64,000 nt of DNA from Okamejei kenojei (Eukaryota). The notes beneath the pieces are model-generated. The model was given only the letters and a program-made list of their open reading frames with translations, was not told the DNA's origin and did no database searches. The position numbers were made by a program, and so were the translations under genes. The DNA lies in NCBI GenBank assembly GCA_035221665.1, contig CM069141.1, forward strand, positions 47,182,001-47,246,000. Reading direction: 5' to 3'. The first letter of the stretch is position 1; each line of letters starts with the position of its first letter. Positions 1 to 64,000 of the stretch are shown one piece after another.

Positions 1-722
1 TCAGCCACTGTTGAATCCATCTTGCTACTCCGCCATTAACACCCAAAGATTGAACCTTCTGAACCAACCTTCCATGGGGAACCTTGTCAAAGGCCTTACT
101 GAAATCCATATAGACAACATCCACTGCTTTACCCTCATCAATTTCCCTAGTTACCGCTTCAAAAAATTCAAGATGGTTTGTCAAACATGACCTTCCAGGC
201 ACAAATCCATGTTGACTGTTCCTGATCAGACCCTGTTTATCCAGATGTTTATATATATTATCTCTAAGTATCCTTTCCATTAATTTGCCCACTACTGACG
301 TCAAACTAATAGGTCTATAATTGCTAGGTTTATTCTTTGAACCCTTTTTAAACAATGGAACAACATGCGCAGTACGCCAATCCTCCGGCACTATTCCCGT
401 TTCTAATGACATTTGAAATATTTCTGTCATAGCTCCTGCTATTTCTACACTAACTTCCCTCAATGTCCTAGGGAATATCCTGTCAGGACCTGGAGACTTA
501 TCCACCTTTATATTTTTCAAAAGTGTCAGTACTTCCTCCTCTTTGAATCTCCTAGTTTCCATAGCTACTCTACTTTTTTCCCTTACCTCACAGAGTTCAA
601 TATCCTTCTCCTTGGTGAATACCGAAGAAAAGAAATTGTTCAATATCTCCCCCATCTCTTTTGGCTCTGCAGATAGCTGTCCATTCTGGTTCTCTAATGG
701 TCCAATTTTATCCCTCGTTATC
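1..722 (-). mobile_element. CR1-type LINE fragment (RT region), inserted into the TM-coding part of a protocadherin exon; continues off the window
   Basis: Minus-strand translation of 1-230 gives SQHGFVPGRSCLTNHLEFFE...VDVVYMDFSKAFDKVPHGRLVQK, the CR1 RT motifs. It abuts Pcdh sequence at a CTTCTGAT-CTTCTGAT junction. Confidence 0.85.
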
Positions 723-1012
723 CTTCTGATCTTCTGATCATTGTTCTGTTGATTGGTATCAAGTGTAAACAAGACAGAAATAACATTCAAGCGTATAACT
801 CCCGCAGTTATTTCTACAATCCTGGCGATTCTCACGGCGCGTTCAATGGAAGACTTGCCATGGAGGAAACTTTACGCAATCCAGGTACAGGAAGGGTAGT
901 GCGCGTGTCAGATCTGAATCAATACTCGGCCTGTCTGTCTCCAGAATCAGCGAAAAGCGGTTTTCTCTTCTTGAAGCCATGCGGCGCTTCCACTTCCTAA
1001 GCTCAATGCTAA
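723..1012 (+). pseudogene. Protocadherin 3' fragment (TM end plus cytoplasmic tail), third subtype 'C'
   Basis: LLIGIKCKQDRNNIQAYNSRSY...QYSACLSPESAKSGFLFLKPCGASTS* matches the tails of the intact genes. It has a premature TAA (CAA in paralogs) at 998-1000 and the CR1 insertion upstream. Confidence 0.85.
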
Positions 1013-1469
1013 ATGGCGCTGATGGGTTGTGTTAAGGAATACCATCTTATTTTAAATGCAGCCATTTTATCTGCTCAGGAATATGAATCAGTACGAGTGG
1101 AATATTAATGAAAACACCCCCTTGTAGCATATTTTCTTTCGTGTAATTGGGAGGAAAGTATTAGTAATTGTCAAAAATAAAATTTCCTGCAACTGGAATG
1201 AAAATGCATCTATTAATTCGGAATGCAGTCTTTCTGTTTGTCACAGGCTAATGTGCACAAATGTGTTGTCATTTAGTTACTTACTTACTCAAAGGATTTG
1301 GGATACTTGTACCCAGTTCCATGGCTAGGTATTAACAAGGGACATTTGCGTTGAAATGTTTCCTGATTGCCTACCGATGCATTATATATTAATTCTTAAT
1401 AGTTCGTTTTACAAAACACAAATTACAATAATCATCAGATGCACGAAATAACGAAACAGGTATATTTGA

Positions 1470-2000
1470 AAGGTAAGTGATTGCTGATGCTGAAATCATG
1501 AGCACAATCTGCCAGAAGAAATCAACGAGCCAGGCACCACCTCTGGAGAGAAACAGGCCGATGACGTTTGACTTCGAGCCCAAAGTGGAGGAAGATCGAT
1601 TTAGAAGTAGGCGAGGTTGCGGCTTTAGGGTAAAGTATAGCAACTGAAAGCTGGATCCAGGTGAGAAGGTAGTTGGTAGTTGATTATTAGGGAGTTGATT
1701 CGGTGAAGGATATTGTTAGTTGAGGAGAAGTGGTTGAGTCTCCATTCGTAGTTTCCCAATGCTTCATGGAAGTGCAAAGCGACGTCGTCCATAATAAAAA
1801 AATGAGTATTGGCATAAAATCTGCAAGTTGTTAAAGTGATGGAGAGCATGTGAGGTGTGTTCGGATGGAGGATGGATTGAACAGGACTGGGTGGGGGACC
1901 GGCGATAGATTCGATTTATGAGGAGATGAGTTTAGTCGGACAATAGCAGGCAGGAAACAATGGCCTAAACAGGACTGCGCTATCTACGGATCCCAGGCAG
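1470..2000 (-). mobile_element. Ancient degenerate Penelope-like RT remnant; paralogous copy at ~10890-11420
   Basis: Minus strand reads, across frameshifts, ...IVSACYCPTKLISS...SHALHHFNN...FIMDD, resembling the PLE RT N-terminal region. Confidence 0.5.
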
Positions 2001-3234
2001 TACACTGGATACACTGAACATGTTGGGCTACACATGTGGGAGCAGTAAAATTCTATGTCGAGAAACGGGGCTGTTTTTCACACCGACAACAAGTGAAACT
2101 ACATTTGTTTGGAGAACTGGTGAGTAGCAGAAGAAGGAGGAAACATGTGTGAATGTAGCATTATGCCATTTGCTCTGTGTAATGTACTGCTCACGTACCC
2201 AGAAATCGGCAAGAGATCAGGGTGTCCCTGCTTGTCCCATTCCACTAATTAGCTATCACTTTCAATGCAATTCACTGGGCAAAGATTACCCTTCCCTGTC
2301 TGCTCAGAAATTGACAAATATCACCCCTTCACTAATCCCTGGTCTCGCTTTGCAACCACTCACCTTCCGTTGGCAGTTTCCCATGAAAACACAAAATATG
2401 TAACGTTCTTATACAGTACCATTTCCCTTGCATTGTACATGAGCAAAACATCTTCCCGGTAAATCAGCGATCCGCTTGCACGTGTTTTCAATGTAATGTA
2501 GATGTTTGGTCTTCTCAATGTGCTGCACTGCCATGAGACATTGGAGCACAATTAGGCCACTGGCACAATCGAGGCTGCTGCGCCATTCGATCAGGGCTGA
2601 TATATTTCCCCTCTCTCCCTTAGCCTTTGATGCCCTTACTGATCAAGAACCTATTCATCTCTGCCTTAACAATGTACTATAACGACTTCGACATAAAATT
2701 GTGGCACTTAATTCCACAGATTCACCAGCCACTGGAAAAATAAATTCTTATTGATCACCATTCTAAATGAGCGGCATTTTCTTGTGAGGCTGTGCCCCAT
2801 TTTCCTAGATGATCTCACAAATATCCTCTCCACAACCATTCCATCTAGATCGCTTAGTCCTGCGGTTAGTCTGCAGCAAAGAAATAATGAAACTAAATTT
2901 CCGGTTACTTACACCATTCATTCAGAAAGTCACGAACAACTGATCTTTCTGCAAATTACCTCTAGCGCTGTTGGAGCGAGGGCAAGGTTAAGGCACACGC
3001 TTGGAAACCAGTTCCTCGACTTTGATATGGACAAGTTGCCACCTGACCACTCCTGTCTGTTTTCCTTACGGGTTAGTTTCTTTCTCTATTTTGCATTGAG
3101 CTGAAGAGCATAGAAACAAACCCGTCGCTTACTGCATCTGCACTAACCACTGTGTTTATTTGTATTAATTACACTCTTCCGTGAATTCCGTCACGATCAG
3201 TGCCCACTAATTCCCACACTCGTTAAGTACCATA

Positions 3235-4854
3235 CAGTGGCTTGCAAAAGTTTTCATACCCCTTGAACTTTTCCACATTTTGTCACGCTACAACCACAAA
3301 CGTAAATATATTTTACTGGGATTTTATGTGACAGACCAACACAAAGTGGCGCATAATTGTGACGTGGTAGGAAAATGATACATGGTTTTCAAATTGTTTT
3401 ACAAATAAAAAACTGAAAAGTGTGGCGTGCAAAAGTATTCAGCCCCCTTTACTCTGATACCCCTTAATAAAATCCAGTGCAACCAATTGCCTTCAGAAGT
3501 CACCTAATTAGTAAATAGAGTCCACTTGTGTGTAATCGCATCTCAGTATGAATACAGCTGTTCTGCGAAGGCCTCAGAGGTTTGTTAGAGACCATTAGTG
3601 AACAAACAGCATCATGAAGCCCAAGGAACACACCAGACAGGTCAGGGATAAAGTAGTGGAGAAGTTTAAAGCAGGGTTAGGTTATAAAAAAATATCCCAA
3701 GCTTTGAACATCTCACGGAGCACAGTTCAATTCATCATCCGAAAATGGAGAGTATGGCACAACTGCAAAGCTACCAAGATATGGCCGTCCACCTAAACTG
3801 ACAGGCCAGGCAAGGAGAGCATTGATCAGAGATGCAGCCAAGAGGCCCATGGTAACTCTGGAGGAGCTGCAGAGATCCACAGCTCAGGTGGGAGAATCTG
3901 TCCACAGGACAACTATTAGACATGCACTCCACAAATCGGGCCTTTATGGAAGAGTGGCAAGAAGAAAGCCATTGCTGAAACAACGTCATCAGAAGTCCCG
4001 TTTGCAGTTTGCCACAAGCCATGTGGGGGAAACAGCAAACATGTGGAGGAAGGTGCTCTGGTCTGATGAGACCAAAATTGAAGTTTTTGGCCTAAATGCA
4101 AAACGCTATGTATGGCGGAAAAGTAACACTGCACATCACCCTGAACACACCATCCCCACTGTGAAACATGGTGCTGGCTGCATCACGCTGTGGGGATGCT
4201 TTTCTTCAGCAGGGATAGGGACAGGGACAGGGTCAGAGTTGATGGGAAGATGGATGGAGCCAAATACAGGGCAATCTTAGAAGAAAACCTGTTAGAGTCT
4301 GCAAAAGACTTGAGACTGGGGCGGAGGTTCACCTTCCAGCAGGACAACAAACCTAAACATACAGCCAGAGCTACAATGGATTATTTTAGATCAAAGCATA
4401 TTCATGTGTTAGAATGGCCCAGTCAAAGTCCAGACCTAAATCCAATTGAGAATCTCTGGCAAGACTTGAAAATTGCTGTTCACAGACGCTCTCCATCCAA
4501 TCTGACTGAGCTTGAGCTATTTTGCAAAAATGAATGGGCAAAAATTTCAGTCTCTAGATTTGCAAAGCTGGTAGAGACATACCCCAAAAGGCTTGCAGCT
4601 GTAATTGCAGCGAAAGGTGTTTCTACAAAGCATTGACTCAGGGGGGCCGAATACTTTTGCACGCCACACTTTTCAGTTTTTTATTTGTAATAAAATTTGG
4701 TAACCATGTATCATTTTCCTTGCACTTCACAATTATGCACCACTTTGTGTTGGTCTGTCACATAACATTCCAATAAAATACATTTACGTTTGTGGTTGTA
4801 ACGTGACAAAATGTGGAAAAGTTCCAGGGGTATGAAAACTTTTGTAAGCCACTG
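3235..4854 (+). mobile_element. Full-length Tc1-family DNA transposon (IR/DR type, DD34E) with frameshifted transposase at 3614-4636
   Basis: ~210-bp inverted repeats (3235-3447 and 4641-4854), each with outer and inner direct repeats. Left flank is TA, right flank is AA. Transposase motifs [12 protein letters not shown] and SPDLNPIE, with 34 residues between the second D and the E. The empty site is in the paralog at ~22340. Confidence 0.95.
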
Positions 4855-6713
4855 AATATATAGTTAATGTCCTGTCTCCACTACCTGCATTGGAACTTCG
4901 TTATTGGAAAGTCTAGACGTCAGTTCCACGTTAAACATATTCCATCTGAAAATTATTTCGGCCTCCCCAGCCACTGGAAATGACTGTCTACCTTATTTGT
5001 GCCTCACTTGATTGTCCATATCTCCATCATATCACTTCTCAGCTGCATTAACTCCAAAAAATACGGATCCTGCCAACACAATCTCCCCTGATTGCGCAAA
5101 CCTAATCCTGGCAACGTTCCTAGGAGTCTATCCTGGTCGTTCTCTGGCTTAACCAAACTGTTTCCTCAATGTGCTCACTAGACCAGCGCACAATAATTCA
5201 AATCCGGCCTAAGCAATATTTTCTTCAAATGAAACAGAAAAGATCAACTCCGTACCTCGGCCGATGTATGCAAACGTGCCACATCGTTGTCTACCCGTGT
5301 TCCCATTCTAAAGAACAATTTTATTTTACCCCAAATATTTACCGAGTGATATCCGTTCGATATCACTCCGCAAGACTTTGCAACGCACTGTCTGTAGTTT
5401 AGCCCGCTGAACATGCCCCATCCCCTTGCTATAGATATGCATCACAGAAGCAATGAAAATTAATTTGTCCTAACAGCTCTTCCGACTACTGTGTATATTT
5501 ATTTGATCCTACACTCTGAGACAGATTCCTATTTTCTATCCATTACTTCCTATCTGCAGAGCTGCTCAAAATTATCTTATTTTCATTAAATCCTAGTTCT
5601 GATAAAGGATCCCAGACCTGAAGCGTTAATTGTATTTCTTACCGCAGGTGAACCAATGAGTGTTTTCAGCATGTTCAGTTGTTGACACGCACGAAATGTT
5701 ATAGTTGGCTCCTCTGAGTCATTACATGGATTCTCATTTAACATGCAGCGGAACTTATTTACCACAAAACCAGAATCCGATGGTATATCTCGTTCCAATA
5801 TTGAAATAGTCTGTTTAATTAACATCCTATGTAAACCAAACTGCAATTGGTTGATCACACTATAATCAATTCTGCAACTCTGGGATAAAGGGATATCACG
5901 ACTGACGGTGAAGTAAAGTTGAAATTATATCGCTCTTGGAAGAGCTGTGGAATCAATATCAAGTACGGGTTGGGACTTTATCGAATGGAGTGCATCAAAT
6001 GACTGCGCGTATCAAGGTTGTTGCAGCCATCGATGTGGGAAAAGAACGTAGAGGTTTGGAGTCTGCCCTGAGGATAAGTTTTTTCTATTTTACCTACTGT
6101 TTCTGTTTCTAAGGAAATGTATCAGTCTGTTTCTGGGAAATCAATTCAAACGATGTCGCATGTCAACAAAGACACAGAAGATGACAGTTCTGCAATTCCG
6201 AATGGCATTTACCGAAAAGGGCATTTTACAGGATAAATCTGGTAACAGGGGAGTAATGTTTTCTCGGGCGCATTTTAAATGAGCAACGATCCGTGGATGA
6301 ATGGGTAATTGGGTGGTTCATTTGCAAATTGAAATAAAGGATCCTTTGCAAGAAACCCAGAATGAAACGGAGATTCCCAATGTAAATAAGAATAAAAAGT
6401 CAAAAATTCACTTTTTTTTCACGCCCAACCAGACATGGACACCTGTTTTCTCTGATCCCTACAATATCATTCGGGCTCTGCTGGGTCATGTGCCTGTGAG
6501 GTTGTTGCAAACAAAATTTAAAACGCAGCAGAACCTCACCTTACATATGCATGTGTTAGCAAACCAAAGATGAAATGGCCGTGACGATGCATTTCTCCAG
6601 AAATCACTTCCTTGAAACAAGAGTTTGGTTCAACAATTACTTAATCGAAAGCATAATGTGCACGAACACCAACTTCAACATTTGAAAACTTGCATTGACA
6701 TTCTCATGGTTAT

Positions 6714-7175
6714 TGTCAGGTCTCGCATTTGATCTAGTTTCTGTTTCTTATTGGTTTTCATTATGAGAGTTTGCATTCTTGTTTTATTTTGGTGTCTCAC
6801 ATCTCCTCTTGTTTCAGGTCCCATTTCCTGTCATGCCGTTTACCCTCATTTGATTGTTGGCCCCGCCCTGGTGTGTTTCACCTGTGTCTAGTTGTCCCCT
6901 GTTAGTCTGTATTTAAGCCCTTTGTGTTTTAGTTCGCATTGCCAGTTCGTTGTGTATGCTACTTGGTATCACCTCGTTCCAGCTCTAGAAATCTTGTGAC
7001 CTTGTGATCTCGACCATTGCCTGTTTTTCGACCACTGTTTTAGCCTGCTCCGAGATTATCCTGTCGCCTCTGTTTTGCTTACCTGTGTACCGACTTGGAC
7101 CGATTAAACACTGAAAACGGATCTGCCCTGTGCCTGAGCCTGCATTTGTGTCATCCTCCTCGTTCAGTTCTGATA
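6714..7175 (+). mobile_element. Solo LTR of a Ty3/gypsy chromovirus, same family as 20712-21164
   Basis: TGTCA...TGATA termini, 5-bp TSD GTTAT/ATTAT, clear similarity to the LTR at 20712-21164, and an empty site at ~24175. Confidence 0.85.
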
Positions 7176-7269
7176 ATTATCTTACGTGATTGCTTTTATG
7201 TGTTGTCCGTATTTTATGTATTGTCTGCTTTACGTTCTGTTTGCTACTGGACATCTGAATTTCCCTGAG

Positions 7270-7670
7270 NNNNNNNNNNNNNNNNNNNNNNNNNNNNNNN
7301 NNNNNNNNNNNNNNNNNNNNNNNNNNNNNNNNNNNNNNNNNNNNNNNNNNNNNNNNNNNNNNNNNNNNNNNNNNNNNNNNNNNNNNNNNNNNNNNNNNNN
7401 NNNNNNNNNNNNNNNNNNNNNNNNNNNNNNNNNNNNNNNNNNNNNNNNNNNNNNNNNNNNNNNNNNNNNNNNNNNNNNNNNNNNNNNNNNNNNNNNNNNN
7501 NNNNNNNNNNNNNNNNNNNNNNNNNNNNNNNNNNNNNNNNNNNNNNNNNNNNNNNNNNNNNNNNNNNNNNNNNNNNNNNNNNNNNNNNNNNNNNNNNNNN
7601 NNNNNNNNNNNNNNNNNNNNNNNNNNNNNNNNNNNNNNNNNNNNNNNNNNNNNNNNNNNNNNNNNNNNNN
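7270..7670. other. Assembly gap (401 N)
   Basis: Run of N. Confidence 1.
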
Positions 7671-8020
7671 GAAAATTATGTTTGTGCAAGAGGCATAATA
7701 ATAGAATTCGCATGTCAAAGAAAGGAAAATTATGAAGTCGTTAAATGAATATATTTTTGCTACGATGAGGCGCGTAGGGAGGATCTACACGTAGAGATCA
7801 TGTATCTGATATAATACTTTGAAACTCAACAACACTGATGCCATCTATTAATTCGGTATAGCCTTATGGGTGAAACAACAGATCGTGGTAACAATTTCCA
7901 TTCCCTGTGCTTCCCCAGAGTTTCGAAGTTAAATGCAGAAAGCACGCATTTTAAGAAGACGCGTTATGGCTGTACACCCTGAAATGTTTGGGAGAGCAAT
8001 GCAGGTTTAAGAATTGAAGT

Positions 8021-8064
8021 TGCAGTTATTGAAAAGAACTGGCTGTGTCGCTGTCTACCAATGG
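8021..8064 (+). promoter_or_regulatory. Pcdh conserved sequence element (CSE / CGCT box, putative CTCF site) of A1
   Basis: TGCAG-N-TGTCGCTGTCTACCAATG about 260 bp upstream of the ATG. Repeated before every copy and matches the clustered-Pcdh CGCT box. Confidence 0.8.
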
Positions 8065-8309
8065 AAAGCTCAACCACATAGATGGATCCATTGCCCCTCC
8101 CACACCCCAGAATAAAAACGTCAGGCGCGACGAGAGAGGCCAGCAGTGCCTGCGTTCAGATTGCTGAATCAAGCTGAGGAGGATAGATTTTCCGTTTGTT
8201 TCGAATCGGTATTTAGAATATGTATGATTTTGTTTAAAGCTTTTAGTTGGAATCTTTTTACGGATTAACCTAAGAAATTCCTGGGTTTGGATATTGACAG
8301 CGCGGAACA

Positions 8310-10708
8310 ATGGCGTGCCTACCGAGGTTTGCCTTCACAGTGTTTGTTTCCATGTTTGCGATATATGTGCCGTATCTAATTTCCGGGCAAATTCGTTATT
8401 CTATTCCCGAGGAAATCGAGCAAGGGGCATTTGTTGGGAATATCGCTCAAAATCTGGGCCTGAACGTACGGCAATTGTCAGCTCGCAAATTTCGACTTTG
8501 CTCTGATAACGGCGGACGGTACATCAAGGTTAGTGCTGACAATGGAGTGTTGTCTATTCGTGAAAAAATCGACAGGGAACGTATTTGTGGAGAAGCGGAT
8601 GTGTGTATTATACCCTTCGAAATTGTACTGGACTATCCCTTGGAGGTGTATCGCGGAAAAATAGAGATTCTTGATGTAAATGACAATCCCCCCGCTTTCC
8701 CGCACGGCATCATTGTTCTACGGATATCGGAAACGAGTGCACCAGGTGTACGTTTCCGTCTCGAGAGCGCTGATGATCCTGACATTGGAATAAATACCGT
8801 GGCCGCCTACACAATCAGCTCTCGTGAGCACTTCAGTCTAAAAACACAGAAAACCGAGGACGGGTTTATAATTGCCGAGTTGTTGTTGGAGAAATCTTTG
8901 GATCGAGAGCTGCAATCATCATTTCAATTCCTGCTTACTGCGACTGACGGTGGAACCCCTCAGAGGTCAGGCACAACATAGATTCGCATTAATGTATTGG
9001 ACTTCAATGATAATCCACCAGTGTTCGACCATGATATTTACAGGGGTGTATAAGCGAGAACTCCGCCAAAGGTATCTCGGTGTTGAAAGTCAAAGCACAC
9101 GATGTGGACGAAGGACTGAATGGGAAAATATCGCGTTCTTTTAGTGATGTCGCCGTGCTAAAGTTTCGTAATTTGTTCAGTTTAGACCCAGATACTGGAG
9201 AGATTCGAATCGGTGGGCACTTGGATTTTGAAGAAACAAAGGTCTATTATCTGGATGTTCAAGCTATAGACCACGGCTCAGTTGCAATGACAGGACACTC
9301 CAAAGTGTTGATAAAAGTAATGGACGTAAACGACAATGCACCCGAGATACAGGCGACATCAGCTTCCAATAAAATCCCGGAAAATGCTCCGCCAGGAACT
9401 TTGGTAAGGTTGATCAATGTTGTGGATTGTGATTCTGGAGAGAACGGCCATGTCCTCTGTTCGTTACCAAAGAACATACTATTTAAACTACAAAGAGCAT
9501 CGTATCATTACAAATTAATTACCAGTGAAATGTTGGACCGTGAAGCGATATCTCAGTATAATGTAGCTATTTCGGCATGGGACTTGGGGTCGCCTTCACT
9601 CTCCGCAAATATAACCATCCAGATTACCATTTCAGACGTACACGATAACGCTCCCGGTTTGCTGAATCATCATACAATAACGATGGAGAATAACGCCCCA
9701 GGTGATGGAGAATAACGCCCCAGGTGCATCCATGTTCACAATATCTGCAATGGATGCTGATATAGAACAAAATTGCTATGTATCTTAGTCCTTTGTGGGT
9801 AATCGCATAGAAAACTTGCCATTTTCCACTTACCTCAGCATCAACGCAATAAACGGGACCATTTATGGGTTACACTCCTTTGACTATGAGAAACTCAAAC
9901 ACTTCCAATTACAAGTTCAAGCTCGTGACGCAGGGGTGCCTCCATTGAGCAGCAGTGCTATGCTGAACGTGATCATCCTGGATCAAAATGATAATGCTCC
10001 GATATTTGTTTCGCCGCCAGTACAGAGTGGATCAGCAGCAATGGAGATCGTGCCCCGGTCAGTGGGTCAAGGGTACCTGGTCACCAAGATAATGGCAACT
10101 GATGCAGATTCTGGTCAGAATGCTCGGTTCATTTATCAGATAGTGAAATCTACTGACCCCAGTTTGTACAAAGTTGGACAAAATTCCGGTGAAATTAGAA
10201 CAGCACGCAATATCCTACAGTCAGATATTTCTGTACAAACACTGGTAATCTTGGCGAAGGACAACGGCAGCCAAGCCTCTCCAGTACGGTTACAATCAAC
10301 ATTAAAATATTGGAGAACAGCACTGAAGGAATCGCGGAAACAAGCATCTTATTGATGGATCCAGAATATTTCTCTGATCCAAACGTTTATTTAATCGTTA
10401 TTTTCAGTTGCACTTCGGTTGTCTTTCTTCTGATCATTATTCTGTTGATTGGCATCAAGTGTAAACAAGACAGAAGTAATATTCAAGAGTATAACACCCG
10501 CAGTTATTGTTACAATCGTGGGGATTCTCACGATACATTTAAAGGAAGACCTGCCATGGAGGAAACTTTAGGCTATCCTGGGACAGGCCGGGTAGTCCGC
10601 GTTGCAGATATGAATCAATACTCGGTCTGTCTGTCTCCAGAGTCAGCGAAAAGTGATTTTCTCTTCTTGAAGCCATGCGGCGCTTCCACCTCTCAAGCTC
10701 AAAGCTAA
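8310..10708 (+). pseudogene. Protocadherin A1 pseudogene, close paralog of intact A2
   Basis: ORF pieces 8310-8981, 9080-9715, 9795-10355 and 10310-10708 align with A2. TAG stops at 8979 and ~9786, several frameshifts, and a 22-bp duplication at 9682-9725. Confidence 0.9.
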
Positions 10709-12466
10709 ATTACGCTGATGGATAGTATAAAGGAACACCATTAAAAAAGTGTTAATGTATGAAAATTGCGGTGAATAGATTCCAGATCGCGTAACGATAC
10801 GTTCCATTAGCATTGTAGATACGTGTTCGTACAAAAATGCCTAAGAACAAATAGCTGGCGGAAGAAGAAAATCAACCCATAAATTTGAATGGCAAGTGAT
10901 TGCAGATGCTGAGATCGTGTGCACAACTCACCAGAGGAACTCCGCGATTCAGACCGCACCTGCGGAGCCCAGCCAGCCTAACTTTTAGGGTCGAGCCCTT
11001 CGTGAGTACAGGAGATGAAAGTTGTTGGTAGATATAGACGAGGAACTGGAATAGAGTACACGAGAGCAAGTGGTAGTTTGGGTTCAGGTGAGGAGGGCAT
11101 TTTGCAGTTCATTCATGGGGAGTATCGCATTCGTTGAGCAGATCAGTCTGAATCTCCATTCTTAGATTAAACTGAATGCTCAGATGTCTTGCTGACGCGG
11201 AAGGGAAGCGGAAAAGCGACGTTGTCCATGGTAAAATGAGGATGGCATGGAATTTGCAAGTTGAATAAGTGGTGACGTGTTTCCTGATGGACAGGTAAGG
11301 GACAGGACAGGAATGGGGATTCTGCGATAGACTCGAGATATCAGCACATGAGTTCAGTTAAACAGAAAGCTTAAATCAATGGGCCAAACGAGGTAGTCCT
11401 GCCTATGGATCTCGGGTAGGAGGCACTTGAAACACTGAGCACGTTGGGCTGCACATATTGGGAATTGTCAAATTCTGTTGAGAAACTGGCATTTTGGCAC
11501 ACTGAGGAAAAGATCAAGACACGTTATTTTGGAAGAAGCAGACAGGTGAGGAAGGTATTAATAGAATATATATATCTATGAAAGGGAGAGGAAAAACGAG
11601 CGAATTTTGTAGCAGGCGTAACCGTGAGGTTCGAATTGTGCATTTTCTGATGTGTAAAGTACTGCTAACACACCCAGCAATCGCGTAGGGATCTGTTCAC
11701 AGTGGCATCTCCCCGCCTCTGTTGCAGGGGGGAACAATAATAATGTTCCACTATTTGTCATCGTCCATTCAATAGCTTTCACATTCAATGCAAGTTACAA
11801 CAATTCGAAAGACATTTCGTCACTGAGCACAGATTATCCTTCTCTATCTGTTTAGTAGTTCAAAAGTATGTGGCCTTCATCAATCCCTGTTGCGGGCGTC
11901 TGACCCTTCCGATCACTCACCATCCTTTGGACGTTTTCCGTGACACCACAAAACGTGTAACTATCTTTTACCAATTCCTTTTCAGGACCCAACATTCTAT
12001 CAGGTGGAGCAGTGATTTGTTTGCTCTTCTGTCAATATAACATTTGTATTTGCCTTCCCAAAGTGATGACACTGTATGGAGACATTGAAGGAGGGTTTTG
12101 CCATTGTTTTGTAAAGCACATTCGCACAGTCTGTAGTAGGATCTAGACCAGAAACATGAATAATTCCTTCTCTCCAGAGATGCTGCATGTCGGCCTGATT
12201 TACTCCAGCATTTGTATCTATTTTTACGTGCGTACAGTCTGCAGGAATTAAGATGATATTTCTGCTTGCATAACATTTTTATTCACAATTTCAGTAAAAG
12301 TCTCTGACTTCCAGCACTGTTGGAAGAAGGACAAAGCAAAAGCGCGCGATTGAAAAACTGAACTTTATCTTCCATATGGACAAGTTGGAACCCTCTGGAA
12401 CTCAGCACTGTTGTCTGTTATCATTTCGGTTCAGTTTTCCCTATTTTCAATTGAGGTGTAGCAAAA

Positions 12467-12800
12467 TAGAAAATCGGTGCAGGAGGAGGCCCATTGGCAT
12501 CATGGCTGATCATCCAACCCGTGCCTGCCTTCTCCCATATCCCTTGATTCCGCTAGCCCATAGAGCTCTATCTAACTCTCCTTTAAAATCATCCAGTTAA
12601 TTGGCTGCATTGCCTTCTATGGCAGAGAATTCCACAAATTCACAACTCTCTGAGGTAAAAAGATTTTTATCATCTCAGTTTTAAATGGCTTCCCCTTTAT
12701 TCTTTGACTATTGCGCGTGGTTCGGGACTCCACCAACATTGGATTTTTTTCCCCCTGCATCTAGCTGTCCAGTCCTTTTATAACGTTATATATTTCTATA
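12467..12800 (-). mobile_element. CR1 3'-end remnant; paralogous copies at ~34017-34390, 44321-44685 and 52790-52925
   Basis: Reverse complement resembles the CR1 3' end at 27780-28146 (GYGEKAGT-coding end and TTTCTATG tail). Confidence 0.75.
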
Positions 12801-15083
12801 AAAATAGAGCATAGAAACACACCCATCGACACACTGCGTCTACGCTGATAATAATGCTTATCTACATTAATTCAACACTTGCATATTTTACATATCCGTC
12901 AATTCCCTGCATTTTCACATTACCGTTAAGTACCTTTGACGCACATGCGTTTTCCTGTCTCGACCACCTATAACACCAATTCAATCCAGATGTAGTTCTT
13001 CTTTTCAGACATGATGAGACCGCCAGGCAGCTTTAAATCTCCTCCCTCTGATCTTAAAATTACAGCTGTATCATTTGCGTTCGTATCATTTGAAATGACA
13101 ACTGCCCGACCTGTGCCTCTCATTGTTGAATATATCGCTCTCATGACTTCCGTCAACGGTGTTCACTGCAGATAAACCAGTTCGCGCCTATACAATCTGC
13201 CATGCTAACGTAAACCCTCCGATCCTGGCAACGTTCTTGTAGTCTGACTTTCTCCCTCTCTGGCTTAAACAAACCCTTTCTGCAGTGTGCTGCATAGACC
13301 TGCACAGAATAATTCAAATCCAGCCAATAATTCAAATCCAGTTCAACTAAAACTCAATTCTTGCATTAAATACCGCTGCTAAGGTAGGCGACCATGCCAT
13401 ATGCCTTCATCACATCCCTGTCTACACATGTTCCCATTTAAACAAAATTCACCTTTGTTTTACCACATATCCACATCAGTTCGTTAACAGGAGCATGTCC
13501 CATTCCCTTGCTATTAGCCATTCATTAAATAAGCTATTGCAGAAACAATGAAGCATAGTTTGTCCTAACAGCTCCATTAACAACTGCGTATATTTGACTC
13601 CTTTATTCGCATCCTCACCTACTGAAAACAACTTATTTTCATTCTTTCACAGTATTTAGAAAGGATCTAAGACGTGATGCGATAATTTGATTACCTTCCT
13701 CGGGTGATATTTGAGTCGGTGGGTGTCTTCAGCAATTGCTAAATCACGATAGCAGCATGTTTCGTGTTTGGTGGAAGAATGGTTCCCAATCTCATCTATA
13801 GTTTTTCGTGTCGATTTTGATTTTTTGCAGGTTTTATTATAAATGTTGCATTGATATTTATTTTAAGATTTTATTTTTTGCTACTTTCGCGTGGTTCGGT
13901 TATTGAAATACCCCCCCCCCCTTGCTGTTACGGGATATTAAAATATAAATCCAGGAGCTAAATGGAGAATGTCGTCCAATAGACATCTATTTGACCTATT
14001 GCGGTATCAGAACTCTTCGCAAATCTTGCAACCAATGGAGATCATGACCAATGCATTTTTTTTGATTAACTTTGAATCCTCTGCGACTTGCCCCATTTGT
14101 AATTTGCCGGGATCATGCCCGACTTTGAGCATCCATTGTAAACTCCTTTAGCAGAGCTGCAACTACAGTTGTCTGAACACATTACAAATCAACGTTCACT
14201 GTAAATGCCATTTTACACAGTAATTATAGTTTTAACTAGGGCGCATTTTAAACAACCACCTGCAAATCGATGGGTAATCAAGTCATTTATTTGCAAATTT
14301 CGAAAACGGAACCATTGGATGGGAAAAAAATGAACCGTGGATTCACAAAGGAAATAATAATTCTAACGTTCACCAAATCTCCCGCGCTCAACCGTACACA
14401 AATACCTATGTTACATGCTTCCCCTAATATCCGTCCGGGTCTGCGGGTTATGTGTTTGTGAAACTGATGCATGCAAGATTTATTTTGCAACAATCCCTCA
14501 CCCTACCTTATCTGTGTCAACAAACTCGTCTTGACGTTGACGTGACGATGTCTTTACCCAATAATCACTTACTTCAAATAGGAATTTGCATCAACAATTG
14601 CCCAGTCGAAAGCATTATGTTCACGGATACCTTCTCCAATATCTGAAAAGTCATCATGCATTTTTTTCAGATTATATCCTCTGATTACGGTGGAGGCCAA
14701 ATTCGCATAAAATATTTTTGTTAGAAAAGGCATGGTAATAAACTTCACATGCCAAAAAAGGAAACATTACGTAATCAATATATGAATATATTTTCTTCCT
14801 ACCCTTATGTGCGTCTGCGAGAGTTCCAACAACTGTAGGTAAATTTATGTTTCCGATATGATAGGTTGCTTCATAGAAATACCGGAGCCATCCATTTATT
14901 CTTTATTGCAATATGACTACGCGACAGAACGTATTATCGTTCTGGGTCAAAAACCCTCGGAACATGTGAATTGCGAAGTTAAATGCTGCAAACAAAATAA
15001 AACCGTTGTTTAAAAAAAAAATACGTGTTATTGTTGCACACCTTTAAATAACAGCAGAGCAGTGCAGCTTTAAGAATTGTGGC

Positions 15084-15127
15084 TGCAATTGTCGAAAAGA
15101 ACTGGTCGTGTCGCTGTCCACCAATGA
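15084..15127 (+). promoter_or_regulatory. CSE/CGCT box of B1
   Basis: TGCAATTGTCGAAAAGAACTGGTCGTGTCGCTGTCCACCAATG. Confidence 0.8.
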
Positions 15128-15370
15128 GAAGCTCAAGTGCACAGATGGATCCATTGCCCCTTCCACATCCCAGAATAAAAACGTCAGACACGACGAGAGA
15201 GGCGAGCTGTGCCTGCGTTTGTATTGCTAATCAATGTTAGGAGGAAAATATCCCAACTGTTTCGATTCTGTATTTAGATTATATATATATAATTAAATCT
15301 TGTGCTTGGAACATTTTACAAATTACCCGAGGAAGAGGCCTGGTTTTGGACATTGACTGAGCGCGGAACA

Positions 15371-17463
15371 ATGGCGTACCGCCCGAGGTTTTTACTGTGT
15401 TGTGTGTGTTTATGAAATGTGCACCTGGTCTAATTTCCGGGCAAATACATTATTCTTTTCCCGAGGAAATGGCGCAGGGGGCATTTATTGGTTATATCGC
15501 CGAGGATTTGGGCTGAATGTATGGGAATTGTCTGCTCGCAAATTACGACTGATAATGGCGGACGGTACCTGAAGGTTAATTTGGAGAATGGAATATTGTA
15601 TCTTCGTGAAATAATCGATAGGGAACGTATTTGCGGACAGGACGATAAGTGTACTATACCTTTCGAAACAAAACTGGAAAATCCTTCCGAGGTGCATCGC
15701 GGAAAAATCGAGATTGTTGATGTAAATGACAATGGGACCACTTTCCCGCACAACAGCATTGTCCTCCAGATATCGGAAGCGAGCGCACCCGGTCTACGTT
15801 TCCGTCTCGAGAGCGCAGATGATGCTGACATTGGACATTGACAGTGGCCGCCTACACAATCAGTTCCAGTGCGTTCTTTAGTCTAAAAACACTGAAAACC
15901 GATGACGGGTTTATAATCGCCGAAGTGCTGTTGGAGAAATCTTTGGACCGAGAGCTGCAATCATCATTTCAACTATGTTTATGCGAATGACGGTGGGACC
16001 CCTCAGAGATAAGGCACAACTCAGATTCTCATTTCTGTATTGGACTTCAATGATAATCAGTCTGTGTTCGATCGTGATATTTACAGCGGAAGCGTAAGCG
16101 AGAACTCCACCAAAGGTACCTCAGTGATGAAAGTCAAAGCAAATGATATGGACGAAGACTGAATGCTAAGATAACATATTTGTTTAGTGATGTTGCCGTG
16201 CGAAAAGTTGTACGTAATTTGTACCGTATTAGACCAGATACAGGGGAGATTCGCATTGAAGGGCCCTTGGATTTTGAACAAGTAAACGGCTATGCTCTAG
16301 ATTTTAAAGCTGTGGACCACGGCTCGCCTGCAATGACTGGACACTACAATGTGCTGATCAAAGTAATTGATGTGAACGATAAATGCACGCGATAGAGGTG
16401 ACATCAGCTTCTAAACTAAATCCTGGCAAAATGTCCTGCCAGGAACTTTCGTAACTTGACCATTAACATTCATGGACTCGAGATTCTGGAGAGTAACGGC
16501 CAAGTCCTTACTCCAGATCCAAATAACATTTCATTTAAAACTACACATCAGCGACGGACATCATTACAAATTACTTACCAATGAAATATTTGATCTTGAC
16601 CTGATATTGTGTCTACAATACTTATTATTCAGCTTTGGGCACAAGGGGAGTGCATCACTGTCTGCAAATATACATTATATTCAATTTCAGACGATAATGC
16701 TAACAGTCGCGGTTGTGACTTTCTACAAATTTTTCCAGTAAACTGAAGATCCTGCTTGGCAGCGATTCTTCAGATTCCTAACGTTTTCTGGAGAATCAAG
16801 TAACCAATGTATCGAGTCAACATTGACCATAAATTTACTGTGAAGGTACAATTTACGCGTGTAGTTTGTTAAGAGCATCTCACAAAAATCAGATACCGCC
16901 AGAAGCCGTGACTTGGCGGTGTCGCATGGTAGAGTCCCGGTGCATGTGATAATTTTGGATTCTAAATGACAACGCTCGAGTAATTGGTTTCAATCGGAAA
17001 AGGTGGCTTCAGCAAAGCGGAGATCGTAGCTGTGGTCCGGTCAAGGGTACTTGGTCTGCAAAGATAATGTGCACAGGTGCAGATTCTGGTCAGAATGGCG
17101 CGCTCTTTTATCAAGATGATGAATCTATTTGTTCAATGATGCAAAATTCGGTTAAATAAGATCTGCGGAGCGCAAATTTTGCGGTCAGGATGTACTACAC
17201 AAACTCATTTTGGGTCATCTTGGTAAGGACACCTGGGAAAAGCCTTTCAGCGCGTAAAATGAACATTTAGAGTTTGGGAGGACGCTGAAAAATGTCCGAT
17301 GTGGTAGCTTAGTGAAATCTGGTGTTTTTTTGCTCAAATGTTATTTACTCGTCTTTTCAGTTGCCCGTTTTCCGTGTCTTTTCTGATATCGTTTGTTGTT
17401 TGCCATAAGTGTATCACAGGACAGAAAGTAACAGGACAGAGGTCCTCTCTTCAGTCATCATGA
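15371..17463 (+). pseudogene. Protocadherin B1, disrupted; 3' half is very error-rich
   Basis: Collinear with B3 from the ATG at 15371. Indels and stops occur in the 5' half, and indels become dense after ~16380. Confidence 0.75.
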
Positions 17464-19402
17464 TGGTATTTTAATGAATGGCACTTTATTATGAATCTTA
17501 TTCTATACAAATTTATGAAAGGTTGTGTAATGTAACATTTCAGTACTAAGGTAACGTTTCTGTCTGAAGGGTGGTTGATCGAAATTCGCTACCCCCCCTC
17601 CAACTTATAATTCCAGTTGCTGCTAGGAAGGGCGGTTGGTGTAATGGTCCGAACATTAAGTATCTACCACTGCACATCCGTATAACTAGCGCCCGAATTT
17701 TCTCGGGGAATTTATATTTGCCCCTTGAATGGGGTAGGAAACATGCAATCACGCCTTCATGTAGAATGGTACAATGTTATTTGTTCAAATTAGGAAACGA
17801 TTGTTTGTTCTGGATTAATCTGGTTGCTAATGTGTTACTATTGGCAACCAATCCACAAGAGCCTACATCCGCTAAGATAAACCAAGTGATAAAAAAAAGT
17901 TCAAATTACTAAAACAAGTCATTTTCAAATGAAGACAACATTATTGAATACAATATATTGATGCTGCTTTGTTGTGGGGGGGGGGGGGGTTGCCGAACGA
18001 GGTGACTGGGAAGAAAGGCGATAGTGTTCAGCGTAGACGTTGCTGCGTCAATATCTCTAATTCCTCATGGCACAAATATTTGAAGACTACCATCTGGAAA
18101 AGCCTCCGGGACTGTCAAGCGCCCAGCCAGACTAAAAAACAGCTTTTATTCCCAAGAGTGTAGCTTAAATAACCAACAAGTCTCTAGCTGTTTGTTGGTA
18201 ATTTTATTTCATTACATGTTTAAACTGTAATGTCTTTAATTTTATGTTTAATGTGTTATGTATCTTATTGTGAAACTCGACTGAGAGAGATCGAAGCCGA
18301 TATTGTCGCAAGGTAAATTATGTATGTTATATACTTTAGCAATAAACCTTATTATATAATTTTATCAACGAAGAGAACCGGTTCATTGTGATACGGCTAC
18401 TGTCTACGGATTTTGTACGCCCACTATGTGATCGCGTGAGTGTCTAGACATCTTGTTCATCCTGTGCAGCCTCTAGCTCAATTCTTGGTATCCACAATCC
18501 ATCGCTTATCACTTTTTTCGGACAAACAACATGCCGTGATGTTCTTACACTTTGTTATTGGTGTCGGGTCTGTGATTTGTTCTGAACATTTTTTACTATA
18601 GTTTTACTCTCTCTTAACACTCGTTGTGGAGGGTCGACCGAATAAAGGTCATCTATTCGTTTTCACAAGAGGAAAGCTGCCTGACCTGCGGGAGATAGTC
18701 CACAAAATGGGGTATTATTTTCACGTGGTATCAAATCTGGAGGAATTCAAGTGCTATTTCTGTTTGCAAATAATTTAATCCAACATTTCAGTATGTTAAG
18801 CCTTTTTGTTTTCTGACTTTCACGAATGTTGGCAACGGACACGAAAGGGGGTCGCGATTGAAAAAACGACTTCATTTAATGGACGTTGGCACCGTCTGGA
18901 CGCAGTAATGTCGTCCGGTTATTTCACTATTTTGCATTGAGTGTAGATACATAGAAAAAATCGAGTCGGAGGGGGCCCTTTGGCACGCGATTCATGTGCT
19001 CATGCTGATCATCAAATCAGTAACCGTGCCTTGCTTCTCGTATCCCTTGATTCCGTAACCTTAGAGATTAATTCTAATCTTTTAAATTACAGTGAATTTG
19101 CAATCCGATTTTTTTGGTTTGCAGAAGAATTCACAATTCACAAGATCTCTGAGTGCAAGAGTTTTGTTTTTCTATGAGTATTACAAGGCTTTTTCTTTTA
19201 TTCTAGCTGTGACCGGTGGGACATCGAAACATTGGAACATTCTTTTTATATCTAGTTGTCCAGTCTTTATAATTGTATTTTTCTTCTTTTGCAGTACATG
19301 ATGTGACGCTGGAATCCTTAAATTCTCTCTGATCTTAAACTCAATCTTCTACTAATTGAGTGAGCATTTTGAAATGTCTATTGGAATATATCTCACTCTA
19401 TG

Positions 19403-19902
19403 NNNNNNNNNNNNNNNNNNNNNNNNNNNNNNNNNNNNNNNNNNNNNNNNNNNNNNNNNNNNNNNNNNNNNNNNNNNNNNNNNNNNNNNNNNNNNNNNNN
19501 NNNNNNNNNNNNNNNNNNNNNNNNNNNNNNNNNNNNNNNNNNNNNNNNNNNNNNNNNNNNNNNNNNNNNNNNNNNNNNNNNNNNNNNNNNNNNNNNNNNN
19601 NNNNNNNNNNNNNNNNNNNNNNNNNNNNNNNNNNNNNNNNNNNNNNNNNNNNNNNNNNNNNNNNNNNNNNNNNNNNNNNNNNNNNNNNNNNNNNNNNNNN
19701 NNNNNNNNNNNNNNNNNNNNNNNNNNNNNNNNNNNNNNNNNNNNNNNNNNNNNNNNNNNNNNNNNNNNNNNNNNNNNNNNNNNNNNNNNNNNNNNNNNNN
19801 NNNNNNNNNNNNNNNNNNNNNNNNNNNNNNNNNNNNNNNNNNNNNNNNNNNNNNNNNNNNNNNNNNNNNNNNNNNNNNNNNNNNNNNNNNNNNNNNNNNN
19901 NN
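19403..19902. other. Assembly gap (500 N)
   Basis: Run of N. Confidence 1.
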
Positions 19903-19929
19903 CTTCGACCGGGGGGGGGGGGGGGGGGC

Positions 19930-21164
19930 GCAGCTCAGTTCGTGTCCAGGTTTTGGAAGGAGTTTTGTTCCTCTGTTGGACGCTACGGTCAGCTCTTACA
20001 TTTGGTTATCAACCACCATTTTTCCCTGCTGTGGAGGGAGGAAAGGAGGAGTCCGGTGCCCTACGCTCGGCTTGATCCGTCGCTGTCACACAGGTTTGGA
20101 TTGGGGCTCGGTTCAGATGCTGTTGCAGCAGTTCTGCGCGTTACAGAGGAGATGGTGATCGTGGAAGACGACTGTCTCCAGTATACCTGCTGGGACAATT
20201 GGGTGGCTCTCATTGGAAATAACCTCTGAGGATGGAATCCTGAAGCTGCTCCCTCATTTTGTTGGTCCATGCCCAATCTCGAAGGTCATCAATCCATGTG
20301 GCAGTTTCGTCTTCAGACTCCCCCGTGCCATGGAGGGTCACCCACTTTCCCATTCTCCCGACTGAAGCCAGTTAAGGAGAGATTCCTTTTCCCTGCCTCC
20401 ACACACCCTCCGCCCCCCCCCCCCCCCCGTTCCTTGATGGGGTCGAGTTGGTTTACGCCTCAGCCCGTTGCTGGGATGCGTCTGCATGGTCGTGGTTGTC
20501 AGATCAGGTAGATTGGAGGTTATGGACCTGAGAGCGGTCATGGGTGCCGGCTCGCAACATATGCGACCCAGAACTTATCAGGGAATATCGGCGCCAACAT
20601 CCTGACGATCCTGGGGCCTTCAGGAGCCGGCCGGGAGGGGGGTGGGGGGGGGGGGGGGGGGGGGGGGGGGGGTGGGGGGGGTGGGGGGGGGGGGGGGGGG
20701 GGGGGAGTTACTGTCAGTCTCCGTTTTAAGCTAGTTTCTGTTCCTTATGGTTTTCAGTATTTGAGTTTGATTCTTTGTTTTATTTGTTGCCTCACATCTC
20801 TCTTGTTCAGGTGCCATTTCTGTCAGGTTGTTTACCATCATGTGATTGTTGACCCCCGCCCTGAATGTGTTTCACACTGTGTCTCGTTTCCCATGTTAAG
20901 TCGTATTTAAGCCTTGTGTTTTAGGTTTATTTGCCAGTTTCGTAGTGTATCTACCGGTATCCACCCTCTTCAGCCTCAGAATATTGTGACTTTGTGTACT
21001 CGAACCCACGCCCTGTTTTTCGACCACTGTTTTTGCCTTCTGTCTAATTACGTTGCTTCATGTTTGCTTACTGTTACCTACTTGGACCGATTAAACTCGA
21101 ATAACGGATCTTCCCTAAGTCTGACCTCATTTGTGTCCCTACTTCTCGTTCAGTTTTTCTGACA
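19930..21164 (+). mobile_element. 3' part of a Ty3/gypsy chromovirus (integrase end, chromodomain, PPT, 3' LTR at 20712-21164)
   Basis: Degenerate ...SRLKPV...PPPP...RGRGCQ..VDW.GYGPE..SWVPARNI.DPELIREY chromodomain, then a G-rich PPT and a TGTCA...TGACA LTR. Host sequence resumes at GCTGT, matching the paralog at ~2070. Confidence 0.8.
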
Positions 21165-24100
21165 GCTGTTTGTCAACAACCGACCAACAAGTGAACCACA
21201 TTAGTTTGGGAAACTGGTGAGTAGCAGAAGTAAGGAGGAAACAATGTGTGAAGTATCATTATGGTGGCCATTGCTCCCTAACGAATAGTAAACTGCTCAC
21301 CGTACCCAGAAATCGGCAGAGATCAGGTGTCAAACCTGCTTGTCCCATTCCACTAACTACTGTCACATTCAATGCAATTCACTGGGCAAAGATTCCCCTT
21401 CCCTGTCGTTCAGAAATTGACAAATAAAAACCCTTCACTAATCCCTGTTCTCGCTTTGCTAACCACTCACCCTTTCCGTTGGCAGTTTCCCAGATAACAC
21501 AAAATATGTAACGTTCTTATACAGTAACAATTTCCCTTGCCTTACAGGAGCAAAACATCTTCCCGTAAAGCAGTGATCTGCTTGCACGTGTTTCAGATAA
21601 TGTAGATGTTAGGTCTTCCCAATGCGTGGCACAGCCTTGAGAATTGGAGCACAGTTTAGGCCACTGCACAATCGAGCTTGCTTCCGTCATTCGATCGAGG
21701 TTGGTATATTTCCCCTCTCTCCTCCCTTAGCCTTTTATGCCCTTCTGATCAAGAACTTATTAATCTCTGCCTTAGCAATATACTATAACGACTTCGACAT
21801 AAAATTGTGGCACTTAATTCCTCAGATGCACCATCCATTGGATAAAAAATTCTTATGGATCACCATTCTAAATGTGCGGCATTTTCTTGTGAGGCTGTGC
21901 CCCATTTTCCTAGATTATCTCACAAATATCTTCCCCTCATCCATTCCATCTAGATCGCTTAGTCCTGCGGTTAGACTGCAGCAAAGAAATAATGAAAATG
22001 ACTTTCCGGTTACTACCAAAATTCATTCTGAAAGTCGCCAGCAACTGATCTTTCTGCATATTACCACTAGCGCTGTTGGAGCGAGGGCAAGGTTAAGGCA
22101 CACGCTTAGAAGCCAGTTCCTCGCCTTTCGTATGGACAAGTTGCAACCTGACCCCTCCTGTTTGTTTTCATTATTGCTTAGTTTTTTTTCTTCATTTTGC
22201 ATTTTGCTGAAGAGCATAGAAACAGACCAGTCGCTTACCACATCTACACGAACCACCGTGTTTATTTGTATTAATTACACTCTTCCGTGAATTCCGTCAC
22301 GATCAGTGTCTACTAATTCCCACACCCGTTAAGTACCATACATATAGTTATATGTCCTGTCTCCACCACCTGCATTGGAACTTCGTTATTTGAAATTCTA
22401 AACGTCAGTTCCAGGTTAAGCATATTCCATCTGAAAATTATTTCGGCCTCCCCAGCCACTGGAAAAGACTGTCTACCGTATTTGTGCCTCACTTGATTGT
22501 CCATATCTCCATCATATCACTTCTCAGCTGCGTTGGCTCCAAAAAATACGGATCCAGCCAACACAATCTCCCCTGATTGCGCAAACATAATCCTGGCAAC
22601 GTTCCTAGGAGTCTATCCTGGTCGCTCTCTGGCGTAACCAAACGTTTCCACAATGTGCTAAGTCGACCGGCACACAATAATTCAAATTCTTAAGCAATGT
22701 TTTCTTCAAATGTAACAGAAAAGCTCAACTCCGTACCTCAGCCGATGTATGCAAACGTGCCACATCGTTGTCTACCCGTGTTCCCATTTTAAAGAACAAT
22801 TTTATTTTACCACAAATCCCCATCCGTTCGATATCACTCCGGAAGACTTTGCAATGCACAGTCTGTAGTTTTGCCCGCTGAACATGCCCCATCCCCTTGC
22901 TATAGATATTCATCACAGAAGCAATGAAAATTAATTTGTCCCAACAGCTCTTCCGACTACTGTCCATTACTTCCTATCTGCAGAGCTGCTCAAAATTAAC
23001 TTATTTTCATTAATTCCTAGTTCTGATAAAGGATCCCAGACCTGAAGCGTTAATTGTATTTCTTTCGGCAGGTGAACCAATTAGTGTTTTCAGCATGTTC
23101 AGTTGTTGACGCGCACGAAATGTCATAGTTGGCTCCTCTGAGTCATTACATGGACTCTCATTTAACATGCAGCGGAACTTATTTACCACAATACCAGAAT
23201 GCGATGGTATATCTGTTTCCAATATTGAAATACAGTTTGATTAACATCCTATCCTCCACGACATAAATAATGTGTTCCATCACCGTTTTGACGAGACCAA
23301 ACTGCAATTGGTTGATCACACTATAATCAATTTCTGCAACTCTGGGATAAAGGGATATTACGAGTGACGGTGAAGTAAAGTTGAAATTATATCGCTCTTG
23401 GAAGGGCTGTGGAATCCATATCAAGTAAGGGTTGGAACTTCAACGAATGGAGTGTATCAAATGACTGCGCGTATAAAGGTTGTTGCAGCCTTCAATGTGG
23501 GAAAAGAACGCAGAGGTTTGGAGTCTGCCATGAGGATAAGATTTTTCTATTTTACCCACTGTTTCTGTTTCAAAGGAAATGTATCTGTCTGTTTCTGGGA
23601 AATCAATTCAAAAGATGTCGCATGTCAACTAAGACACAGAAGATGACAGTTCTGCAATTCCGAATGGCATTTACCGAAAAGGGCATTTTACAGGATATAT
23701 CTGGTAACAGGGTAATAATGTCTTCTCGGGCGCATTTTAAATGAGCAACGATGCGTGGATGAATGGGTAATTGTGTGGTTTAGTTTCCAATTGAAATAAA
23801 GGATCCTTTGCAATAAACCCAGAAATGAAACGAAGATTGTCAAGGTAAATAAGAATAAAAAGTCAAATCTTCACAATTTTTTCCACGCCCAACCAGACAT
23901 GGACACCTGTTTTTTCTGATTCCTACAATATCAATCGGGGTCTGCTGGGTCATGTGCCTGTGAAGTTGTTGCAAACAAAATTTAAAACGCAGCAGGACCT
24001 CACCTTACATATGCATGTGTTAGCAAACCAAAGATGAAATGGACGTGACGATGCCTTTCTCCAGGAATCACGTCCTTGAAACAAGAGTTTGGTTCAACAA

Positions 24101-24284
24101 TTACTTCATGGAAAGCGTAATGTGCACGAACACCAACTTCAAAGTTTGGAAAGTTGCATTGATATTCTCATGATTATTTATGTGATTGCGTTTATGTGTT
24201 GTCCGTATGTTATGTATTGTTTGCTTTACGTTCTGAAATTGTTGGCTACTGGACATCTGAATTTCCTTGAGGGGATTAATAAAG

Positions 24285-24353
<69 letters not shown>
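24285..24353 (+). repeat. (TCTG)n microsatellite, tail of a short retroposon 3' end
   Basis: About 17 TCTG units following GGGATTAATAAAG. Confidence 0.9.
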
Positions 24354-24667
24354 TAGCTCAACTTTACACCAAAAATAATGTTTGTGGAAGAGGCATAATA
24401 ATAGAATTCGCATGTCAAAGAAAGGAAAATTATGAAGTCGTTAAATGAATATATGTGTGCTACCATGAGGTGCGCATGGAGGATCTGCACGTAAAGATCA
24501 CGTATCTGATATAATACGTTGAAACTCAACAACACTGATGCCATCTATTAATTCGGTATTGCCTTTTGAGTGAGACAACAGATCGTGATAATATTTTCCA
24601 TCAAAAACCCCCTTTGCATGTGCTTCCGCTGAGTTTCGAAGTTAAATGCAGAAAGCTCGCATTTTAA

Positions 24668-27600
24668 TGTGTTGGCTACTGCCCTGCCACATTAGATTTA
24701 AACTAATGTGGCAGAGGGATGGGTACAAGAGCAGAGAGGCAGGTGGGTGTAAAATGAGGGTAGAAGCAATAGGGAGCAAGGCGAAAAGTAAAAGTGGCAG
24801 GCAGACAAAACCAGGGCAAAAATCAAAAAGGGCCACTTTTCAACATAATTGTATAAGGGGTAAGCGCGTTGTAGAAACAAGCCTGAAGGCTTTGTGTCTC
24901 AATGCAAGGGGTATTCGTAATAAGGTGGATGAGTTTAACGTGCAGATAGCTTTTAATGATTATGATATAGTTGGGATCACGGAGACATGGCTCCAGGGTG
25001 ACCAAGGCTGGGAGCTGAACATCCAAGGATATTCAATATTCAGGAGGGATAGAGAGAAAGGAAAATGAGATGGGGTAGCTTGCTGGTTAGAGAGGAGATT
25101 AACGCAATGGAAAGGAAGGACATTAGCTTGGAGGATGTGGAATCGGTATGGGTAGAGCTGCGAAACACTAAGGGGGAAGGGCAGAAAACTTCTGGTGGGT
25201 GTTGTGTACAGGCCACCTAACAGTAGTAGTGAAGTTGCGGATGGTATCAAACAGGACATTAGAAATGCATGCGACAAAGGCAAAACAGTTATAATGGGTG
25301 ACTTCAATCTGCATACAGATTGGGTGAATCAAATTGGCAGGGGTGCTGAGGAAGAGGATTTTTTGGAATGTATGCGGGATAGTTATCTAAATCAACAGGT
25401 AGATGAACCAACGAGAGAGCAGGCTATTTTAGACTGGGTATTGAGTAATGAGGAAGGGTTAGTTAGCAGTCTTGTTGTACGTGCCCCTTGGACAAGAGTG
25501 ACCAGGGGTTGGACAGGCTAGATGCAGGAAGATTGTTCCCGATGTTGGGGAAGTCCAGGACAAGGGGTCACAGCTTAAGGATAAGGGGGAAATCCTTTAA
25601 GACCGAGATGAGAAAGACTTTTTTTCACACAGAGAGTGGTGAGTCTCTGGAACTCTCTGCCACAGAGGGTAGTTGAGGCCAGTTCTTTGGCTATATTTAA
25701 GAGTGAGTTGGATGTGGCCCTTGTGGCTAAGGGGATCAGAGGGTATGGAGAGAAGGCAGGTACGGGATACTGAGTTGGATGATCAGCCATGATCATATTG
25801 AATGGCAGTGCAGGCTCGAAGGGCTGAATGGCCTACTCCTGCACCTAATTTCTATGTTTCTATGTTTCTATGACCATAATATGGTCGAGTTCTTCATTGG
25901 GATGGAGAGTGACATTGTTAATTCAGAAACAATGGTTCTGAACTTAAAAAAAGGTAACTTTTAGGGTATGAGACGTGAATTGGCCAAGATTGACTGGCAA
26001 TCAATTCTAAAAGGGTTGACGATGGATATGCAATGGAATACATTTAAAGACTGCATGGATGAACTACAAAAATTGTTCATCCCAGTCTGGCAAAATAATA
26101 AATCAGGGAAGGAAGTGCATCCGTGGATAACAAGGGAAATCAGGGATATTATCAAAGCATAGGGTGATGCGTACAAAGTAGCCAGAAAAAGCAGCATACC
26201 AGAGGGAGAAATTCAGAGACCAGCAGAGGACGACAAAGGGCTTAATTAGGAAAGGAAACATAGATTATGAAAGAAAACTGGCAGCGAACATAAAAACTGA
26301 CTGCAATTTTTTTTATAGATATGTGAAGAGAAAGAGATTAGTTAAAACAAATGTAGGTCCCTTGCAGTCAGAAACAGGTGAGTTGATCATGGTGAACAAC
26401 GATATGGCGGACCAATTGAATACCTATTTTGGTTCTGTCTTCACTAATGAAGACAAATAATCTGCCGGAAATAGCAGGGGACCGCGGGTCAAAGGAGGAA
26501 TTGAGTGAAATCCAGGTTAGTCGGGAAGTGGTGTTGGGTAAAGTGAATGGATTAAAGGCTGTTAAATCTCCAGGGCCAGATAGGCTGCATCCCAGAGTCC
26601 TTAAGGAAGTAGCTCCGGAAATAGTGGATGCATTAGTGATAATCTTTCAAACCCTTTAGATTCTGGAGTAGTTCCTGAGGATTGGCGGGTAGCAAACGTA
26701 ACCCCTCTTTTTAAGAAGGGAGGGAGAGAGAAAACGGGGAATTACAGACCAGTTAGTCTAACATCGGTAGTGGGGAAACTGCTAGAGTCAGTTATTAAAG
26801 ATGGGATAGCAGCACATTTGGAAAGTGGTGAAATCATTGGACAAAGTCAGCATGGATTTACGAAAGGTAAATCATGTCTGACGAATCTTGTGGAATTTTT
26901 CGAGGATGTATCTAGTATCGTGGATAGGGGAGAACCAGTGGATGTGGTGTATCTGGATTTCCAGAAGGCTTTCGACAAGGTCCCATATAAGAGATTAGTA
27001 TACAAACTTAAAGCATACGGCATTTTGGTTTCAGTATTGATGTGGATAGAGAACTGGCTGGCAAACAGGAAGCAAAGAGTAGGATTAAACGGGTCCTTTT
27101 CACAATGGCAGGCAGTGACTTGTGGGGTACCGCAAGGCTCAGTGCTGGGACCCCAGCTATTTACAATATATATTAATGATCTGGATGAGGGAATTGAAGG
27201 CAATATCTCCACGTTTGCGGATGACACTAAGCTGGGGGGCAGTGTTACCTGTGAGGAGGATGTTAGCAGACTGCAAGGTGACTTGGATAGGCTGGGTGAG
27301 TGGGCAAATGTTTGGCAGATGGAATATAATGTGGATAGATGTGAGGTTATCCACTTTGGTGTCAAAAACAGGAAAGCAGACTAAATGGTGGCCGATTAGG
27401 ATATGGGGAGATGCAGCGAGACCTGGGTGTCATGGTACACCAGTCATTGAAAGTAGGCATGCAGGTGCAGCACGCAGTGAAGAAAGCGAATGGTATGTTA
27501 ACTTTCATAGCAAAATGATTTGAGTATAGGAGCAGGGAGGTTCTACTTCAGTTGTATAGGGTCTGGGTGAGACCACACGTGGAGTATTGCGTACAGTTCT

Positions 27601-28146
27601 GGTCTCCAAATGTGAGGAAGGACATTATTGCCATAGAGGGAGTGTGGAGAAGGTTCATCAGATTGATTCCTGGGATGTCAGGACTGTCTTATGAAGAAAG
27701 ACTGGATAGACTCGGTTTATACTCTGTAGAATATAGGAGATTGAGAGGGGATCTTATAGAAACTTACAAAATTCTTAAGGGGTTGGACAGGCTAGATGCA
27801 GGAAGATTGTTCCCGATTTTGGGGAAGTTCAGGACAAGGGGTCACAGTTTAAGGATAAATGGGGAAATCCTTTAAGACCGAGAAGAGAAAGACTTTTTTC
27901 ACGCAGAGAGTGGTGAGTCTCTGGAACTCTCTGCCACAGAGGGTAGTTGAGGCCAGTTCATTGGCTATATTTAAGAGGGAGTTAGATGTGGCCCTTGTGG
28001 CTAAGGGGATCAGGGGGTATGGAGAGAAGGCAGGTACGGAATACTGAGTTGGATGATCAGCCATGATCATATTGAATGGCGGTGCAGGCTCGAAGGGCCG
28101 AATGGCCTACTCCTGCACCTAATTTCTACGTTCCTATGTTTCTATG
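24668..28146 (+). mobile_element. CR1 LINE (5'-truncated, disrupted ORF2: APE endonuclease plus RT)
   Basis: APE motifs CLNARGIRNK, GITETWL, VYRPP and MGDFN; RT motifs YLDFQKAFDKV, GVPQGSVLGP and FADD; (TTTCTATG)n tail; TTTAA TSD; empty site at ~7950. Confidence 0.95.
25505..25870 (+). mobile_element. Nested 3'-end copy of the same CR1 family
   Basis: Near-identical to 27780-28146, flanked by TSD TGACCA (25499-25504 and 25871-25876), with its own (TTTCTATG)n tail. Confidence 0.9.
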
Positions 28147-28217
28147 TTTAAAAAGACGCGTTATGGCTGTGCACCCTGAAATGTTTGGGAGAGCATTACA
28201 GCTTTAAGAATTGAAGT

Positions 28218-28261
28218 TGCAGTTATTGAAAAGAACTGGCTGTGTCGCTGTCTACCAATGG
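28218..28261 (+). promoter_or_regulatory. CSE/CGCT box of intact A2
   Basis: TGCAGTTATTGAAAAGAACTGGCTGTGTCGCTGTCTACCAATGG, identical to the A1 element. Confidence 0.8.
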
Positions 28262-28477
28262 AAAGCTCAACCACACAGATGGATCCATTGCCCCTCCCAC
28301 ACCCCAGAATAAAAACGTCAGGCGCGCATAAAAACGAAGGAGGCCAGCAGTGCTTGCGTTCAGATTGCGGAATCAAGCTGAGGAGGATAGATTTTCCGTT
28401 TGTTTCCGTTGTAGTTGGTATCTTTTTACGGATTAACCTAAGAGATTCCTGGTTTTGGACATTGACCGCGCGGAACA

Positions 28478-30871
28478 ATGGCGTACCTACCGACATTTGC
28501 CTTCACAGTGTTTGTTTCCATGTTTGCGATATATGTACCGTATCTAATTTTGGGGCAAATTCATTATTCTATTCCCGAGGAAATCGAGCAAGGGGCATTT
28601 GTTGGGAATATCGCTCAAAATCTGGGCCTGAACGTACGGCAATTGTCAGCTCGCAAATTTCGACTGAGCTCCGATAATGGCGGACGCTACACCAAGGTTA
28701 GTGCTGACAATGGAGTATTGTCTATTCGTGAAATAATCGACAGGGAACGTATTTGTGGAGAAGCGGATATGTGTATTATACCCTTCGAAATTGTACTGGA
28801 AAATCCCTTGGAGGTGTATCGCGGAAAAATAGAGATTCTTGATGTAAATGATAATCCCCCCACTTTCCCGCACGGCAGCATTGCCTTACAGATATCGGAA
28901 GCGAGTGCACCCGGTGTACGTTTCCGTCTCGAGAGCGCAGAAGATCCTGACATTGGAATAAATACCGTGGCCGCCTACACAATCAGTTCTAGTGAGCACT
29001 TCAGTCTAAAAACACAGAAAACCGAAGACGGTTTTATAATTGCCGAGTTGTTGTTGGATAAATCTTTGGATCGAGAGCTGCAATCATCATTTCATCTCTT
29101 GCTTACTGCGACTGACGGTGGAACCCCTCAGAGGTCAGGCACAACTCAGATTCGCATTAATGTATTGGACATCAATGATAATCCACCAGTGTTCGACCAT
29201 GATATTTACAGGGGGAGTATAAGCGAGAACTCCGCCAAAGGTATCTCGGTGTTGAAAGTCAAAGCACACGATGTGGACGAAGGACTGAATGGGAAAATAT
29301 CATATTCTTTTAGTGATGTCGCCGTGCTAAAGGTTCGTAATTTGTTCAGTTTAGACCCAGATACTGGAGAGATTCGAGTTGGCGGGCATTTGGATTTTGA
29401 AGAAACAAAGGTCTATTATCTGGATGTTCAAGCTATAGATCACGGCTCAGTTGCAATGACAGGACACTCCAAAGTGTTGATAAAAGTAATGGACGTAAAC
29501 GACAATGCACCGGAGATACAGGTGACATCTGCTTCCAATAAAATTCCGGAAAATGCTCCGCCAGGAACTTTGATAACGTTGATCAATGTTATGGATCGTG
29601 ATGCTGGAGAGAACGGCCAAGTCCGCTGTTCGTTACCAAAGAACATACCATTTAAACTACAAACAGCATCGGATCATTACAAATTAATTACCAGTGAAAT
29701 GTTGGACCGCGAAGCGATATCTCAGTATAATGTAGCTATTTCGGCATGGGACTTGGGGTCGCCTTCACTCTCCGCAAATATAACCATCCAGATTACTATT
29801 TCAGACGTAAACGATAACGCCCCTTGGTTTGCTGAATCATCCTACAATGTATATGTGATGGAGAATAACGCCCCAGGTGCATCCATATTCACAATATCTG
29901 CAATGGATGCTGATATAGAACAAAATTGCTATGTATCTTACTCCTTTGTGGATAATCAAATCGAAAACTTGCCAGTTTCCACTTACATCAGTATCAACGC
30001 AATAAACGGGACCATTTATGGGTTACACTCCTTTGACTATGAGGAACTCAAACATTTCCAAATACAAGTTCAAGCCCGTGACGCAGGGGTGCCTCCATTG
30101 AGCAGCAGTGCTATGCTGAACGTGATCATCCTGGATCAAAATGATAATGCTCCGATATTTGTTTCCCCGCCAGTACAGAGTGGATCAGCAGCAATGGAGA
30201 TCGTGCCCCGGTCAGCAGGTCAAGGGTACCTGGTCACCAAGATAATGGCAACTGATGCAGATTCTGGTCAGAATGCTCGGTTCATTTATCAGATAGTGAA
30301 ATCTACTGACCCCAGTTTGTACAAAATTGGACAAAATTCCGGTGAAATTAGAACAGCGCGCAATATCCTACAGTCAGATATTTCCGTACAAACACTGGTC
30401 ATCTTGGCGAAGGACAACGGGCAGCCAAGCCTCTCCAGTACGGTTACAATAAACATTAAAATATTGGAGAACAGCACTGAAGGAATCGCGGAAACAAGCA
30501 TCTTATTGATGGATCCAGAATATTTCTCTGATCCAAACGTTTATTTAATCGTCATTTTCAGTTGCACTTCCGTTGTCTTTCTTCTGATCATTATTCTGTT
30601 GATTGGCATCAAGTGTAAACAAGACAGAAATAATATTCAAGGGTATAACTCCCGCAGTTATTGTTACAATCGTGGGGATGCTCACGACACGTTTAAAGGA
30701 AGACCTGCCATGGAGGAAACTTTACGCTATCCTGGGACAGGCCGGATAGGCCGCGTAGGCCGCGTTGCAGATATGAATCAATACTCGGTCTGTCTGTCTC
30801 CAGAGTCAGCGAAAAGTGATTTTCTCTTCTTGAAGCCATGCGGCGCTTCCTCCTCTCAAGCTCAAAGCTAA
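28478..30871 (+). CDS. Intact clustered-type protocadherin A2, 797 aa: signal peptide, 6 cadherin repeats, TM and short PCDH10-like tail
   Basis: Uninterrupted ORF with GQIHYSIPEE start of EC1, EC1 C-X5-C, repeated DxNDNxP, DRE/DFE/DYE and AxDxGxP motifs, TM VYLIVIFSCTSVVFLLIIILLIGI and tail CLSPESAKSDFLFLKPC. Confidence 0.95.
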   Translation: MAYLPTFAFTVFVSMFAIYVPYLILGQIHYSIPEEIEQGAFVGNIAQNLGLNVRQLSARKFRLSSDNGGRYTKVSADNGVLSIREIIDRERICGEADMCIIPFEIVLENPLEVYRGKIEILDVNDNPPTFPHGSIALQISEASAPGVRFRLESAEDPDIGINTVAAYTISSSEHFSLKTQKTEDGFIIAELLLDKSLDRELQSSFHLLLTATDGGTPQRSGTTQIRINVLDINDNPPVFDHDIYRGSISENSAKGISVLKVKAHDVDEGLNGKISYSFSDVAVLKVRNLFSLDPDTGEIRVGGHLDFEETKVYYLDVQAIDHGSVAMTGHSKVLIKVMDVNDNAPEIQVTSASNKIPENAPPGTLITLINVMDRDAGENGQVRCSLPKNIPFKLQTASDHYKLITSEMLDREAISQYNVAISAWDLGSPSLSANITIQITISDVNDNAPWFAESSYNVYVMENNAPGASIFTISAMDADIEQNCYVSYSFVDNQIENLPVSTYISINAINGTIYGLHSFDYEELKHFQIQVQARDAGVPPLSSSAMLNVIILDQNDNAPIFVSPPVQSGSAAMEIVPRSAGQGYLVTKIMATDADSGQNARFIYQIVKSTDPSLYKIGQNSGEIRTARNILQSDISVQTLVILAKDNGQPSLSSTVTINIKILENSTEGIAETSILLMDPEYFSDPNVYLIVIFSCTSVVFLLIIILLIGIKCKQDRNNIQGYNSRSYCYNRGDAHDTFKGRPAMEETLRYPGTGRIGRVGRVADMNQYSVCLSPESAKSDFLFLKPCGASSSQAQS

Positions 30872-31950
30872 ATTACGCTAATGGATTGTATAAAGGAACA
30901 CCATTTTAAAAAATGCTGCCAGTTTTTCTGCGCAGGAGCTGAATCAGTGCTAGTGAAATATTTGAGAAAACATTCCATTGTTGCTTTGTTCTCTTTCGCT
31001 TTATCGAAGTACGGTTGTTGTAATTGTGAAAAATAAATAGCTCCTGCAACTGGGATGAAAGTATCTTGAAATTGTGTCTGATAATTCCGAAGGTAGACCT
31101 TCTGCTTGTCATTGGATAACATGCACGAATTAGTTGCCATTTAATGGACTGCGCATATGATGTGGTTGTCTGAATCCAGTTACAAGTTGAAGTATTAATG
31201 TCTGAAAATTGCGGTGAAAAGATTCCCGATCGCGTAACGATACGTTCCCTTAGAATTGTAGATACGTGTTCGTACAAAAGTGCCTAAGAATAAACAGCTG
31301 GCACAGAAAAAAAAAATCAACCCATAAGTTTGAATGGGCAAGTGATTGCAGATGCTGAGATCGTGAGCATAACTCACCAGAGGAACTCCGCGATTCAGAT
31401 CGCACCCACGGAGCCCAACCAGTGCAACTTTTAGCGTCGAGCCCTGCGTGAGTACAGGAGAGGAAAGTTGTTGGTGGATATAGACGAGAAAATGGAATTA
31501 GAGTAAACGATAGTTTGGAAAGAAGCAGGACAGGGTGAGGAAAATATAATAGAATATATATATATCTATGAAAGGGAGAGGAGAAACGAGCGAATGTTGT
31601 AGCAGACGTAACCGTGAGGTTCAAATTGTGCATTTTTGTGATGTGTAAAGATAACGTTCTAACACACCCCCACCAGCGCCGTAGGGATCTCTCAGTGGGC
31701 TTCTCCCCGCCTCTGTTGCTGGGATGCAAATGTTCCCCTATTTGTCATCGTCCACTCACCAGCTTTCACATTCAATGCAACTTACCACAATTCGAAATAT
31801 ATTTCGTCACTGAGCACAGACTATCCTTCTCTACCTGTTTAGTAGTTCAAAAGTATGTGGCCTTCATCAATCCCTGTTGCGGGCGTCTGACCCTTCCGAT
31901 CACTCACCATCCTTTGGAAGTTTTCCATGAAACCACAAAACGTGTAACAC

Positions 31951-33498
31951 AAGGCGTAGCTATGGGCACACGCATGGGCCCCAGCTACGCTTGCCTCTTT
32001 GTCGGGTACGTCGAACAATCCTTGTTCTCGGCGTACCAGGGCCCCATCCCCGACCTCTACCTCCGTTACATCGACGACTGCTTTAGTGTCACCTCCTGCA
32101 CCCACACACAACTGACTGACTTCATTCATTTCACCACCAACTTCCATCCGGCACTCAAATACACTTGGACCATTTCCGACATTTCCCTACCATTCCTTGA
32201 CCTCACCATCTCTCATTGCAGGTGATACAATCCTACACCGACATTACACTACAAACAACTGACTCCCACAGCTAACTGGATACTCTTACTCCTCATACCT
32301 GCTTCCTGTAAGGACTCCATCCCCCTATTTCCAATTCTTCCGTCTACGCCCGCATCTGCCTCCCAGATGAGGTGTTCCACACCAGGTCATCACAAAATGG
32401 CCTTTATTCTTCACTGAGAACGGGGATTTCCTCTCCCTACTATTGATGTGGCTCGCACCAGGGTTCCCTCCATAACCCCGCAACACTGCCCTCTCTCCCC
32501 ATTCCCCACTCGCAAACAGGGGCGATTCCCTGGTCCTCACCTTTTCAACCCCACCAGCCGGCAAATCTAGTCCTCGCCAGTTTTCGCCACCTCCAAATAT
32601 GAACCCCTCACCCGCCACATTTTCCCATCTCCCCCCCCCTGTCTGCCTTCCGCAAAAGACGCTCCCTCCGAACTCCTTGTCAATTATTTCCCTACCCTCC
32701 CGCTCTACCCCTTCCCCGGGCACTTTCTCTTGCAACCGCAAGAAACTGCAACACTTGTCCCTTCCCTCCCCCCCTTCCACTCCTTTCAGGGACCCAAGCA
32801 GTCCTTCCAGGTCCGACAGAGGTTCACCTGCACTCCTCCAACCTCATTCTACTGCATTCCGACTGTCCAGATGCCAGGATCTATTTCGGTGAGACCAAGC
32901 GGAGGCTTGGCGATCGTTTCGCCGAAACACCTCCGCTCGGTCCGCAAAAACCAACCGACCTCCCGGTGGCTCAGCACTTCAACTCCCTTCCCAATTCCGT
33001 ATCGACCTCTCTTCCTGGGGCCTCTCCCGGCCAGAGTGAGCAACACCGCAAGTTGGAGAACAGAGCACCACATATTCCGCTTGGGAAGTCTGCATCCTTT
33101 GGGCTTGAACATTGGAATTTTCTCAATTCTGTTAACCCTTGTAGTTCGCCTCCTCTTCCCACCTCTTCCCTCAGCCCTCGGGCCCTGGGCATTCCTCTAT
33201 CTCTATCTCCTCCCCCACCTAGTCGCACTAGCTTCTCATTTTCACACCACAAACAGCTTACTGGCTTGTTCCCTTTATCATCGATACTTTTTTGCATATC
33301 TTTCATTCATTGTTCTTTAACTCTCCACATCACCGTCTATACCTCTCGTTTCCCTGAGCTCTGACCAGTCTGAAGAAGGGTCTCGACCCGAAACGTCGCC
33401 TATCTCCCTTCGCTCCTTAGATGCTGCTGCACCCGCTGAGTTTCTCCAGCTTTTTGTGTAACCCTCGATTCTCCAACATCTGCAGTTCCTTCTTTAAC
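31951..33498 (+). mobile_element. Penelope-like element, 5'-truncated (RT, degenerate GIY-YIG region, terminal repeat)
   Basis: QGVAMGTRMGPSYACLF...RYIDD...LPFLD and GETKRRLGDRFAE. The 13-bp TSD is AAACGTGTAACAC/AAACGTGAAACAC, and the empty site is at ~11955. Confidence 0.9.
33367..33400 (+). ncRNA. Putative minimal hammerhead ribozyme in the Penelope terminal repeat
   Basis: CTGAAGA-A-GGGTC-TC-GACCC-GAAAC-GTC contains the CUGANGA box, a paired stem II, the GAAA box and a GUC triplet. Confidence 0.65.
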
Positions 33499-36400
33499 AA
33501 ACGTGAAACACTCTTTCTTTTACCAATTCCTTTCCAGGACCCAACATTCTTTCAGGTGACGCAGTGATTTGTTTGCTCTTCTGTCAATATAACGTTTGTA
33601 TTTGCCTTCCCAAAGTGATGACACTGTATGGAGACATTGAAGGAGGGTTGTGCCATTGTTTTGTAAAGCCCATTCGTACAAGTCTGCAGTAGGATCTAGA
33701 CCAGAAACATGACTAATTCCTTCTCTACAGAGATGCTGCCTGTCCCGCTGATTTACTCCAGCATCTGTGTCTATCTTCAAGTGCAGGAATTAAGCTGATA
33801 TTTCTGTTTGCATAACATTTTTATTCACAATTTCAGTAAAAGTTAACCTTTTTGTCTCTGACTTCCAGCACTGTTGGAAGAAGGACAAAGCAAAAGCGCG
33901 CGATTGAAAAACTGAACCTTATCTTCCATATGGACGTTGGACCCCTCTGCAACTCAGCACTGTTGTCTGTTATCATTTCGGTTCTGTTTTCACTATTTTC
34001 AATTGAGGTGTAGAAGCATAGAAAATCGGTGCAGGTGGAGGCCCTTTGGCACCGCCACTCAGTGTCATCATGGCTGGTCATCCACAATAAGTAACCCGTG
34101 CCTGCCTTCTCCCATATCCCTTGATTCCGCTAGCCCATATAGCTCTATCTAACTCTCCTTTGAATTCATCCAGTTAATCGGCCTGCATTACCTTCTATGG
34201 CAGATATTTCCACAAATTCACAACAAAAAGATTACTCTCTGAGGTCAAAAAGATTTTTCTCATCTCGGTTTTAAATGGCTTCCCCTTTATTCTTTGGCTA
34301 TGGCCCCTGGTTCGGAACTCCCCCAACATTAGGATTTTTCCCCTGCACCTAGCGTGTCCAGTCCTTTTATAACGTTATATATTTCTATAAAGTATAGAGC
34401 ATAGAATCACACCCTTCGACACACCGCGTCTACGCTGGCAATAATGCTTATCTACATTAATTCAACACTTGCATATTTTGCATATCCGTCAATTCCCTGC
34501 ATTTTCACATTACCGTTAAGTACCTTTGACACACTTGCGTTTTCCTTTCTCGACCACCTATAGCACCAATTCAATCCAGATGTTGTTCTTCTTTTCAGAC
34601 ATGAGGAGACCGCTAGACAGCTTTAAATCTCCTCTCTCTGATGTTCAAATTACATCTTCTTCTTTTGGACGTCCGTACATTTGAAATGACAACTGCCCGA
34701 CCTGTGCCTCTCATGGTTGAATATATCGCTCTCATGACTTCCCTCAACGGTGTTCACTGCAGATAAACCAGTTCTCGCCTATACAATCTGCCATGCTAAC
34801 GTAAACCCTCCGATACTGGCAACGTTCTTGGAGTCTGACTTTCTCCCTCTCTGGCTTAAACAAACCCTTTCTGCAGTGTGCTGCATAGACCTGCACAGAA
34901 TTATTCAAATCCAGCCAATGCAAAGTTTTGTTCAACAAAAACTCAATTATTGCATTAAATGCCGCTGCTAAGGTAGGCGACCATGTCATATGCCTCCATC
35001 ACATCCCCGTTTACACGTGTTCCCATTTCAAAAAAATTCACCTTTCTTTTACCACATATCCACATCAGTTCGTTAACAGGAGCATGTCCCATTCCCTTGC
35101 TGTTAGCCATTTATTAAATAAGCTATTACAGAAACAATGAGGCATCGTTTGTCCTAACAGCTCCATCAACCACTGCGTATATTTGTCTCCTTTATTCCCA
35201 TCCTCACCTACTGAAAAAAACTTATTTTCATTCTTTCACAGTTGTTATAAAAGATCTAAGACGTGAAGCGATTATTTGATTACCTTCCTCAGGTGATATT
35301 TGAGTCGGTGAGTGCCTTCAGCAATTGCCAAATCACGATAGCAACATGTTTTGTGATTGGTGGGGGATTGGTTTCCAATCTCACCTGTAGTTTTTCGTGA
35401 TTCTGATTTTTGCAGGTTTTATTACAAATGTTGGATTGATATTTATTTTAGGATTAGATTTTTTGCTACTTTCACGTGGTTCGGTTATTGTAATACCCCC
35501 CCCCCCCCCCCCCCCCTGCTGTTACGGGATATTAAAATATAAATCCAGGTGATAAATGGAGATTGTCGTCCAATAGGCATCTATTTGACCTATTGCGGCA
35601 TCGGAACTCTTCGCAAATCATGCAACCAATGGAGAACATGACCAATGCAATTTTTTTGATTAACTTTGTATGCGACTTGCCCCATTTGTAATTTGCCGGG
35701 ATCATGCCCGACTTTGAGCATCCATTTGAAACTCCAGTAGCAGAAATGCAACTACAGTGTCCTGAGCACATTACAAATCAACGTTCACTGTAAATGCCAT
35801 TTTACACAATAAGTATAGTACCAATAGATTAGTGTTAACTAGGGCGCATTTCAAAAGAACAACCACCTGCAAATCGATGGGTAATCAAGTCATTTATTTG
35901 CAAATTTCAATAACGGAACCATTGGATGGAAAAAAATGAACCGTAGATTCACAAAGGAAATAATAATTCAAAAATTCACCAAATCTCCCGCGGTCAACCG
36001 TACACAAATACCTATGTTTCCCCTAATATCCGTCCGGGTCTGCAGGTTTTGTGCTTGTGAAACTGCTGCGTGCAAGATTTATTTTGCAACAATCCCTCAC
36101 CCTACCTTTGCCTGTGTCAACAAACTCGACGTTGACGTGACGATGACTTTATCCAATAATCACTTACTTCAAAAAGGAATTTGCTTCAACAATTACCCAG
36201 TAGAAAGCATCATGCTCACGGATACCTTCTCCAATATCTGAAAAGTGATCATGCAATTTTTCAGATTATATCCTCTGATTGCGGTGGAGGCCAACTTCGC
36301 ATACAGTAAATTTGCTAGAAAAGGCATGATAATAAACTTCACATGTCAAAGAACGAAACATTACGTCATCATTATATGAATATATTTTCTCCCTACCCTT

Positions 36401-36669
36401 ATGTGCGACTGCGAGAGTTCCAACAACTGTAGGTAAATTTATGTTTCCGATATGATAGGTTGCATCATAGAAATACCGGTGCCATCCATTTATTCTTTAT
36501 TGCAATATGACGACACAACGTATTAACGTTCTGGGTCAAAAACCCTCGGAACATGTGAATTGCGAAGTTAAATGCTGCAAACAGAATAGAACCGTTGTTT
36601 AAAAAAAAACGTGTTATGGTTGCACACCTTTAAATAACAGCAGAGTAGTGCAGCTTTAAGAATTGTGGC

Positions 36670-36713
36670 TGCAATTGTCGAAAAGAACTGGTCGTGTCGC
36701 TGTCCACCAATGA
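36670..36713 (+). promoter_or_regulatory. CSE/CGCT box of B2
   Basis: Identical to the B1 element. Confidence 0.8.
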
Positions 36714-36865
36714 GAAGCTCAAGTGCACAGATGGATCTATTGCCCCTTCCACATCCCAGAATAAAAACGTCAGACGCGACGAGAGCGGTGATCAGTGCTT
36801 CCATTTGCATTGCGGAATGAATGTCAGGAGGAAAATATCCCGACAGTTTCGATTCTGTATTTAGA

Positions 36866-36876
36866 TTATATATATG

Positions 36877-36913
<37 letters not shown>
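36866..36913 (+). repeat. (TA)n(TG)n microsatellite in the B2 leader
   Basis: Direct reading. Shorter (TA)n tracts occur at the same place in B1 and B4. Confidence 0.9.
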
Positions 36914-36945
36914 TTAAATCTTGTGCTTGGAACATTTTACGGACT

Positions 36946-38596
36946 ATGGCGCAGGGGGCATTTATTGGGAATATCGCCAAGGATTTGGGGCTGAATGTAT
37001 GGGAATTGTCTGCTCGCAAATTACGACTGAAGTCTGATAATGGCGGACGATACCTGAAGGTTAATTTGGAGAATGGAATATTGTCTCTTCGTGAAAGAAT
37101 CGACAGGGAACCTATTTGCGGACAGGTCGATAAGTGTACTATACTTTTCGAAACAATACTGGAAAATCCTTCCGAGGTGCATCGCGGAAAAATCGAGATT
37201 TTTGATGTAAATGACAATGCGCCCACTTTCCCGCACAACAGCATTGTCCTCCAGATATCGGAAGCGAGCGCACCCGGTGTACGTTTCCGTCTGGAGAGCG
37301 CAGATGATGCTGACATTGGAATAAATACCATGGCCGCCTACACAATCAGTTCCAGTGCGTACTTGAGTCTAAAAACACAGAAAACCGATGGCGGGTTTAT
37401 AATCGCCGAATCAGAGATCAGGCACAACTCAGATTTTCATTTCTGTATTGGACTTCAATGATAATCAGCCTGGGTTCGATCGTGATATTTACAGGGGAAG
37501 CGTAAGCGAGAACTCCACCAAAGGTACCTCAGTGATGAAAGTCAAAGCAAATGATATGGATTGAGGACAGAATGCTAAGATAACATATTTGTTTAGTGAT
37601 GTTGCCGTGCGAAAAGTTCGTAATTTGTTCCGCTTAGACCCAGATACCGGTGAGATTCGCATTGAAGGGCCCTTGGATTTTGAACAAGCAAACGGCTATG
37701 CTCTAGATGTTAAAGCTGTGGACCACGGCTCGCCTGCAATCACTGGACACTAGAAAGTGCTGATCAAAGTAATTGATGTGAACGATAATGCACCCGAGAT
37801 AAAGGTGACATCCGCTTCCAACAAAATCCCGGAAAATGCTCCGCCAGGAAATTTCGTAACGTTGATCAGTGTTATGGATCGAGATTCTGGAGAGAACGGC
37901 CAAGTTCGCTGCAAGATACCAAATAACATTCCATTTCAACTACAATCAGCGACGGATCATTACAAATTAATTACCAGTGAAATATTTGATCGTGAAGTGA
38001 TATCCGTGTATAACATACTTATTTCCGCTTGGGACAAGGGGTGGGCATCACTATCTGCAAATATAACCATTCAGATTACAATTTCAGACGTTAATGATAA
38101 CAGTCCACGATTTGCTGAATCTTCCGACAACGTTTATGTCATGGAAAACAATGCTCCGTGTGCGTCCATTTTCACAGTAACTGCACCGTATCCTGACCTG
38201 GAGCAGAATTCTTATGTTTCCTACGCTTTTCTGGAGAATCAAGTCAAAAACTTGCCAGTGTAAAACTTCCAGATTCAAGTCCAAGCCCGTGACACTGGGG
38301 TGCCTCCTCTGAGTAGCAGCGCCACGGTGAATGTGATAATCCTGGATCAAAATGACAACGCTCCGGTAATTGTTTCACCTTCGGAACAAGGAGGATCAGC
38401 AACAGAGGAGATCGTGTCCCGGTCAGTCGGTCAAGGGTACTTGGTCGCCAAGATAATGGCAACTGATGCAGATTCTGGTCAGAATACGCGGCTCTTTTAT
38501 CAGATGGTGAAATCTACCGATCCCAGTTTGTTCAACGTTGGGCAAATTTCCGGTGAAATTAGAACTGCGCGCAATTCATTGCGATCAGATGCTACT
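36946..38596 (+). pseudogene. Protocadherin B2 pseudogene, 5' portion
   Basis: Lacks the native ATG and signal peptide. Internal deletions at ~37410 and ~38260, stops at ~37562 and ~37751, and a break within EC6 at 38596. Confidence 0.9.
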
Positions 38597-39134
38597 ATGA
38601 TTGAACGTTATAAACTTTATGTGCAGCACGTGTAGGGCAGCTGGCCAATAGTCAATTTAAATGGTACGGACGGTCAAAACTAGAAGATGTAGTTTTAAGA
38701 TCAGAGGGAGGAGATTTAGAGCATTCTAGCGGTCTCATCATGTATGAAAAGAAGAACTACATCTGGATTGAATTTGTGCTATAGGTGGTCGAGACAGGAA
38801 AACGCAAATGTGTCAAAGGTACTGAACGGTAATGTGAAAATGCAGGGAATGATGGATATGTAAAATATGTGCCACTATTAGAAGATTGGATTACATTTGA
38901 TGAGAATATTAATTGCATTTGTTGAGAACGTTAATTTCGACCATTACACCAACTGGCCCATCTTTGCGCAGATGTGAAAAACCGAAGGGTCGGGGGGTGG
39001 ATAGGCGAAATTTCGGATCGAACCACTCTTTCAGACAGAAGTACTTATTTACTGAAATGTTACATACACAACCATTCATATATTTGTACAGAATAATGGA
39101 TTCCTATAAAGCGGCCGTTCATTAAAGATACCCA

Positions 39135-39595
39135 TCATTGAGCCTGAGAGAGAGGAGGTCCGCATGGCTTCAAGAAGAGAAAATCGCTTTTAGCTGACTC
39201 TGGAGACAGACGTACAGAGTACTGATGAGATTCCAGGCACGCGGGCTACCCGGCCTGTCCCAGGATAGCGCAAAGTTATCAGGCGTGCCCAGTGTATCTC
39301 CACGATTGTAACAATAAATGGGGGAGTTATACCCTTGGATAATACTTCTGTCCTGTTTACACTTCATGCCAATCAACAGAACGATGATCAGAAGAAAGAC
39401 AGCGGACGTACAACTGAAAATGACGATTAAATAAACATTTGGATCAGAACCCCCCCCCCCCCCCCCCCCCCCCAGATTTTTCATTATGGTACTGCTTTCG
39501 GACATTGCTTCCGTGCTATTCTCCAAAATTCTAATGTTCATTGTGACGGCGCTGGAGAGGCTTGGTTGCCCATTGTCCTTAACCAAGATAACCAG
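39135..39595 (-). pseudogene. Protocadherin B2 3' portion (EC6 end, TM, tail), inverted
   Basis: Minus-strand LVKDNGQPSLSSAVTMNIRILEN...SDPNVYLIVIFSCTSAVFLL continues almost exactly where the + strand part stops. The 3' flank continues inverted to ~38870. Confidence 0.9.
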
Positions 39596-40622
39596 CTGGT
39601 TATCATTCCCTGCATTTTCACATTACCGTTCAGTACCTTTGACACATTTGCGTTTTCCTGTCTCGACCACCTATAGCACCAATTCAATCCAGATGTAGTT
39701 CTTCATTTCATACATGATGAGACCGCTAGAATGCTGTAAATCTCCTCCCTCTGATCTTAAAACTACATCTTCTACTTTTGACCGTCCGTACCATTTAAAA
39801 TGACTATTGGCCAACTGCCCTACACGTGCTTCACATGATTGAATATATCGCTCTCATGACTTTCCTCAACTGTGTTCACTGCAGGGAATACATTTCAAGC
39901 CTATACAATCTGCCATGCTAACGTAAACCCTCGTATCCTGACAACGTTTTGGAGTCTGTTTTTCTCCCTCTCTGGCTTACACAAACCCTTTCTTCAGTGT
40001 GCTACCTAGACCTGCACAGAATTATTTAAATCCAGCCAATGCAATGTTTCGTTCAACTAAAATTCAATTCTTGCTGCTAAGGGAGGCGACCATGCCGTTT
40101 GCCTTCATCACAACACTGTCTAAACGTGTTCCCATTTAAACGAAATACACTTTCTGTTACCACATATCCACACCAGTTCGTTAACAGGAGCATGTCCCAT
40201 TCCCTTGCTATTAGCCATTCATTAAATGAGCTATTACAGAAACAATAAAGCATAGTTTGTCCTAATAGCTCCACCAACCACTGCGTATATTTAGCTCCTT
40301 TATTCCCATCTTCACCTACTGAAAAAGCATTTTCAGTCGTTCACAGTTCTTATAAAGGATCTAAGACGTGAAGCGATAATTTGATTACCTTCCTCATGTG
40401 ATATTTGAGACGGTGAGTGTCTTAAGCAATTGCTAAATCATGATAGCAGCATGCTTCTTTTTTGGTGGTAGAATGGTTCCACATACCAAAGACATGTAGG
40501 TTTATAGATGAATTAGCTTCGGTAAATTCCCTCCAGAGTTTAACATGCGAAATTGGGATAACATAGCACTATTGTACGGGTGATTTGAAAATAATTCTGG
40601 ATACAAAAATGACAAACCACCT

Positions 40623-43600
40623 TGTAAATAAGCGATCCACACACTCTTGAAGTGTATAGCATCCTTTAATAATGGCACAGGGCATAACACACATCAGCAA
40701 GCACTGGTTGCATTCTGTTACTGAACTATACCCAGGGAGGGGAAAGCGTTATGATTGATGTTTACTAAGGCGGGGTTATTGGTACTGAGGTAGCTATATT
40801 ATTGGTTGCATGCATAAACCATCTACATCCTTCCCCTTAGAAAATCAAAACAGATCAGAAGTCATGACAACAGAATTAAACAAAAGCACCATAACAAACA
40901 GGTGGCTTACTAATCCGGCCCGAGCACTTACGGATGTCTCCCCCTTCCCCCGAAAGTTTAGAAGAAACAGGAGGCCACGAAACAGCCGGGGAACCAGAAA
41001 AAGGCAGTGGGGTAGGAGAAGCAGGAGAGACAGACCCACGACCGGCAACAGGTGACCTGCGCAAAGGAGAACAGGGCACGGGAGATGGGGATTGAGGCAT
41101 GCAGGGAACACGAGCTGGGATGGAAGCTGGCTGTTGGTATGAGAGCGGCGGAGCATAGGGGACAGGATGTAACGATGCATCGACAGACTGTAGCAGGCCG
41201 CGCCTAGACCGAACTTGGAAGCATCGCAGGTGACGGTGATAGGGCGACTCACGTCAAAGAACCTCAATGTCGGTGTGTTAATCAGTCTGGACTTGAGACA
41301 GTCGAAAGCCTGCTGGTGCTGTGGAAGTCAGGCCCAAGCGATATCCTTTTTTGTCAGCTGTCTGAGACTCAAAACCTGCACTTCTCGGGGTTCAGTTTCA
41401 GGTTGGCCTGTCGCGCCCGATCCATGATGCGGCGGAGGCTCAGGTCGTGCTCGGAAATGTCCTTCCCATAGACTAGGATATCATCCAAGATGATGGCACA
41501 TGGCAGGTCTGAGAATACCTGCTCCATCATTCGCTGGAACACTTCACCAGCAGAATTGATGCCGAATGGCATTCGCAGAAACTTGAATCTGCCAAACGGT
41601 GTGGAGAATGTCGTCCGGTCAGAAGGCGCTTTGTCCAATGAAATCTGCCAAAACGAGTTCTTAGCGTCGAGGACCGAGAAGATGGTGGCCTGCCCGACCC
41701 AAGCCACCACAACCTCAACAGACCGCATGGGGTAGTGGGGTCGCCTGATGGCAAGGTTTAAGTCCTTCAGGTTGATGCACACACGTATTTCATTCTTGTC
41801 TTTCTTTAGTGTGGCAACCATGGTGGAGACCCACTCGGTCAGCTCACTAAACGCTTCTAGCACCCCTTTTTCGACCATGTTGTTAAGCATCGCTTTGACC
41901 TTGTCTTTCATGGTGTGAGATACACTGTGAGCTGCGCGGATCACGGGCGGCACATTTGGGTCAATGGCAATATGGTTAGTCAGTGGTAACGTTCCCACGT
42001 CATCGTTGAACAGGTCTGGGTATTGTTCTACTGGGTCAAACGACATTAGCACTTTGTGGACCATGCAGTCGAAGGACACCAGGCCGAGGTCGTGGCACGC
42101 ATGGTTGCCCAGCAGAGTCACACAGTCAGAATTCAAGACGTAACAAACCAGGTTTCGCATGGCCTGTTGCAGCACGCAAGTTAAAGTGGCCCTCCCCACC
42201 GGCCTCAGTACCTCTCCTCCATAGGCATGCAGAGTGGAACGATCAGCAATCAAGAGCTCATCATTTCTTATCTTTATGAAGAGGTTTATTGACAAAACAT
42301 TTACTCTCGCTCCTGTATCTAACTTCGCAAGGAAGGTCAAGCCATTGACAGTTACTGAGACAGTTGGATCAAAAAGCTGGCCAGGTGCATGTAGGAGTGT
42401 AAACACGCTCGACTCTTCTGTAGAACTAATTGAATCCGCATTGTGGGATTCTGCTATAGAGGGCTGTGAGTCGTAGCAGCCATCAGATTGTGTCGGCCTG
42501 TTTAGGTTAGGTCTAGAAGCCTGTGCAGCTTTCCCACGGGAGCGACAGACAGCAGCAAAATGGTTTAACTTTTTACAAAAGTTGCAGGCCTTACCATAGG
42601 TGGGGCACGGTGACAGTCTGTGGTGCATGTAGTTACAATTGGGGCTCCTCTTGTGGGGCATTTCGCCAGGACCTGGGTTGGGCCGCGGCATAAAAGCAGT
42701 GTTTCCCATCCGAGGCTGTGGTCTCTTAAACCCAGCCAGGTTGATAGATTTAGTGCCCCACTCACCTGGTCATCTGGCAATTCAACGACATCAGACATTC
42801 TGCAGGCATACTTAGCTTTGACTAACGTTGAATCAGAATTCCTTAGAAGCTCAGAACGCAACTTCTGGTCACGCATGCCAGTTACTAATATGTCTCTAGT
42901 GAGCTGGTTTGTCATGTCCCCGAAACGGCACCGCTGGGCAAGGTAGCGCAAATCAGCAATAAAACGTTCAACAGGTTAATCCGGCAACTGTTTCCTTGTA
43001 AAAAACCGTGCTCTCTCTAGAATGCGGTTCGAGGGCAGGTCACAAATCTCCCTGAACTTACGTAGCAGGCAAGAGGCTGATCATTGGCTGATTCTGCAGG
43101 AGTAATCTCCAGGCTATTCTCGTCCAGGACCGCTGGAGCGTAGGTGAAGGTTCTTGCCCTCCTCATGGCATTGGGTCTGGCAAGGTTGAGGAGGAGGGAG
43201 GCTTTGACGGAGTCAGGTTCGGTGTGGTGCACAACGTTGACAAAGTGGGTGAAATCAAACTCAAACGTGGCCCAGCGCTCAGAGATATCAAAAAACAAAG
43301 ACGAGCTGCGCGGGCTTTCTGCAAGAAGACGCTATGGCCAGAGAGATTAAACACAAGTAAGCACACAAATCAAAAGAAAGAAATTAAACCCGGTAGACAG
43401 GAGACGCAGGTATCTTCCAGCGCTGACACCATGTAAATAAGCGATCCACACACTCATGAAGTGTGTAGCATCCTTTAATAATGGCACAGGGTATAACACA
43501 CATCAGCAAGCACTGGTTACATTCTGTTACTGAACTATACCCAGGGAGGGGAAAGCGTTATGATTGATGTTAACTAAGGCGGGGTTATTGGTATTGAGGT

Positions 43601-43636
43601 AGCTATATTATTGGTTGCATGCATGAACCATCTACA
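40623..43636 (-). mobile_element. Ty3/gypsy LTR retrotransposon (Mag-like), internally deleted with no integrase
   Basis: 205-bp LTRs at 40623-40827 and 43432-43636 (TG...CA, 7 mismatches by eye). TSD CACCT/CACCC with the empty site at ~52100. PBS TGGTGTCAG and PPT AAGGGGAAGGA. Zn knuckle CNFCKKLNHFAAVC, protease LDTGA, RT ILDD and RNase H start CDASKFGLGA. Confidence 0.95.
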
Positions 43637-43809
43637 CACCCGTAATGGATTCGCCGTCAGTATGGAGAGGACAAGCGGCATTGAAGATCGTACCGTAGCC
43701 AGCGAGTCAGGGGCATTTGGCCATGACGATTATAGCAACTGAAGGAGATACAAGTCAGAACACATGGCTCAGATCAGGTGGAGTGGTCTACTGATCCTAG
43801 TTCGTTCAA

Positions 43810-44090
43810 CTGCTAGTTCGTTCTTGTTCATCCGGCCTACTAGCTACATTCTTGGTGTCCACATATCCCCTCGCTATCACCTTTTTCACGGACAACAAAT
43901 GGCCAGCAGAGACTCCTCCTATCCTTTGTCCTTGGTGTCGGCTCTGATTTGTTCTGAACCTTTTCATACCTCTAGTTTCCCTCTCTCTTAACTCTCAGTC
44001 TGAAGAAGGGTCCCATCCGAAACGTCACCTATTCGTTTTCTCCAGAGAAGCTGCCTGACCTGCTGAGATACTCCAGCATGGGTGTCTATC
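43810..44090 (+). mobile_element. Penelope terminal-repeat remnant with a hammerhead-like core at 44000-44026; paralog at ~52270-52560
   Basis: CTGAAGAAGGGTCCCATCCGAAACGTC plus downstream GCTGCCTGACCTGCTGAG, as at 33370-33450. Confidence 0.7.
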
Positions 44091-45720
44091 TTCACGTGCG
44101 TACAATTTGCAGGAATTAAGCTGACATTTCTGTTTGCATAACATTTGTATTCACAATTTCAGTACGTTCACGTTTTTTGTTTCTGACTTCCAGCACTGTT
44201 GGAACAAGGACAAAGCAAAGGCGCGCGATTGAAAAACGGAACTTCATCTTCCAAATGGACGTTGGAACCCTCTGGAACTCAGCAATGTTGTCCATTTACA
44301 CTTTTGCATTGAGGTGTAGAACATAGAAAATAGTTGTAGGAGGAGGCCCTTTGGCACCGCCACTCATTGTGATCATAGCTGATCATCCACAATCAGTAAC
44401 CCGTGCCTGCCTTCTCCCCATATCCCTTGATTCCGCTACCCCTTAAAGTTCTATCTAACTCTCCTTTAAGTTCATCCAGTGAATTAGCCTCCGCTGCCTT
44501 CTGTTGCAGAGAATTCCACAAATTCACAACTCTCTGAGTGAAAAGTTTTTTTTTTCTCATCGCAGTTTTAAATGGCTTCCCCTTTATTCTTAACCTGTGG
44601 CCTCTGGTTCGGGACACTCCGAACATTGGAATATTTTTCCCACACCTAGCTTATCCAGTCCTTTTATAATTTTAAATGTTTCTAAAGAATACAGCATAGA
44701 GACACGCCGCATCTACGCTGACAGTGATGTTTATCGACATTAATTCAACACTTGCATACTTTACATATCCATCAATTCCCTGCATTTTCACATTACCGTT
44801 AAGTACCTTTGACACACTTGCGTTTTCCTGTCTCGACCACCTATAGCACCAATTCAATCCAGATGTAGTTCTTCTTTTCAGACATGATGAGACCGCTGGA
44901 ATCCTTTAAATCTCCTCCCTCTGATCTTAAAACTACATCGTCTACTTTTGACCGTCCGTACCATTTGAAATGACTATTGGGCAACTGCCCTACCCGTGCT
45001 TCTCATGATTGAATATATCGCTCTCATGACTTCCCTCAACTGTGTTCACTGCAGGGAATACATTTCTAGCCTATACAATCTGCCATGCTAACGTAAACCC
45101 TCCTATCTTGGCAACGTTTTGGAGTCTGTCTTTCTCCCTCTCTGGCTTAAACAAACCCTTTTAAGTGTGCTACCTGGACAAAGGTTCAACTTAAACTCAA
45201 TTTGTGCATTCAATTCTTGCTGCTAAGGAAGGCGACCATGCCATATGCCTTCATCACATCCCTGTCTACACGTGTTCCCATTTAAACAAAATTCGCTTTT
45301 CTTCTACCACATATCCACATCAGTTCGTTAACAGGAGCATGTCCCATTCACTTGCTGTTAGCCATTCATTAAATAAGCTATTACTGAAACAATGAAGCAT
45401 AGTTTGTCCTAACAGCTCCATCAACCACTGCGTATATTTGTCTCCTTTATTCCCATCTTCACCTACTGAAAAAACATTTTCATTCGTTCACAGTTCTTAT
45501 AAAGGATCTAAGACGTGATGTGATAATTTGATTACCTTCCTCAGGTGATATTTGAGTCGGTGAGTGTCTTCAGCAATTGCTAAATCACGATAGCAGCATG
45601 TTTTGTGTTTGGTGGAAGAATGGTTCTCACCTATATTTTTTCGTGGTGATTTCGATTTTTTGCAGGTTTTAATACAAATGTTGGATTGATATTTATTTTA
45701 GGAATTGATTTGTTGCTACT

Positions 45721-46251
45721 TGGACCTCCGAATCGGCCACTTCCTATCCGAGTCCGAGGCTCCCAAAGTCCACAGGTCGGGCTTGGCGGAGATTCACCGC
45801 TGGCGGCCCACGGCAACGGGGCCTGGGACTCCGCGATATTGGTCAGCGCCGCCCGCGCTGGGAGCACTGCAAACCACAGCTCCGTGATGTTTATGCAGCA
45901 GGCCCAACACTCCGGAGCCTCAAACGGCGATCCCAGCTGAGGCATCACCCGTACAACGATGTATCCATCGCTGCTCCGCCGCTGATGAAGCACTGGTCCG
46001 GTCGCCGTAAGGAAAGACCGCACCAATCCAGTTGGTAGGCCGCGAGGAGGGGGGCGACGGCGCGACTCGGAGAATAGTCGCATCCTCGCCAGAAAGTGAC
46101 TGAAAACCGTTTTCACCCTTACCTACCCCCCTCCCCCACATAAAATACTGACAAAATCCCTCAAACATACTTTAAAAAAACTAAAAATTAAAAAAAGATA
46201 CAAAAACAAACAGAAGGCAGCCATCATGCATCACCCTCCTGATCCCTCTAT
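45721..46251 (-). mobile_element. Truncated copy of the non-autonomous retroposon at 57168-57881
   Basis: Collinear with ~57515-57881 and sharing its right junction. Absent from the B1 and B2 upstream regions. Confidence 0.65.
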
Positions 46252-46310
46252 GGATCATGCCCGACTTTGAACATCCACTGTAAACTCCAGTAGCAGAAAT
46301 GAAACTGCAG

Positions 46311-47311
46311 TATCATTCCCTCAAAACTCGACCCCAAGCTCCTTGATCGTGTACTGGAGACCACCATCTGCGGCTGGATATTCGACTTCCTGACGAGCAG
46401 GTCCCAGGTGGTGGGAATTGGCAGCCACACCTCCTCCTCACTGATCCTCAACACAGGCGCACCACAGGGCTGTATGCTCAGTCCTCTCCTCTACTCCCTT
46501 TTAACGCACGACTGTACTGCTAAGTACAGCTCCAACATCATCTCAAAGTTTGCTGACGACAGGACCACATCACAGACAATAATGAGACGTCCTATAGAGA
46601 GGAGGTAAAGGCACTAAACAGCTGGTGCCAGGAAAATAAACTCTCTATCAATGTCAGCAAACACCACCCCATCCACATCGGTGATGCAGAGGTTGAAAGT
46701 CAGCAGCTTCAAAAGTTCCTCGGTGTTCACATTACTGAGGACCTCTCTTGGACACTGCACATGGACAGAATATCTAAGAAAGCCCGCCAGCAGCTCTTTT
46801 TCCTGAGAAGACTGAGGAAGTTTGGCATGAACGCCAGCATCCTCACAAAACTCTACAGTTGCACAATCGAGTGTCTGTTGATGGGCTGCAACACAGTCTG
46901 GTACGGGAACTGTTCTGCCCACAGCCGCAAATCACTACAGAGAGTGGTGAAGGCGCCACAGCACATCACGGGCAACTGTCTCCCTGTCATTCAGGATATT
47001 TTCCACGGGCGGTGCCTGTGGAAGGCACACAGCATCATCAAGGACCACAGCCACCCAGCACGCAGACTGTTCTCCTTGTTACCGTCAGGAGCATGGCTGC
47101 ACGTACCAACAGACTTAAGAACAGTTTTTATCTTCATACCATCAGGCTTCAGAACTCCTAAACACATCATATATGTTGATTATTTTATTTTTTATTGTCT
47201 TTTACCTACGAATGTCACTTTTATCTTATCTTTTCCGTTGTCTTGTCAAACACATTTCATTGTACCGTTGACCCTGTGTTATCCTCATATGACAAATAAA
47301 ATTGAACTAGA
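46311..47311 (+). mobile_element. Rex1/Babar-like LINE 3' fragment
   Basis: NTGAPQGCMLSPLLYSLLTHDC...KFADD and KKARQQLFFLRRLRKF. Empty sites at ~14168 and ~35757. Confidence 0.85.
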
Positions 47312-48235
47312 GTTTTCTGAACACATTGCAAATCAACGTTCACTGTAAAGGACATTTTAGACAGTAAATATAGTACCAAGAAATTAGTGTTAACTAGGGC
47401 GCATTTTAAACAAACTGCAAATCAATGGGTAATTGGGTCGTTTATTTGCAAATTTCAATAATGGAACCATTGGATGGAAAAAATTGAAACGTAGATTCAA
47501 AAAGGAAATAACAATTCAAAAAATCACCAAATTTACCGTGCTCAACCGTACACAAATCCCTATGTTCGATGCTTCCCCTAATATCCATCCGGGTCTGCGG
47601 GTTATGTGCCTGTGAAACTGCTGCATGCAAGATATATTTTGCAGCAACCCCTCACCTTACTATTGCATATGTCAACAAACTAGTCTTGACGTTGACGTGA
47701 CGATGTCTTTATTCAATATTCACTTACTTCAAACTGGAGTAGCTTCAACAATGCCCAGTCGAAAGCATTATGTGCACGAATACCTTCTCCAATATCTGAA
47801 AAGTGCCAATTCAATTTTTCAGATTATATCCTCTGATTACGGTGGAGGTCAACTTCGCATAAAGTACTTTTGTTATAAAGGGCATGATAATAGACTTCAC
47901 ATGTCAAAGAAGAAATCATTACGTAATCATTATATGAATATATTTTCTTCCTACCCCTATGTGCGATTGTGAAATTTCCAACAGCTGTAAGTAAATAAAT
48001 GATTCCGATATGATAGGTTGCATCATAGAAATACCGATGCCATCCATTTATTCTCTTGCCTTATGACTGACCCGACAGAACGTATTAACGTTCTGGGTCA
48101 AAAACCCTTGGAAAAAGTGAATTGCGATAGTTAAATGCTGCAAACAAAATAGAAGCGTTGTTTTTTTTTAAAATACATGTTATGGTTGCGCATATTTAAA
48201 TAACAGCAGAGCAGTGCAGCTTTAAGAATTGTTGC

Positions 48236-48279
48236 TGCAATTGCCGAAAAGAACTGGTCGTGTCGCTGTCCACCAATGA
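48236..48279 (+). promoter_or_regulatory. CSE/CGCT box of intact B3
   Basis: TGCAATTGCCGAAAAGAACTGGTCGTGTCGCTGTCCACCAATG. Confidence 0.8.
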
Positions 48280-48502
48280 GAAGCTCAAGTGCACAGATGG
48301 ATCCATTGCCCCTCCCACATCCCAGAATAAAAACGTCAGACGCGAAGAGAGAGGAGAGCAGTGTCTGCGTTTGCATTACGGAATCAATTTTAGGTGAAAA
48401 ATATCCCGACTGTTTCGACTCTGTATATTAGATTTAGCTTGGAACATTTTACGGATTGCCCGAGGAGAGGCGTGGTTTTGGACATTGACTGAGCGCGGAA
48501 CA

Positions 48503-50884
48503 ATGGCGTACCGCCCGAGGTTAGCCTTCACTGTGTTTGTGTGCATGTTTACGAAATGTGCACCTGGTCTAATTTCCGGGCAAATGCATTATTCTATTCC
48601 CGAGGAAATGGCGCAGGGGGCATTTATTGGGAATATCGCCGAGGATTTGGGGCTGAATGTATGGGAATTGTCTGCTCGCAAATTACGACTGAAGTCTGAT
48701 AATGGCGGACGGTACCTGAAGGTTAATTTGGAGAATGGAATATTGTCTCTTCGTGAAAGAATCGACAGGGAACGTATTTGCGGACAGGTCGATAAGTGTA
48801 TTATACCTTTCGAAACAATACTGGAAAATCCTTCCGAGGTGCATCGCGGAAAAATCGAGATTTTTGATGTAAATGACAATGCGCCCACTTTCCCGCACAA
48901 CAGCATTGTCCTCCAGATATCGGAAGCGAGCGCACCCGGTGTGAGTTTCCGTCTCGAGAGCGCAGAGGATGCTGACATTGGAATCAATACAGTGGCCGCC
49001 TACACAATCAGTTCCAGTGCGTACTTTAGTCTTAAAACACAGAAAACCGATGACGGGTTTATAATCGCCGAAGTGCTGTTGGAGAAATCTTTGGACCGAG
49101 AGATGCAATCATCATTTCAACTCTTGTTTACTGCGACTGACGGTGGGACCCCTCAGAGATCAGGCACAACTCAGATTCTCATTTCTGTATTGGACTTCAA
49201 TGATAATCAGCCTGTGTTCGATCGTGATATTTACAGGGGAAGCGTAAGCGAGAACTCCACCAAAGGTACCTCAGTGATAAAAGTCAAAGCAAATGATATG
49301 GACGAAGGACAGAATGCTAAGCTAACATATTTTTTTAGTGATGTTGCCGTGCGAAAAGTTCGTAATTTGTTCCGTTTAGACCCAGATACCGGTGAGATTC
49401 GCATTGAAGGGCCCTTGGATTTTGAACAAGCAAACGGCTATGCTCTAGATGTTAAAGCTGTGGACCACGGCTCGCCTGCAATGACTGGACACTCCAAAGT
49501 GCTGATCAAAGTAATTGATGTGAACGATAATGCACCCGAGATAAAGGTGACATCAGCTTCCAACAAAATCCCGGAAAATGCTCCGCCAGGAACCTTCGTA
49601 ACGTTGATCAGTGTTATGGATCGAGATTCTGGAGAGAACGGCCAAGTTCGCTGCAAGATACCAAAGAACATTCCATTTCAACTACAATCAGCGACGGATC
49701 ATTACAAATTAATTACCAGTGAAATGTTTGATCGTGAAGTGATATCTGTGTATAAAATACTTATTTCAGCTTGGGACAAGGGGTCGCCATCACTGTCCGC
49801 AAATACAACCATTCAGATTACAATTTCAGACGTTAATGATAACAGTCCACGATTTGCTGAATCTTCCTACAACATTTATGTCATGGAAAACAATGCTCCG
49901 GGTGCGTCCATTTTCACAGTAACTGCAAGGGATCCTGATCTGGAGCAGAATTCTTATGTTTCCTACGCTTTTCTGGAGAATCAAGTCAAAAACTTGCCAG
50001 TGTCCACTTACCTGACCATTAACTCAATGAACGGTACAATTTACGCGCTGCGCTCGTTTGACTATGAACATCTAAAACACTTCCAGATACACGTTCAAGC
50101 CCGTGACGCTGGGGTGCCTCTGCTGAGTAGCAGCGCCACGGTGAATGTGATAATCCTGGATCAAAATGACAACGCTCCGGTAATTGTTTCACCTTCGGAT
50201 CAAGGTGGATCAGCAACAGAGGAGATCGTGCCCCGGTCAGCCGGTCAAGGGTATTTGGTCACCAAGATAATGGCAACTGATGCAGATTCTGGTCAGAATG
50301 CGCGGCTCTTTTATCGGATGGTGAAATCTACCGATCCCACTTTGTTCAACGTTGGGCAAAATTCCGGTGAAATAAGAACTGCGCGCAATATTTTGCAGTC
50401 TGATGCTACTGCACAAACTCTGGTCATCTTGGTTAAGGACAATGGGCAACCAAGCCTGTCCAGCGCCGTTACAATGAACATTAGAGTTTTGGAGAACAGC
50501 ACTGAAGCAATGTCCGAAAGCAGTATCTTAGTGAAAAATCTGGGGTTTTTTTCTGATCCAAATGTTTATTTAATCGTCATTTTCAGTTGCACGTCCGCTG
50601 TCTTTCTTCTGATCATCGTTCTGTTGATTGGCATCAAGTGTAAACAGGACAGAAGTATTATCCAAGGGTATAACTCCCCCAGTTATTGTTACAATCGTGG
50701 AGATTCACAGGGCACGTTTAATGGAAGAGCCGTCATGGAGGAAACTTTACGCTATCCTGGGACAGGCCGGGTAGCCCGCGTGCCAGAATCGCATCAGTAC
50801 TCTGTATGTCTGTCTCCAGAGTCAGCTAAAAGCGACTTTCTCTTCTTGAAGCCATGCGGAGCTCCTCTCTCTCAGGCTCAATGA
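48503..50884 (+). CDS. Intact clustered-type protocadherin B3, 793 aa from the ATG at 48503
   Basis: Uninterrupted ORF with ACAATGG start context, signal peptide, six cadherin repeats, TM and tail CLSPESAKSDFLFLKPCGAPLSQAQ*. Confidence 0.95.
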   Translation: MAYRPRLAFTVFVCMFTKCAPGLISGQMHYSIPEEMAQGAFIGNIAEDLGLNVWELSARKLRLKSDNGGRYLKVNLENGILSLRERIDRERICGQVDKCIIPFETILENPSEVHRGKIEIFDVNDNAPTFPHNSIVLQISEASAPGVSFRLESAEDADIGINTVAAYTISSSAYFSLKTQKTDDGFIIAEVLLEKSLDREMQSSFQLLFTATDGGTPQRSGTTQILISVLDFNDNQPVFDRDIYRGSVSENSTKGTSVIKVKANDMDEGQNAKLTYFFSDVAVRKVRNLFRLDPDTGEIRIEGPLDFEQANGYALDVKAVDHGSPAMTGHSKVLIKVIDVNDNAPEIKVTSASNKIPENAPPGTFVTLISVMDRDSGENGQVRCKIPKNIPFQLQSATDHYKLITSEMFDREVISVYKILISAWDKGSPSLSANTTIQITISDVNDNSPRFAESSYNIYVMENNAPGASIFTVTARDPDLEQNSYVSYAFLENQVKNLPVSTYLTINSMNGTIYALRSFDYEHLKHFQIHVQARDAGVPLLSSSATVNVIILDQNDNAPVIVSPSDQGGSATEEIVPRSAGQGYLVTKIMATDADSGQNARLFYRMVKSTDPTLFNVGQNSGEIRTARNILQSDATAQTLVILVKDNGQPSLSSAVTMNIRVLENSTEAMSESSILVKNLGFFSDPNVYLIVIFSCTSAVFLLIIVLLIGIKCKQDRSIIQGYNSPSYCYNRGDSQGTFNGRAVMEETLRYPGTGRVARVPESHQYSVCLSPESAKSDFLFLKPCGAPLSQAQ

Positions 50885-51469
50885 TGGGTATCTTTAATGA
50901 ATGGCCACTTTGTATGAATCCATTATTCTATACAAATATATGAATGGTTGTGTATGTAACATTTCAGTAAATAAGTATTTCTTTCTGAAGGAGTGGTTCG
51001 ATCCGAAATTTCGCCTATGCACCCCCCCCATCCCCCGCCCCTTCGGTTTTTCATGTCTGCGCAAAGATGGGCCAGTTGGTGTAATGGTCGAAATTAAAAT
51101 TCTCATCAAATGCAATCCAGTCTTCTAATAGTGTCACCGATTTTCTCTGCCGGGAATCTTACTATTTGCAATTGAATGGGCGTACACAAATGCAATCAAG
51201 CCTTCATGTAAGAATGGTACAAACGTTATTTGTTCAATTACGCGAAAGATTGTTCTGTCTGGATCTAATTGGGTGCTAATGTGTTAATATTGGAAGACTT
51301 CAATCAGAGCATTCATCGATGAGATAATCCATAGCATAAAAAAAGTTAAAATTACAAACCAAGACATTTCAAATGAAGACAACATTATTGAATACAAAAT
51401 GGTGATGCTGGAATCTTGTTGGTAGTGGTGGGGGGGGGGGGGGGGGGTGTAGAAGCAAACTGACGGCGA

Positions 51470-51850
51470 AGAAATGCGGCATAGTGACTCAGCTATAGAG
51501 TTGCTGCCTCGATCATCTCTAACCCCTCTCACCCTGGCCACAAACTCTTTGAAGCACTACCATATGGAAAGCGACTCCGCACTGTCAAAGCTGGCCACGG
51601 CAAGACATAAAAAAACAATTTTTGTCCCCACGAGCAGTAGCTCTACTCAATAACCAAAAGTCTGTAGCCTCCTTTCGCTCTGGTATTTTATTTCATTCAC
51701 ATGTTTAAACTGTAATGTTTTATTCTTAATGTTTTTATGTGTTATGCTTCATTCTTCATTGTTAACTGAATGTCGTGTTGTTAGTTGCGTTCGGAGCACC
51801 AAGGCAAATTCCTTGTATGTATACATACTTAGCCAATAAACTTATTAATT
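51470..51850 (+). mobile_element. LINE 3'-end remnant (Rex1/L2-like); paralogs at ~18020-18360 and 62880-63060
   Basis: HP.H.LF..LP.GKRLR-type terminal coding, followed by an AT-rich 3' UTR and AATAAA. Confidence 0.55.
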
Positions 51851-51856
51851 CAAAAC

Positions 51857-52062
51857 GTCAGAGACCCTGGTTCAATCCTGACTACGGATGCTCTCCGTAC
51901 GCTGTCTGTACGTCCCCACCTGTGACCGCGTGTGTTTCCTCCGAGTACTTCGGTTTTCTCCCACATAGCAAAGACATGCACGTTTATAGATTAATTAGCT
52001 TCTGTAAATTACCTCCAGAATTTAACACGCGAAATTGGGATAGCATAGAACTATTGTACGGG
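51857..52062 (+). mobile_element. tRNA-derived V-SINE (HE1-like) remnant
   Basis: B-box GGTTCAATCC and V-domain-like GTTTCCTCCGAGTACTTCGGTTTTCTCCCACA..CAAAGAC. Confidence 0.7.
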
Positions 52063-52270
52063 TGATCTGAAAATCATTCTGGATAAAAAATGACAAACCA
52101 CCCGTAATGGGTTCGCCCTCAGTATGGAGAGGACAAGCGGCATTGAAGATCGTACCACAGCCAGCGAGTCAGGGTTACTTGGTCATGACGATTATAGCAA
52201 TTGAAGGAGATACAAGTCAGAACACATGGCTCATATCAGGTGGAGTGGTCTACCTGATCCTAGTTCGTTC
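52062..52270 (+). pseudogene. Fossil protocadherin EC5/EC6 fragment; paralog at 40585-40622 plus 43637-43810, split by the gypsy element
   Basis: IILD..ND..PVMGSPSVWRGQAALKIVPQPASQGYLVMTIIAIEGDTSQNTWL aligns to [48 protein letters not shown]. Confidence 0.8.
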
Positions 52271-52925
52271 AGCTGCTAGTTCGTTCTTTTTCATCCTGTG
52301 CAGCCTACTAGCTCCATTCTTGGTATCCACATATCCCTCGCTATCTCCTTTTCCACGGAAAACCAATGGCCAGCGCGGGCTCCACCTGTCCTTTGTCATT
52401 GGTGTCGGCTCTGATTTGTTCTGAACCTTTTCATACCTCTAGTTTCACTCGCTCTTAAATCTCAGTCTGAAGAAGTTTGCGACCCGAAACGTCACCTATT
52501 CTTTTTCTCCAGAGAAGCTGCCTGACCTGCTGAAATACTCCAGCATGTGTATCTATCTTCACGTGTGTACAATCTGCGGGAATTAAGCTGATATTTCTGT
52601 TTGCATAACATTTTCATTCACAATTTCAGTACGTTAACCTTTTTGTTTCTGGCTTCCAGCACTGTTGGAACAAGGACACAGCAAAGGCGCGCGATTGAAA
52701 AACGGAACTTCATCTTCCAAATGGACGTTGGAACCCTCTGGAACTCAGCAATGTTGTCCGGTTTTTCACTTTTGCATTGAGGTGTAGAAACATAGAAAAT
52801 AGTTGTAGGAGGAGTCCTTTGGCACCGCCACTCATTGTGATCATAGTTGATCATCCACAATCAGTAACCAGTGCCTGCCTTCTCCACATATCCCTTGATT
52901 CCGCTACCACTTAGAGCTCTATCTA

Positions 52926-53739
52926 CAGTGGCTTGCAAAAGTATTCATACCCTTGAACTTTTCCACATTTTGTCACGTTACAACCACAAACGTAAATGTA
53001 TTTTATTGGGATTTTATGCGATAGACCAACACAAAGTGGCGCATAATTGTGAAGTGAAAGGAAAATGACACATGGTTTTCGATATTTTTTTACAAATAAA
53101 AAACTGAAAAGTGTGGCGTGCAAAAGTATTCAGCCCCCTTTGCTCTGATATCCCTAAATAAAATCCAATGCAACCAATTTCCTTCAGAAGTCACCTAATT
53201 AGTAAATAGAGTCCACTTGTGTGTAATCTAATCTCAGTATAAATACAGCTGTTCAGTGAAGGCCTCAGGGGTTTGTTAGAGAACATTAGTGAACAAACAA
53301 TGTTCCTTGGACATCATGAAGCCCAAGGAACACACCAGACAGGTCAGGGATAAAGTTGTGGAGGTGTTTAAAGCAGGGTTAGGTTATAAAAAAGATCACA
53401 AGCTTTGAACATCTCACGGAGCACTGTTCAATCCATCATCCAAAAGTGGAAAGAGTATGACAGAACTGCAAACCTACCAATCCACCTAAACTGACAGGCT
53501 GGGCAAGGAGAGCATTGATCAGAGAAGCAGCCAAGTAACTCCGGAGGAGCTGCAAAGATCCACGGCTCAGGTGGGAGAATCTGTCCACAGGACAACTATT
53601 AGTCGTGCACTCCACAAATCCTCCACATGTTTGCTGTGTCCCCCACATGGCTTGTGGAAAACTGCAAACGGGACTTCTTATGGCTTTGTTTCAACAATGG
53701 CTTTCTTCTTGCCGCTCTTCAATAAAGGCCCAATTTGTG
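52926..53739 (+). mobile_element. Second copy of the same Tc1, left half only, with the last ~120 bp inverted
   Basis: TA-CAGTGGCTTGCAAAAG start, collinear with 3235-3938. Segment 53621-53739 is the reverse complement of ~3930-4048. Confidence 0.9.
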
Positions 53740-56424
53740 TTTTTTATATATGTGTTTAAAAGATTGCTAGTTTTGGATTTCGTATTACCACTCTGTTTTT
53801 GAATAGATTTATCTAAGTAAGGGTCTAAAACAAAATTAAAGTCTCCACCGATTATGACATTCTGGTAATTATATTCTGCGATTATATTCAAGAATTTATT
53901 GTCAAAGTTGGGCGCATATATATTTACCAAGGTAATTGGGGTAGCATGGATCTCCCCAATAACTATCAAATATCTCCCATCCTTATCCGTTAAGGTCGGT
54001 TTTGGTCTAAATGGTATGCCTTTGCGAATAATAATAGACGTGCCTCTAGATTTCGACGCATATGATGAGTGAAAAGTTTGCCCTATCCAGTTCGCCCTCA
54101 ATCTAGCTTGATCGTGAAATTTAAGATGCATTTCTTGTAAGAAAGCAATATCTGTGTTGTATGCTTTTAGCTGAGCTAGAATCTTACCCCTTTTAATGCA
54201 TTCGTTAATACCCCTAATGTTCCAGCTGCAGAATGAGATTCCTCCCAGTTTATTTTGGTTCTTGTCGTGCATTTTGAATAGATTTTACACCTGTGTATCT
54301 TGTGGTGCATCTGTACCTCAGGTATATAGATATTGGAGGATCATTTACCCTACAAAGTTCAATTAGTAGATTCCCTTTGCGATTGTCCTTAAATAGAAAA
54401 CACACACATGTGACTGATTACGGTAATTTTAAAAAACCTGATAAAAGTGAAAATACAGTGTCCAAACTTATTGGCACTGTAACCCAAGTGACCCACTTGT
54501 TGGTGGGAGAAAACATTTTGTCGACTTCTGTTGTCAATATTAAACAAACAAATAGCTCCGCTCCCTCAATTACTCATAACATACTGGAGTGGGACTGGTT
54601 TCAAAATCAAATGTATAGTACCCATTTACAGTATATGTATCCATTTCATAAATATTCCCAGATATAACTAACATTTTCATCTACTAAATGTTAAGCGTAT
54701 ACTTTTACCTCGGAAATAATCAACTGTTGGTTGAAGGGGTTAATGTCCTCCAGGCTCCTGCTACTGAGCCAGGAGCCCGCCTCTGCCCCCCACGCCCCAA
54801 TTATGAATCTACTTGAGATTTATTAAGTTGTTATAAATGTTAATTTGTAAATCACCCTTTCTACCTTTCTGATTAACATTCATTACTATTTCTATATTAA
54901 TATTCTATGTTAATATTGTTAAAATTGTAATTCTATACCATTTAGGTTATTCATTAAATCTCTTAAACAACAATAATTGCTCTGCCCACAGTCTGTTGTT
55001 GAGCTCTTCATTTCGGTGGTTATCTTTTTCTGATTCCCTTGGAACAGAGTATGTCCTTGAGTAAGCATTCCACCGATAAGACGTCTAGACAAAGTTCTCC
55101 TGGCAGCACACTAGCCTTCAGGGTGAAATAGTAAAAAGAAAGAGAGTCCATACCGTCCAACCCTTCCAGCTACTCCTTCTGTTCCACGATGGTTAGGGCA
55201 TATTTGTATGCCTCCTCCGATTTGTGAACGATTTTTGCTGTTCCTTGTTGGAAACCCGCATTTTAGCTGTGTAGTAGACACCATATCTGACCTCCTTATT
55301 TCCTTGGAGAGCCTGCTTTGCCTTAGAGAACTGATTTCGCTTTTGCACAATATCATAGGGATAGTCCCCGAATATTTTAAAAGTTGTTTCACCACACTTC
55401 AATGGCACTCCGTATTTGATATTACTACATCCACGTCAGAAATGTCCTGGAATTTCACAATAATCTGTCGTGTATATTCTGAACCTGTTTGAGATTTTTT
55501 TTTTAAATCTCGGACAGGGTGTGCTACTTCAATTTTCGGTAGATTAGGGAGCTTAAGAGCTTCATTAATTAAGCCCGCAGCGAACTCCAGAATGTTATCT
55601 CTCTCGGCTCACTCTGGTATTTCAACTAATCTTAGATTTTGGTGTCTCGAACGAGCTTCCAAGTCCTGGCATTTTTGTCTGAAACTTTAGCCAGCTGAGT
55701 AGCCATCTGTCTTGTGGCAAGGTCTTGTTCTGACCTCATATTCTTCAACTCCTCAACCATTCATGCCATCTCTTCCTCCATCTCTTGCATTGATGACATA
55801 TAAGTTGAGACAGTTCCCAGCACATCGCCAAACCTCTTTGTGGTGCTTTCTTCCCCCTTATCAATTTGCTCGGATAATTAATCTCTCAGATCGTCAATTC
55901 ATTTATTTATGGTGCCAATCGGATCCTGCACAAACTCAATAACTTTCTGATTACCAGCATTCATAGTCGCCGTCAGCTTCTCTATATTTTCCATCATCAC
56001 TCCCATCTTTTTTCCATCCACCTTTTCATCTTTCAGTTCTCTTACCGATAGCACTAATTCCTCAAATTCTTTGTCCTTAGCCAGCTCTGACTTTAATCTT
56101 GTAGCCATGTCAGAGAGCACCTTTTCTTCAAGAGCCGCTTCAAATACAAGTTCTTCAGGCTTCGTCTGGCTTCCCCAGGAGTGTTTTGTAACTATTCTCT
56201 GAGGGCTCTGACCAGGGGAAGAATTTTTATTTTAAAGTGCTTTAAACCTCCGTTAAATTCACAGCGCTTACTGATGACGTCAGCAGCGCGACGTCCAGAG
56301 GCTCCGGTAAGTTTTTTAAATCGGTCCCCACATGTAGACTCGATTTCAACGCGCAAAATCGCGAATTTTTGGGAGCGGAGCTGTGCAGCGTCTGTTACTG
56401 GAACACGGTGCCACCGGAAGTCCT
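53740..56424 (-). mobile_element. L1 LINE retaining its 5' UTR, a disrupted ORF1 and the ORF2 endonuclease start; 3' part lost
   Basis: 5' GGACTTCCGG; ORF1 motif DLEARSRHQNLRLVEIPE; ORF2 SWNIRGIN...AFLQE...LVNIYAPN...IIGGDFN. No RT is present. Confidence 0.9.
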
Positions 56425-57167
56425 GCCTTCAATTCTTGCTGCTAAGGGAGGCGACAATGCCATATGCCTTCACCACAACACTGTCTACACGTGTTCCCAT
56501 TTAAACAAAATTCACTTTTCTTTTACCACATATCCACATCACTTCGTTAACAAGAGCATGCCCCAACCCCTTGCTATTAGCCATTCATTAAATAAGCTAT
56601 TACAGAAACAATGAAGCATAGTTTGTCCTAACAGCTCCATCAACCACTGCGTATATTTGTGTACTTTATTCCCATCTTCACCTACTGAAAAATCATTTTC
56701 AGTCGTTCACAGTTCTTCTAAAGGATCTAAAACGTGAAGCGATAATTTGATTACCTTCCTCAGGTGATATTTGAGTCGGTGGGTGTCTTCCGCAATTGCT
56801 AAATCACGATGCAGCATGTTTCGTGTTTGGTGGAAGAATGATTCCCAATCTGATCTATAGTTTTTCGTGGAGATTTTGAATTTTTGCAGGTTTTATTAGA
56901 AATGTTGGATTGATATTTATTTTAGGATTTGATTTGTTGCTACATCCACGTGGTTCAGTTATTGTAATACCTCCCTGCTGTTATGGGATATTAAAATGTA
57001 AATCCCAGAACTAAATGGAGAATGTCGTCCAATAGGCATCCATTTGACCTATTGTGGCATCAGAAATCTTCGCAAATCTTGCAACCAATGGAGAACATGA
57101 CCAATGCAATATTTTTAAATTAACATTGTATTCTCTGCGATGTGCTTCATTTGTAAGTTGCCGGGAT

Positions 57168-57881
57168 TGATTTGATTTGATTTCATTTGATTCAACTTTA
57201 TTGTCATTGTCCATAGTACAAATACTGAGACATCGAAATGCTTTTTTCCCATACAGCCATACAAATAAAACAAAATAATAGCACAGAACACGGTAGACTA
57301 TAATATAAATATCTCCACAGCGGTATCAAAGTTTCCCACTGTGAGGGAAGGCACCAAAATTCAGTCAACCTCGTCGTTGGTGTTCTTTGATGTTCACCCG
57401 TGGTCGGGGCCTCCCAACCCCCTCGTAGTCACCGCTAGGGGCGGCCCGATGTTTAGCCCCCTTCGCCAGGATGATGGAACTCCGACGTCGGAATGGAAGA
57501 ACATCCTCAGCGGCTTGGACCTCCGAATTGGCCATGTCCTACTGGAGTCCACAGCTTTCGAAGTCCACGGGCCGAACTGGGTGGAGATTAAATGCTGCCG
57601 GTCCTTGGCAAAGGGTCCCTGGACACTGTGATGCTGGTCAGTCCAATCCAGTTGGTAGGCCGCGAGGAGGGCGGCGAGGGCGCGAGTCAGAGAATAGTCG
57701 CATCCTCACCAGATAGTGACTGAAAAATGGTTTCCTCCTTACCTTACCCCTCTCCCCCACATAAAATACTGAAAAAATCCCCAAAACATTCTTTAAACAA
57801 ACTAAAAATAAAAAAAGGTACAAAAACAAACAGACTGTAGGCAGAAGCAGCCATCATACAGCACCCTCCTGATCCCTCTAT
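57168..57881 (-). mobile_element. ~710-bp non-autonomous retroposon with an AATAAA-(ATCAA)n tail
   Basis: Flanked by GGAT/GGAT. The empty site CCGGGATCATGCC is at ~14108 and ~35696. Confidence 0.7.
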
Positions 57882-57940
57882 GGATCATGCCCGACTTTGA
57901 ACATCCACTGTAAACTCCAGTAGCATAAATGAAACTACAG

Positions 57941-58954
57941 TATCATTCCCTCAAAACTCGTCCCCAAGCTCCTTGATCATGGACTGGAGACGTCCATCTG
58001 CAGCTGGATATTGGACTTCCTGAGGAGCAGGCCCCAGCTGGTGAGAATTCGCAGCCACACGTCCTCCTCACTGATCCTCAACGCAGGCGCACCACAGGGC
58101 TGTATGCTCAGTCCTCTCCTCTACTCCCTTTTGATGCACGACTGTACTGTTAAGTACAGCTCCAACATCATCTCTAAGTTCGCTGACGACAGGACCATCC
58201 TGGGCCTCATCACAGACAATAATGAGACGTCCTATAGAGAGGAGGTAATGGCACTAAACAGCTGGTGTCGGGAAAATAAACTCTCTATCAATGTCGACAA
58301 ACACCACCCCATCCACATCGGTGATGCTGAGGTTCAAAGTCAGCAGCTTCAAGTTCCTCGGTGTGCACATTACTGAGGACCTCTCTTGGACACTGCACAT
58401 GGACAGAATATCTAAGAAAGCCCGCCAGCAGATCTTTTTCCTGAGAAGACTGAGGAAGTTTGGCATGAATGCCAGCATCCTCACAAAACTCTACAGTTGC
58501 ACAATCGAGAGTCTGTTGATGGGCTGCAACACAGTCTGGGAACTGTTCTGCCCACACCCGCAAATCACTACAGAGAGTGGTGAAGGCGGCACAGCACATC
58601 ACTGGCAACTGTCTCCCTGTCATTCAGGACATTTTCCACAGACAGTGTCTGCGGAAGGCACACAACATCATCAAGGACCATAGCCACCCAGCACGCAGAC
58701 TGTTCTCCTTGTTACCGTCAGGCAGACGATACAGGAGCATGGCTGCACGTACCAACAGACTTTAGAACAGTTTTTATCATCATGCCATCAGGCTTCAGAA
58801 CTAAACACATCATATATGTTGATTATTTTATCTATTATTGTCTTTTACCTACTAATGTCACTTTTATCTTATCTTTTCCGTTGTCTTATCAAACACATTT
58901 CATTGTATCGTTGACCCTGTGTTAACCTTATATGACAAATAAAACTGACCTGGA
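57941..58954 (+). mobile_element. Rex1/Babar-like LINE 3' fragment, duplicate of 46311-47311
   Basis: Same RT motifs, same 5' truncation point and same insertion site. Confidence 0.85.
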
Positions 58955-59871
58955 GTTTTCTGAACACATTGCAAATCAACGTTCACTGTAAAGGACATTT
59001 TAGACAGTAAATATAGTACCAAGAGATTAGTGTTAACTAGGGCGCATTTTAAACGAACAATCACCTGCAAATCCCGGTAATTGGGCGATTTATTTGCAAA
59101 ATTCAATAACGGAACCATTGGATGGAAAAAAGAGAAACATAGATTCACAAAGGAAATTAAATTCAAAAATTCACCAAATTTACCGCGCTCAACCGTATAC
59201 ACATCCATATGTTCCATGCTTCCCCTGATATACGTCCGGGTCTGCGGGTTATGTGCCTGTGATACTGCTGCATGCAAGACTTATTTTGCAGCAATCCCTC
59301 ACTTTACATTTGCATGTGTCAACAAACTCGTCTCGAGGTTGACGTGACGATGTCTTTATCCAATAATCACTTACTTCAAACAGGAATAGCTTCAACAATG
59401 ACCAATCGAAACCATTATGTTCACGAATACCTTCTCCAATATCTGAAAAGTGACAATGCAATTTTTCAGATTATATCCTCTGATTACGGTGGAGGTCAAC
59501 TTCGCATAAAGTACTTTTGTTAGAAAGGGTATGATAATAGACTTCACATGTCAAAGAAGGAAACATTACCTATGAATATATCTCCTTCCTACCCTGATGT
59601 GCGATTGTGAGAGTGCAAACAATTGCAGGTAAAGATATGTTTCCGATATGATAGGTTGCATCATAGAAATACCGATGCCATCCATTTATTCTCTTGCATT
59701 ATAACTGTCCCGACAGAACGTATTAACGTTCTGGGTCAAAAACCCTCGGAACATGTGAATTGCGAAGTTAAATGCTGCAAACAAAAAGGAACCGTTTTTG
59801 TTTAAAAAAAAACGTGTTATTGTTGCACGCCTTTAAATAACAGTTGAGCATGCAGCTTTAAGAATTGTTGC

Positions 59872-59913
59872 TGCAATGTCAAAAATGACTTGTTGTGTCG
59901 CTGTCCACCAATG
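59872..59913 (+). promoter_or_regulatory. CSE/CGCT box of B4 (core intact, upstream spacer 1 bp shorter)
   Basis: TGCAATGTCAAAAATGACTTGTTGTGTCGCTGTCCACCAATG. Confidence 0.75.
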
Positions 59914-60163
59914 AGAAGCTCAAGTCCGCAGATGGATCCATTGCCCCTCCCACATCCCAGAATAAAAGCGTCAGACGCGACCAGAGAGGCGAGCAGTGCC
60001 TGCGTTTGCATTGCGGAATTAATGTTAGGAGGAAAATATCCCGACTGTTTCGATTCTGTATTTAGATTGTATATATATATATATATATTAATCGTGTGCT
60101 TGGAACATGTTACGGATTACCCGAGGAGAGGCCTGGTTTTGGACATTGACTGAGCGCGGAATA

Positions 60164-62347
60164 ATGGCGTACCGACCGAGGTTTGCATTCACTGTGTTTG
60201 TCTGCATGTGTACGAAATGTGCACCGGGTCTAATTTCCGGGCAAATGCGTTATTCTATTCCCGAGGAAATGGAGCAGGGGTCATTTGTTAGGAATATCGC
60301 CGAGGATTTGGGGCTTAATGTATGGCAATTGTCTACTCGCAAATTACGACTGAAGTCTGATAATGGCGGACGGTACCTGAAGGTTAATTTGGAGAATGGA
60401 ATATTGTCTCTTCGTGAAATAATCGACAGGTTGCGTATTTGCGGACAGGACGATAAGTGTACTGGAACTGATTGTGGCCGCCAGCACAATCAGTTCCAGT
60501 GCGCACTTTAGTCTAAAAACACAGAAAACCGATGACGGGTTTATAATCATCATTTGCATCATCGTGCAATCATCATTTCAACTCTTGTTTACTGCGACTG
60601 ACGGTGGTACCCCTCAGAGATCAGGCACAACTCAGATTCTCATTTCTGTATTGGACGTCAATGATAATCAGCCTGTGTTCGATCGTGATATTCACAGGGG
60701 AAGCGTAAGCGAGAACTCCACCAAAGGTACCTCAGTGATAAAAGGCAAAGCAAATGATATGGACGAAGGACAGAATGCTAAGATAACTTATTTGTTTAGT
60801 GATGTTGCCATGCGAAAAGCTAGTAATTTGTTCCGTTTAGACCCAGATACCGGTGAGATTCGCATTGAAGGGCCCTTGGATTTTGAACAAGCAAACGGCT
60901 ATGCTCTACATGTTAAAGCTGTGGACCACGGCTCGCCTGCAATGACTGGACACTCCAAAGTGCTGATCAAAGTAATTGATGTGAACGATAATGCACCCGA
61001 GATAGAGGTGACATCAGCTTCCAACAAAATCCCGGAAAATGCTCCGCCAGGAACTTTCGTAACGTTGATCAGTGTTATGGATTGAGATTCTGGAGAGAAC
61101 GGCCAAGTTTGCTGCAAGATACCAAATAACATTCCATTTCAACTACAATCAGCGTCGGATCATTACAAATTAATTACCAGTGAAATGTTTGATCGTGAAG
61201 TGATATCTGTGTATAAAATACTTATTTCAGCTTGGGACAACGGGTCGCCATCACTATCTGCAAATATAACCATTCAGATTACAATTTCAGACGTTAATGA
61301 TAACAGTCCACGGTTTGCTGAATCTTCCTACAACATTTATGTCATGGAAAACAATGCTCCGGGTGCGTCCATTTTCACCGTAACTGCAAGGGATCCTGAT
61401 CTGGAGCAGAATTCTTATGTTTCCTACGCTTTTCTGGAGAATCAAGTCAAAAACTTGCCAGTGTCCACTTACCTGACCATTAACTCAATGAACGGTACAA
61501 TTTACGCGCTGCGCTCGTTTGACTTTGAGCATGTCAAAAACTTCCTGATCCACGTTCAAGCCCGTGACGCGGGGGGTGCCTCCGCTGAGTAGTAGCGCCA
61601 CGGTGAATGCGATAATCATGGATCAAAATGACAACGCTCCGGTAATTGTTTCACCTTCGGAACAAGGTGGATCAGCAACAGAGAAGATCGTGCCCCGGTC
61701 AGCCGGTCAAGGGTACCTGGTCACCAAGATAATGGCAACTGATGCAGACTCTGGGTCAGAATGCGCGGCTCTTTTATCAGATGGTGAAATCTACCGATCC
61801 CAGTTTGTTCAACGTTGGGCAAAATTCCGGTGAAATCAGAACTGCGCGCAATATTTTGCAGCTTGTTGCTGCTACACAAACTCTGGTTGTCTTGGTTAAG
61901 GACAATGGCCAGCCAAGCCTCTCCAGCGCGATCACAATGAACATTAGCGTATTGGAGAACAGCACTGAAGCAACGTCCGAAAGCAGTACCTGCGTTAAAA
62001 AACTGGGTTTTTTTTCTCATCCAAATGTTTATTTAATCGTCATTTTCAGTTGTACGTCCGCTGTCTTTCTACTGTTCATCGTTCTGTTGATTGGGATCAA
62101 GTGTAAACAGGACAGAAGTATTATCCAAGGGTATAACTCCCCCAGTTATTGCTGCAATCGTGGAGATTCTCAGGGCACGTTTAATGGAAGAGCCGGCATG
62201 GAGGAAACTTTACGCTATCCTGGGACAGGCCGTGTCGCCCGCGAGCCAGAATCGCATCAGTACTCTGTATGTCTGTCTCCAGAGTCAGCTAAAAGCGATT
62301 TTCTCTTCTTGGAACCACGCGAAGCTCCTGTCTCTCAGGCTCAATGA
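60164..62347 (+). pseudogene. Protocadherin B4 pseudogene
   Basis: Deletions at ~60465 and ~60550, TGA at 61083, and +1 frameshifts at ~61575 and ~61753; otherwise collinear with B3. Confidence 0.9.
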
Positions 62348-63060
62348 TGGGTATCTTTAATGCATGGCCACTTAATATGAATCCATTATTCTATACAAAT
62401 ATATGAATGGTTGTGTATGTAACATTTCAGTAAATAAGTACTTCTGACTGAAGGAGTGGTTCGATCCGAAATTTCCTCTATCCACCCCCTTCGGTTTTTC
62501 ATGTCTGCGCAGAAATGGGCCAGTTGGTGTCATTGTCGAAATTAACATTCTCATCAAATGCAATCCAGTCTTCTAATAGTGGCACCGATTTTCTCTGCAG
62601 GAACCTTACTATTTGAAATTGAATGGGCGTACACAAATGCAATCAAGCCTTCATGCAAGAGTGGTACAAATGTTATTTGTTCAATTACGCGAAAGATCGT
62701 TCTGTATGGATCTCATTGTTTGCTAATGTGTTAATATTGGAACACTGCCATCAGAGCATTCATCTATAAGATAATCCATAGCATAAAAAAAGTAAAAATT
62801 ATAATCCGGGACATTTCAAATGAAGACAACATTATTGTATACAATATGGTGATGCTGGAATCTTAGGGGGTGGGGGTTGCCTCAATCATCTCTAACTGCT
62901 CACCCTGGCCACAAACTCTTTGAAGCACTTCCATCTGGAAAGCGACTCCGGACTGTCAAAACCGCCACAGCCAAAAAAAAAAAAAAAACAGCCCCCCTCC
63001 CCCCCCCCCCCCACGAGCAGTAGCTCTACTCAATAACCAAAAGTTTGTAGCCTCCTTCGC

Positions 63061-63405
63061 TCTGGGTTTTTTTCTGATCCAAATGTTTATTTAATCGTCA
63101 TTTTCAGCTGACCTTCAGCTTTCTTTCTTCTCATCATCATTCTGTTGATTGGCATCAAGTGTAAACAGGACAGAAGTATTATTCAAGGGTATAACTCCCC
63201 CAGTTATTGTTACAATCGTGGATATGAGGAGGGCACGTTTAATGGAAATGCCGTAATGGAGGAAACTTTACGTTATCTTGCGACAGTGCGGGTATCCCGC
63301 GCGCCAGAATCGCATCCGTACTCCGTCTGTCTGTCTCCAGAGTCAGCTAAAAGCGATTTTCTCTTCTTGAAGCCATTCGGAGCTCCTGTCTCCCAGGCTC
63401 AATGA
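63061..63405 (+). pseudogene. Orphan protocadherin B5 3' fragment (TM plus tail) with its own 3' flank
   Basis: FFSDPNVYLIVIFS...IGIKCKQDRSIIQGY...PESAKSDFLFLKPFGAPVSQAQ*, with no promoter or ectodomain upstream. Confidence 0.9.
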
Positions 63406-64000
63406 TGGGTATCTTTAACGAATGTCCACTTTATATGAATTCATTATTCTATACAAATATATGAATGGTTGTGTATGTAATATTTCAGAAAATAAGTACT
63501 TCTGTCTGAAGAAGTGGCCCGATCCGAAATCTCGCCTATCCACCCCCTCCCCCCTCCGAGATGCTCCGTGGCCCGCTGAGATACTCTGGCACAATGACCT
63601 TTACTCTAGATTCCAGCATCTGCAGTCACCTTATTAAAAACTTAGTCGGCTCCTTCGGTTTTCGATGTCTGCGCAAAGAGGGGCCAATTGGTGTAATGGT
63701 CGAAATTAACATTTTCCTCAATCTTCCAAGAGTGGTACCGATTTTCTCTGAAGGGGATCTTACTATTTGCAATTAAATGGGAGTAGACAAGTGCAATCAA
63801 TTCTTCAAGCAAGAGTTGTACAAATGCTATTTGTTCAATTAAGCGAATGATCTTTCTGCCTGGATCAATTTGTTTGCGAATGTGTTAATATTGGAACACT
63901 GCAATCAGAGCATTAATCGACAAGATAATCCATAGCATAAAAAAGTAGAAAATCCAAACGGAGACATTTCAATTTAAGACAACATTATTGAATACAATAT

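Follow-up and report, generated by a model that had tools for sequence, protein, structure and literature searches.

Do the protocadherin ORFs in this stretch of the skate Okamejei kenojei form a new kind of subcluster or do they belong to one already known, and is each a complete gene or a variable exon that is spliced to constant exons elsewhere? Comparison of sequences makes it highly probable that the window (the whole stretch analysed, 64,000 nucleotides, C11:47,182,001-47,246,000) is an internal segment of the skate clustered Pcdh locus, and that its two intact genes, A2 and B3, which group with the epsilon proteins of elephant shark, are each a likely stand-alone single-exon gene.

Copies in the window, their promoter element and the surrounding locus

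Six-frame translation and self-BLAST revealed a tandem protocadherin array on the + strand, with eight copies or fragments in the window, of which A2 and B3 are intact:

730..1014, + strand, c0, tail-only fragment (VCD) with a premature TAA (six-frame translation, self-BLAST, tail comparison)
8045..8062, + strand, CSE of A1
8310..10708, + strand, A1, full-length copy with 4 frameshifts, 95.6% identical to A2
15108..15125, + strand, CSE of B1
15370..17440, + strand, B1, heavily broken B-type copy, VCD tail missing
28242..28259, + strand, CSE of A2
28478..30871, + strand, A2, intact gene assigned to Pcdh-epsilon, 797 aa (ORF, Pfam, trees)
36694..36711, + strand, CSE of B2
36898..38600, + strand, B2 5' part, lacking the start/signal region and with deletions of 80 and 72 nt
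39135..39595, - strand, B2 tail, inverted, with frameshifts
48260..48277, + strand, CSE of B3
48503..50884, + strand, B3, intact gene assigned to Pcdh-epsilon, 793 aa, ending SQAQ* (ORF, Pfam, trees)
59895..59912, + strand, CSE of B4
60164..62347, + strand, B4, broken B-type copy with the tail …EPREAPVSQAQ*
63064..63405, + strand, B5, duplicated TM+VCD tail only

The A2 protein has a signal peptide, EC1-6, a TM and a VCD of ~85 aa ending SQAQS*; the Pfam content of A2 and B3 (PF08266, five PF00028 and PF16492) conforms to the large-exon layout of clustered protocadherins. Candidate polyadenylation signals follow the A2 stop (AATAAA at +160 and +417) and the B3 stop (ATTAAA at +208, AATAAA at +950). 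The remaining copies are damaged to different degrees. Three of the four A1 frameshifts are single-base deletions, which are possibly assembly errors, and some of the broken copies may be assembly errors too. B1 has about 90 alignment gaps, more crowded toward the 3' end, and B4 has lost about 180 nt across EC1/EC2 and carries more frameshifts. The 5' part of c0 lies just upstream of the window (C11:47,178,087-47,180,334), separated from its tail by a reverse-transcriptase ORF (window 1-871, - strand).

A-type tails end SQAQS* and B-type tails SQAQ*, 11-12 aa after a motif whose exact 21-aa form, QYSVCLSPESAKSDFLFLKPC, is present in three of the seven window tails (A1, A2 and B3). The preliminary description had assigned an SQAQ(S)* ending to every copy; this is true of types A and B, while B1 has no tail, c0 (which has SACL…SGFL) ends …ASTS*, the B2 tail is inverted, and only two of the eight are intact. 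The sequence difference near the end (AAAGTGAT in A where B has AAAGCGA) is as described there, and the 3' flanks are indeed conserved within each type.

An 18-bp CGCT element, GTGTCGCTGTC(T/C)ACCAAT, is present in all six window copies with a 5' end, at about 235-270 nt before the start or would-be start, as expected from the clustered-type CSE promoters described earlier, and does not occur elsewhere in the window at up to 3 mismatches. Among skate genes it precedes 22 of 24 array ORFs, 6/6 mu and 3/4 nu-type genes, and none of five non-clustered genes. Being common to mu and nu, it is no array-specific mark.

The window lies inside an array of ~620 kb (46.863-47.485 Mb on C11), with 23 intact ORFs (at least 790 aa) and, by manual count, about 53 tails; about half of the copies are broken in the present assembly. 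EC1 matches on C11 span 46.43 to 48.16 Mb, in the order delta, lone gene, array, mu, nu-type. The lone gene (C11:46.627 Mb) bears a donor and has no CSE. PF15974 (Cadherin_tail; nine candidates scored) is found at three sites on this contig, at 46.459, 47.850 and 48.223 Mb. The first, upstream of the array, is a delta-type constant exon, matched by the tails of unnamed query proteins taken to be of delta type; the second gives a 69% match to mu proteins of elephant shark. Scanning downstream, as had been suggested, locates the mu set ~430 kb beyond the window on the same strand (variable exons 47.50-47.66 Mb, constant exons 47.67-47.85 Mb, with constant exons 1 and 2 at 47.674 and 47.677 Mb, exon 1 at C11:47,674,531), and past mu the set at 48.223 Mb, taken as nu-type by its position alone. 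The term constant-exon-free thus applies to the array and not to the locus, since three constant-exon sets share its contig. A tandem array within a locus bearing constant-exon sets is in keeping with a clustered protocadherin, and the position between delta and mu agrees with Pcdh-epsilon.

Relationship to the elephant shark epsilon subcluster

Work by Yu in 2008 reportedly named the Pcdh-epsilon subcluster in elephant shark, and is said to have described it as lacking constant exons. Cluster look-ups gave 18 named elephant shark epsilon proteins (epsilon4-21, GenBank ABV59322-ABV59339; epsilon1-3 absent) and 7 mu proteins. These epsilon proteins, 796-830 aa long, share the tail motif or have a variant of it, and end 20-50 aa past it; none of the 18 has a constant domain (Pfam scan on epsilon4 and epsilon18).

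In a FastTree phylogeny of EC1-6, the array, the elephant shark epsilon proteins and shark and ray homologs form one clade with support 100 (53 of 93 rows), and IQ-TREE recovered the array-epsilon clade at 100/100 (19 of 39 rows) with A2 and B3 nested within, so that monophyly with the elephant shark epsilon proteins was found when tested. Four of 97 rows had been dropped from the larger tree (two distant non-clustered outgroups, a fused elephant shark model near mu5 and a poorly matching otter model). The bony-vertebrate rows are single EC1-6 units from fused gene models with unreliable automatic names; mammalian alpha or beta of verified identity, elephant shark sequences bearing the names delta or nu, and epsilon1-3 lie outside the trees, as do the broken window copies. 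AU tests on EC1-6 rejected the grouping of the array with PCDH10-like (p 8e-46), of all epsilon with PCDH10-like (p 1e-10) and of the array with mu (p 3e-4), and the skate genes lying at 47.50-47.66 Mb fall with mu. As judged from these trees, the array is orthologous to Pcdh-epsilon of elephant shark.

In the 93-row tree A2 and B3 fall within a 15-row skate clade inside a batoid clade, and neither has a one-to-one elephant shark ortholog. Since this batoid subclade is nested in epsilon, the expansion is lineage-specific but inside epsilon, and batoid expansion and decay are the only lineage-specific part. The nearest named homolog of B3 is an Amblyraja radiata RefSeq protein, also 793 aa long (91% identity), and its named homologs are, nearest first, skates, then rays and sharks; a chondrichthyan, lineage-expanded array had been correctly recognised in the preliminary description. 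Its claim of novelty fails, the system being already described as elephant shark Pcdh-epsilon, for which the GenBank proteins, too, stop with no constant domain. The genes are thus placed in a described subcluster, though not in a spliced one, which was the outcome named there as decisive, epsilon being to all appearances unspliced. In a passage of Jiang 2009 (PMC2764143) epsilon figures among the elephant shark subclusters, and the constant exons listed there are only those of alpha, gamma, delta, mu and nu, epsilon being absent; a bioRxiv preprint (10.1101/2025.06.08.657570) mentions earlier reports of Pcdh tandem clusters in elasmobranchs. A literature search, with most subscription papers outside its coverage, found no published account of epsilon in skates.

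The tail motif, which is the end of Pfam PF16492 (Cadherin_C_2), had been called delta-2-like. We take a gene on C1 to be PCDH10-like from the motif quoted in the preliminary description. Over 20 aa the B3 motif is identical to that of this gene at 14 positions, and at 16 to those of clustered delta, the lone gene (46.63 Mb), the first nu-side gene and elephant shark epsilon5, 17 and 18; the label is therefore not upheld. That the array is a new single-exon subcluster which expanded independently and arose from the non-clustered delta-2 gene PCDH10, or as a chimera with it, seems to us extremely improbable. PCDH10 is the best PDB match of B3 (623 bits vs 572 for gamma-B4), and many RefSeq homologs of its C-terminal region are named protocadherin-10-like, but the trees argue for retained similarity and not descent; the batoid subclade without one-to-one elephant shark orthologs could be read as independent expansion, but it is nested inside epsilon, and with the AU tests this reading is largely refuted. 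The motif itself is, from these comparisons, an ancestral variable-cytoplasmic-domain motif and not a borrowed one. By eye, its succession of Gly, Gln/Tyr/Ser, Val, basic/Ser/Thr and aromatic residues agrees with the VCD motif that a passage of Shonubi 2015 (PMC4660814) ties to cis association and endolysosomal trafficking.

Two other memberships were considered for the array genes. Pcdh-mu was rejected on the lack of a phase-0 donor and on the AU test, and delta-2 (PCDH10) on the clustered arrangement, the lack of a good phase-0 donor and the rejected EC1-6 grouping.

Exon structure of the array genes

Splice donors were scored by a crude count of matches over 9 positions. The best phase-0 donor scores 4-6/9 in all 23 array ORFs and 7-9/9 in all 11 mu, nu-type and lone ORFs; the clustered delta gene has the donor GAG|GTGAGT. 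Across 941 contiguous kb covering the array, tblastn found no constant-exon homolog (best E 0.11), the positive controls being found at 6e-11 and 9e-14, and PF15974 is absent from the 120 matches listed as homologs of the B3 C-terminal region, spliced lengths being eligible. On this genomic evidence the array has neither constant exons of its own nor a splice donor, as expected of Pcdh-epsilon. That epsilon is without constant exons is indicated by the deposited proteins and, indirectly, by the passage in PMC2764143, and is reportedly the description in Yu 2008. A single-exon structure of the array genes is well supported and very likely, so the beta-like architecture first proposed probably stands, given that a good phase-0 donor is lacking in 23 of 23 ORFs.

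Could the array ORFs be variable exons, joined in at least some transcripts to the constant exons of mu downstream, with stops that are only intron read-through? We regard this as very improbable. The constant exons of mu share the strand of the array and begin ~430 kb past the window, but none of 21 mu-constant-exon proteins includes an epsilon exon or has an array gene as its best skate match. Genuine mu and nu variable exons read into the intron also give in-frame stops, but many homologs from rays and sharks keep the array-type stop about 12 aa past the motif. A donor-like site scoring 7/9 (AAA|GTGATT) is present in several array genes, including A2, but it is in phase 1, unlike the phase 0 mu junction, B3 lacks it, and no phase-0 donor of at least 7/9 occurs in any of the 23 array genes.

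Among the read sets X1-X4 compared with B3, X1 and X3 were flagged as probable DNA, and repeats dominate the matches. The X5 and X6 contigs (RNA guessed, share 0.07, one study) have nearly all of their cover on the ORF, with no joints listed. One X5 contig, of unproven RNA origin, continues past a stop codon of paralog type into flank of genomic type, and is given no weight here.

It is unlikely, although less so than mu splicing of the array, that barcode subclusters free of constant exons arose twice independently, epsilon being the second, with fast turnover in skates seen as a batoid-specific burst and more than half of the copies broken, and that the lone 46.627 Mb gene splices to the constant exons of mu over a distance of about 1 Mb, so that the whole epsilon array would lie within one giant intron. 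A representative search and tblastn over the 941 kb found neither constant exons nor a splice partner for this gene.

Selection, proposed working and comparison with known systems

The dN/dS of A2 vs B3 is 0.25, and per domain it is 0.17-0.38 across 16 intact paralogs, among which EC3 is the most divergent domain (70% mean identity); by these ratios the intact array genes are under purifying selection. dS across EC domains, at 0.44-0.99, gives little sign of gene conversion.

An intact unit of the skate epsilon array comprises an upstream CGCT box and one ORF (signal peptide, six cadherin repeats, TM helix, ~85-aa tail) with no good in-phase donor. By analogy with mammalian clustered Pcdhs, CTCF would bind the CSE and the chosen promoter would be looped to a distal enhancer, so that neurons would express different subsets of the array; the encoded proteins would bind homophilically via EC1-4 (both as stated for mammals in a passage of PMC7811963). 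They may in this way add to a neuronal self-recognition code, as Pcdh-beta does, while the tail motif would likely mediate cis association and endolysosomal trafficking. We propose a birth-and-death mode of evolution for the array, with batoid and skate expansion inside epsilon and about half of the copies now broken in this assembly. The significance is modest, this being a real, ordinary feature with no new mechanism. The elephant shark delta-epsilon-mu-nu layout also holds in skate, the RefSeq names 'protocadherin-10-like' or 'gamma-C5-like' for shark and ray proteins of ~795 aa mask the epsilon subcluster, and batoid expansion with decay offers a usable birth-and-death case in neuronal recognition genes.

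Elephant shark epsilon is the closest known system: its proteins fall in the same EC1-6 clade, have ~800 aa, the same tail motif and no constant domain, and the order of the accessions suggests that its genes, too, lie upstream of mu. The CGCT element is also reported in the elephant shark cluster (passage in PMC2926608), and little gene conversion is likewise indicated there, a ratio of 1.8-2.3 being quoted for elephant shark in a passage of PMC2764143. In contrast, elephant shark has 21 numbered epsilon genes vs about 53 tails, 23 intact, in skate, and a post-motif tail of 20-50 aa vs about 12 aa in the window genes, which derive from a batoid/skate expansion with many broken copies. Mammalian and coelacanth Pcdh-beta (passage in PMC7811963) are also single-exon genes between spliced subclusters, with CSE promoters, a short VCD and no constant domain; epsilon, however, is published, in a passage of PMC2764143, as without a bony-vertebrate ortholog. 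Non-clustered delta-2 PCDH10 shares six EC repeats and 14 of 20 positions of the PF16492 motif, but it lies on another contig, lacks a CSE, has the donor GAG|GTAAGG and falls outside the clustered clade.

Rearrangement and mobile-element remnants in the epsilon array

Over window 38600-43640, the B-type copy B2 has an inverted tail, and its 3' flank is interrupted by a Ty3/gypsy-like pol ORF (window 41369-42769, - strand; assigned by eye on its translation). Six LINE-like remnants, assigned by eye from six-frame translation, sit between the protocadherin copies, and a Tc1/mariner-like remnant was likewise labelled by eye. Small protocadherin fragments within the 3' flanking sequence of B-type units probably derive from an older copy that had been duplicated.

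Remnants of LINE-like reverse transcriptase or endonuclease (window):
1-871, -
24646-27523, +
31572-33364, +
46557-47348, +
53691-54284, -
57933-58683, +
Tc1/mariner-like transposase remnant (window):
3708-4636, +
EC5/EC6-linker fragments, B-type 3' flanks (window):
43639-43761, about 48% identity
52086-52235, about 48% identity

Indels and frameshifts

The density of small indels in B1 (window 15370-17440) rises from 5' to 3', a gradient that looks more like low-quality consensus than natural decay. The sole delta variable exon (stretch L042, C11 at about 46,437,100) carries a one-base frameshift in EC4, which may be an assembly error; this hints that part of the "pseudogenes" of the array are assembly errors too.

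A lone protocadherin gene and the relation of mu to epsilon

A lone protocadherin ORF (C11:46,626,980-46,629,709; L043:1980-4709) lies downstream of the delta constant exon and upstream of the epsilon array. It has a strong splice donor (GAG|GTGAGT) and no match to the CSE, the CGCT-box promoter element, and a search of the 941 kb that come after it yielded no constant-exon homolog.

At the 90% level, the P0277 database cluster unites elephant shark mu1 and mu2 with epsilon15, 16, 19, 20 and 21, and also takes in a fused 7813-aa model; mu and epsilon separate in the EC1-6 tree.
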